The position numbers and the translations under genes are program-made. From an uncultured Verrucomicrobiae bacterium (lineage in GTDB: Bacteria; Verrucomicrobiota; Verrucomicrobiia; Chthoniobacterales; UBA10450), in NCBI GenBank assembly GCA_963756875.1, contig CAVWPA010000003.1:992001-1056000 (forward strand): 64,000 nt of DNA, in the 5' to 3' direction. Position 1 is the first letter of the stretch. Every line of letters starts with the position of its first letter. Positions 1-64,000 of the stretch are shown here, piece after piece. The notes beneath the pieces were generated by a model. The model saw nothing but the letters and a program-made list of their open reading frames with translations, had not been told where the DNA came from and searched no databases.

Positions 1-207
1 ACCGCCGGCAGGGAGCAGATTCTGCAAAATCGTAAAATGGTTGCCCTCGATTGCCATCTGGACCTGCCCGTTCCCATCGACGATTTGCGGATCGAGCCGG
101 ATTATCCCGCGCTGATCTCCGCTCTGGAAAAATGCGAGTTTAAGTCGCTTCTCCAGGAAGTGCGAGACGAAGCCGCGGCCAGATCGCAGCCTCAACTGGG
201 CGTTTGA
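1..207 (+). CDS. 5'-3' exonuclease (PolA N-terminal/flap endonuclease-like), 3' end only
   Basis: Frame 1 reads ...REQILQNRKMVALDCHLDLP...ALEKCEFKSLL...* which resembles the C-terminus of 5'-3' exonuclease domains; truncated by the window edge. Confidence 0.65.
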   Translation, partial: TAGREQILQNRKMVALDCHLDLPVPIDDLRIEPDYPALISALEKCEFKSLLQEVRDEAAARSQPQLGV

Positions 208-542
208 GCGGCGCCTTCCGGCGCGTGCCTTAATTAGCTCTCTCTCTGGGACTAACGTCGATACGAAAATTTCGCAAATAATTCGAACGTGCGCCACCCC
301 CCGTTGTCAAACTCAACAGGTTAAGGCGATTCGGGTGGTGGCACGTTTCTGGTATTTGCTGTTTCTCCTCGGCGTGCGCCGCCCGAATCTTTTTTCTTTT
401 TGAGTCGCCTTCATAAAATAAGGCGTGCGCCTGGCTGTGGCGCTCGGAATGACATGCAATTCCTGGCTGGCGGCTGGCGATAGATCGAAACTACGGGGTT
501 GCGACTCGCCCCCTGGAGGTGTTTTCATAGGCTCAAGACATT

Positions 543-1883
543 ATGGAAGGCGCCGGTAACTTGCTTGGAGTCCGAGGTTTCCTCATCGACACGCCGGACT
601 TCGGCACGCTGAGGGGCCGGTCCAACGGTGCGCTAATCGTCGATAAGGGCCGAATTCTGGATGTCGGCGATTACGACGATCTTCGGCGAATTCACCAATC
701 GGCGCAGGTCCAATGGATCGATCGCGGGCCGGTCGCCATTTTCCCGGGGTTGATCGATTGCCACACGCATTTGCCGCAGTATTCGGCGGTTGCGCGCGGT
801 GAGAGCGAGCTGCTCCCCTGGTTGCGCCAACACATTTTTCCCGTGGAACGCGAGTTTACCGGACCAAAAGCGCGGGAAGAGGCGCCCCAGTTTTTTCATG
901 AGCTGGCGCGCCATGGCACGACGACCTCCATGGTCTACGCCGCGATTTACGAAGACAGTTGCGAGGTTGGTTTTGAGGCCGCCCAAGCGAGCGGTTTGCG
1001 CGTGATTCTCGGTAAAATGATGATGGATGTTGCTTCGTACGGCCAGTTCCAGCCGAAAAAGATCCTTTCGGTTTCATTAACGGAGAGCGAGCGGCTTTGC
1101 CGAAAATGGCACGGCGCGGACAATGGCCGGTTGGAGTATGCGTTCAGCCCGCGTTTTGCGGTGACCTGCTCTGAAAGGCTCATGCGGGGGGCGGCGGAAC
1201 TGGCGACGCGGCTGGGAGCATACATCCAAACGCATCTCGCCGAAAACCGCGAGGAGATCGAAAAGGTGCACCATCTTTTTATGGGCGCGCGCGATTACAC
1301 CCACGTGTACGAGAAGTGCGGATTGCTGACGTCGAAGAGCATGCTCGGTCATTGTATTCATCTCAATCCGCGCGAAATCGCCGCGATCGCCGCCGCGCAC
1401 TCGAGCGTTGCCCATTGTCCGAGCTCGAATCTTTTCCTCGGCAGCGGCTTGATCAAACTGGATCAGTTATTGAAGGCAGGTATCGTTGTGGGACTCGGCT
1501 CCGACGTCGCGGCCGGACCGGAGCTGAACATGTGGCAGGTGATGCGCGCGGCAATCGAAGTGCAAAAAGCGCGCGCAGTGTATGAACCAAATCTGCGTCC
1601 GCTTCGGCCGGGAGAGGCGTTCTATCTTGCGACCCATGGCGGCGCGCGCGCGCTCGGCAAATCCTCCATTATTGGAACGCTGGATGCCGGTAAAGAGGCG
1701 GATTTTATCGTTGTCGATCTGGCGTCCCTTTTACCCTATCCCAAAAACCGCGACGCCGTCCGCGCGCTTTCTACAGAAGACGCGCTCGCTCTTTGCATTT
1801 ATCGAGGCACGCCGTATGCCAATCTGGAAACCTACGTTCGCGGTAAATGCGTTTACCAGGCGCCTGGGTTGTCCAATACATGA
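543..1883 (+). CDS. guaD: Guanine deaminase (amidohydrolase)
   Basis: PGLIDCHTHLPQY, FSPRFAVTCS, QTHLAEN, HCPSSNLFLGSG, GLGSDVAAG motifs. Confidence 0.9.
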   Translation: MEGAGNLLGVRGFLIDTPDFGTLRGRSNGALIVDKGRILDVGDYDDLRRIHQSAQVQWIDRGPVAIFPGLIDCHTHLPQYSAVARGESELLPWLRQHIFPVEREFTGPKAREEAPQFFHELARHGTTTSMVYAAIYEDSCEVGFEAAQASGLRVILGKMMMDVASYGQFQPKKILSVSLTESERLCRKWHGADNGRLEYAFSPRFAVTCSERLMRGAAELATRLGAYIQTHLAENREEIEKVHHLFMGARDYTHVYEKCGLLTSKSMLGHCIHLNPREIAAIAAAHSSVAHCPSSNLFLGSGLIKLDQLLKAGIVVGLGSDVAAGPELNMWQVMRAAIEVQKARAVYEPNLRPLRPGEAFYLATHGGARALGKSSIIGTLDAGKEADFIVVDLASLLPYPKNRDAVRALSTEDALALCIYRGTPYANLETYVRGKCVYQAPGLSNT

Positions 1884-2728
1884 GTAAAGATCGGGCCGAT
1901 CCAATCGATATCGCAATCCGGGAGGACATCGGCGAGGGCGACGTCACCACGGAGTTTTTTGTGCCGGCGAACGGGAACGCTCTGGGGCGCATCCTGGTCC
2001 ACGAGAAAGCGGTTGTGGCCGGAACGGAGACCGCTGTGGAAGTTTTTCGACGCATCGATCCGGAATTGAACATTCAAGTAATGGAAGCCGATGGTTCCAT
2101 GGTCAACTCCGGTGACGTGATTATCGAGATCCGCGGAAGAGCGCGTTCGATTCTGACGGCGGAGCGAGTTGCGTTGAATTTCTTGCAGCGGCTTTCCGGG
2201 ATTGCCACGATGACTCGAAAGTTCGTCGATGCGGCGGGGAACGATCGGGTCCGGATTCTCGATACCCGAAAAACAACGCCCGGTCTTCGCGCGTTGGAGA
2301 AGTCCGCTGTTCGCGCGGGCGGCGGTGCCAATCATCGCTTCGGTTTGTTCGATATGGTGCTGGTGAAGGATAATCACATCGCCTCGTGTCAGGGATTTGC
2401 GGCGTTTGCCGAAAGCGTTCGGAGACTTCGCCAGGAGCGTCCCGACCTCAGGATCGAAGTAGAAGCCGATCAGCTCGAACAAGTGCACGCTTTCCTTCAG
2501 ATCGACGGAATAGACACGATTCTGCTCGATAACATGGAGCCCGCCGAGATTCGCGAGGCTGTGGCGCTGGGGAAGAAGAAGGTCAAATTCGAGGCGAGCG
2601 GCGGGATAACGCTGAAAAATATCCATCAAATCGCGGCCACAGGCGTCGATGCCATCTCGATCGGTGCCCTCACTCATTCGCCGCGCGCGATCGATTTTTC
2701 ATTGGAATTGACGCCGCTGGCATCGTGA
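1880..2728 (+). CDS. nadC: Nicotinate-nucleotide pyrophosphorylase (QPRTase)
   Basis: EDIGEGDVTT, ERVALNFLQRLSGIAT, DTRKTTPG, LVKDNH, EASGGI; ATGA overlap with the guaD stop. Confidence 0.95.
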   Translation: MSKDRADPIDIAIREDIGEGDVTTEFFVPANGNALGRILVHEKAVVAGTETAVEVFRRIDPELNIQVMEADGSMVNSGDVIIEIRGRARSILTAERVALNFLQRLSGIATMTRKFVDAAGNDRVRILDTRKTTPGLRALEKSAVRAGGGANHRFGLFDMVLVKDNHIASCQGFAAFAESVRRLRQERPDLRIEVEADQLEQVHAFLQIDGIDTILLDNMEPAEIREAVALGKKKVKFEASGGITLKNIHQIAATGVDAISIGALTHSPRAIDFSLELTPLAS

Positions 2729-3336
2729 AGTCGCTCGATCGGTTGAACGCCGATAAACTGCGTGCAGAGCTTGGCGAAGCCGTAATCGGTCGCCAGATTG
2801 TGGTGCTCGATAGGACCACATCGACGAATGATGTTGTTTTACAGATGGCGGGCGGCGAATCGAATGAAGGGCTGGCGGTCTTCGCCGAGCATCAAACTGC
2901 CGGCCGTGGCCAGCGCGGGAAAGAGTGGGAGTCGACCGCCGGTAAAGGACTTTGGTTTTCCGTTCTGTTGCAGCCGAAAATCGAGCTGGCCGAATCGGCC
3001 CGTCTGACTGCCTGGGCGGCGCAAAGCGTTGCACAGACAATTGCGGAACAACTTGCGCTGCGCGCTACGATCAAGCTGCCCAATGACATCTATATAGATC
3101 GAAAAAAAGTGGCGGGCGTGCTTGTGGAAATGCGCGCCCGGAAAAATGCGCCGCACCTCGCCATTCTCGGTGTCGGTATTAACGTCAATCAATCCGCAGA
3201 GGATTTTTCCGAGGAATTGCGTGAGCGTGCTACTTCCCTGGCAATGATTCTGGGCCGGCCCGTTTTTCGGCCCGAATTTGCCGTCGCGCTCTTGCGCAAA
3301 TTGGACCGGACTTACCGTGTTTTCCGCGGCTTGTAG
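2725..3336 (+). CDS. birA: Biotin-protein ligase without N-terminal HTH
   Basis: STND, QTAGRGQRG, KLPND, KVAGVLVE, GVGINV. Confidence 0.92.
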   Translation: MKSLDRLNADKLRAELGEAVIGRQIVVLDRTTSTNDVVLQMAGGESNEGLAVFAEHQTAGRGQRGKEWESTAGKGLWFSVLLQPKIELAESARLTAWAAQSVAQTIAEQLALRATIKLPNDIYIDRKKVAGVLVEMRARKNAPHLAILGVGINVNQSAEDFSEELRERATSLAMILGRPVFRPEFAVALLRKLDRTYRVFRGL

Positions 3337-4364
3337 CTTTGCAAAGCACGCAGTTTTTCGAGTGCGCGTCCACTTTCGATCTGCTCACGCGCCAGTTTGA
3401 TTCCGTCCTTCAAATCATACGCCAGCCCGGCAACGACAAATCCCGCGCCGGCATTGGCAACGGCCATGTCCCGCTTCGCGTCAGTAATCTTCCCCGCGAG
3501 AATCCCTTCCAGGGTCGCCGCGCTTTCGTGCGCGTCGCCTCCCTGCAGTTCGGCAATGCCCGCGCGGGGGATGCCAAGCCAGTTCACATCCAGGACAGCC
3601 GACGTGATTTTGTTGTCAACCAGTTCGGCAATGGTGGTTGCTCCGCTGACGGAGATGTCGTCGATACCCGCGCCCTCTTCGCCGAGACCGTGCACGACCC
3701 AGGCACGCTCGCGTCCAAGCTGGCCCAATACTTCCGCGAAAACGGTCGTCAAATTTGGGGCGAATACACCGACGAGTTGCCGCGATGGCCGGGCCGGGTT
3801 CAAAAGAGGGCCCAGCAGATTGAAAATCGTGGGCGTGTTTTGTCGGGCGAGTCGGGCTCGCATTTCGGCCACGGCGCGGAAAGCCGGGTGATATTGTCTT
3901 GCGAAAACAAACCCGAGGCCATTCGTTTCCACGCATCTCTTCAGATCATCGGGCGACAAATCAATGGCCACGCCCAGTTCTTCGAGCACGTCCGCGCTGC
4001 CGCAACGCGAGGTCACCGCGCGATTGCCATGTTTGACCACGACCGCGCCGCCGGCCGCGAGAATAAACATGATCGTGGTAGAAACATTGAACAGATCCAG
4101 ACCGTCGCCGCCGGTCCCGCAAACGTCGATCATCGGCCCGGCGATTTTCTCCATGTCCAAAGCCGGATCGATCGCAAGGTCGATCAGTTGTCGGGCGAAT
4201 CCGGCGATTTCCTCCGCGCTCTCGCCTTTGTCATGCAGCGCGCCGAGAAATTGCGTCTTGGTCTCATCCGGGGCGGCGGATGAAAGAAGAAGTGTGACGG
4301 CGGAATGAATGTCATCGGACGAGAGGTCCATCCCGGCGCGCAATTTTTCGACGAGCCCGTTCAT
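3312..4364 (-). CDS. trpD: Anthranilate phosphoribosyltransferase
   Basis: DVCGTGGDG, FNVST, KHGNR, GSADVLE, FNLLGPLLNP. Confidence 0.95.
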   Translation of the reverse strand: MNGLVEKLRAGMDLSSDDIHSAVTLLLSSAAPDETKTQFLGALHDKGESAEEIAGFARQLIDLAIDPALDMEKIAGPMIDVCGTGGDGLDLFNVSTTIMFILAAGGAVVVKHGNRAVTSRCGSADVLEELGVAIDLSPDDLKRCVETNGLGFVFARQYHPAFRAVAEMRARLARQNTPTIFNLLGPLLNPARPSRQLVGVFAPNLTTVFAEVLGQLGRERAWVVHGLGEEGAGIDDISVSGATTIAELVDNKITSAVLDVNWLGIPRAGIAELQGGDAHESAATLEGILAGKITDAKRDMAVANAGAGFVVAGLAYDLKDGIKLAREQIESGRALEKLRALQSYKPRKTR

Positions 4365-4373
4365 CGCGTGAAT

Positions 4374-4451
4374 AGTTAAAAAGTTAAATGAGTTACAAAG
4401 TTACAATGGTTCTGGTCCTGTTTAACCTTGCAACTCTGTAACCTTTTAACC
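4374..4451. repeat. Inverted array of ~8-mer units (GTTAMA.. / ..TAAC)
   Basis: gttaaaaa-gttaaatga-gttacaaa-gttacaat facing ttaacct-tgcaactc-tgtaacct-tttaacc; contains the stop codon of the 4446..5549 gene. Confidence 0.7.
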
Positions 4452-5549
4452 TGATAACGTTGCCAGCCAATCCCGATAAACTCGCGGCGAGATTTCCGAA
4501 GGCTTGATCTCGCTGCGCCCTCCCCAGAAAACGTTTGTGTATGAAGTCGGGATGCCGCTCGCTTGAAGATGTCGGTCGATCGCCGCTTTGTGCGCAAGCA
4601 GCAGTTGTTTGTCGGTGCCGTGTGCCACGGCCATGATGTTGACATTCTTGAACTCCGGACCGGCTTCACGCCAGTAGCAATGGGTCAGAATGTGGTGGCG
4701 GCCGACTTCGCCGCCGGTTTCAATTTCGCGTCCCGCAGGCACCGCCCAATGGAACAGCGCGTTGAATCGCGTAACCCGCACGCCGCCAGCCGAAGGTTTC
4801 ACATGCTCGAGAAAAGTTGAGAAACGGCCAATGACCTTGCGTGAGGTCAACCCTTCCGCTACGCGGTAAAATTCGTCGAGAGAAACGCCAGCTTCCTTTG
4901 CGCGGATAGCCCACGGCGTCTGGCGAATTTCTTCCGGCGCAAATTCGCGTTTTAATGCGAGCAGGACGTTCCATTCCTCCTCGGTAAGCTCGGCGGCCTG
5001 CACCACAATCATTTTGGCCGGCACATCCGCTTTGCTTCCGGGCTCAATCGTTTTGCGGCGAACATGGCCGACGCCGAGCGTGAAAATTCCTTTTGCCGGC
5101 ATCAATCGAAATTTCTCCGCGCCCACTTTTTGAGCGAGCAATTCGCAGTGTCGCTGAAGCGAAAACCCGTGCGGTGCCTTTACGGTTGTCCAAAGTTTGT
5201 AGTCCGAACCGGCCGTGACGGTGTCGGTCGAGCGCAGGACGACGTGACCTGAGAATGGATCCTTCTGAAACATCCAGTCAAACGCGCTGTCGATCCGCTC
5301 TTCCGGAACCTTCCAGGCCACCAGCGCGCCGTCGGCCAGATTGGTTGCAAGCAGCGTCTGCCGCACACGCCGAATCGTCCCGGCGCGCAGCATCGCGCCG
5401 ATCCGCGCCATCACCACATCGATATCGACGCCGGAGCGGCTTGCGATTTCCTGGAATGGTTCGCGCACGAAGCCTTCGATTTTATCCTCGGAAATCGCCA
5501 GGATCTTTGCATTGGTGGGATCGTCGTGCTCGACTGGAAGCATATACAA
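4446..5549 (-). CDS. Tandem Lrp/AsnC-fold protein, siroheme decarboxylase-like (NirDL/AhbAB type)
   Basis: Two HTH+Lrp-like halves; ALVAWKVP, THCYWR and MAVAHG motifs are typical of the NirDLGH/Ahb family. Confidence 0.65.
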   Translation of the reverse strand: MYMLPVEHDDPTNAKILAISEDKIEGFVREPFQEIASRSGVDIDVVMARIGAMLRAGTIRRVRQTLLATNLADGALVAWKVPEERIDSAFDWMFQKDPFSGHVVLRSTDTVTAGSDYKLWTTVKAPHGFSLQRHCELLAQKVGAEKFRLMPAKGIFTLGVGHVRRKTIEPGSKADVPAKMIVVQAAELTEEEWNVLLALKREFAPEEIRQTPWAIRAKEAGVSLDEFYRVAEGLTSRKVIGRFSTFLEHVKPSAGGVRVTRFNALFHWAVPAGREIETGGEVGRHHILTHCYWREAGPEFKNVNIMAVAHGTDKQLLLAHKAAIDRHLQASGIPTSYTNVFWGGRSEIKPSEISPRVYRDWLATLSG

Positions 5550-5622
5550 TTAATCCGCTGTTCGCGCTTGCTTGTCCAACGTCGGCATCCGCGGTCCGGA
5601 GAATTTACGAGGTTGCGCCCGT

Positions 5623-6291
5623 TCAGGTCGCGCAAAGGAAAATGGCAGTGAAATGGCAGGCCGTTCCCGCGAGCACAAAGAGATGCCAGACAAAGTGAGC
5701 ATAACGCAGGCGCCGGTTCGCGTAGAACAACACGCCCGCTGTGTACACTATGCCGCCGGACACAAGCCAGATTAGAGCGGAAACAGGAATGGCATTCGCC
5801 AAAGGCCGGATCGCGATCAGTGCCAGCCAGCCCATCCCAAGATATAGTGTCATCGATAGTTTCGGATGGCGCTCCGGTCCACGTGTCGCTTTCATGACCA
5901 CACCGAAAATCGCGCCCCCCCAGATCAGCGCGAACATGGTCGCACCCCAGACTCCGCGAAGCGGCCCCAACGCGAACGGAGTGTACGTACCGGCGATTAG
6001 CAAAAAAATCGCGGAATGGTCGAATGTCCGCAAAAGAGACTTGGCGCGGGTCTGCGGCCAGGCGTGGTAAAGCATCGACCCGAAATACAGCAGAATCATC
6101 GTGAGCGTGAAAACAACCGTCCCGATGAAAAACCCGGCACCGGTGCGATTCGACGCCGTTAAAAGAAGAATCGGCGTCCCGATCAACGCGCCGGCAAATC
6201 CGATTCCGTGACTGATGCTGTTCGCCAGCTCTTCGCGGGGCGATTGCATCCACTTCGGGGAGAGGCGCGATTCATGATCGGTAATGATCAT
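5623..6291 (-). CDS. Hemolysin III / PAQR family membrane protein
   Basis: EELANSISHG, SMLYH, DHSAIFLLIAGTYTPF, HFVWHLFVL; start uncertain (6291 or 6249). Confidence 0.92.
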   Translation of the reverse strand: MIITDHESRLSPKWMQSPREELANSISHGIGFAGALIGTPILLLTASNRTGAGFFIGTVVFTLTMILLYFGSMLYHAWPQTRAKSLLRTFDHSAIFLLIAGTYTPFALGPLRGVWGATMFALIWGGAIFGVVMKATRGPERHPKLSMTLYLGMGWLALIAIRPLANAIPVSALIWLVSGGIVYTAGVLFYANRRLRYAHFVWHLFVLAGTACHFTAIFLCAT

Positions 6292-6420
6292 CCCGTAACA
6301 GACAAAACCGATCAGCTGACTTTGCAAAGCAAAAATCGCGATGTCCCCAGATCCATTCCGGCATTCTTGCAACAGAGATTGCAATGAACGCCAAAACGAC
6401 TTTCCATCGAGTCAGCACGC

Positions 6421-7110
6421 ATGCACGACAAAGAAAAAAAAGGAAATTTCAAAGCGATTTTCTTCGATGCGGCCGGCACGCTTTTTTACCTGCCCAAGGG
6501 AGTCGGTTATCATTATGCCCTTGTTGGAAGGGAAATCGGGCTCGATCTCGATCCGGCGGCGGCCGATCGCGCGTTCAACGCCGCCTGGGATTCCATGCCG
6601 CCGCGTCAACCGATCGACGGACCACGCGAAGATGACGATAAAGATTGGTGGCGACAATTGGTCGATCTTGTTCTGAATCAGGTCGCGCCCACGGCGAACG
6701 AATTCGACCGCGATAATTTTTTTGAAATCGCCTACGAACACTTCGCAGAGGCCGGCGTATGGGAACTTTATCCGGAAGTCGTTGATGTTTTGGAGAAACT
6801 GCGACCGCAGTATCAGCTCGCGGTCGTTTCCAATTTTGACGGACGATTGCGCTTCACGCTCGAACATCTGGGCATTTCGAAATTTTTCGTGCACGTTTTC
6901 GTGTCCAGCGAACTGGGCGTGGACAAACCCGATCCGGAGATTTTTCGCCGAGCCTTAAAGCTGATCGGTTTGAGTCCGGGCGACGCCTTGCATGTTGGCG
7001 ACGATTCGGAGCGCGACTGGAATGCAGCTACCGCGGCCGGATTGTCGGTTTTTCGCCTGGACCGGCGGCGAAACTCGCTGCGGGACCTGCTTTCCTTTCT
7101 GAATCTGTAG
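6421..7110 (+). CDS. HAD-IA family hydrolase (REG-2-like)
   Basis: FFDAAGTL, VSNFD, KPDPEIF, HVGDD. Confidence 0.88.
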   Translation: MHDKEKKGNFKAIFFDAAGTLFYLPKGVGYHYALVGREIGLDLDPAAADRAFNAAWDSMPPRQPIDGPREDDDKDWWRQLVDLVLNQVAPTANEFDRDNFFEIAYEHFAEAGVWELYPEVVDVLEKLRPQYQLAVVSNFDGRLRFTLEHLGISKFFVHVFVSSELGVDKPDPEIFRRALKLIGLSPGDALHVGDDSERDWNAATAAGLSVFRLDRRRNSLRDLLSFLNL

Positions 7111-7163
7111 CGGCGGCTTGCCGGCTTGAACAATTATTTGGCAGGCGACGGGCCTGCCCTACA
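7106..7163. repeat. REP-like element TGTAG...CTACA
   Basis: Inverted termini with internal hairpins; its TAG is the stop codon of the HAD gene. Confidence 0.65.
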
Positions 7164-7210
7164 ATGTTGCGGCGTCACGGGAAGTGCATTAGAAACTTTT
7201 CCCGGCTCGC

Positions 7211-7283
7211 GGGTCGGTAGCTCAATCGGTAGAGCAGCGCCCTTTTAAGGCGTTGGTTCCGGGTTCGAGTCCCGGCCGACCCA
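7211..7283 (+). tRNA. tRNA-Lys(TTT)
   Basis: GGGTCGG/CCGACCC acceptor stem, anticodon loop CTTTTAA, GGTTCGAGTCC T-arm; CCA not encoded. Confidence 0.95.
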
Positions 7284-7293
7284 TCATACGCCT

Positions 7294-7376
7294 TGTAGCC
7301 GTCGCTTTCTTGAGCGACGCAAAGCACGCGAGCCGTATTCATACATGGGAGCGCTTCGCAGAGCGAAGCGACTACA
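7294..7376. repeat. REP-like doublet TGTAG...CTACA
   Basis: tgtagccgtcgct..agcgacg and cgcttcgc..gcgaagcgactaca hairpin arms. Confidence 0.75.
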
Positions 7377-7627
7377 GGATGCAACCGCTGCAACGCGCGC
7401 CAGGCAATTCTGCATGTGAGGCGGCGTTTCGCAGGGCAAACCGGCCGCAATCCGAAGCTGCGCGTTGCAAGAAAAGCTGCAGTTGCATTGCGTCCCGGAA
7501 GGGGTAAATAACCGCCCGAAACTTTGGGCGTTGGCGCTGGTTCAAGTCCTGTCGATCCATGCCAATGAGATCGATAATTGAACCACGTTTTTAGGAAAGA
7601 GAACCAAAACCTGCTCTCTATTAGCCG

Positions 7628-8887
7628 ATGCCCCTGATCTCTTTCCCCCCACGTTCTTCCTCCCGTTCAGCCGTGACTAGGGCTGGCAATGTCGGTCGCC
7701 GGGACACGACGCCAGTGCCGAAAAGCTCGCCCGAAGGCTATCAGCCGCAATTTGACGGACTGCGCGCTCTCGCCGTGCTCACGGTTATGCTGGATCATTT
7801 CAGCGCGGGCGTTCCGAATTTTCCGTTGCCGGATTCCATCCGTCTTGGAGCAACGGGCGTGCGACTGTTTCTCGTCTTGAGCGGCTACTTCATCACCATG
7901 TCGTTGCGCCGTGCTCGCGGCCGGATCGAGGCCGGCGGCTTGTCGGCTCGCCAGGCCCTTGGCTCATTTTATTGGCGGCGATTTCTCCGAATTTTGCCCG
8001 CCTACGGACTGTTTACCATCGTCGGGTTGGTCTTGAATCTGGGCACGATCCGCCAGCACTGGGGCTGGATACTGACCGGCACGGTCAACTGGCTGATCGC
8101 ATGGAGCAACGCATGGCCACCGGCGATTTCGCATCTCTGGTCAATTTGTGTGCAGGAACAATTTTACCTGTTCTGGCCGTTGCTGATCCTGATCCTTCCC
8201 CGCAGATGGATGCTGGGTGCGATCCTCGCGGTCGCGTTGACTGGAGTGGCCTTCCGAATCGGCTGCGTGATGTTCTCGGTGCCGATGATTGCGCGGTGGG
8301 TTTTGCCTTTTGGCAGCCTCGATTCTCTTGCCGCGGGTGCGGCTCTCGGTTGGTACGGCGGCCGGTTGAAGGCGAGCCGCGCGAGTTGGCTGGTCGGCGC
8401 CGTTTGCGTGTCAATGCTCGTCCTGGCTGCAATCTTGCGCGACGGCGATCCCGCCCGGATGAGATCCGTCCTGGTCGAGCCGCTCGAAGCAATCGCGTTC
8501 GTTGTTTTGGTTGCGCGAACGGCCACCGGTTTTCATGGCTGGGTTGCCCGGTTCTTGACGCTGCCCGGCCTGGTCTTTGCGGGACGAATCAGCTACGGGC
8601 TGTACATTTACCACGTATTGGTAGCGGTGCTCTTTGATCTTTGGATGCCGGCGCCGCTGCGATGGTTGCTGGTGGTGCCGGCGGCGCGACTGACGATGTT
8701 CGGCATCGTCACGCTTCTGGTCGCAGCGGTATCCTGGCGGTTGCTTGAAGAACCGATAAACCGCTTTCGCGGCGGCAAGAAACGGCCAGCAATTACTCCG
8801 GCTCCGGGCGCGGATTCGGAACCCGCTCTCGTATCTTCGCCGCAGCCGGTTGCGCCGCTTGCTGTTCTGGCCGTACGGCCCGAATAA
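7628..8887 (+). CDS. Acyltransferase family 3 (OafA-like)
   Basis: FDGLRALAV, FLVLSGYFIT, RRFLRILP, HLWSICVQEQFYLFWP, GRISYGLYIYH. Confidence 0.9.
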   Translation: MPLISFPPRSSSRSAVTRAGNVGRRDTTPVPKSSPEGYQPQFDGLRALAVLTVMLDHFSAGVPNFPLPDSIRLGATGVRLFLVLSGYFITMSLRRARGRIEAGGLSARQALGSFYWRRFLRILPAYGLFTIVGLVLNLGTIRQHWGWILTGTVNWLIAWSNAWPPAISHLWSICVQEQFYLFWPLLILILPRRWMLGAILAVALTGVAFRIGCVMFSVPMIARWVLPFGSLDSLAAGAALGWYGGRLKASRASWLVGAVCVSMLVLAAILRDGDPARMRSVLVEPLEAIAFVVLVARTATGFHGWVARFLTLPGLVFAGRISYGLYIYHVLVAVLFDLWMPAPLRWLLVVPAARLTMFGIVTLLVAAVSWRLLEEPINRFRGGKKRPAITPAPGADSEPALVSSPQPVAPLAVLAVRPE

Positions 8888-8914
8888 GTCGGTGTCGGCC
8901 ACCAGCCGACGGCT

Positions 8915-10177
8915 ATGCTCCGACAATCTGCCGTTCTGCTCATAATCCTTTTAGGAGCGACTTTCGCGAACGCTGCGGAATTCGATCTCGCGGCGGGCGC
9001 AACGAATCAGCTCGGCGTCGACCTCTATCGGCAACTGGCCGTAAACGATGAAAACCTCTGCATCTCGCCTTACTCCATCCAAACTGCGCTGGTCATGACC
9101 TTTGCCGGCGCCGCGGGCGAGACGCGCACGGAAATGGCGCGCATTCTTCACTTCCCAAACGGAGGCGACGCGGTTCATTCGTCATTCGCATCGTTGCAAC
9201 GTTCGCTTGAGGAGATTACGCAGAAGACTGAGAAAATCGCCGAGCGATCGCAAAAACGAGGCGGCCCGAGCGAGCCGATCACATTAGCGATGGCCAATCG
9301 GTTGTTCGCTCAAACCGGATACGATTTTCGGGATTCGTTCCGCGAACTGGTAAAAAAATTCTACGGCGCGCCGTTCGAGACGATGGATTTTCGCAAAGAC
9401 GCCGCGGGCGCAAGACAGCGCATCAACCAATGGGTCGCTGATCAGACGCGAGACAGGATTCGCGACTTGATCCCGCCGAACGGACTTAACGAGACGACAC
9501 GCCTTGTCCTGGCGAACGCGATCTATCTCAAGGCGCAGTGGGCGGCGCAATTTTCTGACGCTGCGACAAAACCGCAGCCGTTTCACGTTCGCGGTGGCGC
9601 GAGTGTTGATGTGCCGATGATGCAAAAAGAAGATCGGCACTTCGGTTACGCGAAGCGCGATGGATTTACTGCAGTCGCTCTTCCTTACACCGGCAGCGAA
9701 CTGCAATTTCTTGTTTTGCTGCCGGACAAGACAGACGGGTTGCGCGATCTCGAATCGAAACTGACTGGCGATGTGTTGAACCAATGCGCAAAACTTGGGA
9801 AGCAAGAGGTCGATCTGTATTTGCCGAAGTTTAAGCTGGAACCACCGACGATCGCCCTGGCCCAGGCATTGCAGGCTCTTGGGATGAAAAGCGCGTTCGA
9901 TCGGCCGCCAGGCAGCGCGAATTTCGATGGGATCGCTCCGCGAAAACCGAACGATTATCTTTATCTTTCACAAGTCTTTCACAAAACATTCATCGCGGTG
10001 GATGAAAAGGGAACCGAAGCTGCCGCGGCGACGGCTGTCACGATGCTGGCCACATCCGCCATGAGGCCCAGACCCCAGCCGATCGAAGTGAAAGTTGATC
10101 GCCCCTTCCTTTATGCGATTCAGCACGTGCCCAGCGGTGCGTGTTTGTTCATTGGCCGCGTAACCAATCCACGCTAA
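8915..10177 (+). CDS. Secreted serpin (serine protease inhibitor)
   Basis: Signal peptide, ISPYSI, LVLANAIYLKAQW, DEKGTEAAAAT hinge, VDRPFLY, LFIGRVTNP. Confidence 0.95.
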   Translation: MLRQSAVLLIILLGATFANAAEFDLAAGATNQLGVDLYRQLAVNDENLCISPYSIQTALVMTFAGAAGETRTEMARILHFPNGGDAVHSSFASLQRSLEEITQKTEKIAERSQKRGGPSEPITLAMANRLFAQTGYDFRDSFRELVKKFYGAPFETMDFRKDAAGARQRINQWVADQTRDRIRDLIPPNGLNETTRLVLANAIYLKAQWAAQFSDAATKPQPFHVRGGASVDVPMMQKEDRHFGYAKRDGFTAVALPYTGSELQFLVLLPDKTDGLRDLESKLTGDVLNQCAKLGKQEVDLYLPKFKLEPPTIALAQALQALGMKSAFDRPPGSANFDGIAPRKPNDYLYLSQVFHKTFIAVDEKGTEAAAATAVTMLATSAMRPRPQPIEVKVDRPFLYAIQHVPSGACLFIGRVTNPR

Positions 10178-10710
10178 TGGACTTTTCAACGCTGGCCAAT
10201 CTGATCAATGCGGTTGCGGTCACTGCCGGTGTTCTTTTCGCCGCTGCACAGATTAGCTACTATCGGAGGCGACGCCGGCGGGAGGCAATGTTGGACCTGG
10301 TCCGCTCGTTCCAAAGTCCGACGTTTGCAAAAGCGCTGCGCCGAATCGTCGAACTGCCGGAAGGCGCCACTGCCGAAGCACTTGTAGAAATCCTTGGCGC
10401 GGATGGTGAAGACCTGCTGGCCCATCTGACCGCTACCTGGGAAACGCTCGGCGTCTTGCTTTATCATAAGGAGATATCGCTGGAGATGATCGACGATTTC
10501 TTTAGCGGCCCGATTTTGATTTGCTGGCGAAAACTGCAGTCCTATATCAAAGAGATGCGCCGGCGGTACGATCGCGAAACATGGTTTGAATGGTTTCAAT
10601 GGCTTGCCGAACGGATGCATGAGCGCGAATCGGCGACGCCGGCCGTGCCCGCCTACATCGCTCACGCCCGCGGCACGAAATCTTACGATCAGTGGCTGCG
10701 AAGAAAATAG
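10177..10710 (+). CDS. Hypothetical protein with N-terminal TM helix (DUF4760-like)
   Basis: TAATG coupling to the serpin; TM helix followed by a helical domain with WETLGVL and FEWFQWLA. Confidence 0.6.
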   Translation: MDFSTLANLINAVAVTAGVLFAAAQISYYRRRRRREAMLDLVRSFQSPTFAKALRRIVELPEGATAEALVEILGADGEDLLAHLTATWETLGVLLYHKEISLEMIDDFFSGPILICWRKLQSYIKEMRRRYDRETWFEWFQWLAERMHERESATPAVPAYIAHARGTKSYDQWLRRK

Positions 10711-11216
10711 TTTAACCGGCCGTCGATGATCGCGGCCGCCGACGTGAATGGGTGTGGCTTGGTTTTGTTCGCGTCCAGAATGTGTGTGACGTCAACGCCG
10801 CGCGCTTTCAGGTAATCGGAAATTAGTGAACGATGGCAGCGCCACCAGACCGCCTCCGCGCATAGGATTGTTGTGGGCCCGGTTTTTTCCGCCAGGCGAA
10901 GAAGCCGTTCCACGCCTTCGCGAAACGGCTCCGTCTCCATGTAATCGGCATATCCGCGGAACGAAGCGTTGCGCCAGGCCATGTTACGCGAATCCTTTTT
11001 CGGTTTCCTTCGTCCGCCCAACTCCGGGAGATGCTCGTATTGAATGCCGGAGTTCCCTAACGACTCTGCAAGCGACTCCTTGTTAAACTGCGGATAACGC
11101 TTGGATCCCGGCAGGGTTCGCACGTCGACGACTAATTTGATTCCATTCGCTTTCAGCGCGGAAACGAAATCGTTGATATCTCGCGTTGAATGACCAATCG
11201 TCCAAATTTGAGTCAT
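10689..11216 (-). CDS. DUF488 family protein
   Basis: IWTIGHSTR, VDVRTLPGS, LGGRR, LCAEAVWWRCHR. Confidence 0.9.
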   Translation of the reverse strand: MTQIWTIGHSTRDINDFVSALKANGIKLVVDVRTLPGSKRYPQFNKESLAESLGNSGIQYEHLPELGGRRKPKKDSRNMAWRNASFRGYADYMETEPFREGVERLLRLAEKTGPTTILCAEAVWWRCHRSLISDYLKARGVDVTHILDANKTKPHPFTSAAAIIDGRLNYFLRSH

Positions 11217-11290
11217 GTTTTCCAAGATGCTTTTGCGATGGGCGTCGATAGGAGAGCGACTGATTGTCTTTCTAATCCGACAATCCTGCT

Positions 11291-12415
11291 TCACTCGATC
11301 TTTTTACGAAATCTGAGCGCGCAAAGGACGAAGAGCAGGATCGACATTGCGATCAGGATGATCAGGTCCGGCCAGTATTCCCAAAGATGCGCGCCGCGCA
11401 GAATGATCGCGCGCATGAGCGAGATGAAATAGGTCGTCGGGAAAAGCGCGCCGAGCGCGTAAAAGATCCACGGCATCGTTTCCCGTGGGAAAATGAAACC
11501 GGAGAAGAAGACACTTGGAAGCATGAAAACCATCGACATCTGCAGAGCTTGCATCTGATTTGTGGCTTTGGTTCCCACGAGCAGGCCGAGGCTGAGCAGC
11601 GCGAATACGTAGACCAACGTGGAAAACAGCATGGCGGTGACGCTGCCGACGATCGGCACGCTGAAGAGAAAACGCATGATCAAAAACAGCGTGATCGCCA
11701 TGGCCATCCCGATGCAAAGATAAGGAACCAGTTTGCCAAGCATGAGGCCCGCGCGGCTTAACGGACTAACAAGTAATTGTTCCAGCGTGCCCCGTTCCCG
11801 CTCCCGCACGAGCGCCATGGCCGTCGCGACGACCGTGCCGATTTGCAGCACCACGCCAATTACACCGGGGACGAAAAAATTCGGCGCGCGCATTGCCGGG
11901 TTGTAAAGCATCTGCGGACGAAGATCGATCGGAGGAGCGCGCCGGCCCGTCTCGCGCAGGAGCGTTTCCAGGGATTGGGTCAAAGTCACACCGAGTCCGG
12001 TATTGAGCGCCTGCAGCGCGGTAGTGGAATTTGATCCATCCACAATTAATTGGACCTGCGCGGAATGGCCCGCGCGCAGTTCTCGAGTGAAATTCGGCGG
12101 GATATCCAACGCGGCATAAGCGCGCCCCCTGCGCATTTCGCTTTTCAACTCTGCTATGCTTTGGACTTCGCCCACCACGCGAAAAGTCTCGGTGTTTACA
12201 AATCGATCGATGAGCTGGCGGCTTTCCACGGTGCGGTCCTCATTCAGAACAAGCATCGCCATATGTTTTACGTCGTTGTCGAGGGCATAGCCGAACGCAA
12301 TCATTTCAATCAGCGGTGGAAAAAACATGAAGAACAGCGTCATCGGATCGCGCCAGACGACGATGAATTCCTTGAACAAGATTGCGCCGAGCCCGCGGAA
12401 GAGCTTGCTTCTCAT
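11291..12415 (-). CDS. ABC-2 type transporter permease (YbhR/S-like)
   Basis: KEFIVVWRDP, RERERGTLEQLLVSP, SGFIFP. Confidence 0.9.
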   Translation of the reverse strand: MRSKLFRGLGAILFKEFIVVWRDPMTLFFMFFPPLIEMIAFGYALDNDVKHMAMLVLNEDRTVESRQLIDRFVNTETFRVVGEVQSIAELKSEMRRGRAYAALDIPPNFTRELRAGHSAQVQLIVDGSNSTTALQALNTGLGVTLTQSLETLLRETGRRAPPIDLRPQMLYNPAMRAPNFFVPGVIGVVLQIGTVVATAMALVRERERGTLEQLLVSPLSRAGLMLGKLVPYLCIGMAMAITLFLIMRFLFSVPIVGSVTAMLFSTLVYVFALLSLGLLVGTKATNQMQALQMSMVFMLPSVFFSGFIFPRETMPWIFYALGALFPTTYFISLMRAIILRGAHLWEYWPDLIILIAMSILLFVLCALRFRKKIE

Positions 12416-12417
12416 AT

Positions 12418-13392
12418 TTACGCCGCCTTCTGCTTCGGCTCCGCTTTTGCGTACTTCGCGCTCAAGGTAACGAAAACATCTTCAAGAGAAGGGCCGATCT
12501 CGTGGATCTCCGCATGCGAAATCGCGACCTGACGCAATTTCTCCTCGATCTTCGCGCTGGTGAGATTTTCGTCCACCAGGAGGTGCATTGATTGACCGAA
12601 CACGGTCGCGCTTCGCACCCCGGGCATCTGGTGCATAGCTTGCAGTGCGGTCGTGACGTGATCGCACGTGACATCAAGCCGGCGCGTGCCGCGCGGGTTT
12701 ACTTCCGGCATGCGCTTTAGCTCGTCCGGCTCTCCGCACACGATCAATTTCGACATGTAAATGTAACCGACATGATCGCACCGCTCGGCTTCGTCCATGT
12801 AATGCGTTGTGACAAAAAGCGTCATGCCCTCGCCGGCGAATTGGAAAAGCAAATCCCAAAGCTCCCGCCGAGCGACGGGATCGATGCCGGCCGTCGGTTC
12901 GTCCAGGAACAGGACGATCGGTTTGTGCATGAGCGAACAGGCCATGGCAAGCCGTTGCCGCCAGCCGCCGGAAAGCTGCGCCGCGCGCCTGCCGAGGTAC
13001 GGTTCCAGGTGGGTCGTTGCGATCATCTCATCGCGCCGCTGAGTCAATCCACGATCGCTCAAACCGTAAAGTTTTCCGGCGAAGATGAGGTTCTCGTTCA
13101 CGGTCAGCTCGTCATAGAGCGAGAACTGTTGCGACATGTAACCGATGATGTCCTTGATCGATTCGGTGTCGCGAATGACATCGTGCCCGTTGATGCGCGC
13201 GGTGCCTTCGGTCGGTTCGAGAATCCCGCAGAGCATTCGAATGATCGTCGATTTGCCGGAACCGTTCGGTCCGAGAAACCCGAAGATCGACCCTTTCCCG
13301 ACAGAAAACGAAACGTGATCGACGGCGGTGAAATTGCCGAACCGTTTGGTCAGACCCTCGCACTCGATCATGGGTTCCACGTTTGTTGTCAT
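12418..13392 (-). CDS. ABC transporter ATP-binding protein
   Basis: GPNGSGKST, LSGG, LDEPTAG; start may be 13371. Confidence 0.92.
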   Translation of the reverse strand: MTTNVEPMIECEGLTKRFGNFTAVDHVSFSVGKGSIFGFLGPNGSGKSTIIRMLCGILEPTEGTARINGHDVIRDTESIKDIIGYMSQQFSLYDELTVNENLIFAGKLYGLSDRGLTQRRDEMIATTHLEPYLGRRAAQLSGGWRQRLAMACSLMHKPIVLFLDEPTAGIDPVARRELWDLLFQFAGEGMTLFVTTHYMDEAERCDHVGYIYMSKLIVCGEPDELKRMPEVNPRGTRRLDVTCDHVTTALQAMHQMPGVRSATVFGQSMHLLVDENLTSAKIEEKLRQVAISHAEIHEIGPSLEDVFVTLSAKYAKAEPKQKAA

Positions 13393-13485
13393 CTCGAGCG
13401 AAGCGGGTTGGAGTGCAGCGCAGTCAAAGTAATTGATGTACCCATGGCATTTCCGCGAGGTCCCTTGCATTCGTTAGGCATGCCA
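13387..13485. repeat. Degenerate TGTCAT..GAGCGAAG palindromic element
   Basis: tgtcatctcgagcgaagcg ... ttcgttaggcatgcca; related arms at 441-454, 56106-56133 and 60650-60698. Confidence 0.55.
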
Positions 13486-13486
13486 T

Positions 13487-14389
13487 TCATTTTATGTTCG
13501 CGAAATAAGCGTCCGCTGCCATGCCGGCGCGCAGACGGTCGTCATTGTTTGGCAAACGAATCTTCACGCCGAAGACCTGATGAATGCGATCTGCGACGGT
13601 CTGCACATTGCGCGGCGTGAATTCGGCTTGACGATTGATCTGCTCGACCACGCCGGGGAAATCGGTATGCGGAAACGAATCAGTCCGGATGCGCACACGC
13701 TCGCCCAGCTTAATCAAGCCCAGCCACGTTTCAGGCACGTAAACGCGCACCCAGAGGTGCTGCGGCAACAGCAGCGTGGCCACCTCACCGTTCGGCGGCA
13801 GAACGTCGCCTACCTTCACGCTTAACACTTCCAGAATCGAGTCGGTCGGCGCGACAACCTGCATCTCCGCCAGTTGCGCGTCGATGTCGGCCAACTGCGC
13901 ACGCGCCTGAATAATCCGCATCTGTGCCGCTTCCACGCTTTTTGCCTGCGCTTTCGCAGCGCTCTCCGCGCGCTCGGCGTCATTCGGCGAAACGACTTTG
14001 TGTTTTAAAAGGTCCTCCTGTCGCTTTGCATCGGCGCGCAAAAATTCGAGCTGCGCGGCCTGTGCGCCGGCATCGCGGATCGCAGTGTCGATTTGAGCTG
14101 CGGCCAGGTTGCGGCGCGCCCGCAACTCGGACGCTTCCAATTGCGCGATTAATTGACCTTGATGCAGTCGATCGCCTTCCCGCGCGAAAATCTTCTCCAC
14201 GCGTCCGCTTGAGCGCGGACCGACGTGTGCTTCATCCACTTCAATCGTTCCGGAAACAGCGTTCTTCCGATTTTGGCAGCCGCAGGCCAGGATCAACAAT
14301 GCAAGCAAAGCCAGGGTGGGAGGCAGGTTTTTGATGTTTGGTCGCACGTTGATTCTTGCTATGAAACGAGATTTCGCTCGCTTCCGCAA
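13487..14389 (-). CDS. HlyD/YbhG-like membrane fusion protein
   Basis: SGTIEVDE, EGDRL, AEFTPRNVQT, LRAGM; the real start is probably downstream of 14389. Confidence 0.88.
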   Translation of the reverse strand: MRKRAKSRFIARINVRPNIKNLPPTLALLALLILACGCQNRKNAVSGTIEVDEAHVGPRSSGRVEKIFAREGDRLHQGQLIAQLEASELRARRNLAAAQIDTAIRDAGAQAAQLEFLRADAKRQEDLLKHKVVSPNDAERAESAAKAQAKSVEAAQMRIIQARAQLADIDAQLAEMQVVAPTDSILEVLSVKVGDVLPPNGEVATLLLPQHLWVRVYVPETWLGLIKLGERVRIRTDSFPHTDFPGVVEQINRQAEFTPRNVQTVADRIHQVFGVKIRLPNNDDRLRAGMAADAYFANIK

Positions 14390-14452
14390 GCGGCGCCAAT
14401 TGTCACAAGCGCGCCTTGCCAGCAGCCCGCTTATTCGATAAGTAAAACAGCA

Positions 14453-14866
14453 ATGGCCGGTTACTCAGGAACGCCGCTTGCCCAGAAGCTCGGCATCAAG
14501 CCAGAAAGCTCGGTAATTGTCGTTAATGAACCATCAAACTACCGAAAATTGCTCGGTAAAGGCGCGAAGGATGTGAATTTTTCCGGGCGCACAAGAGACG
14601 GCTCCGATTTCGTTCACTTTTTCACCACACGTCGCAGCGAGTTGCAAAAGCAATTGAAGAAGTTACGCGGGAAAATCGCCGACACCGGAATTGTCTGGGT
14701 GTCGTGGCCGAAAAAATCGGCGGGTGTACCGACCGATGTAACCGAAGACGTGATTCGTTCCGTGGCATTGCCGCTTGGATTTGTCGATGTGAAAGTGTGC
14801 GCTGTGGATGAGACCTGGTCTGGATTGAAGTTGATGATTCGGCGAGAGAACCGAAGATGTAATTGA
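14453..14866 (+). CDS. DUF3052 family protein
   Basis: MAGYSGTPLAQKLGIK, WVSWPKK, DVKVCAVDETWSGLKL. Confidence 0.85.
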   Translation: MAGYSGTPLAQKLGIKPESSVIVVNEPSNYRKLLGKGAKDVNFSGRTRDGSDFVHFFTTRRSELQKQLKKLRGKIADTGIVWVSWPKKSAGVPTDVTEDVIRSVALPLGFVDVKVCAVDETWSGLKLMIRRENRRCN

Positions 14867-14954
14867 CTCTCACCAGGCCCTTTCATGTCCTCCTGTCCAT
14901 GGGGGGAGAGGATTGCCTGCCGCGCCGTAGCAAGGTGTAGACGGGAGGTGAGGG
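14867..14954. repeat. CTCACC...GGTGAG palindromic element (degenerate)
   Basis: ctctcacc...gggagagg...ggtgaggg; same family as 30740, 45267 and 60411. Confidence 0.6.
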
Positions 14955-14976
14955 CGCACGTTAATTAGAAATAAAA

Positions 14977-15375
14977 ATGCGACGCTTGGATCACATTGAT
15001 TTGCGAGTGAAAGATTTCCAGCAGGCGATGAAGTTTTATCAAAAACTTCTGCCTGAGCTTGGATTTGGTTGCGATCATTCCGATGAGACGTGGGGGACGT
15101 TTTACTCGGCCGGGAAGGATAAGCCGGCTGAGTTTTTTGGTTTCACGGAAGACAAGCATCATCGACCCAACGGAACGCGCATTGCATTCTGGGCGACTAG
15201 TCGGGGCGAGGTCGATCGGATTGCGAAACTGGTCCGCGAAATCGGTGGCCAGAATTTGGAAGGCCCGGAGATTTGTGCCGGTTACAGCCCGGGCTATTAC
15301 GCCTTCTTTTTTGAGGACCCGGATGGCAACAAGCTGGAAATTTGCTGCCGCGAGAATCCAATCGTTGCGGAGTGA
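14977..15375 (+). CDS. VOC/glyoxalase family protein
   Basis: LDHIDLRV, YYAFFFEDPDGNKLE. Confidence 0.9.
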   Translation: MRRLDHIDLRVKDFQQAMKFYQKLLPELGFGCDHSDETWGTFYSAGKDKPAEFFGFTEDKHHRPNGTRIAFWATSRGEVDRIAKLVREIGGQNLEGPEICAGYSPGYYAFFFEDPDGNKLEICCRENPIVAE

Positions 15376-15400
15376 AAAGAGTTCGGCGAAGAGTTGATAA

Positions 15401-15937
15401 ATGACCGAACACGCGCATGAGCTTGCCCTTTTGCAGGGGCAGCGGCGCGTTCGCTATCTCAAGATCATCGCGCTTTTCAAGATCGCGAAGGCGGTGCTCC
15501 TGTTCATTCTCGGATTTTCGCTGCTCTTCGTAAATGCGCGAGACACCTGGATGGATGCAATCTCCAACTGGGCCGCCGACGAAATTCTCCTCGAACATAG
15601 CCGGGCGGTGATCTATTTACTGAACAAGCTGCAAGCGGGGCTGGCCGGAGGAGCTTTGCGCGCGACGGGGCTCCTGGCGTTATTTTATTGCGCTGTTCTC
15701 TTCACGGAAGGATTCGGCGTCTATATGCAACAACGCTGGGCGGAGTTTCTCATGATTTTTGCAACATCGGCGTTTATTCCAATTGAGATTCGCCACCTTT
15801 GGCATCGCCCGAGCCTGATTGCGCTGCTCATTCTGCTGGCGAACCTTTTCATCGTTTGGTTTTTGTATCTCGTCCTCAAACGCGGCAAAACAGAGGCACA
15901 CGCCAAATCGCGCCGCGAACTGGTGGAGACTCGTTAG
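15401..15937 (+). CDS. DUF2127 family membrane protein
   Basis: IALFKIAK, EGFGVY..RWAE, FIPIEI. Confidence 0.8.
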   Translation: MTEHAHELALLQGQRRVRYLKIIALFKIAKAVLLFILGFSLLFVNARDTWMDAISNWAADEILLEHSRAVIYLLNKLQAGLAGGALRATGLLALFYCAVLFTEGFGVYMQQRWAEFLMIFATSAFIPIEIRHLWHRPSLIALLILLANLFIVWFLYLVLKRGKTEAHAKSRRELVETR

Positions 15938-15957
15938 GTCCGGCGCCGGACTGGCCT

Positions 15958-16540
15958 TTACGTTTTCGGCTCAATGCCGAACTCAGCGAGGGCGGCGATC
16001 GTTTTCTCCATCGGCAAACCGACGACATTCGTGTAGGAGCCCTCGATTTTCCCGATAATTTCCGCGCCTGCTCCCTGTGCCGCATAGGCGCCGGCCTTGT
16101 CCAGCGGGTTTACTTTGTCGAGGTATGCCAGAATGGCAACGTCGTTCAACCGGCGAAAGTAAACGCGGGAGATTTCCCGAAAACTGGTCGATCTCGCCCT
16201 CGCGAGGTGACAAACAAATGCCGAGGTGCAGACTTCATGCGCGCGTCCGCTCAACCGCCGCAGAATGGCGATGGCTTCGTCACGATTCGCTGGTTTGCCG
16301 ATGATCTGATCGTCTAAAGCAACCAGCGTATCGGCAGCCAGTACCGACTTTGTCCGGATAGGCGCGCGCCACCGACATCGCTTTTCGTATCGCATTAAAG
16401 GCGGTCAGTTCGCTCAGCGTAAAATGACCGCTGAATTGTTCGGCGAGGCTGGGTGCCACGCTGGTGAAATCAAATCCAGCCTCGGCGAGCAGCGTATGAC
16501 GTCGTGACGAGCTTGATGCAAGTAATAACAAGGACCCCAT
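15958..16540 (-). CDS. maf: Maf nucleotide pyrophosphatase, split by an apparent +1 frameshift near 16344
   Basis: LASSSSRR in one frame; LAADT, GKP, DKAGAY and NVVGLP in another; deleting one C at 16344 joins them. Confidence 0.85.
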
Positions 16541-16565
16541 CCAATCCCAATGCCCCGCGTCGAAA

Positions 16566-17276
16566 CTACGGGGTAGGCGCCGCCTTTACGGCCGGTTTCT
16601 CTTCGTGTTCCCGCGGAGACACACTCATCTCCGGCACTTTCAGTTCTCGATAATCCTTCGGAACAGCAAATTCCGAATCGCTTAACGGATCCTGTTTGAT
16701 GGTCCTCAGCGTGGTGGTGATTTCGTGTCCGCCGATCGATACGACAGTTTTGATCGGCAACCCGGGAAAGTCGCTATAGTCGGGCATCCCTTTGTTAGCC
16801 GGTTTCCAGGTTTGTGCATTGAGCACCTGCAATTGTTTAAGAATGGCCGCGCCACCGGGGTATTTTGGCGCGATCCAGTAGCTCGCCTTGAATTTGGGCG
16901 TTTCTAAAACGTATTCCTCCGTCTGGTAACCATTGATTGTTTCTTTTTTCCCTGTTGGCGTGAGCTTTGGCTTTTCGGTCGTTGCGCTTTTCCCGCTGAA
17001 CTGACTCATCATGTGGGCGGCCGCTTTCATTGTCTCTGCCGAGATCCGGACAACCGCCTTTTGGTCGTTCATCAGGTTGATGACCTCGCCGGTTTTGCGA
17101 TCGACAATGGTGGTGAGCTTCGGTGTCGCTTCAATGCGCGCCTTATCCCCTTTGATTTTAATCGTTACATCACCGCTCTGGCCGCCGCCTTCGATTTTCT
17201 GCACGATGGTGAGATCGGCGCGCGCACTGACGACGAGGCAAACACTGAGTAGAAAGGAGGCGCCTGCGATTTTCAT
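16566..17276 (-). CDS. Secreted DUF4412-like protein
   Basis: Signal peptide; TGKKETINGYQTEEY, F.VP.DY. Confidence 0.7.
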   Translation of the reverse strand: MKIAGASFLLSVCLVVSARADLTIVQKIEGGGQSGDVTIKIKGDKARIEATPKLTTIVDRKTGEVINLMNDQKAVVRISAETMKAAAHMMSQFSGKSATTEKPKLTPTGKKETINGYQTEEYVLETPKFKASYWIAPKYPGGAAILKQLQVLNAQTWKPANKGMPDYSDFPGLPIKTVVSIGGHEITTTLRTIKQDPLSDSEFAVPKDYRELKVPEMSVSPREHEEKPAVKAAPTP

Positions 17277-17439
17277 CGTTCGAGTTAGCTAGACACCGTC
17301 CGCTGAAATAGCAAGTGCTTCAATCCGTATGCCGCATTGATCAGGATCATGATCAGGATTCCGATTAAGGGTGAGAATCGGAACGCGGTTCCAAAAAGCA
17401 CTTGGCAGCGACCCGGCTGCGCGGCACTGTTTTGGCAGC

Positions 17440-17510
17440 GCGGGCATAGCTTAATGGTAAAGTTCCAGCCTTCCAAGCTGGCCATGCGGGTTCGATTCCC
17501 GTTGCCCGCT
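17440..17510 (+). tRNA. tRNA-Gly(TCC)
   Basis: GCGGGCA/TGCCCGC acceptor stem, CCAGC-CTTCCAA-GCTGG anticodon arm, GGTTCGATTCC. Confidence 0.95.
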
Positions 17511-17597
17511 TTCCTCCATCTTCCCTGTCTCGAGTCTCGCCTGCTGCGCTGAAATCGCGAGATTTCTATTGACCCTAAATGAACGCAGGTAGGATAC

Positions 17598-18350
17598 TTG
17601 GAGCTCGTTCAACAAAAAGGGCTTATGAAGAGGTTGCTAGCGTCATTTCGCACTAAACGCGTTCCGGGAATTCTTAACTTGGCGCTCGTTGTTTGTCCGG
17701 GCTGCGCATTGGCGCTCTTTTTTTGGGCGGCGACCGCGCCCCAGGTCGGAGCGAACGAGATTACACCCGCGGAGATGATTCAATCAAAGCTCCCACAAAA
17801 CAAAACTCTGGCGACCGCGAGCAAGTCCGAAGTTCTTTCCGCCATTTGCGGCGCAGTTCGGAAATGGCAAAACGATGTTCCACAAATTGTGCGAACGGCG
17901 GCTGGCGCACGCCGGGAAATTGCCGTCGATATCGTAAAGACGGGCATCCGTTGTCTGGATCCGGAGTCTGACGCGAAGTCGGTTGCTGTGGATCCTGATT
18001 GCGACCTGGTCGGGCAGACTGTGGCGGTCGGACTGGCGGTAGATCCGGAGCACGCGTCGAACATTATGGAACTGGCGCTGCAACTGGTTCCGGATTGCCG
18101 CGGAGCAATCGAGACCGTGGGTACGCCCGCCGAAGGGCCCGCAGATATTGCAAACGGCCCGACAAATATAAATCCGATCCCGGGCTCCGCCGGCGGCGCG
18201 GGCGGATTTGACCCGCAACAAAGCAGGATAGTTATTTGCGATAACGGCCAGAACGTTCAGATATCGACATCACGGAAAAACGCTTATCTGGGCTCCCACC
18301 CTGGCGCGCGCCTGGGGGTCTGCCAGGCATCACCGGACGTGAATCGGTAA
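17598..18350 (+). CDS. Hypothetical exported Cys-containing protein
   Basis: Hydrophobic N-terminus, paired cysteines, Pro/Gly linker; start uncertain. Confidence 0.6.
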   Translation: MELVQQKGLMKRLLASFRTKRVPGILNLALVVCPGCALALFFWAATAPQVGANEITPAEMIQSKLPQNKTLATASKSEVLSAICGAVRKWQNDVPQIVRTAAGARREIAVDIVKTGIRCLDPESDAKSVAVDPDCDLVGQTVAVGLAVDPEHASNIMELALQLVPDCRGAIETVGTPAEGPADIANGPTNINPIPGSAGGAGGFDPQQSRIVICDNGQNVQISTSRKNAYLGSHPGARLGVCQASPDVNR

Positions 18351-18471
18351 CGGCTTGGTTTGTTAAGAATCCTGGGGAATGCCGTCGGCACTTAGACTGC
18401 AACGGCTTTCCTGTCGGCAAGTTTCCGACTCGTCCGGCGGCGCCTCGTCAGCAAACTCTATTTTCCGCCGC

Positions 18472-20280
18472 ATGAATAATTCCGCCGCGATCAGCCGGGG
18501 CGCAGAAATCGTCGCGGCAATTCTTTTAGTCACATCGTTCGCGCTGACCCAAGCGTTGATCGGCGGGATGCGTCTCCTGTTCAGTTTGCCCGCCTATGGT
18601 CTTCTCGCTCTGGTTGCCTTTCTTTCAGTTTTTTCGCTGCGTCGAATAAAGCCGCTGCCCGACCAGCTCTGTCTTTTAGGCGCAGCCGCCTTCTTTTCCT
18701 ACGTTCTCATTCGTGCCTTGCTGTCGCCGGTGCCGTACCTGGCGCGCGCCGACATCTATTCAATTCTTGGCGGGCTGATTGTTTATCTGTTCGTCGCATG
18801 CGTTCTGGTTAACACGAGAGCGAGAATGGCTGTGGCGGTTTTTCTCCTGATCTTCGCGCTGGCGCACGTCGTCGTCGGCGCGATCCAGTTCCGGGAAGCG
18901 AACAACTTCATGCCGATCTCGTTCCTGCAGCGGTTCGATTATGGCCAGCGCGCGAGCGGTTTTTATATTTGCCCAAACCATCTGGCCGGCTTGCTGGAGG
19001 TGGTCGGTCTTTTTGGCCTGAGCCTTGTCTGCTGGAGCCGATGGCCGGTCTGGGGAAAGATTCTGGTCGGCTATATGGCGGCCATCTGTTATGCCGGTCT
19101 GGTTTTGACCGGCAGTCGTGGCGGCTATCTGAGCGGGGCGGGGAGTCTTCTTGTTTTTGCCGCATTGAGTTTGCTCATGTTGCGCCATGCCGGTTCGGAG
19201 TTATTCCGGCGCGTGGTGATTGCGGGATCTCTCGCAGCAGTGGTCATCGCCGGCTCTTGTTTCTTTTTTATCCATAAGAGCGATTATCTCAGCGGGCGCG
19301 CAGGGAATGTTGTCGACACCACCAACATTCGGCTCGATTTCTGGCAGGCCGCGCTCAAACAATGGCGGCTCCAGCCTGTCGCAGGCACGGGCGCCGGCAC
19401 CTATCTCTTCTTTGGACGCCAGTTTCGAACCGATCGCGTTCAGATCGATCCCGTGGAAGTGCATAACGATTACCTCCATCTTCTGGCTGAATATGGAATT
19501 CTGGGCGCGGTTGGCTGTGCGATTTTCCTGGCTGCACATGCGCGCCGGGGTTGGAAGAGTTTTCAAAGGCTTGGGCCGTGGCGCATAGCTGCCTCCGGAC
19601 GGCTTTTTAGTAACGCCCTGGCGCTGAACCTGGCCGCGCTTTGTTCGGTCGCCGCGATTGCGATCCACTCGGCTGTCGATTTCAACATGCACATCCCGGC
19701 GAACGTTCTTCTTCTTGCCTTCGTCTTCGGCTTGCTTGCCAATCCCGGGATAGAACGAAATGGCGCGCCCGAGCGCGTTTCTTTTTCCACGGTTTCATGG
19801 CGGCTCGCCTTGCCGGCGCTCGGTGTCATTGTGGCCATCCAATGCGTCCGCCTGTTGCCAGGCGAGTACTTCAGCGAGCGGTCCCGGACTGCGTTGCGAG
19901 ACTTTAAGCCCGCGGAATCGATCCTCTTTGCGTTGCGCGGACTTTCCTACGAACGGCAGAATCCCGATTTGTACAACTATCTTGGGAGGGCCCGTCTCGC
20001 GCAGGGTTATAAGATGAGCGATCCGGCAGCCCGGCACTCCTTTTATCAGGCAGCGCTCGATGCATTTTGGAAGGGACGGGCGCTCGTCCCGCGTGATGAA
20101 AACTTCGCTCTTGAACTCGGGCTTACCTACGACGCCCTGGACCGGTATTCAGAAGCGGAATGGATGTTTGCAGAAGCGCGCGCATTGGATCCCCGGTCCA
20201 AGTCCATAAAGGAAGCGTATAAGGCGCATCTTGATCGCTGGCGTAAGGCCTATTCTCGGCCGACGGCAAACAACGAATGA
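18472..20280 (+). CDS. O-antigen ligase/Wzy_C family protein with C-terminal TPR
   Basis: PNHLAG, TGSRGG, GTGAGTY, HNDYLHLLAEYG; TPR-like tail. Confidence 0.85.
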   Translation: MNNSAAISRGAEIVAAILLVTSFALTQALIGGMRLLFSLPAYGLLALVAFLSVFSLRRIKPLPDQLCLLGAAAFFSYVLIRALLSPVPYLARADIYSILGGLIVYLFVACVLVNTRARMAVAVFLLIFALAHVVVGAIQFREANNFMPISFLQRFDYGQRASGFYICPNHLAGLLEVVGLFGLSLVCWSRWPVWGKILVGYMAAICYAGLVLTGSRGGYLSGAGSLLVFAALSLLMLRHAGSELFRRVVIAGSLAAVVIAGSCFFFIHKSDYLSGRAGNVVDTTNIRLDFWQAALKQWRLQPVAGTGAGTYLFFGRQFRTDRVQIDPVEVHNDYLHLLAEYGILGAVGCAIFLAAHARRGWKSFQRLGPWRIAASGRLFSNALALNLAALCSVAAIAIHSAVDFNMHIPANVLLLAFVFGLLANPGIERNGAPERVSFSTVSWRLALPALGVIVAIQCVRLLPGEYFSERSRTALRDFKPAESILFALRGLSYERQNPDLYNYLGRARLAQGYKMSDPAARHSFYQAALDAFWKGRALVPRDENFALELGLTYDALDRYSEAEWMFAEARALDPRSKSIKEAYKAHLDRWRKAYSRPTANNE

Positions 20281-20415
20281 GTCGTAATCGGAGAAGCGTT
20301 GTAACAAATGAAAGACGGAGCGAGAAATTCATTGCTGAAATTCAGGCAGCCGCTTACCCTCGGAACTCGGCTTGGTATCTGGAATTCGCGTTTTTTTGTG
20401 GCGTGGCGTGACGAT

Positions 20416-21672
20416 ATGACAAATTTGAAAAGTCTCGGGGGCTTGGCAATTGTAGCCCTCGCTCTCGCCGCTTGCTTGTGCTGCTTTTCCTTCAACGCAG
20501 CCTACGGAGCTGGAGAGTTTGCGACCGCCTCGGGATCGGACGTTTCCGGATCGGGCGAGCCCTCTGGGTTGGGTATTTTTTCCAAGATTCCGTTCAAGCT
20601 TACTCTGACAGTCCGGGAAGGGTACGACGATAACGCAAACAACGCCGCGTCTGCTCAGCAGGGTTCCTGGTTTACGAATGGCGAACTCGATCTGGCATAC
20701 GATTTCGGTAGCCCTCGAACAAAGCTGACTCTTGGGGCCGGCTTTGGTGGCACTTACTACTACGAACGTGTCGCTTTTCAGAATTACGACATCGACATCC
20801 ACGCAGGGCTTAACATTACCCATAAAGCAACGCCGCGGCTTACGCTCAGTTCGAGTCTTTATGGCGCATATCTGACGGAGCCCAATTTCAGTTTTGGATA
20901 TGGACTGAATCGGCGAAGCGGAAATTATTTCTACACTGGCGACAAATTCACGGCCACGTACGAATGGGTTCCGCGTTTCGCTACCGCAACCAGCTACACA
21001 TTAAACGCGCTTAATTACGATAGTAATTCGCTGGGGACTTTCGAAGACCGGGTTGACAACACCTTTGGCAACGAATTCCGATTCCTGGCGTGGCCCACGA
21101 CTGTGTTAGTGGCCGAATACCGCTACGAAATCGTCAGTTATTTCCATATTGCGCGTGATTCCACAACGCACTTCGCGCTTGGCGGAATCGATCACACCTT
21201 TACACCGCGCTTTAAAGCTTCGTTGCGGGCCGGCGCGGAATTTCGCGATTACGAAGGTGGCGCTCGCAAGACCGGGCCGTACGTTGAATCGACGGTAAAT
21301 TATGCCGCTGGGAAACGCACGACAATCAGTTGGACAAATCGTTACGGAATCGAGGAACCCGATGTGGTGACGACGCCGAGCCGAACGACTTTCCGAACCG
21401 GCGTGCAGGCCAAGGAACAGATCTTTCCGCGGATTACTACCGTGCTCGGATTTTATTATGAGCACGACGGTAACCAGAGCGTCAATGCGTTCCCGGTTAT
21501 CTCCCCCGCCTTTTCAGAAAATGCTTTTGACGTCGCAGTTTCCGCCCATTACGCCCTCACTCGCTACTTCAGCGTTGACGCTGGTTACAACCATACCCAG
21601 GTGTTATCCGACATCGCGTTCCGCGAATATTCGCGTAATCGTTTCTACGGTGGCTTGAGCTTTGCTTTTTAA
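20416..21672 (+). CDS. Outer membrane beta-barrel protein (polysaccharide-export associated)
   Basis: GYDDN motif, alternating beta strands, terminal Phe, next to wzc. Confidence 0.75.
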   Translation: MTNLKSLGGLAIVALALAACLCCFSFNAAYGAGEFATASGSDVSGSGEPSGLGIFSKIPFKLTLTVREGYDDNANNAASAQQGSWFTNGELDLAYDFGSPRTKLTLGAGFGGTYYYERVAFQNYDIDIHAGLNITHKATPRLTLSSSLYGAYLTEPNFSFGYGLNRRSGNYFYTGDKFTATYEWVPRFATATSYTLNALNYDSNSLGTFEDRVDNTFGNEFRFLAWPTTVLVAEYRYEIVSYFHIARDSTTHFALGGIDHTFTPRFKASLRAGAEFRDYEGGARKTGPYVESTVNYAAGKRTTISWTNRYGIEEPDVVTTPSRTTFRTGVQAKEQIFPRITTVLGFYYEHDGNQSVNAFPVISPAFSENAFDVAVSAHYALTRYFSVDAGYNHTQVLSDIAFREYSRNRFYGGLSFAF

Positions 21673-21742
21673 GGGCGCGGCCGGAGTTTACTCCAGCCGT
21701 TTTTAAGCTAGGTTGTCCGCCGCTCGACGCGGGGGGGATCAT

Positions 21743-23890
21743 ATGGCATCTGAGGACGAAGTTAAGCTGCATTTTCTTGATTATTGGCGGGTGGTCCGAA
21801 TCCGCTGGCGGCTTGTTTTGCTCGCGTTCCTTCTGGTGCTAATCACCGCTGCCGTAGTCACTTATTTCCAGCCGCGCCAATATCAATCCTCGGTTTTCAT
21901 GGAGGTAAAATCCACAGCCGAGAATCCGAGAATTTTCGGCGTGAACGATCCCAATCTGCCGATCCATGATCCGCAGCTGGCGCCCACCGTCTTTCAGGTG
22001 ATTCAGCGCACCGGCGTTCTCTATCCGGTGATCGATCAGCTAAAATTGCAGGAAAAATGGGGCCGGGGCGGGGCCTATCTGTCGCGCGAACAAGCATATC
22101 AGAAATTGCGCAACGAGTTGGAAGTGGACGAGGTGCGCAATACCGATCTTTTGCAAATTAGCGTCTTCGACACAAACCCGAAACTGGCGGCGGAAGTAGC
22201 GAATAAAATCGTTGCCGTTTATGAGGACGAGCGCGTGGACGAGGAAAAGGAAATCATGAATCGCGCCGTTGCGACCATGGACGAAGAAGTGACCAAGCAG
22301 CAAAAGCTGGTGGATGAGGCCGCGACGGAAATGGCCCGCATCCGGGACAAGGAACACATCGTCGATCTCAATCCCGAAGGCACCGAAGACACTCAGGCAC
22401 CGGTCAACACCATCATCCTAAAACAGGAAGAAGCGGTAAACGATGCCGAGGCGAAAGTGGCGGTTCTCTCGAGCAGGTTGAATGAGATCCAGAAACTCAG
22501 CGGAGAGGACCTCATGCGGATGCTTCCCACGCTCGACATACAGGACCCGACGCTGCAGAAAATCCTCCCGAACTATCAGGATGCGGTTGCACAGGAGGCG
22601 CTGCTTCTTCATTCCGGTCTGGGCGAAAACCATCCAAAGGTAAAAGCGGTTCGCGCGCAAGAGAGGGTCTATACCAAGCAGCTCGAACAGCAGGTCGGCA
22701 GCGTCCGCGCGGCCCTGCAGGACAATCTCAAGAGCGCAGAGGCAACGCGTGATAACCTCAAGAAGCGCCTGGACGAAATCAACGCAAAACAACTTTCGTC
22801 GAAGAACTTGAGCGCAAATTATACGCGGGCCAAAAACAAATACATCAAAGAGAGGTTACTGCTCGATGGTGTGCGAACCCGCGCGCAAAGCCAGACCATG
22901 GAGTTGGCCATGCCGCGCGTCGCTGTCAGTGTGAAACAGGTCGCCGAGCCCTCCTCTTTCCCGGCGCGGCCGCGGGTTGCGCTGAATCTGATGTTGGGCG
23001 CGCTGGTTGGTCTCGCCGTCGGGCTCGGTCTGGCGTTTTTTATCGAGTATCTGGATACCAGCGTTAAAACCATGGAAGACGTGGAAAATCTTCTGGGAGT
23101 TCCGGTGCTGGCCGTGATTCCGCAGAACATCAAGCTGCTGCACAAGGAACTGGGCGATTCTCCGGACGCGGAGGCCTACCGCATTTTGCGAACGAACATC
23201 GAATTCAACCGGAAGACTCCCGATGCCAATACCGTTTCGCTGGTCAGCGGCGGGCCCGGCGAAGGCAAATCGACTACCCTGGCGAATCTCGCTTTTATCT
23301 GCGCGCAGGGCGGCTATTCCACGTTAATTGTCGACGCAGACTTGCGCCGGCCGATTCAGCACGAGTTGTTTGACGTCAGCAACAGCATTGGCCTGACCAA
23401 TTATCTCACCACGGAACTGCAGCTGAAGGACGTCCTTCAGCCCACCGGTGTCGAAAATCTTTCCATCCTGCCCAGTGGCGTTCTTCCTTCCGACGCCGTT
23501 GGAATTTTGAATTCGCAACGCATGTCCGATTTAATCAGCGAGCTCAAGGTTCGCTATGACATTATCTTCTTTGATTCCCCGCCCATGCTTGGCGTGAGTG
23601 ACGCCTCGGTTATAGCAAGCGAGGTCGATCAGACGATCATCGTTGTGCAACACCGCCGGTTCCCTCGTGCAATGCTGACACGCGTCAAGCAGGCCATTCT
23701 CGGCGTTGGTGGCACGGTTTTGGGCGTTGTGCTGAACAATGTCGATTTGAGGCACGACCAAAACTACTCTTACTACACGAACTACTACGGTTACTATCGG
23801 CCGCGCGATAAGGAGACCAGCAGTGAGCCAAGGCCGGGCGTGCCTGCCGGCAATGCGACCAACGGTTATTCCGAGCCCGATGATTACTAA
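21743..23890 (+). CDS. wzc: Polysaccharide co-polymerase/tyrosine autokinase (Wzc family)
   Basis: AEAYRILRTN, GEGKSTT, DADLRRP, DSPP, Tyr-rich tail. Confidence 0.92.
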   Translation: MASEDEVKLHFLDYWRVVRIRWRLVLLAFLLVLITAAVVTYFQPRQYQSSVFMEVKSTAENPRIFGVNDPNLPIHDPQLAPTVFQVIQRTGVLYPVIDQLKLQEKWGRGGAYLSREQAYQKLRNELEVDEVRNTDLLQISVFDTNPKLAAEVANKIVAVYEDERVDEEKEIMNRAVATMDEEVTKQQKLVDEAATEMARIRDKEHIVDLNPEGTEDTQAPVNTIILKQEEAVNDAEAKVAVLSSRLNEIQKLSGEDLMRMLPTLDIQDPTLQKILPNYQDAVAQEALLLHSGLGENHPKVKAVRAQERVYTKQLEQQVGSVRAALQDNLKSAEATRDNLKKRLDEINAKQLSSKNLSANYTRAKNKYIKERLLLDGVRTRAQSQTMELAMPRVAVSVKQVAEPSSFPARPRVALNLMLGALVGLAVGLGLAFFIEYLDTSVKTMEDVENLLGVPVLAVIPQNIKLLHKELGDSPDAEAYRILRTNIEFNRKTPDANTVSLVSGGPGEGKSTTLANLAFICAQGGYSTLIVDADLRRPIQHELFDVSNSIGLTNYLTTELQLKDVLQPTGVENLSILPSGVLPSDAVGILNSQRMSDLISELKVRYDIIFFDSPPMLGVSDASVIASEVDQTIIVVQHRRFPRAMLTRVKQAILGVGGTVLGVVLNNVDLRHDQNYSYYTNYYGYYRPRDKETSSEPRPGVPAGNATNGYSEPDDY

Positions 23891-23897
23891 TTCAACC

Positions 23898-24449
23898 ATG
23901 CGCGGGGCACTCGTTGTTTCGCTTTTCTGTTTCGGCTTGGCCACAGCGGTCTTTGGCCAGGCCACTCTGCGGGTGGGCGACCCGCTGGAGATAAGAATCG
24001 GCGGTGTGCCCTATGAAGAACAACAGCAGGTAAACAACACGTATACCGTCGATGCCAACGGCTCCATCAATCTCCCCTATATCAACAAGGTGAAAGCCGA
24101 GAGCTTAACGCCAGCCCAGCTGGCCCGCTCGATCGAAGAATCCTATCGCGCGAACAAGATTTACACCAACCCGAATATCACCATTCTGATTCAGCCAACC
24201 GCCCGCTTTGTGAATGTTGGCGGCTCCGTCCAGCGGCCGATGCGCGTTCCCTTCACCGAAGACATGACTCTGCTCGCGGCGATCAACGGTGCGGGTGGCT
24301 TCAACGATTTCGCCGATCAAAGACACGTCCGGGTGCTGCGCGGTAATGAAGTAAAAATTTACGATGTGCGCCAGTTTCGCAAAGAACCTTCCAAGGATGT
24401 GAAACTGCAGCCCGGCGACAAGGTCGAAGTTCCCCAAAGCTTCTTCTGA
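23898..24449 (+). CDS. Polysaccharide export OPX protein (Poly_export + SLBB), short form
   Basis: GD.LEI, VDANGSINLPYI, AINGAGGF, LQPGDKVEVP. Confidence 0.85.
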   Translation: MRGALVVSLFCFGLATAVFGQATLRVGDPLEIRIGGVPYEEQQQVNNTYTVDANGSINLPYINKVKAESLTPAQLARSIEESYRANKIYTNPNITILIQPTARFVNVGGSVQRPMRVPFTEDMTLLAAINGAGGFNDFADQRHVRVLRGNEVKIYDVRQFRKEPSKDVKLQPGDKVEVPQSFF

Positions 24450-24514
24450 TCCCGGCGCGCTAGCAGCCGGCGATCACCACGCCGTGGCTTCAGCGAAGGC
24501 GGGTCGAGTGGAAC

Positions 24515-25093
24515 CTACTTATCCGACGCGATAACTTCGCGGTGTCGCCACGTGTATCCCAGGCCGGAGTAAACGGTGAGCGCCACAGTGATCCAGACCA
24601 GAACCGGTCCAGCTTCGCGCCACGCGCGCAACCACCAGGTCGAGTTTTCGCCTGCGTAATGCAATTCGTCTATCGATAATAACAGCAGAAAAAAGATCAC
24701 CGTGATCACCTGCCACGAAGTTTTTTGTTTTCCCAACCGTTCCGCCGGCAGGACGCGGCCCTGTGCGCTGGCCATTAACCGCAAGCCGGTAATCAGGAAA
24801 TCGCGCGCGACCACGGTGGTTGCGGCCCAGGCGGGAATTGCTTTAAGCGGCACCAGCGAGATGAAGGCCGCGGCGATCATGATCTTGTCGACGAGTGGAT
24901 CCATCAACTTCCCGAAGTTGGTGACGATGGCGTAACGGCGCGCAATCTCGCCATCAATAAAGTCGGTCAAACCCGCGATCAGGAACATCACGAGCGCGCA
25001 GGTGCGGCCGTAATGCCAGGAAGAATTCAGCGCGATTACAAAAAGAATCGTTAGCAGCAGACGGCTGATCGTTAAACGGTTGGCCCAGTTCAT
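24515..25093 (-). CDS. pgsA: CDP-diacylglycerol--glycerol-3-phosphate phosphatidyltransferase
   Basis: NRLTISR, TDFIDGEIARR, GKLMDPLVDK. Confidence 0.92.
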   Translation of the reverse strand: MNWANRLTISRLLLTILFVIALNSSWHYGRTCALVMFLIAGLTDFIDGEIARRYAIVTNFGKLMDPLVDKIMIAAAFISLVPLKAIPAWAATTVVARDFLITGLRLMASAQGRVLPAERLGKQKTSWQVITVIFFLLLLSIDELHYAGENSTWWLRAWREAGPVLVWITVALTVYSGLGYTWRHREVIASDK

Positions 25094-25545
25094 TTCACTG
25101 TCGCAGGGATGGGCTGTTCCTGCCAGTTGTCAGCATCTTTGGCGATGGAAGCGCCGGCCTGGAATTTCGGGTGCTTCCAAATCGGAACTCTTCTTTTTAA
25201 TTCATCAACAACCCACTGGCTTGCCTCGAATGCTTTCGCCCGATGACCGGCCGCTACCCGGAGAAACAACGATGCTTCTCCGGCAGGCACAAAACCGGTC
25301 CGATGATGAATGACGACTTTCTTGAGGCGGAAATTTTCCGCGGCTTCTTCAGCCACTAGTCGCAGTTGATGTTCGGCCATCTTCGGATGCGCTTCGTAAT
25401 CGATTCCTTCGATTTGTCGCCCTGCTTCGGATGCCCGGACGACGCCCCAAAAGTCGAGATGCGCTCCGGCGCCGGGATCAGAATACCGCCCGGGCGTTTC
25501 CAGCCGCGCCGCTGTCAGTAGGACTTCGCAAAGGGGATTTGCCAT
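25090..25545 (-). CDS. moaE: Molybdopterin synthase catalytic subunit
   Basis: GA..DFWGVVR, YEAHPKMA, HHRTG, DELKRRVPIWK. Confidence 0.9.
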   Translation of the reverse strand: MANPLCEVLLTAARLETPGRYSDPGAGAHLDFWGVVRASEAGRQIEGIDYEAHPKMAEHQLRLVAEEAAENFRLKKVVIHHRTGFVPAGEASLFLRVAAGHRAKAFEASQWVVDELKRRVPIWKHPKFQAGASIAKDADNWQEQPIPATVK

Positions 25546-25609
25546 TCGCCTCGATTAATCGTTACAGTAAACTCGCGCTTGTCGCGCTGTTTATCAAAGG
25601 AGACCCAAA

Positions 25610-27094
25610 ATGAGCTCGAATCAATGTGATATCGGCCTGATCGGCCTCGCCGTAATGGGCGAAAATCTTGTCCTAAACCTCGAATCGAAGGGCTTTTCCG
25701 TGGCTGTTTTTAATCGCACGACTGAGGTCACTGAAAAGTTCGCGGCGAGTCGGGCCAAAGGGAAAAATATTCAACCTACGAAAACCATCGAGGAGTTCGT
25801 TGCCGCGCTCAAACGGCCGCGCAAAGCGATGATGATGATCAAAGCCGGTAAACCGGTCGATCAGGTCATCGGTGAGCTGACCCCGCTTTTAGAAAAAGGG
25901 GATGTGATTATCGACGGCGGAAATTCGTTGTTCACCGACACGCAGCGCCGCTGCAAGGATTTGGAAGGCCGCGGAATTCATTATGTCGGTTGCGGTGTTT
26001 CCGGCGGCGAAGAAGGGGCGCTCAAGGGTCCGTCGCTGATGCCAGGCGGCTCGCGCGCGTCGTGGGAAATCATCGCGCCCATCTTCCGCAAGATTGCGGC
26101 GCAAGTGGATGGCGAACCGTGTGTCCGGTACATGGGCCCGGATGGCGCCGGCCATTACGTCAAGATGGTGCACAACGGAATCGAGTACGGCGACATGCAG
26201 CTTATTTGCGAGGCCTACGCAATCATGAAGAGCGTCATCGGAATGGATGCATCCCAACTGGCAGACGTCTTTACGGAATGGAACAAGGGCGAGCTCGACA
26301 GCTATCTCATCGAAATTACTTCACAGATTTTTCGCAAGATCGATCCCGATACCGGGAAGCCACTGGTCGACGTGATCCTCGATAAAGCCGGTCAGAAAGG
26401 CACCGGCCTCTGGACGTTGCAATCCGCCATTCAACAGTCGGTCGTTATTTCCACGATCAATGCCGCGGTGGAAGCGCGGGTGATTTCATCCCGCAAAGAC
26501 GAGCGTGTTGCTTCCTCGAAAATTCTTCCGCAACCGAAACCGAGAAAGTATAAAGGTGACCCAAAACAGCTGATCGATGCGGTGCGCAATGCGCTTTATG
26601 CGTCCAAGATCGTTTCTTACGCGCAGGGGATGGAACTTCTTGGGGCCGCCAGCCATCAATACAACTGGAACCTGAACTTCGGCGACATCGCTACCATCTG
26701 GCGTGGCGGATGTATCATTCGCGCCAAATTTTTAAATCGCATCGTGGAAGCGTATCAGCGGAATCCCTCGCTTCATAATCTGCTTCTGGATTCCTATTTC
26801 ACGGACATCATCGCAAAAACGCAGGAGAACTGGCGCGTCGCCGTCTCCGCGGCGATCGAACATGGCGTCGCGGTTCCGGCGTTTTCCGCGTCGCTTGCCT
26901 ATTTCGACAGTTATCGGCAGGCGCGGTTGCCGGCGAATTTGCTGCAGGCGCAACGCGACTTTTTCGGCGCGCATACCTACGAACGGGTCGATAAACCGGG
27001 CGTGTTTCATACCGAATGGCTGGAATCCGATCAAAAATCGTCGCAGAAATCCGCGTCGCCAAAGGAACCATCGCAGCGGCACGCCGCCGAATGA
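25610..27094 (+). CDS. gnd: 6-phosphogluconate dehydrogenase (NADP)
   Basis: GLAVMGENL, VSGGEEGA, KMVHNGIEYGDMQ, QRDFFGAHTYER. Confidence 0.97.
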   Translation: MSSNQCDIGLIGLAVMGENLVLNLESKGFSVAVFNRTTEVTEKFAASRAKGKNIQPTKTIEEFVAALKRPRKAMMMIKAGKPVDQVIGELTPLLEKGDVIIDGGNSLFTDTQRRCKDLEGRGIHYVGCGVSGGEEGALKGPSLMPGGSRASWEIIAPIFRKIAAQVDGEPCVRYMGPDGAGHYVKMVHNGIEYGDMQLICEAYAIMKSVIGMDASQLADVFTEWNKGELDSYLIEITSQIFRKIDPDTGKPLVDVILDKAGQKGTGLWTLQSAIQQSVVISTINAAVEARVISSRKDERVASSKILPQPKPRKYKGDPKQLIDAVRNALYASKIVSYAQGMELLGAASHQYNWNLNFGDIATIWRGGCIIRAKFLNRIVEAYQRNPSLHNLLLDSYFTDIIAKTQENWRVAVSAAIEHGVAVPAFSASLAYFDSYRQARLPANLLQAQRDFFGAHTYERVDKPGVFHTEWLESDQKSSQKSASPKEPSQRHAAE

Positions 27095-27158
27095 GGTAGG
27101 GACGCCTTTCCGAGGCGTCCGTGGAATTCGTCGGACATCTCGGAGAGATGTCCCTACC
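27095..27158. repeat. REP-like doublet GGTAGGGAC...GTCCCTACC
   Basis: Two hairpin arms; supplies the dnaE2 stop codon; same family at 39092-39144. Confidence 0.85.
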
Positions 27159-30100
27159 TGAAATCGTGCGACTCGCTCCCAATGAGCCGCTCGTCCAATA
27201 GCGGTTTGATGTCGCGCGTTTTGATCAGCACGACGCCGTCGGAATTTTGCACTTCGCCTGTAATGAGCAAAAAAGCTTCCTCGGTAATGACCAGACGGAA
27301 TCGTTCGAACAAATCCGGATCAACAATGGCATTGGAAACACCGGTCTCGTCTTCGAGGCTGATGAAAACAAATCCTTTCGCGGTCCCGGGGCGTTGACGG
27401 CAAATTACATTTCCAGCGATCTGAACAGTTACGCCATGTTTCGCATGCGTGAGATCGGTCGCGCGCCAGATGTTGGACAACTTCTCGCGCAGCAATTTCA
27501 TCGGATGCGGCCCGGTCGTCAGGTTCATCGTTTCGTAATCCGCGCGCACACGTTCCGGGAGCGTCATCGGAAGAAGCGGCAATTTTCGCGTCCTGGGAGC
27601 GCACGCGCCCTCGCGTGCCACATTCGGCGCCTCGCCGAATGTACAACGAACATCCGAAAAGTCGTCCAAAGCTGAAGAGTTTCCGGCGAGGGCGCCGGAA
27701 ACAGCACGCGAGGCGCGTGCGCTCCCCGGACGATCCAGCAAATCGTCGTGCAGCGTCTTCTCCACTTTCCACATCGCCGCGCGGCGATGATCCGCAAAAC
27801 AATTGAGCGCGCCGAGTTCCGCGAGCGTTCGCAATTCTTCTCTTGAAAATCGAACGCGCCGCTTGAAATCTTCGAGCGAATCGAATCGCCGCTCCTCCCG
27901 TTGTCGAACAAGTTCATCGGCGCGGGCCTGATGCAATCCGTTTACCACGCAAAATCCGAGGCGGACGGTATCGTCGGAAACAACCGAGCAGCGCCATGCC
28001 GATTGTTGCACGCATACCGGCTGCACCTTGATTCCATGCCGGCGCGCATCCTTTACGATCGTGGCAGGTGTATAAAAACCCATCGGCTGATTATTGAGCA
28101 GGCTGACGTAAAACTCCGGGGCGCGATGCACTTTCAAATAGGCGCTCCCATAGGCCAGAATCGCGAAACTGATGGCGTGCGATTCCGGAAACCCGTAAAG
28201 GGCAAACGAGCTGATCGATTGAATAATCTTGTCGATCTTGTCGGGCGCGACCTCTTTCCGCTCCATCGCGGCGCGCAGTTTCAGGCTCACTTTGTTCATC
28301 CGCTCCTCCGATCGGTGAAAACTGAGCGCGCGCCGCAATTCTTCCGCTTCGTTTCCGGAGAAATCGGCCATGATCATGGCGATTTTCAGCATTTGTTCCT
28401 GGAATAACGGAACACCAAGGGTGCGGCCTAAGATCGGCTCCAATCGCGGATCGAAATAAGTCACCGGTTCGCGGCCGGCGCGCCGTGCCAGATAGGGATG
28501 CACCATGTCGCCCTGGATCGGTCCCGGCCGGATGATCGCCACTTCAATTACGACATCGTAAAAACATTTCGGTTTCATCCGTGGCAGCGTGGCCATTTGC
28601 GCGCGGCTCTCGATTTGAAAAACTCCGATCGTGTCGGCCTTCTGCATGATCCGGAATGTGGCTGCGTCGTCCTTGGGAATGTGAGCAAGGTCGAGAGGTC
28701 GCCCACGCTCGCGGCAAAGCTCAAATGCATCCTGCATGACCGACATCATGCCGAGGCCTAACAAATCGACTTTCACGATGCCCAGATCCTCGCAATCGTC
28801 CTTGTCCCATTGCGCAACCACGCGGCCAGGCATCGAGGCATTTTCCAGCGGCACGAACGAGCTCAATTTATTCTGGCAGATGATCATTCCGCCGGAATGC
28901 TGACCGAGATGCCGCGGCAATCCGTAAATGGAGCGATAGAGCCTGGCGAAAGCGGGCATGCGCGGATGCCCTTTTGGCAAACCGGCTTGTTCGATTTGCG
29001 ATTGGAGATCGAGCGTGTGGGGGAAATCGCCGTTTGCGAACAAATGCGAGAAGCGATCGAGAATGCCCGGCGAAAAATTCAGCGCCTTGCCGATTTCACG
29101 AGCGGCGCTTCGCCCGCGATAAGTGATTACGTTCGCCGTCATGGCCGCGCCATGTTTGCCGTAGCGGCGATAAATCTCCTGAATAACGCTTTCACGCCGG
29201 TCGCCGCTGGGAAGATCGAGATCGATATCGGGCCAGCCTTTGCGGCTCTCGTTTAAAAAACGTTCGAAAACGAGATGATTGCTCACCGGATCGACCGGCG
29301 TGATGCCGAGACAATAACAAACAGCGCTGTTCGCGGCGCTGCCACGGCCCTGCACCATGACGTTATGCTCGCGACAAAAATTGATGATGTCCCAGACAAT
29401 CAAAAAATATCCCGAGAAGCCGAGTTTCTGAATCAGTGCCAGTTCCTCTTCGATCTGGCGTTTCACCGCGGCACTAACCGCGGCGTACCGTTGCTGCGCG
29501 CCAAACCAGACGATCGTGCGCAGGAACGAATCCATGCTGTGACCCGCGGGCACGGGAAAATCGGGAAACTCGTAACCGATATTTTCGAGCGAAAATGTGA
29601 GCCGCTCGGCCACGCGCGCCGTGTTTTCGATCGCTTCCGGCAAATCGCGAAAGAGTTCTCGCATTTCGCGATCGCTCTTCAAATAGCGCTCGGCGTTTTG
29701 GGTCAATAGTTTGCCGGCGGCATCCAGGTGCGTGTGCTCGCGAATGCAGGTAAATACGTCGACCACTTCGCGTCCGGATGGCTTGGCATATTCCACGCCG
29801 TTCGTAGCCAGGATCGGCAATCGATGTGCACGGGCGAGATCGACCAGTTCGCGGTTTGCGCGTTCTTCGCCACGCACAAAATGCCGCTGGATTTCCACGA
29901 AAACATTTTCACGGCCAAAGGTGTCGATAAGAAGTTTGGCACCATCTGCGGATTTGTAGGGCGTTTCTGTGAAACGCCGCTCAAGGTTGGTGTCTGACAC
30001 AGACGCCCTACAATTTGCAAGCGATGCGTTGAAAAATGCGACCAGCCCTTCCGCGAATTGCGGCAGCTCCTTCCATTGCACGGCGCATTTTCCTTTCTCG

Positions 30101-30396
30101 CTCCGCAGATGCGCCTGGGTGAGCAGTTCGCACAAATTTTTGTAACCGGCGCGATTTTCGACCAGCACCGGCAAAACAGCGCCATCATCCATCGACAATT
30201 CGCAACCGATGATTGGCCGGACATTGCTCTCGCGCGCGGCGACCGAAAAACGTTGCAACCCGTAAACGCCATTGCGATCGAGCAAAGCCATCGCCGGCAT
30301 CTCCAGTCTGGCTGCGGTCTCGGCCAATTGTTCCGGAAACGAACCGCCGCGCAAAAAACTAAACGCGCTGCAGGCATGTAACTCGATGTAAGACAT
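27154..30396 (-). CDS. dnaE2: Error-prone DNA polymerase DnaE2 (ImuC)
   Basis: YIELHACSAFSFLRG, GRGSAANS, PDIDLD, FQIESRAQM, YGFPESHA, RQRPGTAKG, SHDFR tail. Confidence 0.97.
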   Translation of the reverse strand: MSYIELHACSAFSFLRGGSFPEQLAETAARLEMPAMALLDRNGVYGLQRFSVAARESNVRPIIGCELSMDDGAVLPVLVENRAGYKNLCELLTQAHLRSEKGKCAVQWKELPQFAEGLVAFFNASLANCRASVSDTNLERRFTETPYKSADGAKLLIDTFGRENVFVEIQRHFVRGEERANRELVDLARAHRLPILATNGVEYAKPSGREVVDVFTCIREHTHLDAAGKLLTQNAERYLKSDREMRELFRDLPEAIENTARVAERLTFSLENIGYEFPDFPVPAGHSMDSFLRTIVWFGAQQRYAAVSAAVKRQIEEELALIQKLGFSGYFLIVWDIINFCREHNVMVQGRGSAANSAVCYCLGITPVDPVSNHLVFERFLNESRKGWPDIDLDLPSGDRRESVIQEIYRRYGKHGAAMTANVITYRGRSAAREIGKALNFSPGILDRFSHLFANGDFPHTLDLQSQIEQAGLPKGHPRMPAFARLYRSIYGLPRHLGQHSGGMIICQNKLSSFVPLENASMPGRVVAQWDKDDCEDLGIVKVDLLGLGMMSVMQDAFELCRERGRPLDLAHIPKDDAATFRIMQKADTIGVFQIESRAQMATLPRMKPKCFYDVVIEVAIIRPGPIQGDMVHPYLARRAGREPVTYFDPRLEPILGRTLGVPLFQEQMLKIAMIMADFSGNEAEELRRALSFHRSEERMNKVSLKLRAAMERKEVAPDKIDKIIQSISSFALYGFPESHAISFAILAYGSAYLKVHRAPEFYVSLLNNQPMGFYTPATIVKDARRHGIKVQPVCVQQSAWRCSVVSDDTVRLGFCVVNGLHQARADELVRQREERRFDSLEDFKRRVRFSREELRTLAELGALNCFADHRRAAMWKVEKTLHDDLLDRPGSARASRAVSGALAGNSSALDDFSDVRCTFGEAPNVAREGACAPRTRKLPLLPMTLPERVRADYETMNLTTGPHPMKLLREKLSNIWRATDLTHAKHGVTVQIAGNVICRQRPGTAKGFVFISLEDETGVSNAIVDPDLFERFRLVITEEAFLLITGEVQNSDGVVLIKTRDIKPLLDERLIGSESHDFR
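27595..27726. repeat. GGGAGCGCACGCG palindromic element, in frame inside dnaE2
   Basis: 132 bp with arms nearly identical to the intergenic copy at 37464-37583. Confidence 0.9.
29954..30013. repeat. TTGTAGGGCGT...ACGCCCTACAA REP-like doublet, in frame inside the dnaE2 PHP region
   Basis: 60 bp, 11-bp inverted termini, two hairpins; encodes CRASVSDTNLERRFTETPYK. Confidence 0.88.
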
Positions 30397-30402
30397 GGGA
30401 GG

Positions 30403-30474
30403 CTGTAGCGGCGGTCTATGATCGTCGCTCGATATCAATGGTTGCGACCCCGAAAGCATTCGGGGCCGCTACAG
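30403..30474. repeat. REP-like element CTGTAGCGGC...GCCGCTACAG
   Basis: 10-bp inverted termini between imuB and dnaE2; inner CCCCGAAAGCATTCGGGG hairpin. Confidence 0.8.
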
Positions 30475-30482
30475 GTGGCTGG

Positions 30483-31607
30483 CTAATCATAAATCCCGTC
30501 GACCTTCCACGTTCCGTCGCTTTCATGAGCGCGAATCACTTCGCCATCCTCCAGTTGCAGGTCCCACTCGGCGCGCGCCCACGATTTTTCGTCCCACCAA
30601 TTGCCGGAAAGCGAATAAGGGCCTCGCTGGTTCGCGATGTTGCCGTTGACTTTCGCGCTCTGAAGAAAAGCGGGAATATTTTCCGAAATAAAAACCGACG
30701 CAGGGGCGGCTGATCGAAATCGGCGCAACGCTGCACCTTCCCTCACCGCCGTGCCACAGGACGTTCGCTTCTCCCTCTCTCCCGCTGGGAGAGACGGACG
30801 CGAAGCGCCAGTGAGGGTAAATGAGCGGGGTGGGGAGAGGGGAGGGTAAGGGCCATCAGTTCCATTCGCGTTCGCGCTCAAATTCCACATAAACGGTTCT
30901 ATCCGGAACGCGTCCGGCCGATGTGTTTCTTCCAAAACAGGCGTGCCCACCCGGTCCGCGCCAAGCAACGCGCTCAAACGCGCAAGTGTTTCATAGAGTC
31001 GATGTGGATTGCGCAACGACGTCTCGAACAATCCAAATTGCCGCGAGGCGGGCCGGATTGGCTGCGCGATTAACGCGACAGCAACGATCGGATGGTTCGC
31101 TTTGAAATTTTCCAGATGCGTCTGGAGCATTCGGAAAAGAAGATCGACATCATTGGTCGGCTCCGGAATTTTAAAAACGCGTTCGTAAATCTGCTTGTCC
31201 GTGAAAGCGATCCGCAGGGTCAGTTCCTTGCTGACGAGATAGATGCTGCTTAACCGCAACGCGAGCTGTTCCAAAAACCGCCGCAGCATAAAAAAGAGCG
31301 GCTCCGCCGTTTCGATCTCGTTTTCGAATTCGAAACTTTCCTCGAACGACTCCGGCGGTTGGACAAATTGAAGTAATCGAGTGGAGTGGCCATTGGCGCG
31401 TTCCCAAAGCCGGGCCGCTTCGGGGCCAAGTCGCGCACGAAGCTCCTCTTTATCCAGCGCAGCAAACTGGCCGAGCGTGTGAATCCCCCACTTGTGCAGG
31501 ATGCCGAGGATCTCTTCTGTAATTGCGCGTTGGCCTCCGGCTCGGAGAGCCATACGGTTCGGAAAGGCGTTGTCCCTTCTGGCCCTTCTTAAATTAGAGC
31601 GCTCCAT
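30483..31607 (-). CDS. imuB: ImuB-like protein, N-terminally truncated Y-family homolog
   Basis: WGIHTLGQFAAL HhH, QFGLF clamp-type motif, HRPD, GPY.LSGNWW...GIYD tail; upstream of dnaE2; start 31607 or 31553. Confidence 0.8.
   Translation of the reverse strand: MERSNLRRARRDNAFPNRMALRAGGQRAITEEILGILHKWGIHTLGQFAALDKEELRARLGPEAARLWERANGHSTRLLQFVQPPESFEESFEFENEIETAEPLFFMLRRFLEQLALRLSSIYLVSKELTLRIAFTDKQIYERVFKIPEPTNDVDLLFRMLQTHLENFKANHPIVAVALIAQPIRPASRQFGLFETSLRNPHRLYETLARLSALLGADRVGTPVLEETHRPDAFRIEPFMWNLSANANGTDGPYPPLSPPRSFTLTGASRPSLPAGEREKRTSCGTAVREGAALRRFRSAAPASVFISENIPAFLQSAKVNGNIANQRGPYSLSGNWWDEKSWARAEWDLQLEDGEVIRAHESDGTWKVDGIYD
30740..30852. repeat. CCCTCACC composite palindromic element, inside the imuB reading frame
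   Basis: Shares GGGAGAGACGGACGCG.AGCGCCAGTGAGGGTAAA with the intergenic copies at 45267 and 60411. Confidence 0.88.
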
Positions 31608-31636
31608 GCGCCCAAATTAAGCAAAGCAAGGAAATA

Positions 31637-31650
31637 TGTTCAAGCGAACA
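31637..31650. promoter_or_regulatory. LexA (SOS) box, Verrucomicrobia type TGTTC-N4-GAACA
   Basis: TGTTCAAGCGAACA about 30 bp upstream of imuB-dnaE2. Confidence 0.85.
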
Positions 31651-31685
31651 TTTCGGCCAGGGCAGCCGGAAATCTGGTTCCGCCG

Positions 31686-33632
31686 TTATTTTTGGCCAAG
31701 CAGCCTCGCTTTCACGTCGTCCGGGAGCGACGAGTTAGCGACCCAGGTTCTCGCGGCGTTCGAATCGGTGTTCAACCAGTTGCGAACGACGGCTTCGACC
31801 TGGCTATTGCGCATTCCTTCATTGCCAATGCTCTCTGCCCATTGCACCGCACTGGATGGATCGGACCTGGCGATGCGGCGCGCATACGCCGTGACTGCCG
31901 CGTCTCGCGAATCGCTTTGCGGCAATTCGCTTAACCAGGTGCCGGCGCCGTAAGTGTCGATTTCCGACCAGCGATTGATCAGGCTCTCAAAGGCGCGCTG
32001 CCGTGTTATGCCTTCGGGCAGGGTGAACGCCCATTTGCTGGCGGCCTGGGGATCGTTACCCGCCCACTGCCAGGTGACGGCGTTTACTGCCATTTGCTGC
32101 GCCGCCGTGGACAAGCGGGTGAGCATCTGTGCAGCTTGCGACGGATCCGTTTCCGCAACGGCCGCAAGAATGTTCGGCAAAGCGGCGTCACGGGACGCGC
32201 TGTCGGGCAAGTTACTTGCCCAGGCAAGTGCTGCCTGAGGATCGGCGCGCGCCCAATGTGCGGCAACATTCTGAAGTAAATTTTTGCGCCCGTCGTTGTC
32301 CGCCGTGTGCAGAGCGAAATCGGCAGCCGCCCGGGGATCGGTATCGCTCCATTGCGAAATAATGGTGTTGGTGGCGGCTTGTTCCGCAGCGCTTTGCGGA
32401 AGTTTTTGAACCCAGGCGAGGGCTGTCTGGAGATCACTGTTAGCCAGTTGCCAGGCAACCGAGTTTATCGCCGTCTCCCGCGATTTGCCCGGCGCCAACG
32501 AAAGCACGTAATCGGCGGCGGCCGAAGGGTCCGATCGCGCCCAGGTTTGCAACACATTACTGATTGCGCGCGTTTGCCCATCGCTTTTCGGCAATTCCTG
32601 AACCCAATCCATGGCCGCGCGTGCGTCTGTTTGCGCCCACTGACGAGCGACGTCGCCAATTGATTGTTCGCGAGCCGAACCAAACGGAAGCGACAGGGCT
32701 ATTGCCGCAGCTCTCTCCGGATCGCGATTGGCCCAACTGGAGATAACGCTTTGCAGGGCGCGATTGCGTTCCTTGCCGGCCGTAAGCGAGCTTGCCCACG
32801 TGAAGGCTGCTTCCGGGTCCTGCGCCGTCCAAGTTGCCGCAACAGCTTGCAGGGCGCTGTCGCGTCCGGCCCCCGGTGAAAGCCGGCTCGCCTGTTCGCC
32901 AGCAGCAAGAGGATCGCTCGCAGCCCAGCTGTTGAAGATCGACGAGTAAAGACTTTGCCGACTCCGAATTGGAATGTTCTGCAGGAGATTCAGCGCCGTT
33001 TGGGGATCTTTTTGCGCGATCGCGCCAATGACCGTCTGCATGGCCTGATCGTGCATCGGGCTCGGTGGCAGTTGTTTGACCCAGGCTAACGCGGCATTAG
33101 CATCGTTTTCGGCCCAGCCGCTCATTGCGCTGCTTACCGCGCGATTGCGCTCCGGTCCGGCCGGCATTTTTTGTGCGAAATTTACGGCATCGGTGGGATT
33201 AAATTCCGCCCACCGCGTCATCACGAGCGCGAGCAGAAGACCTTTGTCCTGCTGCTTGGGCACGCTCTGCGCAAGGTTCAAAACTTCCGCCAGGTTGCTC
33301 GCATCGACGGAGTCCACCAGTTTTGACAGCGTCGCGTAGATGTGACGGCTGAACGGATGAGCGAGCGCGGCCTGGATTGCCGAAACAATGTTTTCACTGG
33401 AAGCATCGCCCGGTTCTTTCGCTCGATTAGTTGAGTCGACCGCGCTGGTTGAAAGGCGCTTTTTGTGCTGCCCGGCTACCGCCTCAAATGAACCCTGAGA
33501 TTCTGTGTCAGAATTGACCGACGATTTGGAAGCGCGGGCGACCTTCAAGACAGGAAACGCGTAATGCCCGATCGCGATCCCAGTGAGAAAAGCGGCCGCT
33601 ACCGCAAGGACCGGCAATCGCATTCCCTTCAC
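31686..33632 (-). CDS. Membrane-anchored alpha-solenoid repeat protein
   Basis: N-terminal TM; many W-A-x-x-D-P-x-A-A-x-x-W repeats of about 28-30 aa. Confidence 0.8.
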   Translation of the reverse strand: MKGMRLPVLAVAAAFLTGIAIGHYAFPVLKVARASKSSVNSDTESQGSFEAVAGQHKKRLSTSAVDSTNRAKEPGDASSENIVSAIQAALAHPFSRHIYATLSKLVDSVDASNLAEVLNLAQSVPKQQDKGLLLALVMTRWAEFNPTDAVNFAQKMPAGPERNRAVSSAMSGWAENDANAALAWVKQLPPSPMHDQAMQTVIGAIAQKDPQTALNLLQNIPIRSRQSLYSSIFNSWAASDPLAAGEQASRLSPGAGRDSALQAVAATWTAQDPEAAFTWASSLTAGKERNRALQSVISSWANRDPERAAAIALSLPFGSAREQSIGDVARQWAQTDARAAMDWVQELPKSDGQTRAISNVLQTWARSDPSAAADYVLSLAPGKSRETAINSVAWQLANSDLQTALAWVQKLPQSAAEQAATNTIISQWSDTDPRAAADFALHTADNDGRKNLLQNVAAHWARADPQAALAWASNLPDSASRDAALPNILAAVAETDPSQAAQMLTRLSTAAQQMAVNAVTWQWAGNDPQAASKWAFTLPEGITRQRAFESLINRWSEIDTYGAGTWLSELPQSDSRDAAVTAYARRIARSDPSSAVQWAESIGNEGMRNSQVEAVVRNWLNTDSNAARTWVANSSLPDDVKARLLGQK

Positions 33633-33633
33633 G

Positions 33634-35617
33634 TTAGATAACTTCGACAGGACAGCCAGGTAGCGCGCTCAAAAATGCGCGGCCGTACGGCTTGGTCACG
33701 ATCCGGTTGTCGAGAATGACGATGATTCCACGGTCGGTTTTGGTGCGGATCAATCGGCCGACTCCCTGCCGAAGTTTCAGGACCGCTTCCGGCAGCGAAT
33801 ACTCGGTGAACGGATCGCCGCCGCGTTCCTGGATGAGCTCCAGTTTCGCCTCGATCAGCGGATGATCGGGCACGGCAAATGGAAGCCGCGTGATGATGAC
33901 ATTTGAGAGCGCCTCGCCGGGAACATCCACGCCCATCCAAAAACTGTCCGTGCCGAAAAGAACGCTTCGCGGCGTGGTTTTAAATTTTTCCAACAACTGC
34001 CCGCGCGGCATGCCGCCGCCCTGCACAAGAAGATTCATTTCCTTGCTCGCGAAAAAATTCTGCATTTGACCGGCCACCTGATGCATGTCGCGATAGCTTG
34101 TAAAAAGAACGAAAGCGCGACCGCCGGTCTCTTCGACAAAACGCGCGATCCAATGTTCCAATTCTTTTTGGTAATGACCGTCGCGCGGGTCGGGCATTTT
34201 TCGCACGACAAAAAGCTTCATCTGCTTTTGGAAATTGAAGGGACTGCCAAGCTGCAGCGGCTCGGCCTCGGTTGCGCCGACGCGCTCACGGAAATAGACG
34301 AGGTCGGCGCGCCCCACTGCCAGCGTTGCACTCGTCATGATGCAGCAGCAGTTCTCCCGGAAAAGCATCCGCCGCAGGACCGGAGCGAGATCGACCGGGA
34401 GCTGCGTTAAGAGAAAGGAATTGCGCCATCTTCCCCGTGCGTTCGACCCAATAGACGTTCTCGGGCTCGCTTTGCTCGAGAAAAATGGCGATCCCATTGC
34501 GTGCATCGCGAATTCGCCGGCCAAGGTCCTGTAGTTCGGCCTTCAGAAATTCGTCATTGGCAAGCTTCGCCACATCGGCCACGCGCATCTGCAGCGCCGC
34601 GAGGTCGCTGGTAATCGTGTCCGGAACGAAATCAACGTCGCGCACCCGGAACTCGCGCCCCTTTCGAAAGTCCGATCTCGAATCGATTGCTGCGAAGAAT
34701 TTATCGGCTTTATCGACCAGGTCCGCGGCCAGTCTCACGCCATTGGCGTCGCGCATGACCGTAAAGAGCCCTTTGCGGGTGCGCGCGTTGTAGAGACGCT
34801 GGATTGTCGATCGTAGACCGTATTGCGAAATGCCGATACCGATCTGGCGCGAGGCGACCTGCTCCACGGTGTGCGCTTCGTCGAAAATGATGAAGTCGTC
34901 CGGGAAAAGAAATCCACTTTCGCGCCCTTCCTGTTCGTCCGGACTGCCGAGCAGCATAAAAAGGAGCGTGTGATTCATCACAATTACGTCCGCTGCAAGA
35001 AGGCGTTTTCGCGCCTGCTGGTAGAAGCACCTCGGATTTTGCCCGCAGGTTTTTTGAGTGCAGATGTGGGCCTCGCTGCAAACTTGCGTCCACACTTTAG
35101 GGTCGGGCTCAATCGAAAGGTCGCTGAGGGAGCCGTCGCGAGTCGTGCCGGCCCATTCGGCGAGCCGATTCAGTTCGTTCTGCTCGGGGCCTGTGAAGAG
35201 TTCGTTCGATTGTTGCAGAGCACGCTCCAGCCGCCGGGGGCAAAGATAGTTCTGCCGGCCTTTCATCAGCGCCGCCTCGAACTCGTCCGGCAACGTCTTC
35301 TTCAAAATCGGGATGTCTTTATATAGAAGCTGCTCCTGGAGATTGATCGTGTGCGTCGAAACGATCGCTTTTTTGTGCTGGTCGATCGCGAACAGGATCG
35401 CCGGAACCAGGTAGGCAAGCGACTTGCCGACGCCGGTGCCTGCTTCGACGACCAGGTGCCGCCCTTCTTCCAGCGCGCGCGCCACCGCGACCGCCATTTC
35501 TTGTTGTTGGGGGCGGAACTCGAAGTTTTTCGCTTTCGAGAGCAACCCGTCGGCGGCGAAGATTGCGCGAACACGCTCCACAAAGTCGGTACCGAGATTA
35601 TTTTTGAGAGCGATCAT
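33634..35617 (-). CDS. DinG/YoaA family helicase, apparent frameshift near 34395
   Basis: EAGTGVGKS, KGRQNYLC, DEAH in one frame; TSATL, LFTSY, GVDVPG, QGVGRLIR in the other. Confidence 0.9.
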
Positions 35618-35623
35618 CGTCGC

Positions 35624-35769
35624 CGAAGCACCAAGCACCAATCTCCAAACCCCAGGGAAACTTCAATCACCAAAATCCAAACAAACTTGAAAAGTTGAAC
35701 CCACGCAGATTTCTGGAATTTGGAATTTGGAGTTTCCCTGGAGCTTGGTGCTTGGAGTTTGGTGCTTCG
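35624..35769. repeat. Inverted heptamer array (AGCACCA / TGGTGCT)
   Basis: agcacca-agcacca-atctcca-aacccca ... tggaatt-tggaatt-tggagtt...tggtgct. Confidence 0.85.
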
Positions 35770-35813
35770 CATCGGTGGTTGCGTTAATTTAAGCTGAATT
35801 GCAGGTTGTGCCG

Positions 35814-36953
35814 ATGCGCCTTCTTGATCGCTACGTTCTTCGGAATTTTTTGCAGGCCTATCTTTACTGCATAGTGGGCTTTATCTCCATCTGGTTCATT
35901 TTCGATCTTAGCGACAACATTTCGACGTTCATCGATCAACACATCGGGTTTCTCACGGTTCTTCGATATTACGGGACACAGGTTCCGCAGATTCTGATTA
36001 TTCTTTTGCCGGTGTCGCTTTTGCTCGCGCTTCTTTTTTCTTTGGGACGGATGTCCCGCTCGAATGAAATTGTTTCGATGCTGACCGCGGGCGTAAGCAT
36101 CCCGCGTGTTCTTCTGCCTCTGATCGGCATCGGCCTGCTTACGGTGGCCGCCAGTATGGCGTTAAACTATTCGCTCGCGCCACACGCCGAGCTGGCGCGC
36201 AAAACATTTCTTACCACCGCGCACTCGCGCCGCGGTTCAATGATCGAGGGACAAATTTTTCGCAATCGAAAAGACGCGCGAACCTGGTTTATCCAGAGTT
36301 TCCGGCCGGGTCACGACCAGTTCAACACCGTACAGGTGCTGCAACAGGATGCGCACGACAGCATCATCGTTAATTACCTGGCCAAACGCGCCGTTTATCA
36401 TCCCGAAAACAAAACCTGGGAACTGCAGGAAGCGAAGGTGGTGCGTTACGATGCAGCCGGCAATATTCTCGACGAACAATTTTATCCGTCCCTCAAAATC
36501 AACAAATGGGACGAAACGCCGTTTCGTCTCGGCAGCGCCAACGTGCACGCGGAATTTCTGAGTCTGCCCGAATTGCGGGAATATCTTCGTTTCAATTCCG
36601 ATTTTCCCTCGACCCTGCTGGCCCCGTTCCGCACGCATTTGCAATACCGGCTGGCGCTTCCATGGACCTGTCTCGTTGTTGTCTGCATCGCGGCGCCGCT
36701 CGGTATCGGCTACTCGCGGCGCGGCGTGCTGGCGAGCGTGGCCAGCGCCGTCATTCTGATCTTCTCCATGAATTTTCTTACTCACCTTTTTCTCGCACTG
36801 GGTGAAGGCGCACGTATTTCACCGCTGGTGGCCGGTTGGACGCCCAATCTCCTCTTCGGCGCAATCGGACTCTACCTGCTTTACTTGAGGGCGACGAACC
36901 GCGAAGGCCTGAGCTTTCGTCTCTTCCGCCCGCGGCGTATCGTTGCCCGATGA
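35814..36953 (+). CDS. LptF/LptG family LPS export permease
   Basis: LLDRYVLR, SNEIVSMLTAGVS, WTPNLLF. Confidence 0.88.
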   Translation: MRLLDRYVLRNFLQAYLYCIVGFISIWFIFDLSDNISTFIDQHIGFLTVLRYYGTQVPQILIILLPVSLLLALLFSLGRMSRSNEIVSMLTAGVSIPRVLLPLIGIGLLTVAASMALNYSLAPHAELARKTFLTTAHSRRGSMIEGQIFRNRKDARTWFIQSFRPGHDQFNTVQVLQQDAHDSIIVNYLAKRAVYHPENKTWELQEAKVVRYDAAGNILDEQFYPSLKINKWDETPFRLGSANVHAEFLSLPELREYLRFNSDFPSTLLAPFRTHLQYRLALPWTCLVVVCIAAPLGIGYSRRGVLASVASAVILIFSMNFLTHLFLALGEGARISPLVAGWTPNLLFGAIGLYLLYLRATNREGLSFRLFRPRRIVAR

Positions 36954-37453
36954 ATCCGCTGCCGAACGAGTGGGCGATCAAGCATCGCGGCGATGTCTGC
37001 GCGGCTACGCAACGGCCGTTCGAGCCGGGCGAATATTTTTACACACTGCTCTTCCACGACGCCGATGGTTACCGTCGCGAAGACCTGAGCGAAGAGGCAT
37101 GGGCGAAACGGAACGAAAATATTCAGCCGTTTTCATTTTGGAAAACCCGCTACGAACCGTTGCCGCCGCCTTCGCCGGAGCCTTTGGCAAAAGAAAACGC
37201 CGAGCAACTTTTCCGGCGCCTCATGGCATCGGAGAACCCGCCGGCAAACGCCTGCTACGTGCTGGCCGCGATGCTCGAACGCAAACGCGTTTTGAAACAG
37301 ATCCGGAGCGAACATGCTGCAAACGGAAGGGTGTTAATCTATGAACACGGAGCGACCGGCGACGCCTTCATCGTGCCCGATCCGCAATTGCGACTCGATG
37401 AGCTCGAAAATGTGCAGAATGAAGTCGCACAGCTGCTCAGGAGCGCAGGGTAG
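36950..37453 (+). CDS. Conserved hypothetical protein
   Basis: ATGA-coupled to the permease; RREDLSEEAW, FSFWKT, YVLAAMLERKRVLK. Confidence 0.75.
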   Translation: MNPLPNEWAIKHRGDVCAATQRPFEPGEYFYTLLFHDADGYRREDLSEEAWAKRNENIQPFSFWKTRYEPLPPPSPEPLAKENAEQLFRRLMASENPPANACYVLAAMLERKRVLKQIRSEHAANGRVLIYEHGATGDAFIVPDPQLRLDELENVQNEVAQLLRSAG

Positions 37454-37463
37454 GTGACTCTGT

Positions 37464-37583
37464 TCCGGGGAGCGCACGCGCCCCCGCGTGCCCGTTGCGG
37501 CGCCTCGCCGCAATGTTCGCCGGGAAAAGTTCGCGATGGAGGGGGCGCCATCGCCGGCACGCGAGGCGCGTGCGCTCCCCGGA
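37464..37583. repeat. GGGAGCGCACGCG palindromic element (intergenic copy)
   Basis: TCCGGGGAGCGCACGCGCC...GGCGCGTGCGCTCCCCGGA. Confidence 0.9.
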
Positions 37584-37659
37584 GTAGACGCGATCCTCAC
37601 TGGAGGGCTTCATGTGCATTCCGATGCGGAGGCAGCCATTTTGTGACAGAATAGGCTTC

Positions 37660-38718
37660 ATGCATTCCGCCTTGCCCTGGTTCTCCGAAGGTTTTCCGCT
37701 TTTTCTCGCGCCCATGGCCGGGGTGTCGGACAAAATCTTCCGCCAACTTTGCAAGGAACATGGCGCGGATGTTCTCACCACGGAATTCGTATCTGCCGAA
37801 GGGATTTTCCGGCGCAACGAACGCACGCAGAGGTATCTCGATTTCGATGAAGTGGAGCGGCCAATCGGCGTTCAACTTTTCGGCGCGAATGCCGGGCACA
37901 TGGCGGAAGCGGCGCGACAGGTAGCGGAGTGGGTGCGGCCCGATTTTATCGACCTCAATTTTGGTTGCCCGGTCAACAAGGTCGTTTGCAAAAACGGCGG
38001 CTCGGCATTGTTGAGAGACTGTTCAACTTTGGAAAGCGTGGCGAAATCGGTCGTTCACGCCGTCGATCCAACGCCGGTTACAGCAAAGATCCGGATTGGA
38101 TGGGACGCGGGATCGATCAACGCCGTGCGCGTCGCGCGCATTCTGGAAGACGCCGGCATCGCTGCAATCGCTGTGCATGGGCGCACCCGCGCGCAAGGCT
38201 ATTCGGGCGCCGCCGATTGGAGCACGATCAGCGAGGTGGCCGCCGCGGTCCACATTCCCGTTATTGGCAATGGCGATCTTTCCGGTCCCACCGATGTGGC
38301 GAGACGACGTCGCGAAACCGGAATTGCAGGGGTAATGATCGGCCGCGCGGCGATGAGCGCGCCGTGGATCTTCCGTCAGACGAAACAATATCTCGCTACC
38401 GGTGAGATTACCGATTCGCCGGGACTGCCGGAGCGCTGGAGCCAGATCCTCAGGCATTGCCAGCTCGCCGTGCGCGCCTGGGGCGTGGAGGAACCGGCCA
38501 TCCGTTCCATGCGCGCGAGGCTGATGGCTTATTCGCGGTCCATGCCCGAGGCAAAACGATTGCGCGAGAAATTCTCGCACGTTTCCACGCTTGCCGAAAT
38601 TGAAACCATCGCTCAGGAGAATATCTTTCGGGAATCTGTTGCGGAACCTGTAGGGGAAGCTGCCTCGCTCGCGAAGCCTTTCGGAGTCAGCCTCCCTCCC
38701 GCTCCGACAGCTTGCTAG
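37660..38718 (+). CDS. dusB: tRNA dihydrouridine synthase
   Basis: LAPMAGVSD, DLNFGCPV, KIRIGW, HGRTRAQ, GNGD, MIGR. Confidence 0.9.
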   Translation: MHSALPWFSEGFPLFLAPMAGVSDKIFRQLCKEHGADVLTTEFVSAEGIFRRNERTQRYLDFDEVERPIGVQLFGANAGHMAEAARQVAEWVRPDFIDLNFGCPVNKVVCKNGGSALLRDCSTLESVAKSVVHAVDPTPVTAKIRIGWDAGSINAVRVARILEDAGIAAIAVHGRTRAQGYSGAADWSTISEVAAAVHIPVIGNGDLSGPTDVARRRRETGIAGVMIGRAAMSAPWIFRQTKQYLATGEITDSPGLPERWSQILRHCQLAVRAWGVEEPAIRSMRARLMAYSRSMPEAKRLREKFSHVSTLAEIETIAQENIFRESVAEPVGEAASLAKPFGVSLPPAPTAC

Positions 38719-38719
38719 G

Positions 38720-39088
38720 ATGACTGAATCACCACCAATCAATTACAAGATCGGCAACGAACGCCTGATCAAGGTGACAGAAAGGGCGTCGCGTAAATTG
38801 ACTTCGCTGTTGGAAGCGCAAAATCGCTCGAACGGCGCGCTGCGGCTGGCTGTGATCGGTGGCGGCTGTTCCGGTCTGCAATACAAGATGGACCTGGTGA
38901 ACGGTCCGGCCGAGCGCGATATTCTCGTCGAGAGCTCAAACGTTCGAGTCGTGGTCGATCCAAAAAGCGCGCTCTTTGTCAGCGGCTCGGTGCTGGATTA
39001 CAGCGACGATTTGCAAAAGGGCGGGTTCCAGGTCACCAATCCAAATGCCGTCTCGCATTGCTCCTGCGGGCAAAGCTTTTCGGCCTAG
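38720..39088 (+). CDS. Fe-S cluster assembly A-type carrier (IscA/ErpA/HesB)
   Basis: GGGCSGLQY, NPNAVSHCSCGQSF. Confidence 0.93.
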   Translation: MTESPPINYKIGNERLIKVTERASRKLTSLLEAQNRSNGALRLAVIGGGCSGLQYKMDLVNGPAERDILVESSNVRVVVDPKSALFVSGSVLDYSDDLQKGGFQVTNPNAVSHCSCGQSFSA

Positions 39089-39091
39089 GCT

Positions 39092-39144
39092 GGTAGGGAC
39101 ATCGCGCTGCGCCGACCGGGACGCCGCAGCGCGACGTCCCTACC
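39092..39144. repeat. REP-like element GGTAGGGAC...GTCCCTACC
   Basis: Inverted termini shared with 27095-27158. Confidence 0.8.
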
Positions 39145-39196
39145 TGAGCATCCTGTTGGCTTGCCTGTACGGGCAAAGAGGTCTAAAGCATTGGCC

Positions 39197-39889
39197 GTGA
39201 TCGACTACATCCAAAAGGGGGGGCTTCTCATGTGGCCCATTCTCGTTTGCAGCGTTATCGCCATCGCGGTTTTTGCCGAGCGTTTCTTTTATCTGCATCG
39301 GGCCACGATCCATGTGGGCGAGTTTTTAAAGGGCCTTTCCAACCTGGTTCAGCGCCGCAATTTTGCGGAGGCATTGCACGAATCGGCCGGGACGCCGGGG
39401 CCGGTCGCTCGCGTGATTCACGCGGCCATTCTCCGGCACGATGCGCCGCGCTCGGAGCTGCGCGAGATTGTGCAGGAAGCGGGACAGCTCGAGGTACCGA
39501 AGCTGGAACGTTTTCTCGGTGTGCTCGCAACCATTGCTTTCCTGACGCCATTGCTTGGTTTGCTCGGGACGGTCGCGGGAATGATCGAGGCCTTCGGGAT
39601 GATCACTTCGCATGGCGGTTACGCGACGGTGACAGAGCTTTCCGGCGGCGTTTACAAAAGTTTGTTGACGACTGCCGCCGGGCTGGTCGTGGCCACGCCC
39701 ACCTTTGTCGCCTACAGTTATCTCTCGTCGCGGGTGAACACCATGTTGCACGAAATGGAGCGGGCGGGAATCGAGATTGTGCACATGTTGAAGGACAGTG
39801 AGGCTCTCAGCAGCATCATCAGTTTTCAGGCGCCATCTGAGAAAGCCGGGTCTCAGCGGGAAGTATCGTCGCGACCGTCGGATCGATAA
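39197..39889 (+). CDS. MotA/TolQ/ExbB proton channel
   Basis: GGLLMWPI, PLLGLLGTVAGMI, LLTTAAGL. Confidence 0.92.
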   Translation: MIDYIQKGGLLMWPILVCSVIAIAVFAERFFYLHRATIHVGEFLKGLSNLVQRRNFAEALHESAGTPGPVARVIHAAILRHDAPRSELREIVQEAGQLEVPKLERFLGVLATIAFLTPLLGLLGTVAGMIEAFGMITSHGGYATVTELSGGVYKSLLTTAAGLVVATPTFVAYSYLSSRVNTMLHEMERAGIEIVHMLKDSEALSSIISFQAPSEKAGSQREVSSRPSDR

Positions 39890-39906
39890 CTGTCCAGCGC
39901 GTTGGC

Positions 39907-40311
39907 ATGAAGCTTAGCCGCACGAAAGATTTTAATTTCGGCTGGCTCATGGTGGTTCCCGCCATCGACGTGGTGTTCCTGTTCATTTTCTTTCTCCTGC
40001 TCAGCTCGAATTTTATTTTGCAGCCGGGAATCGCCGTTTCATTGCCTTTCTCACGCTTCACGCTCGGTCCGCAGCAGAACCAACAGATTATCAGCATCAC
40101 CGGCGGCGCAGTTCCGGCCATTTACTTTCGAGACCAGAAAATCACGCTCGCACAACTCGGACCGCTGCTTGACGCGGCCAGGCGCGAAAACCGGTCGGTG
40201 ATCATCAAGGCAGATCGCCTCACGCCGTACGAGTTGGTTGTAGCCGTGACCAACGCCGCGCTCGAACACGGGATCCCTTCCGTTGCCCTGGCCACTGCCC
40301 CGCCAAAATGA
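39907..40311 (+). CDS. ExbD/TolR family protein
   Basis: PAIDVVFLFIFFLL, IIKAD. Confidence 0.9.
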   Translation: MKLSRTKDFNFGWLMVVPAIDVVFLFIFFLLLSSNFILQPGIAVSLPFSRFTLGPQQNQQIISITGGAVPAIYFRDQKITLAQLGPLLDAARRENRSVIIKADRLTPYELVVAVTNAALEHGIPSVALATAPPK

Positions 40312-41087
40312 CTGGGTCGATGTTGGCGCCGGCAGAGCAATCGCTTGTTTTCAACTGGGACTCGCCGGGGGGTCGTAACCTGGCTGTTGCCGGATTTCTG
40401 GCCGTCTCGCTGGTGGCACACGCCGCCTGCTTTTACATTTTTCAGGTTGTGTATCCGCCGACTGCCGCGCTTTTGCCGCCGCCTGCACGGGTCAGCTTGA
40501 TTACGGCCGATTCCGAAGAAGGCCGGACGCTGTTGCGTTGGATTGACGCGGAAGATCCGGCGCTGGCATTTACGACGAGACGCCCTCCGGACGCCAGGGG
40601 TTACGTTTTGCCGAGGCTGGAGCACGTTCCTTCTTATTTCGCAACGCAACCCGCGTTAAAGAGGGTTCCGCCGCTGCCTGTCGATCTGAGCATGCCCGAT
40701 TCGCAACCGCCTGGCGCGGTGCCGGTGTATCGACGGCCGCCTCCGCCGTCCGTTCGCGCAATCCCGACCAGCGTTGTGTTCTCGAAAGAAGTCGCAGAAC
40801 TCGGCGCACCAGTGTTGCCGCCGGGAAAATTTAGCGCGTCCACTGGTGAAGCTCCGCAAAACCTGCAGTTTCGCGTGGGGATAAGCAGCCGGGGCGAAGT
40901 CCGATATTGTTTTCCAATGAATTCTTCTGGTGACTCGGCGCTGGACGAACAGGCCAGGCGCTATCTCGCGCTTTGCCGTTTCCCGGCGAGAGCGGCGACA
41001 GAATCTCTTATCTGGGGAATCGCGAGCGTGGAGTGGGGGAACGACGTCGCCCGCCCGGAGCCAACATCCAGCCCGTCCGCGCCGTGA
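40308..41087 (+). CDS. TonB-like energy transducer
   Basis: SLVAH TM motif, Pro-rich region, SSGDSALDEQA. Confidence 0.7.
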   Translation: MTGSMLAPAEQSLVFNWDSPGGRNLAVAGFLAVSLVAHAACFYIFQVVYPPTAALLPPPARVSLITADSEEGRTLLRWIDAEDPALAFTTRRPPDARGYVLPRLEHVPSYFATQPALKRVPPLPVDLSMPDSQPPGAVPVYRRPPPPSVRAIPTSVVFSKEVAELGAPVLPPGKFSASTGEAPQNLQFRVGISSRGEVRYCFPMNSSGDSALDEQARRYLALCRFPARAATESLIWGIASVEWGNDVARPEPTSSPSAP

Positions 41088-41323
41088 TCCGCGTTACACT
41101 GGCCGCGCTGGTCACAATTTATCTGCTCCTTTTTCTTGCCACGATTTTCCTTCTTTGGATAGTGGGTGAGTGGAACCGTCGCCGGCGTGAGCGGCGTGCT
41201 TTGCGTTATCGGCTGCGGTGCGTGATTTGCGCGTTTGAATTTGAAGATCGAACAGCGACGTTGCTTCCACGTTGTCCGCGTTGCGGCAGCTTGAACGAAC
41301 GATTTAGATTGGAGCAAATTTAA
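41084..41323 (+). CDS. Small membrane-anchored zinc-ribbon protein
   Basis: GTGA coupling, TM helix, CVIC...CPRCGS. Confidence 0.75.
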   Translation: MIRVTLAALVTIYLLLFLATIFLLWIVGEWNRRRRERRALRYRLRCVICAFEFEDRTATLLPRCPRCGSLNERFRLEQI

Positions 41324-41326
41324 GAC

Positions 41327-42505
41327 ATGGGAATGTGGATTGGCCGTAATCGAAAGGCGCGCGTCACCTACGGGTTCGACGAAATCGCGCTTGTACCGGG
41401 TCGGGTCACGATTAACCCGAACGAAGTGGACATCACTTTTCATATGCCGCGCAAAGATGCAGAGCCGCTGGCGCTGAAGATCCCGGTGCTGGCCAGCGCC
41501 ATGGATGGCGTTGTCGACGTGCGCTTTGCCATCGCAATGAGCAAGCTGGGCGGGCTCGCTGTTCTGAATCTCGAAGGCGTGCAAACCCGCTACAAAAATC
41601 CACAGGAGGTCCTGCAAAAAATTGTCGAGGCGGACAAATCCGAAATCACGGCGTTGTTGCAAAAAATCTACCAGGAGCCGGTGCAGGAAGATTTGATCGC
41701 CGCGCGCATTCGCCAGATCAAGGATGGCGGCGCCATTGCCGCGGTCAGTTCCATTCCCCAACGCGCAGCGGAATTTGGAGCCATCGCCCAGGAAGCGGGC
41801 GCGGATGTTTTTGTCGTTCAAAGTACTGTTTCGACCGTGCGCCATATTTCTTCGGAATATCAATCGCTCGATCTGGAAAAATTCTGCCGCGAGATGCGTA
41901 TTCCAGTGATCGTCGGCAATGCGGTGGGCTACGACGTCACGCTGGACATCATGGAATGCGGCCCGGCCGCGGTCTTGATCGGTGTCGGACCCGGCGCGGC
42001 ATGCACTTCGCGCGGAGTGCTCGGGCTGGGCGTGCCGCAAGTGACAGCCACTGTCGATTGTGCGGCCGCGCGCGATGCTTATTTCAAGAAAACCGCGCGT
42101 TACGTGCCGATTATCACCGATGGTGGCATGAGCAAGGGCGGCGACGTTTGCAAAGCGCTCGCCTGCGGCTCGGATGCTGTCATGGTTGGGAGTGCGTTTG
42201 CCCGCACGCAGGAAGCTCCCGGTCGCGGTTATCATTGGGGCATGGCCACCCCGCACGTCAATCTTCCTCGAGGCACGCGCATCAAAGTCGGTACGACCGG
42301 CTCGCTCAAACAAATTTTGTTCGGACCGGCCGAGGTCGATGACGGCAGTCAAAATCTTGTCGGCGCCGTGACCACTTGCATGGGAAACGTTGGCGCGCGG
42401 ACCCTGGCCGAATTTCAGCAAACCGAAATCATCATTGCCCCTTCCATCCGGACCGAAGGGAAGCTTTTTCAGTCTGTCCAAAACGTCGGCATGGGCACAA
42501 GCTGA
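41327..42505 (+). CDS. GuaB3-type IMP dehydrogenase family protein
   Basis: YGFDEIALVP, SAMDGVVD, GVGPGAACTSR, DGG, HWGMATP; no CBS domain. Confidence 0.9.
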   Translation: MGMWIGRNRKARVTYGFDEIALVPGRVTINPNEVDITFHMPRKDAEPLALKIPVLASAMDGVVDVRFAIAMSKLGGLAVLNLEGVQTRYKNPQEVLQKIVEADKSEITALLQKIYQEPVQEDLIAARIRQIKDGGAIAAVSSIPQRAAEFGAIAQEAGADVFVVQSTVSTVRHISSEYQSLDLEKFCREMRIPVIVGNAVGYDVTLDIMECGPAAVLIGVGPGAACTSRGVLGLGVPQVTATVDCAAARDAYFKKTARYVPIITDGGMSKGGDVCKALACGSDAVMVGSAFARTQEAPGRGYHWGMATPHVNLPRGTRIKVGTTGSLKQILFGPAEVDDGSQNLVGAVTTCMGNVGARTLAEFQQTEIIIAPSIRTEGKLFQSVQNVGMGTS

Positions 42506-42541
42506 GGCCTTAACGCTCCCACGATTTAACGCTTCAACGCC

Positions 42542-43792
42542 ATGAACAACGATCGTCGCGTCGTCATTACAGGCCTCGGTGTGATCACGCCTGTGGGCAA
42601 CGATTTGGCGACTTTTTGGAAAAGTTTGACCGAGGGCAAAAGCGGCATCCGACGAATTCAGGCTTTCGATACGACCGGGTACGACTGTCAGATTGGCGGC
42701 GAGGTCCGCGATTTCGAGCCAAAGAATTTCTTCAAGAACCCAAAGGACGTCCGTCGCACCGATCGTTTTGCCCAACTCGCCATGGCCGCGGCCAAGATGT
42801 CGATCCAGGATAGCGGGGTCGACCTGGAACGCGTCAATCGCGACCGGTTCGGCGTGCTGGTCAGCAGCGGAATCGGTGGATTGAAAACACTCGAGGACCA
42901 ATTCAGCACCTTGATGAACAAAGGGCCCGGTCGCGTCTCCGCGTTCACTATCCCAATGCTCATCAGCAACATGGCGAGTGGGCTGATCTCGATGGAGTTT
43001 GGATTACGCGGCCCCAACCTGTGCATCGTCACCGCCTGCGCGACGTCCAACAACGCCATTGGCGAATCATGGCGCATGATCAAGTTTGGCGATGCGGATA
43101 TTTTCGTCGCAGGCGGCTCGGAAGCGGCCATCGTCGAACTGGGTCTGGCCGGCTTTTCTGCCATGAAGGCACTCAGCCGGCGCAACGACCAACCGGAACG
43201 CGCTTCGCGTCCCTTCGATCGCGATCGCGACGGCTTCATCATGAGCGAGGGAGCGGGTGTTGCGATTGTCGAAGAGCTCGAACATGCGAAGAAGCGCGGC
43301 GCAAAAATTTACTGTGAACTGGCAGGTTACGGACTTTCTGCCGACGCGTATCACATGACCGCGCCGCCGGAAGATGGCGAAGGAGCGGCTCGCGCCATGA
43401 AGCTGGCACTCGATCACGCCCACCTTTCGCCCGAGCAGGTTGATTACATCAACGCGCACGCCACTTCCACTGGCCTTGGCGACATCAGTGAGACCCGTGC
43501 CATCAAAATGGTGTTCGGAGATCAGCCGAAGAATGCCTCCATCAGCTCGACCAAATCGATGACCGGCCACTTGTTAGGCGGCGCCGGCGCCGTGGAAATG
43601 GCCGCCTGCGCCATGGCGATCCGTGACGGCATCATCCCGCCAACGATCAATCTCGAAAATCCGGATCCGCTCTGCGATCTCGATTACACGGCCAACAAGG
43701 CGAAGGAAAAAAAGGTCCGCGTCGCCATGAACAACTCATTCGGTTTCGGCGGCCACAACGCCACCCTCGTCCTCACCGCGTTTGAGGATTAG
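42542..43792 (+). CDS. fabF: 3-oxoacyl-ACP synthase II
   Basis: VVITGLG, TACAT, NAHATST, KSMTGHLLG, NSFGFGGHN. Confidence 0.96.
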   Translation: MNNDRRVVITGLGVITPVGNDLATFWKSLTEGKSGIRRIQAFDTTGYDCQIGGEVRDFEPKNFFKNPKDVRRTDRFAQLAMAAAKMSIQDSGVDLERVNRDRFGVLVSSGIGGLKTLEDQFSTLMNKGPGRVSAFTIPMLISNMASGLISMEFGLRGPNLCIVTACATSNNAIGESWRMIKFGDADIFVAGGSEAAIVELGLAGFSAMKALSRRNDQPERASRPFDRDRDGFIMSEGAGVAIVEELEHAKKRGAKIYCELAGYGLSADAYHMTAPPEDGEGAARAMKLALDHAHLSPEQVDYINAHATSTGLGDISETRAIKMVFGDQPKNASISSTKSMTGHLLGGAGAVEMAACAMAIRDGIIPPTINLENPDPLCDLDYTANKAKEKKVRVAMNNSFGFGGHNATLVLTAFED

Positions 43793-43812
43793 TAGCGCTG
43801 CCCGAAGATTTC

Positions 43813-43928
43813 CCCGCGAATCACGCTAATTCACGCGAATCGGAGAAGAGAGCTTTCTTAAACTCCCCGAATCTCGCAGGGTGTTGAACCGCCGGTTCTT
43901 GGACCTTACATTCGCGTTCATTCGCGGG
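43813..43928. repeat. CGCGAAT-type inverted short-unit repeat
   Basis: cccgcgaat-cacgctaatt-cacgcgaat ... attcgcgttc-attcgcggg. Confidence 0.75.
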
Positions 43929-43955
43929 CTAAAATGGGTCCGATCGATTATTGCC

Positions 43956-45200
43956 TCACCGTTCGGGGTTCACCGGGAAGTGTTTGTTCTTGAGACGCTC
44001 GGGGACGCGCTTCGTTTGTTCCGCCTCAATCTTTTCCGTTGCCGCGTTTAACGCATCGTACGCTTCGCGGCTTTTTTTGGCTCGGCACATGTAAGCCGTG
44101 GCGTGCCCGAGCGGAATCCGCGCTTCGGGCAAACCGACGAATTCAACAGCCTGTTGCGTGGCAATCGCCAGTGGCAACGCTTCCGAGTCGGCCAGGCCGA
44201 TATCTTCGCTGGCAAAGATCACGATCCTTCGCGCGATGAAACGGAAATCCTCACCGGCGTGCAGCATCTTCGCCAACCAATACATCGCGCTCTCTTCATC
44301 GGATGCGCGCATGCCTTTGATGAAAGCGCTGATCGTGTCGTAATGCGCGTCGCCGGCACGATCGTAAACGACGGCTTTTTGCTGAATGCTTTCCTCGGCA
44401 ACGGCCAACGTGAAATGGATCACTCCAGAATCCGCTGGAGGGACGCGCTCCGTCGCGTCCTTTTGCCTTTGAGAAGGCTTGGACGACACGGAGGTCGTCC
44501 CTCCAGTTGGCGGTGTGGTGAGCACCCCAATCTCTAGTGCGTTCAAACATTTGCGCGCGTCGCCGTCGCTTAGTTTGGCCAGGTGGCGACGAGCATCTTT
44601 GTCCATGCGGACGTTGTAATTTCCGAGTCCACGCTCTTTATCGGCCAAAGCGCGATCGATCAATTGTCCCAGCTGCTCAACCCGAAGCGGTTCGAGCTGG
44701 AAAACCTGAGAGCGGGAGACCAGCGGGCTGTTGACGTAAAAGAACGGATTGTAAGTGGTCGCGCCGATTAATCTCAGATTTCCGCTTTCCACGTCTGGTA
44801 GAAGAATGTCCTGCTGCGCCTTGTTGAAATGATGGATCTCATCAATGAACAAAATGGTTTTTTGCCCGGACGTGCGAAGCCGGTTCGTTGCCGCGGCGAT
44901 CGCGCGGCGCATTTCAGCGACATTGCTTTCCACGCCGCTCAGACGCACGAATTTCGCGTGCGTCATATCGGCAATGATGTGGGCCAGCGTCGTTTTCCCC
45001 GTGCCGGGCGGGCCGGATAAAATTACCGAAGGGAGACGATCAGCCTCGATCGCGCGTCGCAGCAATTTTCCCGGCGCCAGAATATGTTCCTGCCCTGCAA
45101 ACTCATCGAGCGAACGAGGGCGCATGCGGGTCGCCAGCGGGGCGCCGGCGTTTGTGCCTCCGCGATCGACATTTTCTTCCTCGTTGAAAAGGTCGTGCAC
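43956..45200 (-). CDS. rarA: Replication-associated recombination protein A (MgsA)
   Basis: PLATRMRP, GPPGTGKTT, DEIH, GDAR, HYDTISAFIK, ASEDIGLAD. Confidence 0.93.
   Translation of the reverse strand: MHDLFNEEENVDRGGTNAGAPLATRMRPRSLDEFAGQEHILAPGKLLRRAIEADRLPSVILSGPPGTGKTTLAHIIADMTHAKFVRLSGVESNVAEMRRAIAAATNRLRTSGQKTILFIDEIHHFNKAQQDILLPDVESGNLRLIGATTYNPFFYVNSPLVSRSQVFQLEPLRVEQLGQLIDRALADKERGLGNYNVRMDKDARRHLAKLSDGDARKCLNALEIGVLTTPPTGGTTSVSSKPSQRQKDATERVPPADSGVIHFTLAVAEESIQQKAVVYDRAGDAHYDTISAFIKGMRASDEESAMYWLAKMLHAGEDFRFIARRIVIFASEDIGLADSEALPLAIATQQAVEFVGLPEARIPLGHATAYMCRAKKSREAYDALNAATEKIEAEQTKRVPERLKNKHFPVNPER
44435..44506. repeat. CTGGAGGGACG...CGTCCCTCCAG REP-like doublet, in frame inside rarA
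   Basis: 72 bp, 11-bp inverted termini, two hairpins; encodes about GGTTSVSSKPSQRQKDATERVPP. Confidence 0.88.
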
Positions 45201-45266
45201 ACACAAAACTACGGCGCGCGGCGTGTTATTTCCAGTACTGCACAATGGCACGGCCTTGCTGCGAAG

Positions 45267-45418
45267 CACCCTCACCAGGCGCTTCGTGCCTGCCGAGCCG
45301 TAGGTCGCCGCGGCGACCTACGGCTGGTCCTCGTCTCTTTCTATCCCGCCGGGAGAGACGGACGCGCAGCGCCAGTGAGGGTAAAGGAGTGGGTTTGGAG
45401 AGGGTGGAGGTGAGGGTG
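45267..45418. repeat. CCCTCACC composite palindromic element
   Basis: Near reverse complement of 60411-60564; contains a perfect 30-bp palindrome at 45296-45325. Confidence 0.9.
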
Positions 45419-45512
45419 ATCTCTTCCCGTTCAAATCACCGTCGACCAACGCTACCGACCGGTGCGGGCGAAGCTTGTGATTGTGTCGCTTGATCGCTAA
45501 GTTCCCGTTCAG

Positions 45513-46001
45513 ATGAAAAATATACTGGTTCCGATCGATTTTTCGGACGCAACGGCGAGGGTAATCGACCAGGCCAAACAGGCTGCGAGCGCCTTTGGCG
45601 CCGAAATCCACCTGGTACACGTGAAGGAACTGATGCCGGCGTCGCCGCCCAGCAGTTTTGGCTACGGAGTGGCAGGAACTCCTGAGCTTATGCCGATGCC
45701 GAACAGTCCTGTCCCTACCATTACTCCCGTCTCGCCGGAAATCGATCAGCGCCAGAAATCAAAGATGGCTGATTGGCAAAAGGAAATCCAGCAAGCGGGC
45801 GTTAAAGTTTTCTTGCACGTACCTACCGGGAACGTGGTCGAGGAAATTCTGCGAGAAGCCAATACACTTAAACCGGATCTGATCGTGATGGGCCGGCATG
45901 GTCATGGTGCCATGTACAATTTGCTGGTCGGGAGCGTCACCGAAGGTGTGCTTAAACAGAGCGCGTGCCCGGTTCTGCTCGTTCCGAGCGCTCGATCGTA
46001 A
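45513..46001 (+). CDS. Universal stress protein
   Basis: ILVPIDFS, DLIVMGRHG, GSVTEGVL, CPVLLVP. Confidence 0.93.
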   Translation: MKNILVPIDFSDATARVIDQAKQAASAFGAEIHLVHVKELMPASPPSSFGYGVAGTPELMPMPNSPVPTITPVSPEIDQRQKSKMADWQKEIQQAGVKVFLHVPTGNVVEEILREANTLKPDLIVMGRHGHGAMYNLLVGSVTEGVLKQSACPVLLVPSARS

Positions 46002-46362
46002 CTTCGAAAAGCAATCATCCTGGTTTGCCGCCCTGGTCGCTTTCGTATTCGCGACCAATTTCGCCACCATGCCCGCGGCGGACTACCGCGGCGACGCCAT
46101 GGCGTTATGCTGCCGGAGCTCGTTCGCGTTTCAGTCGCGACTTTGTTAGCCAACTCGGGTCCGGCCAGTTTGCGATGTTGGAAGGGCTAAAAATGGAAAC
46201 GCACCTGAATTACTACTGGTTTCCGAACTCCGTTGAGGTCTCTCAGTAAGGCAAGGCCTGACAGAATTAACTGGAACTCTGGCCCTCTGATTCCGTAGAA
46301 GCTGCTGTGAGGGCTACTTCTGCGATGCAAAACTCAAACATCGGCGCGGTGGCAGACGGCGC

Positions 46363-48666
46363 GTGAAATTCACGAACGCGCTGCCGCGTCAGCCGTTTCT
46401 TGGTCTGACGCTGGCTGCCGTGGCCGGAATTGTGGTGGCGGAGTTGTTGCCGGTCGCGCCCTTGCATTGGTTGTTGTTCGGGACGCTTTTCGCAATCGGG
46501 GCAGCCGCTGCATTGCGCTGGCCGAAAGTAGGGCTGGCCTACGCGCTCGTCTGGTTCGGCTTCCTTGCCCTGCACGTCTTTCAAACCAGGGACACGATGG
46601 GGCTTCGCCTGGCCGCGAAACTTGGCGAGCGGCCCCGCGCTGTCCATGTGTCGGGATGGGTTGCGACCGAGCCCAAAATTGCGCCGAACAAGTTCGCAAC
46701 ATTTCTGTTCAAGCTGGAATCGATCGAATTCGAAGGAAAGACATTGCCGACTCGGGCGACATTGCTGGTTCGCTGGCGCGGCGCACCGCAACCCGGCGAC
46801 GAATTCAAATTTTTCGGGATCGCGGAGCCGATCGCCCCGCCGCGCAATCCTGGCGAGTTCGATATGCGGTCGTATCTGGCGCGCCGGGATGTGTACCGAA
46901 GTTTGTTCGTTCGTTATGCCGAAAACGGAACATTGATTCGACGCGGTGGCGCAGATCCGCTCTCGCGCGCGGCGCGGAAATCGCGGGACTGGATGCAAAG
47001 CGTGCTTTGTCGGAATTTGGACGACTCGCCCGATGTGCAAAACTTCATCAGCGGGATCGCGCTCGGCCTGCGGCACCAGACTCCGCAGGATATTGAGGAG
47101 CCGTTTCAACAGACCGGAACTCTCCATCTTTTTGCAGTAGCAGGTTTGCACGTTGGCATCGTGGCGCGGCTTCTCTGGATCGTGGCCGGCGCGGCGAGAT
47201 TGTCTCGCAAATGGGCCGTTGCAGTCATTATTCCGCTTCTTCTTTTCTATGCGGCTATTACGGGTCTGCATGTTTCCAGCATGCGTGCTGCGGTGATGAC
47301 CTCGGTCCTGCTCGGCGGTTTCTATTTTGAGCGGAGGGTCTTTACGTTGAACAGCCTGGCCGCGGCGGCATTTTTTCTTTTGGCATGGGACACCAACGAA
47401 TTGTTCGCCGCTGGATTTCAACTGTCATTTGCGGTAGTGGGCGCAATCGTCCTGCTCGCCGATCCGGCGTTTGAATCGATGCGGCGCTGTGCTGCTCCCG
47501 ATCCGTTTTTACCGCGAAGTCTATTGAGCAGGCCGCGTCGATGGGCCGGTTTTGGTTTCGAGTCGATTTGCCGGGGCGGCTCGGTTTCTCTCGCAGCATG
47601 GCTCGGGTCCCTGCTGCTTATTGTTTGGTATTTTCATCTGGTCACTCCCATTTCGCTATTGGCGAACCTGGTCGTCGTCCCGATTGCCTTTTTTATTCTC
47701 GCAATTGCGCTGGTCTCGATCTTAGCCGCACCGTTTCTTGCGCCCGTCTCGATTGTTTTTAATAACGCAAATTGGTGCCTGGCGCGACTGGTTCTCGTGC
47801 TGGTGCATTGGTTCGCGCAGATTCCCGGCGGTCATTACTACGTCGCCCAGCCGCATTGGCCGACACGAGCCAGGACTAAAATTATTGTGCTCGACGTTGG
47901 TGCCGGTGCGGCGGTGCATTTGCGGGTACCCGGGGCAAATTGGCTTTTTGATTGTGGAAGCCAGCGCGATTACGGCCGTGTCCTTCTTCCATACTTGCAC
48001 GCGGCCGGTGTGAATCGGATCGACGGATTGTTGCTCAGCCACGGCGATTCCCGTCACATCGGCGCCGCGGAATTGTTGCTTAAAGATTTTCTTCCCCGGG
48101 CTCTGATCGACAATCCGGCGCCTGACCGGTCAAGCGCTCATCGTCGATTACGCAGTTTTTTTGCAACTCGCAGGATCGAGCCGATGAATTTGAGCACGGG
48201 CGAAGATTTCAGCCTCGGTCGTGGCGTATCCGCGAAGATTCTTTTTCCCCCGCGCGATCTTCCTGCGACCAGCGCGGATGACAAGGCGTTTGTGGTGCAA
48301 TTGTCCGTCTCGCGCGCCGGCAGGATCTTGTTCATGTCGGACAGCGGTTATGCGACCGAGCAGGCGTTGCTCGATTCCGGCGCGGATTTGCGCAGCGATA
48401 TTTTGATCAAAGGGCAGCATCGTTCCGGTCAATCGGGTTCGGACGCATTTCTCGATGCCGTGAAACCGAAATTGATTGTCGCTACTTCGCGCGATTTTCC
48501 CGACTCGGAGCGAGTTAGCGACGATTGGGCGGTCCGATTGCGGGACCGCGGCATCAAACTATTTCGGCAGGACGAGACCGGCGCGGTGGAACTCTATTTT
48601 AGCGAGCGCGACTGGAAAGCGCAGGCCTACATAACCGGCGAAACTTTTCGCAGCGCCGATCGGTAA
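46363..48666 (+). CDS. comEC: ComEC/Rec2 competence protein
   Basis: RNPGEFD, HLFAVAGLHVG, GFQLSF, C-terminal MBL domain (LSHGDSRH). Confidence 0.92.
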   Translation: MKFTNALPRQPFLGLTLAAVAGIVVAELLPVAPLHWLLFGTLFAIGAAAALRWPKVGLAYALVWFGFLALHVFQTRDTMGLRLAAKLGERPRAVHVSGWVATEPKIAPNKFATFLFKLESIEFEGKTLPTRATLLVRWRGAPQPGDEFKFFGIAEPIAPPRNPGEFDMRSYLARRDVYRSLFVRYAENGTLIRRGGADPLSRAARKSRDWMQSVLCRNLDDSPDVQNFISGIALGLRHQTPQDIEEPFQQTGTLHLFAVAGLHVGIVARLLWIVAGAARLSRKWAVAVIIPLLLFYAAITGLHVSSMRAAVMTSVLLGGFYFERRVFTLNSLAAAAFFLLAWDTNELFAAGFQLSFAVVGAIVLLADPAFESMRRCAAPDPFLPRSLLSRPRRWAGFGFESICRGGSVSLAAWLGSLLLIVWYFHLVTPISLLANLVVVPIAFFILAIALVSILAAPFLAPVSIVFNNANWCLARLVLVLVHWFAQIPGGHYYVAQPHWPTRARTKIIVLDVGAGAAVHLRVPGANWLFDCGSQRDYGRVLLPYLHAAGVNRIDGLLLSHGDSRHIGAAELLLKDFLPRALIDNPAPDRSSAHRRLRSFFATRRIEPMNLSTGEDFSLGRGVSAKILFPPRDLPATSADDKAFVVQLSVSRAGRILFMSDSGYATEQALLDSGADLRSDILIKGQHRSGQSGSDAFLDAVKPKLIVATSRDFPDSERVSDDWAVRLRDRGIKLFRQDETGAVELYFSERDWKAQAYITGETFRSADR

Positions 48667-49220
48667 ACAGCGATGCCGCGTTGCAAAAAACGTGTTTCGA
48701 ATGTCGAAGAAGGGAACTCGCCATTTGTTTCTATCGGCACAAAATCGCGCGATTGCGCGGCTAATTGCCGGATCCAATCAAAATAGTCGCACTGATCCGT
48801 AGCGATTCGTAGGACCCCATTTTCTTCAAGCGCTGCGTGGATTGCTCTCAGGAAATCGCGTGTCACAACGCGCCTCCGTTGATGCCGTCGCTTCGGCCAT
48901 GGATCCGGGAACATGAGATGAAAAGCCTCGACCGAGCCTGGCGGGATCAAATGGTTCACGGCGTATGAGCTTTCCAAATGCAAAACACGCGCGTTTCGGA
49001 TTCTTGATGCTTTGCGGCACGCCTTCTCGATGCGGCCCGACATACGCTCGATTCCAAGGAAGTTTTTCTCGGGATAGCGTTTTGCCAAAGCAACCAGAAA
49101 CGAACCATCGCCGCAGCCAAGATCGACTTGCAACGATGCGATGCGTCCGAAGACTTTCGTCAGGTCGAGTCGCCCAACATAGGATTCCGGCATTAGTTCC
49201 ACCACGGAAGGAAATTGCAA
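48627..49220 (-). CDS. trmB: tRNA (guanine-N7)-methyltransferase
   Basis: DLGCGDG, FPDPWPKRRH, ATD, TFE. Confidence 0.92.
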   Translation of the reverse strand: MQFPSVVELMPESYVGRLDLTKVFGRIASLQVDLGCGDGSFLVALAKRYPEKNFLGIERMSGRIEKACRKASRIRNARVLHLESSYAVNHLIPPGSVEAFHLMFPDPWPKRRHQRRRVVTRDFLRAIHAALEENGVLRIATDQCDYFDWIRQLAAQSRDFVPIETNGEFPSSTFETRFLQRGIAVYRSALRKVSPVM

Positions 49221-49472
49221 CCATTGCGAGGCGATTCAACCTCGCAATCGAATTCGTAGAATGAACGTGTTCTCGTAAATGTTCCAGCCATACCCCTGCT
49301 TGCCACGGCATAGTCCCGCGGCTGCAGGACGACGGCGGGTGGGGCGTTTGGCTTTTGCGTCGCTTCGAGGCGTCCCAGAGGGCGCACAGCGCTCTGCCGA
49401 CAAGAAAAAATTGCAAATTCGATCCGGTTCGGGAACAGATTGCTGGCCTGCGGTGTCCAAGTATCAATCCAT

Positions 49473-50096
49473 ATGAAGCCATTTTTCATAAGCATCCTTT
49501 TTGTCTCGGCGTTGAGCGCGCCGGCCGTCGATTCCAGCCGTGGCCAAAGTTTTCCTTCACCCTCACCGGCCACGAGAACGGCGGTATTCGCCGGCGGCTG
49601 CTTCTGGTGCATTCAGCCGGCATTCGATAAAGCCAATGGAGTAATCAAAACCGTCGTCGGTTATTGCGGCGGCACCGAACCGAATCCGACTTACGAACTC
49701 GTTACAACGGAGAAGACGAAATATCGTGAGTCGATCGAGATCACGTACGATCCATCGAAAATTTCCTACGACCAGTTGCTCGATATCTACTGGAAACAAA
49801 TCGATCCCACTCAGGCAGATGGGCAGTTTACCGACATCGGACCAAGTTATCGCGCGGCGATTTTTTGTAGCACCGATGAAGAGAAGAAAGCTGCCGAAGC
49901 GTCAAAGGAAAAACTGGCACGCTCAGGAAAATTCAAAAAACCAATCGTCACGGAAATTCTGCCGGCGATGAAGTTTTATCCGGCGGAGGCCTATCATCAG
50001 AAATATTACCGGCAAAACCCGGGGCATTTCGAAGCATTCGAACAAGGTTCCGGGCGCACCTCGTTTCAAGAGAAAAACTGGAACAAGAAGCCGTGA
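49473..50096 (+). CDS. msrA: Peptide methionine sulfoxide reductase A, with signal peptide
   Basis: GGCFWC, DPT, GQFTD.G..YR, AEAYHQKYY. Confidence 0.93.
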   Translation: MKPFFISILFVSALSAPAVDSSRGQSFPSPSPATRTAVFAGGCFWCIQPAFDKANGVIKTVVGYCGGTEPNPTYELVTTEKTKYRESIEITYDPSKISYDQLLDIYWKQIDPTQADGQFTDIGPSYRAAIFCSTDEEKKAAEASKEKLARSGKFKKPIVTEILPAMKFYPAEAYHQKYYRQNPGHFEAFEQGSGRTSFQEKNWNKKP

Positions 50097-50105
50097 CGAA
50101 GGGAT

Positions 50106-50178
50106 CTGTAGCCACGCCCCTGTGGGGCGTCCGCATCACGTCGCTCTTCCCGGACGGCGCACAGCGCCGTGGCTACAG
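50106..50178. repeat. REP-like doublet TGTAGCCAC...GTGGCTACA
   Basis: Same family as 61517-61591. Confidence 0.85.
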
Positions 50179-50261
50179 CGTCCGTGTCGCCGCTGGTGGG
50201 GCGCCGTAACGCGGGTGAAGGAGCGGCCGGGCTTTCAAACTCTGTCGAGCCGACGACTAGG

Positions 50262-50711
50262 TCAAAACTTGGAGAGTTTTGCGCGTTGCGATTCGACGAA
50301 CTCGGCGCGGTCCACGGAAAGCGGTTCGTTCAAGACTTTCCCCAGTTCCTGCGACAAAACGATGGCAATGGCGCGCGCGTCACGCGTGTAAACCGGAATG
50401 GGAAACGAGCCGGCATTTCGATCGTAGCCGTAAATCGTTCCATCTGTTTCCCAAACGCAGTAGGCATGTCCTGCGGGGTGGCCGCTGTAGCGAACGAGGA
50501 GAATCTTCGCCCAAAAATTCTTGTCTAAAGCGTGCTGGGTTTCGACGGAAGCGAGATAGTTGCAGGCGGAGATGACGCAGCCATTGAGGACGACCAGGTC
50601 GTCTTCGCCCGGGGTTAGGACAACGGCCTGCTGCTGTCGGCAACTGAGGGTAACGAGGGCCAAAAGGATGGCCGAGTGATAGGCAATTTTACTGATCAGA
50701 CGGGGATTCAT
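50262..50711 (-). CDS. Putative lipoprotein
   Basis: Lipobox-like LVTLSC; GHAYCVWE...YGYD. Confidence 0.7.
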   Translation of the reverse strand: MNPRLISKIAYHSAILLALVTLSCRQQQAVVLTPGEDDLVVLNGCVISACNYLASVETQHALDKNFWAKILLVRYSGHPAGHAYCVWETDGTIYGYDRNAGSFPIPVYTRDARAIAIVLSQELGKVLNEPLSVDRAEFVESQRAKLSKF

Positions 50712-51086
50712 AAAAAGAGAAAGAGCGGAAAGCCAAAGCCGTGTATTTATAGAACCTATAGATTTTATAACATCCAAGCGGGCAGTTTGTGAAGCTTTAT
50801 TTTTACATGGCGCAGAAATTATTTGCCCGCTTTTTTTTCGCTAAACTCAGCCCAAGGCGTCCACCCTGTGCGCCCCTGCCGTAGGAGATGCCTTTTCCCG
50901 AAACAGGTGCCTGTTTCGAGGAGTTGAAAAGTCATCTCATAAATAGAGATTGGCCGCGCAAGAACAATTTAGGGCAGATGGTCCGGCAGGACCTGGAAAA
51001 GAAGATCGCCCAAAAACAAAAGGAGCTTGAAGGGCGCTAGTCGCCTTTGGCCTTTCGACAATCCGCAAGGTAAGACGCCGCATTAC

Positions 51087-51442
51087 TGGAGGCGAGGGGA
51101 GTTGAACCCCTGTCCTCGTCGCTTTCCGCGCAAACATCTACACGCTTATCCGGTGAGAGGTTTTAAGGAGCCAAACGTTGCACCGGCACACTGCCGGCTC
51201 CCGAGCGTCCGCGAAATCGATTCACGGACCGGCGCGGTCGCTCCGCCAATCCGCCAGCCTGCTGTCCACGTTTGCCGCCGTAGCAGGCGTTCGACTGCAA
51301 ACGTCACGGTCAATTAAGCCGCGAGAGCGAGATCTTCGTGATCTGCGTTTATTTGTTTTGGTTCGGTTTTTTACGAGGCCAACGAACCATCCTCGGCATG
51401 CCGCCTGCGCTTCCAACCACAAGTCGAAGCCAGTGCGCCCCC
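51087..51442 (-). ncRNA. ssrA: tmRNA
   Basis: 5' GGGGGCGCACTGGCTTCGAC, 3' GGGGTTCAACTCCCCTCGCCTCCA; tag ORF ADHEDLALAA* at 51346-51314. Confidence 0.95.
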
Positions 51443-51552
51443 TTTGGGCTTCCAAAATACGGCAGCGGCGCGGGAAGAGCAAATTTCTCCCCTGTAAAAC
51501 GGAGCGCAAACGGCTAGTTTCCTGGTAATCGCTGCGGAACCCGCAAGTTATA

Positions 51553-52644
51553 ATGCAAACGTTCATCGACGATCTGCCGGGTGAAGGCAGGACGGCGTTT
51601 ATTGGAAAGTCATCTCCTGGTTCTCGATTTCTTCCTCGCTGGTCGATCTTTGCGGTGTCGCTGTCGCTGGTCGTTCTGATTGGCTACATCGATTTCGAGA
51701 CAGGGTATGAACGCTCTCTCTCGCTTTTTTATCTTTTACCGATCTCTCTGGCCACCTGGCTCGGCGGGCTCGTGTTTGGTTTGTTCATGGGGCTGCTCAG
51801 CGTGGTGATTTGGAGTTTGTCCGACATCGCCGCCGGGGTCCCGGGAGTGCGGATCTGGAACGGGGGTATGGCGCTCACCTCCTACGCAGCATTCACAATT
51901 GTTCTTTGGAGATTGCGCACGGTGCTGGATGAATTGGACCGGCGCGTACGCGAGCGCACGGCCGCGCTGCAACGGGAAATCGCGGAGCGCGAGCGCCTCG
52001 ATCAGGAAATCGCAGGAGTGGCGGACCGCGAGCGCCGCCGTCTCGGTCAAAATCTGCACGATAGCCTCGGCCAGCATCTTACCGGAACTGCTCTGGCGGC
52101 CCAGGTGCTGCGCGAGAAACTGGCGGCTCGATCGGCCCCGGAAGTTGCCGATGCGGACAAGATCGTTCGTTACATCGAGGATGGGATCGATGTCACGCGC
52201 AACCTGGCCCGCGGTTTTTTTTCGCCGGAGTTGGATGCCGATGGATTGAGTGTAGCGTTACAGGGCCTGGCTGAAAATATAACTGAACGATTTGGAGTCA
52301 TTTGTGTCTTTGATGGGGATGACGGTGTTCGGGTGCCCGATGCAACTACGGCGACGCAGCTTTATCATATTGCTCAGGAAGCCACGATGAACGCCGTCAA
52401 GCACGCCGAAGCGCGCAAGGTCGATATTCACCTCGGAGAGAATGGAGGTAAACTGGAGTTAAGCGTCGCCGATGACGGGGTGGGATTTCCTCAAAAGCTG
52501 CCACAACCACCGGGTTTGGGCCTGCGCCTCATGGCGCATGGCGCAGCGTTGATCGGGGCAAAATTTGCGGTTGATCGCAACCAAAATGGCGGAACCACTG
52601 TTACATGTAAGGTAACGCTTCCAACAGAGAAGCAATCGGACTGA
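51553..52644 (+). CDS. Sensor histidine kinase (HisKA_3 type)
   Basis: TM region, ERRRLGQNLHDSLGQ, IAQEATMNAVKH, DDGVGF, GLGL. Confidence 0.92.
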   Translation: MQTFIDDLPGEGRTAFIGKSSPGSRFLPRWSIFAVSLSLVVLIGYIDFETGYERSLSLFYLLPISLATWLGGLVFGLFMGLLSVVIWSLSDIAAGVPGVRIWNGGMALTSYAAFTIVLWRLRTVLDELDRRVRERTAALQREIAERERLDQEIAGVADRERRRLGQNLHDSLGQHLTGTALAAQVLREKLAARSAPEVADADKIVRYIEDGIDVTRNLARGFFSPELDADGLSVALQGLAENITERFGVICVFDGDDGVRVPDATTATQLYHIAQEATMNAVKHAEARKVDIHLGENGGKLELSVADDGVGFPQKLPQPPGLGLRLMAHGAALIGAKFAVDRNQNGGTTVTCKVTLPTEKQSD

Positions 52645-52649
52645 TTTCT

Positions 52650-53330
52650 ATGAGCACAAAAACATCCAGCGAAAATGGCCGTAAGCACCGGGTATTTCTT
52701 GTCGATGATCATCCCCTGGTGCGAGAAGGGCTCGCTAACTTGATCAATCAGCAGGGGGATTTGACCGTGTGCGGCGAAGCGGAGGATTCGGCTGAAGCGG
52801 TTGCGGGCATCGCCAAGACGCAGCCGGCGGTCGCGCTCATTGACATATCGCTCAAGAACGAATCGGGCCTGGAGTTGCTCAAGAACCTGGAGGGCCGCTT
52901 CCCAAATGTCGCACTCATTGTTCTGTCGATGCACGATGAAGCGCTGTATGCGGAGCGTGCGCTGCGTGCCGGAGCGCGTGGTTACGTAATGAAGCGCGAG
53001 ACAACGAAGAGCGTTGTTACCGCCATTCACCGTGTCCTGGCAGGCGATGTTTATGTCAGCGAAAGGGTGGTTAGTGCGATGGCCCGCCGGATGGGATCGC
53101 GCAAAACGGCAGCCAGCTCCCCGGTGGAAAGATTAAGCGATCGCGAGCTGGAAATTTTCCGCCTGCTTGGCCAGGGACGTACCACCTCGCAGATCGCCGA
53201 TGATCTGCGTCTCAGCCTGAAGACCGTGCAAGCGTATTGCGCGCGCGCGAAAGAAAAATTCGGGGTGAGTTCGTTGACCGAGCTGCTTCGAGCGGCCATT
53301 CGCTGGGAGGACGCGATGCACGTGAAGTAG
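52650..53330 (+). CDS. NarL/LuxR family response regulator
   Basis: VDDHPLVREG, DISL, LSDRELEIF HTH. Confidence 0.93.
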   Translation: MSTKTSSENGRKHRVFLVDDHPLVREGLANLINQQGDLTVCGEAEDSAEAVAGIAKTQPAVALIDISLKNESGLELLKNLEGRFPNVALIVLSMHDEALYAERALRAGARGYVMKRETTKSVVTAIHRVLAGDVYVSERVVSAMARRMGSRKTAASSPVERLSDRELEIFRLLGQGRTTSQIADDLRLSLKTVQAYCARAKEKFGVSSLTELLRAAIRWEDAMHVK

Positions 53331-53412
53331 GGCGTCCGGGTAGCTGTAGTTTTTTCGACATTGGCGTCGGTTCGTCGGCTCGACAGAGTCTCGCCCCACC
53401 AGAGTTTTGCTC

Positions 53413-54252
53413 TTATTTTTCGTAGCCGAGCTGAGTCAGGACCGGGTAGCGGGAAGAAAGCGCGCGCGCGCTTTCTTCGGGAATGTCGCGCCAAGGCGAC
53501 AGGATCGCCGGCCTGATGCTGGCAGCCGCGCGGGCCAGCTGCGTTGCTGAGAAACGGAGCCCGCAGAAATCCGCGAGCTCCCTCAATTCCCCGGAGGGGT
53601 CTGCCTGGATTTCTTCGAAACGAATGCACCGATAATTCCGCGCACGAACAGCCAGGCGTTTTCCGGCTTCAATGTACAGGAGAACGAGCCGCAGGCAGTA
53701 GTCGAGATCGTCAAGTTCCGGTTTTGGCGGATCGCCGGCGGCGCGAAAAGCGAGTTCGCGTTGCCGAATACTCATGGCGGCTGCAAGCGGATGGCGAATG
53801 ATGTGGATGATGCGCGCCTCGGGAAAAAGTTCGAGCCACGATGGAGCGAAAAGAGTGGTGCGCGGCTCTTTCCAACCCCATGGGGCTCCGAGCGTCATTC
53901 GCGTCAGGAGCCAGAGCCCTCTCAGATTCTTTCGATAACCGAAAACGCGCGCAAAACGGTGGCGCAAGCCTTGTTTCAAATATTCGATGCAACGCTGCTC
54001 GGCCTCCGGCTTTCGCACGGAGTCGAGAAAGGGGATCGGATGGTACCAGGTTGCGTCGCAACGCCGGAGGTATTCATCGTGCAATGCTCGAACTCCTTTC
54101 GGCTCCCGGTGACTGTCGAGACGCTGGCCGATCTGAAGTCCAAGAAGCTCAAGGGCGTGGGCCGCCGCAGTCGTTCCCGATCGATGCGCTCCCACGATAA
54201 TGACGGGCGGGCGGCCGCGTCGTTGTTTCCCGGACGGTGTGAGCGTGCGCAT
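53413..54252 (-). CDS. Sulfotransferase family protein
   Basis: GAHRSGTT PAPS loop, WGWKEPRT, IRHP. Confidence 0.85.
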   Translation of the reverse strand: MRTLTPSGKQRRGRPPVIIVGAHRSGTTAAAHALELLGLQIGQRLDSHREPKGVRALHDEYLRRCDATWYHPIPFLDSVRKPEAEQRCIEYLKQGLRHRFARVFGYRKNLRGLWLLTRMTLGAPWGWKEPRTTLFAPSWLELFPEARIIHIIRHPLAAAMSIRQRELAFRAAGDPPKPELDDLDYCLRLVLLYIEAGKRLAVRARNYRCIRFEEIQADPSGELRELADFCGLRFSATQLARAAASIRPAILSPWRDIPEESARALSSRYPVLTQLGYEK

Positions 54253-54265
54253 CGGGCTTGCCGCT

Positions 54266-55261
54266 TCAGGTGGCCGTTACTTCGCGCAGAAGGTCGACGT
54301 ATTCGTGTGCAAAGCGCTCGAGAGAATACCTTCGTTCCACCAGTTCTCTGCCGCGTAGTCCGAAATCCCGTCGCAACTTCGCGTCTTCGGCCAAAGCGCT
54401 GATGCTCTTCACCCAGTCGTCTTCGGTCCGGGCGATGAATCCATTTTCACCGGATGCAATGATCTGACTGTTGACGCCAACGCCCGACGCGACGGCGGGG
54501 GTACCGACTCCCATGTATTGGAGAATTTTGTAGCCGCACTTGCCACGAGTCCAAACCGAGTCCCACAGCGGCATAATGCCGATGTCGAAGCTGGCCAGAT
54601 TGGACTGCTCGGTTTCAAGCCGCCACGGTTCGTTCTCTACGATCACTCCGTCGAGTTGAAGCGGCTTATCGGACACAACTTTCAGCTTCAGGATTGGAAA
54701 ACTTTGGCTGAGCCGTCGCAGCGCCGGTTGAATGTGGCGCAAATAAGGCAGACCATCGCTCAACCCCATCCAGCCAATCGTCAGCCCGGGGCCCTCCGCA
54801 TGTTGTTTCAGCCGGTAGCTGCTGAGATCGATGGGCGTCGGCAGGACCACGGTCCGTTTTCCACACGCCTCCGCGAACCTCGCCAGGAAATCGTTGCCCG
54901 CCACCGCGGCAGCGCAATGTTTCAATGTCCTGAGAAATTTTCGGAAATCTTCGTCGCGCAACGGGCGCCGGTATTTTTGTTCGCGAAACATGACTGCATC
55001 GTCGAAATCGAAAATAATTCTCGGGTTTGCGCGTTGAAGGAGGCGCAGCTCGAATTCAGCAAAACCGATTGTCTTGAAAAGGACGACGGCATCGTGGCGT
55101 CCGGCCTCTCGAATCACTCGAAGCCGTTCCTTCAGGCTGGAGCGTCGCGCCGATAGCACCGTCGCCTCGACGCCGAGCTGCGAGTAATGCGTGAGGCAAT
55201 CTCGCAGCCGCAACCGCGTGCTTGGCGCATTACCATGCTCTAGAACGCAGAGGATCTTCAT
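54266..55261 (-). CDS. Glycosyltransferase family 4
   Basis: FDFDDA, DIGIMPL, GKCGYKILQYM, AS.VGVN. Confidence 0.88.
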   Translation of the reverse strand: MKILCVLEHGNAPSTRLRLRDCLTHYSQLGVEATVLSARRSSLKERLRVIREAGRHDAVVLFKTIGFAEFELRLLQRANPRIIFDFDDAVMFREQKYRRPLRDEDFRKFLRTLKHCAAAVAGNDFLARFAEACGKRTVVLPTPIDLSSYRLKQHAEGPGLTIGWMGLSDGLPYLRHIQPALRRLSQSFPILKLKVVSDKPLQLDGVIVENEPWRLETEQSNLASFDIGIMPLWDSVWTRGKCGYKILQYMGVGTPAVASGVGVNSQIIASGENGFIARTEDDWVKSISALAEDAKLRRDFGLRGRELVERRYSLERFAHEYVDLLREVTAT

Positions 55262-55332
55262 GGAATATCGGCAGGGTTGAATCGATTTCGAGCTATTGAC
55301 CCATTATTCGACAAAGCGCAATCGCGTGTTCC

Positions 55333-56106
55333 TTAGCGCCTTCCCGTTCCCCAGCGCCGATGGAGAAAACGTTCCCATGGCGAGAATAGAATTTTGTCCG
55401 CAAGCAGACCAATCAAAACGATGACCAGCATGATGCCGATCACCTGGTCCATCGCATTTAATTCCCGGCCATAATGGAGCAGATGTCCGAGACCGAATCC
55501 GGTCAGAATTGTCACAAAGATTTCCGCTGCCATTAACGAGCGCCAGGCAAATGCCCAGCCCTGCTTCATTCCGCTGACCAGGTACGGCAGCGATGCCGGC
55601 AGAACCACGCGCGTCCATCTGTGAAAGAGGTTTGAACCCATCGTGCGCGCCGCGCGGGCGTAGATGGGCGGGATCGTGCGCACGCCGGTATCGGTGGCGA
55701 TTATTACCGACCAGACGGTCCCCATGATTACGACGAACAACATGGCTCCCTCAGTTTGTCCGAACCAAAGCAGCGCCAGTGGCACCCAACAGACGCTTGG
55801 TAATGTTTGCAGGCCGAGAGCGAGCACACCGATTGTGTCTTCCACGAATTTCGACGACGCGGTCAAAAGTCCGAGCGGCAAGCCGACGGTCAGGCCAATA
55901 AAATATCCGAGAAGCAACCGGCGCAGCGTGACTGCCGTCGCTTGCAGCAGAGTGCCGTCGCGAATCGCGCCGATGAGATATTCGCCTACGCTGCGCGGGG
56001 AAGGCAGCAGGATCGGCGACCAGATTTTCGCGTGAACAATTGCCGCCCAAATCAGGGCTAATCCAACGAAGAACGAGACCGCCATGAGAGTTCTCCTCAT
56101 AAGCAT
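55333..56106 (-). CDS. Nitrate/sulfonate-type ABC permease
   Basis: LQTLPSVCWVP, AARTMG, WRSLMAAE. Confidence 0.9.
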   Translation of the reverse strand: MLMRRTLMAVSFFVGLALIWAAIVHAKIWSPILLPSPRSVGEYLIGAIRDGTLLQATAVTLRRLLLGYFIGLTVGLPLGLLTASSKFVEDTIGVLALGLQTLPSVCWVPLALLWFGQTEGAMLFVVIMGTVWSVIIATDTGVRTIPPIYARAARTMGSNLFHRWTRVVLPASLPYLVSGMKQGWAFAWRSLMAAEIFVTILTGFGLGHLLHYGRELNAMDQVIGIMLVIVLIGLLADKILFSPWERFLHRRWGTGRR

Positions 56107-56197
56107 GTCATCTCGAGTGAAACGAGAGATCTCGCAGTCGGACGCTTCTTGTGTCTTAACTTCGCTGGCGTTTTCAATTCAGTCTGTGTGAGATCCG

Positions 56198-57031
56198 TCA
56201 TTTCGTTCCGGATGATGTTACGGGTTGAGCACTTGTCGCAGCAGGGCCGGCCTGGCCTCTCAGCACCGCCGTCAGTTTGGATGCGTGTTGCGCGATTTCG
56301 ATGCTGTTAAACTCCCGTGGGCGCGGGAGTTTGACGTCAAAAATCTCGCGGATGCGACCCGGCGTGGGCGACATGACGACGACGCGATCGGCCAGACACG
56401 CCGCTTCGCGCACATTGTGCGTGACGAACACAATGGTTTTACGACGCTCCTGCCAGATGCGCTGGATGTCGCGGTAAAGTTGTTCGCGCGTCATGGCATC
56501 GAGCGCGGCGAAAGGCTCGTCCATCAATAATACGCGCGGGTTTGGGGCCAGCGCGCGCGCCAGGGCGACTCGTTGTTTCATCCCTCCCGAGAGTTCGTGC
56601 ACGTTGGCTTCCATGAATTTTTCGAGACCCACCAGGTGGATGAAAAACTTCGCGACCTCCCGTCGTTCTCGATTCGTTAGGCCAGGCTTTAACTTCAGTC
56701 CAAACATCACATTGCCAAAAACGTTGAGCCACGGGAATAGCGCGGAGTCCTGAAACATGACCAGACGGTGTCGCCCGGGATGAAGCACCGGCTGATTATC
56801 GGCCAGCACGCGGCCTTTATCCGGTTTTTCAAGGCCCGCGATGATGTCCAGTAACGTTGATTTTCCGCAACCGCTCGGCCCGACCATGACAATGAATTCG
56901 CCTTCGGCCACTTCAAGCGAAACATCGTCCAGCGCGTGAACCAGTTGGCGCTTTTGGTGAAACCACTTGGAGACGTGGTCCACCACGAGTTTCGCGGGCG
57001 GCGCAGCGAGAAGTTCTTCCTGAAGCGACAT
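56198..57031 (-). CDS. Nitrate/sulfonate-type ABC ATP-binding protein
   Basis: GPSGCGKST, LFPWL, LSGGMKQR, DEPFAALD. Confidence 0.92.
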   Translation of the reverse strand: MSLQEELLAAPPAKLVVDHVSKWFHQKRQLVHALDDVSLEVAEGEFIVMVGPSGCGKSTLLDIIAGLEKPDKGRVLADNQPVLHPGRHRLVMFQDSALFPWLNVFGNVMFGLKLKPGLTNRERREVAKFFIHLVGLEKFMEANVHELSGGMKQRVALARALAPNPRVLLMDEPFAALDAMTREQLYRDIQRIWQERRKTIVFVTHNVREAACLADRVVVMSPTPGRIREIFDVKLPRPREFNSIEIAQHASKLTAVLRGQAGPAATSAQPVTSSGTK

Positions 57032-57993
57032 TAAAGATTCTCGATTAGACGTCCAAGGTCCGGAACATCGCGCAGGAAACCGGCCGCTTTTGCATTGGCC
57101 ACAAACTTGTCGAGCGCATCACGCCGCACCTCGTTCGTCGGCACGATTCTTTTCCACGCATGCGCGATCAGCTCGGCCGAGATCTGCACTCTGGTCTCAT
57201 CCCGAAGTTCGGCGATCACCAGTTTCTGTGCTTCGGCCGGGTTCTTCTCAATCCAATCGGTGAGCGCGCGATGCGCTTCCACGAATTTTTTCACCAGATC
57301 GCCCTTGTCTTTTAAAAACTTCACCGACGAGACGAGGAGAGTCGTGGGCGAATCCGGTTCTTCGACCAAAACCTTTCCACCAGCCTCCATCTCCAGGCGC
57401 GAAACCCACGGCTCGACCGTCCAGACGGCAGCGACCCGTTTCTGTTGAAAGAGGGCCAGTTGGTCCGCGTTTGCTGCAGGCAAAACCTGCGCGTCGCCGC
57501 CCAGCTGCGTGATCTTCAAACCGCCGGCAGTCAGCCACGCGCGGCACGAGACGTCCTGCGTATTTCCCAATTGCGGAGTCGCAATTCTCTTTCCGCGAAA
57601 ATCGCTCGCCGTTTTCAAATTGCTGCCGGATCGGACCACCAGTCCATCACCGCCGTTGAGCGCGCCCGAAACGATCCGGATCTCTTCAGCCCGCGACTTT
57701 GCATAGGCATTGATGGCGGGGCTGGGTCCCATGTAGGCGAGGTCGATCGAATCCGCAAAGATCGCTTCCGTCGCGCCGGGGCCGGCGTTGTAAACGAACC
57801 ACTCAATTTTTGTGCCGGCGCCGATGCGCTCCTCGAACCACCCTTTACCCTGGCGCGACAGCGCATGCGCCACCAGCGCTTGAACGTGGGTCACGTTTGG
57901 AAAATGTCCGACCCGAATTCTTGTTTCCGAACGAACGGGAAATGCGCCCGCCGCAATAAACAAGATCGAAACTGCCAGCCTGAAGGTTCTCAT
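57031..57993 (-). CDS. SsuA-like ABC substrate-binding protein
   Basis: GHFPNVTH, YMGPSPAIN, TPQLGNTQDV, VEPW. Confidence 0.88.
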   Translation of the reverse strand: MRTFRLAVSILFIAAGAFPVRSETRIRVGHFPNVTHVQALVAHALSRQGKGWFEERIGAGTKIEWFVYNAGPGATEAIFADSIDLAYMGPSPAINAYAKSRAEEIRIVSGALNGGDGLVVRSGSNLKTASDFRGKRIATPQLGNTQDVSCRAWLTAGGLKITQLGGDAQVLPAANADQLALFQQKRVAAVWTVEPWVSRLEMEAGGKVLVEEPDSPTTLLVSSVKFLKDKGDLVKKFVEAHRALTDWIEKNPAEAQKLVIAELRDETRVQISAELIAHAWKRIVPTNEVRRDALDKFVANAKAAGFLRDVPDLGRLIENL

Positions 57994-58045
57994 TCGCCAA
58001 GGCCGATCTTCGCAGAATCTGCGCGCAACAATCAACTCGCGATCA

Positions 58046-58156
58046 GTGGCATCGGCATCTTGCCGATAGTCCGAGCTGGACGGGCATTTCATTGGCTGGC
58101 CTCCTTCGTCTGGCAGCCGCCAGACTCCGGAGTGCCGCGCCGGAAGCCAATGCCAC
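58046..58156. repeat. GTGGCAT...ATGCCAC REP-like doublet with a nested insert
   Basis: Left arm ATCGGCATCTTGCCGAT; right arm CATTGGCTGG/AAGCCAATG interrupted by about 42 bp. Confidence 0.7.
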
Positions 58157-58161
58157 GACCC

Positions 58162-59050
58162 TTACTTCAGCGGACGGGCCACGAGAATTCCGGCGTCGCT
58201 TCGGAAGCGATAAAGATACTTCGAAAGTCGTGCATCCACGACGACACGTTCGTACTCTCTCTGGGAGGAAGCGTGCATGAGATGCAGCACGCCGTCCCTC
58301 GTGCGCAACGCGAGGCCAACGTGCGCGGTCGAATAAAGGCCGCGGCGGTCGCGCGAGATAATGCCGATAATGTCGCCGCTTTGCAGTTTCGACTCAATCC
58401 TGGGAACGTGGCTCTTGGGGATTTCGTAAAGCGGGCGGGACGAGACACGCGCTTCCATTTCGGCAAGCGGTCTCGAGCAGGGAGCGATTCGCCGCCAGAT
58501 AACGGTAATGCCGCCATCCCACCGACATTTCGCGCGCCAGGTGCGGCACGCGCCGGCCGCCGAGCTTGCGGGTCAGATCTTCAACCAGGCCGCGCCGGTC
58601 GTTGTCGTTAAGCCAGTCCTCCAGATAATGCAAACGCGAGAGATACTCGCCCGTGCAGACACCGTTGCGATAGCGGTCGATCTCGACGTAGTGCAACAAA
58701 GTTTGGGGCGTCCAGTTGGATTCCGGTTCGTCCAGCATCCGTGCAAACCCCAGCGAGATTTCGAAAAACGTCCAGCAATCCATCCCGGCGAAATTCACCG
58801 ATGGCGCCTCGATCCGGTTATCGATCTCGAGCGTAAAATGTTTGTAGCGGGTGCCGAGGAGTGCTTGCCCCACGGTGGCCGTTCGTTCGCCGATCGGCAA
58901 TGATCTCCAGTTGTTCTTTTTGGCCAGCGAGACCAGCCGATTGAATTGGCGCTCTCCTTTAAAGACTCTTTTAAACGGCAGGCGCGATTCGCCCGCCACT
59001 GCCATCGAGCAAATCAAAACCAATGGAACAACGATTCTTAAACTGCGCAT
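58162..59050 (-). CDS. DUF1460 (NlpC/P60-like amidase) protein, apparent frameshift near 58469
   Basis: DCWTFFE, RYRNG, RLHYLEDW; then GDII, HVGLA, MHASS in a second frame. Confidence 0.85.
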
Positions 59051-59144
59051 ACAGCGCAATGAAAGCCGAATTCGCGCTCAATCAACCGTAACTACTGTAG
59101 GCGCCGGCCTCATTTTGGCGGTCTCCGGGTCGCGTCTCGCAGAA

Positions 59145-59207
59145 TTGTAGGGCAAGCGCGTCGCTTGCCAGGGGCCAGGATCGGCAAGCGGAGCGCTTGC
59201 CCTGCAA
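59145..59207. repeat. REP-like doublet TTGTAGGGCAAGCG...CGCTTGCCCTGCAA
   Basis: Two GGCAAGCG/CGCTTGCC hairpins. Confidence 0.8.
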
Positions 59208-59238
59208 CGGCCCGCTTCGAATGCCGGTTAGTTCCAAA

Positions 59239-60240
59239 CTAGCGCTTGAACACGTCGTCGCGGAAAGAGTACGCGCGCGATTTCAAAAATTCGCGCGGCC
59301 GTTCGCCCCGGATCGGCTTTGTAAAATGGCGCAGTGCGCGTCGGCTTAGTTTTGGTTCGTAGCCAAATTCAGGCATCAAGTCGCGACAGTGCCATTCCAC
59401 CCAGCCAATTTCGTCTTCGCTCAGTTCTCGCGCCCATCGCGTCACAGGCTCGGTGCTGATTTCCGAAAAACGAACGCCGGCCGCCGAATTTCCCGCCCAT
59501 AACCGGCCGACTTTGGTTGGATTGAGCACAACGGCCGGATCGAAAGCGATTTCGAGATAATCGCAAACTCTCTGCATCCACGGCGACGGCTCGGCGGCCA
59601 GTTTTTCGTAGGGCACGACCAAACCGGGAAATTCACCGGAGTCGATCCGTTTGACGAGTCTGGCGGCGTCCCGCCAGTGTGCGATGACATAGTAAACCGA
59701 AAACCGTCCCGTTCGTCTGCTTCCTTCCAATCGGATTTGGGCGGCCAAAAGTGCACGCGGGTCGCGCATGGTCACGAGAAGTTTGGCATGCGGGAAACGG
59801 GCGAAGATTTCTGGAACGTAATTGCGGTTCGCCGGCGTCTTTTCGACCCAGCGCTTCACCCGATCGAGCGGGATCCCGATCACTCTGGCGTAGGATTCCA
59901 TCATCAAGGCGAGCAAATCTCGCTGCGTATTTTCCGGATCGAAGGCGACCTTTTCGAATGTCCGTAGAAATTCCTTTTTTGGAAAATCGGCGTAATCCTG
60001 GTTTCGCTTCCCGCCGTAACCGAACAGAACTCTCGACCACGAATGCTGGGTCAGGTACTCGAACTGCGCGCGGCGACCTTTGAGGCCGTACTTTGTCAGC
60101 GCAGTCGCGAAATAAGCCGTGTCTCTTGGCAGGACGAGAAGCTCGGGATGATTGTCGAGCAGCGCGACCAGCAATGTCGTTCCGGATTTCGCTTGTCCGG
60201 CGATGAAGCAGGCACGCTGATCAAACGGCAAATCGTGCAT
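59239..60240 (-). CDS. Sulfotransferase family protein
   Basis: FIAGQAKSGTTLL..LLDNHP, EKTP, RDPR, YEKL. Confidence 0.88.
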   Translation of the reverse strand: MHDLPFDQRACFIAGQAKSGTTLLVALLDNHPELLVLPRDTAYFATALTKYGLKGRRAQFEYLTQHSWSRVLFGYGGKRNQDYADFPKKEFLRTFEKVAFDPENTQRDLLALMMESYARVIGIPLDRVKRWVEKTPANRNYVPEIFARFPHAKLLVTMRDPRALLAAQIRLEGSRRTGRFSVYYVIAHWRDAARLVKRIDSGEFPGLVVPYEKLAAEPSPWMQRVCDYLEIAFDPAVVLNPTKVGRLWAGNSAAGVRFSEISTEPVTRWARELSEDEIGWVEWHCRDLMPEFGYEPKLSRRALRHFTKPIRGERPREFLKSRAYSFRDDVFKR

Positions 60241-60410
60241 GGGGATGCGAGTAATGGGGACGGCTTATCTTCGATACAAGAGGCAGGATTCCAAGTATGT
60301 AAACGAGGTGGAAGTGGCGTGCCACCGCTGTAGAGGCAGGCGTGTCACCTGCGAAGCAGTGGAAATTTGGGGATGCGGGTATTTTCGACCTGCCCGCCTT
60401 GCATTTAAGT

Positions 60411-60564
60411 GCCCTCACCTTGATCCTCTCGCAAACCCACTCCTTTACCCTCACTGGCGCGTCGTGTCCGTCTCTCCCGGTGGGAGAGAGGGAGAAGGAG
60501 GACCAGCCTTCGGTCGCCGCGGCGACCTACGGCTCGGCCGGCGCGAAGCGCCCAGGTGAGGGTG
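60411..60564. repeat. CCCTCACC composite palindromic element
   Basis: Inverted copy of 45267-45418. Confidence 0.9.
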
Positions 60565-60762
60565 ATTCGTTGGAGCTTATATATGCCAGCCCGGCTCGGG
60601 CCGGGACGTTTCTCACTCTTAATCCGGGCCCTGGACAGACAACAGTAAGAGATTCCTTCCGCCACGGCGGGCAGGCTGTTCCTTCGCTCGGAATGACATA
60701 GCTTTTCAACAAAGCCAGATGACCTCTGGCCTTTATCGTGAAAACCGTCGATTGATTCTCTG

Positions 60763-61483
60763 ATGTCTCAAGACCGCGATGCATCATCGTTTAGCCCCGC
60801 TGGAATCCTGGCGCGGTCGGACGTTTTATTGCCGAAGTTCCGCGAAGCAATAGCGGATATTCCACCGGAAGCAGGCTTCGGAGGAATCTGGGAAAGCGAG
60901 ATGTTTTTATTTTACGCTGCGGTGGAGCCGTTCGCGCCGGCAAAGATCCTGGAATCCGGCCGCGCCCGTGGCAAAAGCACGCTCATGCTGGCGCGCTCTT
61001 TCCCGGCAGCGAAGATTGTTAGCGTGGAATTTGACTCTCATTCGCCGAACGCGGCCGCGGCGGAGGAAAAACTGAAGCCTTATTCAAACGTCGAACTTTT
61101 GTATGGAGACTCCCGGCAAATTTTACCGGAACACCTGCAAAGTGGCGACGCAGTGTTGATTGACGGGCCGAAAGGTTTCCGCGCTTTGCAGCTGGCGTTG
61201 CGCCTTCTGCGTACCGGGAAACCATGCGCCGTGTTCGTGCACGATTTTCCGCCGCACGCCTTGTGGCGAGAATTCGTCGAACGCCACTGGCCGAATGCCT
61301 TTTTTGGCGATGACCCGCTGTTCCAGCCGTTCCGCGTCCTGGACGAAGAGCGAGATCCAAGGAGAAACGGAACTCGTGGCGAGTACCGGCATTTTCGCTA
61401 GTTTGCCTCCGCGCCTGCCCGCGCCCTACTGGCAGCTGAAGTTGCAGCTCTTTCTCACGCGCACGTTTCAACGCGCAATTTGA
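60763..61483 (+). CDS. Class I SAM-dependent methyltransferase-like protein; ends at 61401, or at 61483 if a frameshift near 61386 is corrected
   Basis: ILESGRARGKST, VSVEFD, GDS, LIDGPK, VHD. Confidence 0.65.
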
Positions 61484-61516
61484 CCGGGAGCGAGTAGGCG
61501 GTGTTGGAAGACATGC

Positions 61517-61591
61517 TGTAGCCACCGGCCTGTGGCCGGTTTTTCCGTCAGATCGCGCGAGCAGAGGACGGCCCACAGGGCCGTGGCTACA
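61517..61591. repeat. REP-like doublet TGTAGCCAC...GTGGCTACA
   Basis: Same family as 50106-50178. Confidence 0.85.
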
Positions 61592-61638
61592 ACGTGTGCT
61601 CCCTCCATCCTGTTTTTTCCAAAGAGCTGGACGAGCTT

Positions 61639-62118
61639 CTACAAGATCTGATCATCGGTCGCAATCGCGTCCATTACGACGTCGTGCGTCTCGCTTGGGA
61701 CCGCATCCAGCAATTGAAATGAAAAGCAAATGCCGAGTTTGAATGCGCTCGCGGCAGGGCCGGACAAGAGGCGATCGATGAACCCGCCGCCGCGGCCGAG
61801 CCGGTGGCGATCCTTCGAAAACGCCAGTCCCGGGGCGAGAATCAGGTCGATCTTCTCGGGAAGATGCAGCCCGTTCTTCGGGTTTTGCGGAATCAGGATC
61901 TCGGGAATTTTTCGGGCGTCGCAATCCAGTTTCAGCAAGGCGACGATCGGCTCGCTGGGAAGCGGCGAAAAGAGGATCACGCTTTCCGCCTCCTGCCATT
62001 GTCTCATCAGCAGGATGCGATTGCAGATTTCCTCGGACAAAGATTCCCGCTCCTCCGCGGTAAGACCGCGCAAGCGTTGCATCATCTTTTCGCGAAGCGC
62101 CGCTTTTTCTTGAATCAT
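61639..62118 (-). CDS. 5-formyltetrahydrofolate cyclo-ligase
   Basis: KAALR, DLILAPGLAF, RLGRGGGFIDR, HDV.MD. Confidence 0.9.
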   Translation of the reverse strand: MIQEKAALREKMMQRLRGLTAEERESLSEEICNRILLMRQWQEAESVILFSPLPSEPIVALLKLDCDARKIPEILIPQNPKNGLHLPEKIDLILAPGLAFSKDRHRLGRGGGFIDRLLSGPAASAFKLGICFSFQLLDAVPSETHDVVMDAIATDDQIL

Positions 62119-62132
62119 GCCAAAGCAGTTCG

Positions 62133-62528
62133 TCAGGTTTGTTTAGCGATGAGTCCGAGCACGATCAAGACAATGGTGCACCCGACGGTAGCAAAGGAAA
62201 AAACCGCTCCCAAAATGGCGAACAGTTTTATCCGCTCTCGTTGGAAGAGACCGGCAATGCCGAGGCCGAGCGCGACGATGTCCACCAGAATGAGCGCGAT
62301 AATCCCGAGACCGGTGATGATGGCGGCAGCCGATTTTTCGTCCAATCCGCCAGGCGTGGATGCCTCGAGGATCCCCGCGATGACAAAGACGACAAAAATT
62401 GCGATCGCGGCGACGATACTGATAACAAAAGAGGTAATTCCGATGCCGGAATGCTTTTGTGACGGCTGAACTGGCGGTGGTTGTTCTTCCACTCGTGCTC
62501 TCCTTGGATCTCGGGGAACTATATTCAA
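62133..62528 (-). CDS. Hypothetical membrane protein (3 TM)
   Basis: KHSGIGITSF followed by hydrophobic helices. Confidence 0.7.
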   Translation of the reverse strand: MNIVPRDPRRARVEEQPPPVQPSQKHSGIGITSFVISIVAAIAIFVVFVIAGILEASTPGGLDEKSAAAIITGLGIIALILVDIVALGLGIAGLFQRERIKLFAILGAVFSFATVGCTIVLIVLGLIAKQT

Positions 62529-62567
62529 CCGGCGCGCCGGTGGGCAAGCATCCTTGTCCGGAAGGCC

Positions 62568-63596
62568 GTGCGCCGGCTGCCGGGGAACGCGAAAGTTGGC
62601 CGTCGCCGATTGATTCGCGGGCGTTCGCTCATATCGTTGCGCGAAGTGCCGATTCCTTTTTCAAGAAAAAGCCGGCGGAATGTGGTCCGCCAGGCGACGC
62701 GCGATGGCGCAAAAAAATCGACGAGGGTCAGTTTGCGCCCGGGTAGCGATTGGCGAAAACGCAATTTCCTGACGAGCGTTCTCATCCCGTCGCTTTTCGT
62801 TAAGCGTTCCGGTGAATATGCGCCTCCGCAATTTCCGAAAATTCTTCCCGGACAGATCTGCATCACCTGGATTGGTCACGCCTCCTTCCTGCTTCAAACG
62901 CACGAAGTCAACGTTCTGATCGACCCGAATTGGGCGAAATGGCTAAAGGTAATCAAGCGTCTCAAGCAGCCCGGGTTCGAAATTCATCATTTACCCGCGA
63001 TCGACTTCGTTCTCGTCACGCATGCGCATTTCGACCATCTTGATCGGCGGACTCTGCGCCGTGTTGCCGCCGACCAGCCGATCGTCGTTCCCATTGGAGT
63101 CGGAAATCTGGTACACGACCTCGGGTTCCAAATCGTGCACGAGCTCGACTACTGGCAGAAGGTGAAACTTGGACCGATCGAAGTTGCATTGACGCCTTGC
63201 TACCATTGGGGTGCGCGGTTTTTGGCGGATCTGCATCGGGGTTTTGGCGGGTTCGTCACCACCGCTGATGGGCGCACAATCTTTCACTGCGGCGACAGTG
63301 CATTCTTCCCCGGTTTCAGGGAGATCGGGGAACATTACGACATCGACGTTGCGCTGCTTCCCATCGGCGCCTATGACGCGCCAACCGGAAGGGAAGTCCA
63401 CATGAACCCGGAGGAGGCACTGAGAGCATTTATTGAGCTGCGCGCAAAGACGCTGGTGCCGATGCATTATGGGACCTTCCGGCTCGGTTATGAGCCGCTC
63501 CACGAACCGTTGGAAAGATTGCTTGTCGCCGCGCGCGCTCATGGCGTCGAAGACAAGGTTCTGGTCATGACCGAAGGAAAGCCGGTCGTTTTATGA
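62568..63596 (+). CDS. MBL-fold metallo-hydrolase (NAPE-PLD/RomA-like)
   Basis: TWIGHAS, THAHFDHLD, CGDS, LPIGAY, PMHYGTF; start uncertain. Confidence 0.88.
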   Translation: MRRLPGNAKVGRRRLIRGRSLISLREVPIPFSRKSRRNVVRQATRDGAKKSTRVSLRPGSDWRKRNFLTSVLIPSLFVKRSGEYAPPQFPKILPGQICITWIGHASFLLQTHEVNVLIDPNWAKWLKVIKRLKQPGFEIHHLPAIDFVLVTHAHFDHLDRRTLRRVAADQPIVVPIGVGNLVHDLGFQIVHELDYWQKVKLGPIEVALTPCYHWGARFLADLHRGFGGFVTTADGRTIFHCGDSAFFPGFREIGEHYDIDVALLPIGAYDAPTGREVHMNPEEALRAFIELRAKTLVPMHYGTFRLGYEPLHEPLERLLVAARAHGVEDKVLVMTEGKPVVL

Positions 63597-63602
63597 AGCA
63601 GA

Positions 63603-63711
63603 AAACGCCGAACGCCCAACGCCCAACGCAGAACGTCGAATTCAGACGGGACCGTCTGCGTGCCATTTCTGATTTCGGCGTTGGACGTTGGGTGTTGGGC
63701 GTTCGGCGTTT
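63603..63711. repeat. Inverted heptamer array (AACGCCC / GGGCGTT)
   Basis: aacgccg-aacgccc-aacgccc-aacgcag-aacgtcg ... cggcgtt-ggacgtt-gggtgtt-gggcgtt-cggcgtt. Confidence 0.88.
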
Positions 63712-63721
63712 GCTTTGCTAA

Positions 63722-64000
63722 ATGTCCGGACCGCGCTCCACGCGTTCGGAATTATTCGGCGCAATCGTAGCCGGGCTGACCGTCATTTTCTTCTGCATCA
63801 TTCTTCTCTGGCACAATCCGCTTCTTTTCTGGAACGACGATTACGAAGTGTCGATTTTGCCGGTGTTCGCCGATGTCGCGCGCAGTTGGAGTCATGGCCA
63901 TCTTCCGCTGCTGAGTCCCTATTCCTGGGTCTGCAATAATCTGGCCGGCGAATTTCAGTACGGAACATTTTCGATCTTTGTAAACGCGGCCGTCGTTCTG
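63722..64000 (+). CDS. YfhO/GT-C-like membrane protein, 5' end
   Basis: TM helix, WNDD, GHLPLLSPYSW, open to the window end. Confidence 0.6.
   Translation, partial: MSGPRSTRSELFGAIVAGLTVIFFCIILLWHNPLLFWNDDYEVSILPVFADVARSWSHGHLPLLSPYSWVCNNLAGEFQYGTFSIFVNAAVVL

What the first reader, a model, noticed from the sequence alone, without database searches (positions are those of the whole stretch)
27595..44506. Palindromic elements from four families inserted in frame into DNA-repair genes (dnaE2 twice, imuB, rarA)
Seen: dnaE2 has a 60-bp TGTAG..CTACA doublet (29954-30013) and a 132-bp GGGAGCGCACGCG element (27595-27726) whose sister copy is intergenic at 37464-37583. imuB has a CCCTCACC composite (30740-30852) with intergenic sisters at 45267 and 60411. 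rarA has a 72-bp CTGGAGGGACG doublet (44435-44506). All keep the frame open and add about 20-44 aa between conserved motifs. Established: coding insertions of palindromes are known for Rickettsia palindromic elements, and GTAG-type REPs are handled by HUH RAYT/TnpA-REP enzymes. Inference: several families reach coding DNA here, and the four internal insertions I noticed among about 55 genes are all in SOS/replication-stress genes. That suggests ssDNA- or SOS-linked targeting, tolerant linkers, or a co-opted role in mRNA structure or linker diversification.
Basis: partly seen in the sequence, partly recalled or inferred. Interest (0 to 1): 0.82.

Follow-up and report, generated by a model that had tools for sequence, protein, structure and literature searches.

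The report
Mobile DNA hairpins inside repair genes
Short mobile palindromic DNA elements have landed in frame inside several DNA-repair genes of a soil bacterium, adding floppy loops to the proteins; this kind of thing was reported in 2013, but here the enzyme that moves them also sits in frame inside essential genes.

Summary
Sites are empty in 12 of 21 RarA and 17 of 19 ImuB relatives, and DnaE2 of the three order-level relatives has neither insert.

Three are REP/REPIN-type hairpin doublets with cognate RAYT transposases in this Chthoniobacterales (Udaeobacter-like) genome. The imuB element is a different, weakly palindromic composite.

Genome-wide I find 63 internal in-frame elements in 57 genes. 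Ten hosts are replication or repair genes, against 1 of 127 length-filtered control genes (Fisher p=3.7e-5). About 80% of hosts are other long enzymes.

The inserts encode disordered, Ala/Ser/Pro/Arg/Gly-rich loops. The most likely cause is frequent insertion filtered by tolerance. SOS or ssDNA targeting is not shown.

The pattern, including DnaE2, UvrA and a verrucomicrobium, was published by Di Nocera et al. 2013 (PMC3733652). This scan has also noted in-frame REPs on other DNA.

New here: different REP families fill the same rarA loop (41 of 73 genomes parsed). The dnaE2 132-bp element is the two arms of a RAYT unit. That unit sits whole and in frame inside MetH, RecG, AlaRS, ThrRS and CarB in many genomes.

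The parts
27154..30459 (-). dnaE2 (error-prone DNA polymerase III alpha, 1101 aa), host of two inserts
   Evidence: Pfam PHP, DNA_pol3_alpha, finger, HHH_6 and OB domains. The ORF is uninterrupted.
27595..27726 (.). E1: 132-bp arms-only (non-autonomous) derivative of a RAYT unit. It adds residues about 912-956 between the HhH and OB domains of DnaE2.
   Evidence: Fold z -9.75. Its ends match the left arm (49 nt, 96%) and the right arm (25 nt, 96%) that flank the RAYT core at G000 C3:1631560-1632300 and in MetH. The family has 53 loci. The site is short or empty in several orthologs.
29954..30013 (.). E2: 60-bp GTAG-headed REP doublet. It adds residues about 150-169 in the PHP region of DnaE2.
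   Evidence: Sequence. Fold z -4.28. 20 loci in the genome. The ortholog alignment shows a length-variable site.
30483..31607 (-). imuB-like gene (374 aa). It has only the C-terminal half of a Y-family polymerase plus a C-terminal extension.
   Evidence: Pfam IMS_C. NCBIfam Pol IV models match only their positions about 190-360. Family-level orthologs are also about 330-370 aa.
30740..30863 (.). E3: composite CCCTCACC.../...GTGAGGG element with an inner 8-bp hairpin. It adds about 38 aa (residues about 252-290) to the ImuB-like protein.
   Evidence: Repeats D1 and I1. The segment 30768-30863 matches 6 intergenic loci. It is absent in 17 of 19 orthologs, and a shorter version is present in 2. 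The fold is not significant, z -0.75.
43956..45275 (-). rarA / mgsA (replication-associated recombination protein A, 439 aa)
   Evidence: Pfam AAA, AAA_assoc_2 and MgsA_C.
44435..44506 (.). E4: 72-bp GGAG-headed REP doublet. It adds 24 aa (residues about 258-281) in a loop of the RarA lid domain.
   Evidence: Fold z -7.04. The site is empty in 12 of 21 orthologs. In the AlphaFold2 model residues 258-282 have pLDDT below 50. The RAYT at G000 C1:672335-672598 is flanked by the same GGAGGGACG-type hairpins.
37464..37583 (.). Intergenic sister copy of E1
   Evidence: Repeats D5, D6 and I17. Fold z -7.93. It lies between my gene calls.
45267..45430 (.). Intergenic sister of E3, upstream of rarA, joined to a GTAG-like hairpin
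   Evidence: Repeats D1, D13, I2 and I3. BLAST family.
60411..60560 (.). Second intergenic sister of E3
   Evidence: Repeats I1-I3. It lies between my gene calls 59239-60240 and 60763-61401.

Best explanation
The four elements are copies of dispersed, non-autonomous palindromic elements of a REP-rich Chthoniobacterales genome.

What each element is:
- E1, E2 and E4 are REP/REPIN-type doublets of the kind handled by RAYT (HUH Y1) transposases.
- E1 is literally the two arms of one RAYT unit with the gene missing.
- E3 belongs to another, MITE-like family.

How they come to be where they are:
- The elements insert often and at many places (inferred).
- Copies that break a frame, bring a stop (TAG in one frame of GTAG) or disturb a fold are lost (inferred).
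- What remains are stop-free, in-frame copies in permissive surface loops and linkers. There they are translated as short, disordered, mildly basic Ala/Ser/Pro/Arg/Gly-rich segments.

Why repair genes are over-represented:
- Long, modular, low-abundance enzymes that act on nucleic acids offer the most such sites and are under the weakest selection against them.
- These include DNA repair and replication proteins, tRNA synthetases and RNA-modification enzymes.
- This makes DnaE2, ImuB, RarA, UvrA, UvrB, MutS and MutL frequent hosts without any gene-specific targeting.
For: They are insertions:
- RarA site empty in 12 of 21 relatives; ImuB site empty in 17 of 19.
- Both DnaE2 sites vary in length, and the three order-level orthologs carry no insert.
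- Intergenic sisters exist.

They belong to REP/RAYT systems:
- The genome has 6 Y1_Tnp matches.
- Each stand-alone RAYT is flanked by its own hairpin family, including the E4 type. E1 equals the arms of the RAYT unit.
- HUH and Tyr motifs are kept in all 19 aligned RAYTs.

A selection filter is visible:
- Among repeat intervals of at least 35 nt, 102 lie inside genes, 102 at gene edges and 244 in intergenic DNA, although 82.6% of the genome is coding by my calls.
- 0 of 9 scored GTAG heads lie in the frame that would read TAG.
- Insert peptides are 55% A/S/P/R/G against 36% in the proteome, and 9.7% L/I/F/Y/W/M against 26%. 42 of 63 are net positive.
- The RarA insert has pLDDT below 50 between well-modelled flanks.

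Hosts:
- Host genes are longer, median 566 against 398 aa, p=1e-6.
- Only 10 (12 with SMC and FtsK) of 57 hosts are DNA genes. 11 more are tRNA synthetases or RNA-processing and RNA-modification enzymes.

Hot spot without a fixed junction:
- The rarA loop is filled in 41 of 73 parsed genomes by at least 5 element types. Junctions shift by 0-9 nt.
Against: - The enrichment for replication and repair genes is strong: 10 of 57 against 1 of 127 controls, p=3.7e-5. The binomial P is 2e-4 to 0.014 for assumed background shares of 4.5-8%. Length alone (1.4-fold) does not explain it.
- I could not measure expression or disorder genome-wide, so 'tolerance' is inferred, not shown.
- Coding score per codon differs only slightly between hosts and other genes (0.170 against 0.178, p=0.036).
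A pure random-insertion model does not predict this.
- No RAYT was found for E2 or E3. The genome is 87.6% complete.
- The functional classes were assigned by me from Pfam and NCBIfam names. 36 of 127 controls had no Pfam hit at 1e-18.
Confidence: 0.6

Rival explanations
1. Targeted insertion. RAYT-mediated integration prefers these genes or sites, for instance because of ssDNA exposure, local hairpins or SOS-linked replication stress.
For: - Repair and replication genes are enriched among hosts.
- The same rarA loop and the same two DnaE2 sites are hit repeatedly by different families in different genera.
- UvrA carries 4 elements.
- The same bias was reported across phyla, and its authors judged it hard to see as fortuitous (PMC3733652).
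Against: - 45 of 57 hosts have no link to DNA metabolism or SOS.
- Junction positions at rarA differ by 0-9 nt.
- Empty sites show no hairpin: fold energies are -0.2 to -6 kcal/mol.
- Several hosts (MutS, MutL, DnaX, SMC, LigD) are not SOS genes by general knowledge.
- No mechanism is known by which a transposase would sense gene function.
Confidence: 0.12
2. Mutator hitch-hiking. Insertions that slightly impair repair proteins raise the mutation or recombination rate, and they are carried to fixation with the adaptive mutations they help to create. This is the speculation of Di Nocera et al. 2013.
For: - It explains why MMR (MutS, MutL), NER (UvrA, UvrB) and error-prone polymerase genes stand out.
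- It was proposed in print (PMC3733652).
Against: - Inserts sit in loops modelled as disordered and leave the ORFs open on both sides, with family domains or ortholog-conserved sequence flanking them, which suggests little functional damage.
- It does not explain tRNA synthetases, RNA-modification enzymes and cofactor enzymes as hosts.
- I measured no mutation-rate signal.
Confidence: 0.12
3. Co-opted function. The inserts are kept because they do something, for example mRNA hairpins that tune expression of repair genes, or basic flexible loops that aid nucleic-acid binding.
For: - Insert peptides are mildly basic: mean net charge +1.3, with 42 of 63 positive.
- 23 of 57 hosts act on DNA or RNA.
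- The hairpins are strong.
- GGTTS-type inserts are shared by several genomes at the rarA site.
Against: - Filled and empty states are intermixed among close relatives, and insert sequences differ entirely between genera.
- Inserts resemble each genome's own repeat family rather than a conserved peptide.
Confidence: 0.08
4. These are not insertions. They are lineage-specific linkers that happen to be palindromic, or assembly artefacts of a metagenome-assembled genome.
For: The genome is a 3-contig assembly of 87.6% completeness. A DinG-like gene in the window is split by a frameshift.
Against: - Intergenic sister copies exist.
- Relatives have empty sites.
- The same kind of insert is seen in dozens of independently assembled genomes.
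Confidence: 0.02

Closest known systems
Intragenic GTAG/CGTC REPs in replication and repair genes (Di Nocera, De Gregorio, Rocco 2013, BMC Genomics 14:522, PMC3733652; passages read)
   Same: - REP singles and dimers lie inside ORFs and encode about 20-30 aa.
[quoted passage not shown] - Tolerance in flexible linkers, and a possible mutator effect, were both discussed there.
   Different: - This is another order (Chthoniobacterales, Udaeobacter-like).
- RarA and ImuB as hosts are not in the passages I read. Their supplementary table was not opened.
- Added here: a control-based enrichment test, hot-spot recurrence over 73 genomes, and the link of one family to a RAYT that is itself embedded in frame.
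Rickettsia palindromic elements, RPE (Ogata et al. 2000 Science; recalled, and cited in PMC3184786 and PMC3733652)
   Same: Selfish palindromic repeats inserted in frame in protein-coding genes. They add a few tens of residues at tolerated sites without destroying the protein.
   Different: - Different phylum and sequences.
- RPEs have no known cognate transposase. Here RAYTs flank or adjoin the families.
- No sequence comparison with RPEs was made here.
REPIN-RAYT / REPtron systems (Bertels and Rainey 2011, PMC3116915, search listing only; Ton-Hoang 2012, PMC3333891, search listing only; Quentin 2018, PMC6006769, passages read)
   Same: Hairpins with a conserved head, inverted doublets, and a single or low-copy Y1 HUH transposase flanked by its own repeats. 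Several families and RAYTs coexist in one genome.
   Different: - A sizeable share of copies is intragenic and in frame.
- One RAYT lineage has its arms inside its own reading frame, and it is found whole inside host genes.
Inteins (as an analogy for the embedded RAYT only)
   Same: A selfish protein-coding element kept in frame inside conserved housekeeping and replication or repair genes. This protects it from loss by imprecise deletion.
   Different: No Hint or splicing domain was found in the 17 host ORFs scanned. Nothing suggests that the insert is removed from the protein.

Membership tests
REP/REPIN elements mobilised by RAYT | Short imperfect palindrome with a conserved GTAG-like head | tested here: met
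   E2 has a TTGTAGGG head. E4 has a CTGGAGGG head (GGAG variant). E1 has a GGGGAGC head before the hairpin GCACGCG-CCTC-GCGTGC. E3 does not have one.
REP/REPIN elements mobilised by RAYT | Two inverted units forming a larger hairpin (doublet / REPIN) | tested here: met
   Fold z -9.75 (E1), -4.28 (E2) and -7.04 (E4). 0 of 200 shuffles fold as well in each case. E3 has z -0.75, so the feature is not met for E3.
REP/REPIN elements mobilised by RAYT | Many dispersed copies, mostly extragenic | tested here: met
   E1 has 53 loci, 32 of them intergenic. E2 has 20 loci, 13 intergenic. The feature is only weakly met for E4 (6 loci, 3 intergenic) and E3 (6 loci, 5 intergenic).
REP/REPIN elements mobilised by RAYT | Cognate RAYT gene flanked by the same repeats (REPtron) | tested here: inconclusive
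   Met for E1: its arms flank the RAYT cores at C3:1631734 and in MetH. Met for E4: the RAYT at C1:672335 is flanked by GGAGGGACG hairpins. No RAYT was found next to E2- or E3-type repeats among the 6 Y1_Tnp matches. The genome is 87.6% complete.
REP/REPIN elements mobilised by RAYT | RAYT with HUH motif and catalytic Tyr (Y-x-x-x-N-P) | tested here: met
   MP[DN]HVH and Y[IV]xxNP are kept in all 19 aligned copies. Pfam Y1_Tnp scores are above the cut-off. NCBIfam REP_Tyr_transpos scores 72.8 bits, just under its cut-off of 80.
REP/REPIN elements mobilised by RAYT | Actual mobilisation of the repeats by the RAYT | not testable with these tools
   This needs biochemistry or genetics.
Intragenic REPs of replication/repair genes (Di Nocera 2013) | REP copy wholly inside a real ORF, frame kept, in a DNA synthesis or repair gene | tested here: met
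   The ORFs are open. Family domains lie on both sides in dnaE2 and rarA; the imuB-like gene has a family match only upstream of the insert. Hosts are DnaE2, the ImuB-like protein and RarA. Genome-wide hosts also include UvrA, UvrB, MutS, MutL, DnaX, LigD and a PolB-like protein.
Rickettsia palindromic elements (RPE) | Sequence relationship to RPE families | not tested
   No RPE sequence was compared. The resemblance is functional only (in-frame palindromic insert).
MITE (for E3) | Terminal inverted repeats plus target-site duplication | tested here: inconclusive
   CCCTCAC...GTGAGGG termini are visible. The overall fold is not significant. Target-site duplication was not examined.
Intein (for the embedded RAYT) | Hint / protein-splicing domain | tested here: not met
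   Pfam at E<=1e-6 on 17 host ORFs gives host domains and Y1_Tnp only. NCBIfam on the MetH ORF lists host-enzyme and related family models plus REP_Tyr_transpos, and no intein or Hint model.

The most novel reading that the evidence does not exclude
In Chthoniobacterales one RAYT lineage has become 'reading-frame compatible'. Its arms are stop-free and are translated, and the whole unit (arm, transposase, arm; about 215 aa) lives in frame inside essential or repair proteins: MetH, RecG, AlaRS, ThrRS, Val/Ile-type tRNA synthetase and CarB.

On this reading the transposase is made as an internal domain of the host protein. It cannot be lost without killing the host gene, which makes it an intein-like refuge without splicing.

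Its arms-only offspring, such as the dnaE2 132-bp element, then seed the in-frame inserts seen in repair genes.

Evidence:
- 18 of 26 matches in 31 genomes lie in open frames of at least 525 aa. The hosts were identified.
- 1383 database proteins of 379-2000 aa match at E<=1e-10. By my hand count the best 120 are 84 MetH, 19 ThrRS, 12 AlaRS and 5 HrpB-type helicases.
- Catalytic motifs are kept in all 19 aligned copies.
- dN/dS of the RAYT part is about 0.17 in RecG. In MetH dN is 0.166 with dS saturated.
- In G003, G016 and G004 the left arm of the RecG-embedded RAYT gives the same peptide, or nearly so, as that genome's DnaE2 inserts.

I found no paper describing this. Quentin 2018 set 'unexpectedly long proteins' aside as fusions or errors.
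Probability: 0.5. Interest if true: 0.8.

Novelty: new member of a known kind. Interest (0 to 1): 0.55.

Why it matters
The finding as given repeats, in a new and ecologically dominant group of soil bacteria, a published but unexplained pattern: palindromic repeats sit in frame in replication and repair genes.

This genome family gives unusually good material to settle why that happens:
- Many related genomes carry filled and empty states at the same loops.
- Several coexisting repeat families can be compared.
- The cognate transposases are identifiable.

If the side observation holds, it shows a way for a transposase to persist vertically by hiding as a domain of essential enzymes. It would also mean that many 'long' MetH, RecG and tRNA-synthetase entries in databases are real mosaics and not annotation errors.

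Tried and rejected
Steps that led nowhere:
- A 12-mer repeat census timed out. When rerun it was far too permissive, with 17,542 intervals. I replaced it with 14-mers and then with CDS-versus-intergenic BLAST.
- One Pfam batch exceeded the residue limit. I split it into.
- Sequencing runs: no RNA holder is listed, and the six DNA holders have word shares of at most 0.07. Nothing was laid, so there is no statement on expression or population polymorphism.
- The careful RarA tree did not finish. The quick IQ-TREE tree is poorly resolved (5 of 64 inner branches starred). I therefore claim only that the outgroup is empty and that several gains or losses are forced, not a number of events.
- RecG was not found in the window's own genome with the G017 RecG query. 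Only the RAYT parts and a distant helicase matched. Whether this genome once had RecG::RAYT is open.
- This genome has no earlier notes in the scan.

Readings considered and rejected:
- Ancient linkers. Empty sites and intergenic sisters speak against this.
- Assembly artefact. The same architecture appears in many independent assemblies.
- Intein. No Hint domain was found.
- SOS-specific targeting. The host list is too broad.


Full report
**Where the window lies.** The window is G000:C3:992001-1056000 of a 2.69-Mb, 3-contig, 56.8% G+C genome. The titles of the closest RarA loci place it in Verrucomicrobiota, order Chthoniobacterales. Its neighbours are soil metagenome-assembled genomes labelled Candidatus Udaeobacter.

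**The host genes.**
- dnaE2 is 27154-30459(-), 1101 aa, with PHP, Pol III alpha, finger, HhH and OB domains.
- rarA is 43956-45275(-), 439 aa.
- The ORF called imuB is 30483-31607(-), 374 aa. It matches only the C-terminal half (model positions about 190-360) of Y-family polymerase models. Family-level orthologs are equally short, with open frames of about 330-370 aa. Order-level orthologs have frames of 490-550 aa.

All four elements are at the stated coordinates.
- Three are strong hairpin doublets when folded as single-stranded DNA: E1 z -9.75, E2 z -4.28 and E4 z -7.04. None of 200 shuffles folds as well.
- E3 is a composite with CCCTCAC/GTGAGGG ends and one 8-bp inner hairpin. As a whole it is not significantly structured (z -0.75). 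Its stated length of 113 bp is not a multiple of three, so its borders are approximate.
- Family sizes in the genome, as loci and including the query, are 53 (E1), 20 (E2), 6 (E3) and 6 (E4). Respectively 32, 13, 5 and 3 of these are intergenic.
- The named sisters at 37464, 45267 and 60411 are real and lie between my gene calls.

**They are insertions.** I fetched orthologs from 30 relatives and aligned them.
- RarA: 12 of 21 orthologs have a 7-8-residue loop where the window has 24 extra residues.
- ImuB: 17 of 19 orthologs lack the segment. Two (G008, G012) have a version 18 aa shorter, so the window's copy looks nested.
- DnaE2: both sites (residues about 150-169 and 912-956) vary in length. 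The three order-level orthologs (57-58% identical) and some family members are short there. Others carry inserts of up to about 190 aa.
- In several relatives the two DnaE2 sites carry near-identical peptides. In G003, for example, GSTGRWPVASGGSPDA...AACAPQN appears at both sites. The same element family therefore entered one gene twice.
- Rows from the unpublished genomes G002, G007 and G014 are in these alignments. No conclusion depends on them alone.

**What the elements are.** The genome has six Y1_Tnp (RAYT-type) matches. Their flanks are as follows.
- The RAYT at C3:12137 sits in arrays of CTGTAGAGGCAGGCGTGTCGCCTGC doublets.
- The one at C2:136900 sits between CTGTAGCCACCGGCC doublets.
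- The one at C1:672335 sits between GGAGGGACG hairpins, the E4 type.
- The one at C3:1385666 sits between TGGAGGGCGCC hairpins.
- The copy at C3:1631734 has the GGGGAGCGCACGCG arms inside the two ends of its own reading frame (GSARASRA... and ...AREARALP).
- E1 matches that unit's left arm (49 nt, 96%) and right arm (25 nt, 96%) and lacks the core. It is the non-autonomous, arms-only form.
- I found no RAYT next to E2- or E3-type repeats. The genome is 87.6% complete.

**Genome-wide census.** I called genes with a codon-usage model of my own: 2221 genes and 82.6% coding. I then looked for segments of confident genes that meet these conditions:
- they match at least two intergenic loci;
- they lie at least 90 nt from both gene ends;
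- both flanks have positive coding scores.

This gives 63 elements in 57 host genes. The dnaE2 132-bp element narrowly failed the flank filter, but its gene is in the list through E2.

By NCBIfam and Pfam names the hosts are:
- MutS, MutL, UvrA (4 elements), UvrB, DnaX, a PolB-like protein, LigD, DnaE2, the ImuB-like protein and RarA. That is 10 replication or repair genes.
- SMC (2 elements) and FtsK.
- 11 tRNA synthetases or RNA-processing and RNA-modification enzymes: AlaRS, LeuRS, ThrRS, RNase R, TilS, Tgt, TsaD, RimO, a MiaB-like protein, RsmE and RlmI.
- 34 others, including MetH, ThiC, Dxr, IspG, PdxA, UbiD, TrpA, ArgJ, GGT, FadB and a PurL-like protein with 3 elements.

**Control and enrichment.**
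- As a control I took every confident gene of at least 250 aa in 14 randomly placed 20-kb blocks outside the window, 127 genes in all.
- I scanned them with Pfam at E<=1e-18. One is a recombination gene (phage-integrase family). 36 had no hit.
- Fisher's test for 10 of 57 against 1 of 127 gives p=3.7e-5. With SMC and FtsK added (12 of 57) it gives 3.2e-6.
- If 4.5-8% of long genes are replication or repair genes, the binomial P of 10 or more is 2e-4 to 0.014. That range is my estimate from general knowledge.
However, 45 of 57 hosts are not DNA genes, and the DNA hosts are not specifically SOS genes.

**Signs of a tolerance filter.**
- Repeat intervals of at least 35 nt number 102 inside genes, 102 at gene edges and 244 in intergenic DNA. 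The genome is 82.6% coding.
- Host genes are longer, median 566 against 398 aa, p=1e-6. Their coding score per codon is slightly lower, 0.170 against 0.178, p=0.036.
- The 63 insert peptides are 55% Ala/Ser/Pro/Arg/Gly, against 36% in the proteome. They are 9.7% Leu/Ile/Phe/Tyr/Trp/Met, against 26%. 42 are net positive and 12 net negative.
- An AlphaFold2 model of RarA, built on a 22-sequence alignment, has mean pLDDT 70.9. Residues 258-282, the insert, have pLDDT below 50 and no secondary structure. They lie between a helix and a strand of the lid domain that are well modelled.
- None of 9 scored GTAG heads in genes lies in the frame that would read TAG. 8 lie in the GTA|G frame.

**A hot spot.**
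- In 101 RarA loci (21 from relatives and 80 from the genome collection), my pattern parsed 73. Of these, 32 have the short loop and 41 carry 20-42 extra residues.
- The DNA shows these to be REP doublets of at least five kinds: CTGTAGCCGG...CCGGCTACAG, AAGTAGCGCGACC..., ACTGTAGCGGCGGTC..., CTGGAGGGACG... and CCGTGGCATCGG.... Two copies have a further element nested inside.
- Junctions differ by 0-9 nt, and all kinds are read in the same frame.
- The order-level outgroup is empty. On a quick, weakly resolved tree, filled and empty states are intermixed, and well-supported branches force at least 3 changes of the empty state.

**Prior knowledge.**
- They named UvrABCD, RecBCD, Pol I, DNA ligase and DnaE2.
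- The highest intragenic GTAG count was in the verrucomicrobium Opitutus terrae, where both uvrA genes were hit twice.
- They weighed flexible-linker neutrality against a mutator speculation.
- Delihas (2011, PMC3184786; passages read) reviews in-frame repeats, including Rickettsia RPEs.
- The finding is thus a new instance of a known kind.
- This scan has also noted in-frame REPs in other genomes. One of those notes led me to Quentin et al. 2018.

**What seems new.** MetH of this genome (C2:23183-27799(-), 1538 aa) contains a whole unit in frame: arm, RAYT, arm, about 215 aa. It lies between the homocysteine and pterin domains.

I searched 30 relatives with that 216-aa segment.
- It gives 26 matches in 16 of 31 genomes, G000 included.
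- 18 of the matches lie in open frames of at least 525 aa.
- Pfam on the 17 non-G000 frames shows these hosts: MetH (G017); AlaRS (G004, and G007, which is unpublished); RecG at one site in 7 genomes, two of them from other families; a Val/Ile-type tRNA synthetase (2); CarB (4); and a cation-efflux protein (1).

In the 5.8-billion-protein collection, 1383 proteins of 379-2000 aa match at E<=1e-10.
- By my hand count the best 120 are 84 MetH, 19 ThrRS, 12 AlaRS and 5 HrpB-type helicases.
- Some carry double names from JGI, such as 'alanyl-tRNA synthetase/REP element-mobilizing transposase RayT'.

Signs of constraint on the embedded RAYT:
- The HUH and Tyr motifs are kept in all 19 aligned copies.
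- dN/dS of the RAYT part is 0.17 in RecG (G017 against G016), against 0.05-0.125 for the host parts.
- In MetH (G000 against G017) dN is 0.166 with dS saturated.
- The arms show lower dS and ratios of 0.36-0.46, as expected if the DNA itself is constrained.
- In G003, G016 and G004 the left-arm peptide of the RecG-embedded RAYT matches or nearly matches that genome's DnaE2 insert.

I found no paper on this with four searches. Quentin et al. 2018 (PMC6006769) state that unexpectedly long proteins were discarded as fusions or annotation errors. Bertels et al. 2017 (PMC5581495) contains none of the words fusion, fused or in-frame.

**Verdict.**
- The kind is already published, so I rate the finding itself as a new member of a known kind.
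- The embedded-RAYT lifestyle is the boldest reading that the data allow, and it deserves its own follow-up.

Noticed in passing
G000 C2:23183-27799 (outside the window); relatives L237-L253: A complete RAYT unit (arm, Y1 transposase, arm; about 215 aa) lies in frame inside MetH. Homologous units lie in frame in RecG (7 genomes), AlaRS, CarB, a Val/Ile-type tRNA synthetase and MetH of relatives. 1383 long database proteins match.
   Followed up: partly
window 33634-35641 (-): A DinG/XPD-like helicase is split into two overlapping ORFs. ORF 34286-35641 carries DEAD and DEAD_2. ORF 33634-34524 carries Helicase_C_2. This points to a frameshift or an assembly error. No repeat-like segment was flagged there.
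   Followed up: no
window 35624-35769 and 63600-63714; many loci genome-wide: There are long palindromes whose arms are runs of 6-7-nt units (CCAAGCA/CCAAATC type and AACGCC type). They form further abundant families. Related copies lie in frame in RimO, ThiC, Dxr, Tgt and others.
   Followed up: partly
G000 C3:700925-705364 (outside the window): UvrA is 1479 aa and carries 4 internal repeat elements of at least two families.
   Followed up: partly
window 30483-31607 and upstream 31686-33632: The imuB-like gene lacks the N-terminal polymerase half, here and throughout the family. The gene upstream is a 648-aa repeat protein with no NCBIfam match, not imuA.
   Followed up: partly
rarA loop, loci L068-L230: All five REP types found at the rarA site are read in the same frame (GTA-GCN or GGA-GGG). 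8 of 9 GTAG heads inside G000 genes use that frame. This may reflect in-place replacement or a peptide constraint. It is unexplained.
   Followed up: no
window 30397-30433 and 31521-31588: Repeat-like segments lie within the first 20-70 nt of the longest dnaE2 and imuB ORFs. The true starts are probably downstream, for example at MSYIELH in DnaE2.
   Followed up: no
G000 C3:1631611-1632279: The 'stand-alone' RAYT ORF (226 aa) is followed by a single TAA, and then the same frame stays open to 547 aa. It may sit at the 5' end of the next gene.
   Followed up: no
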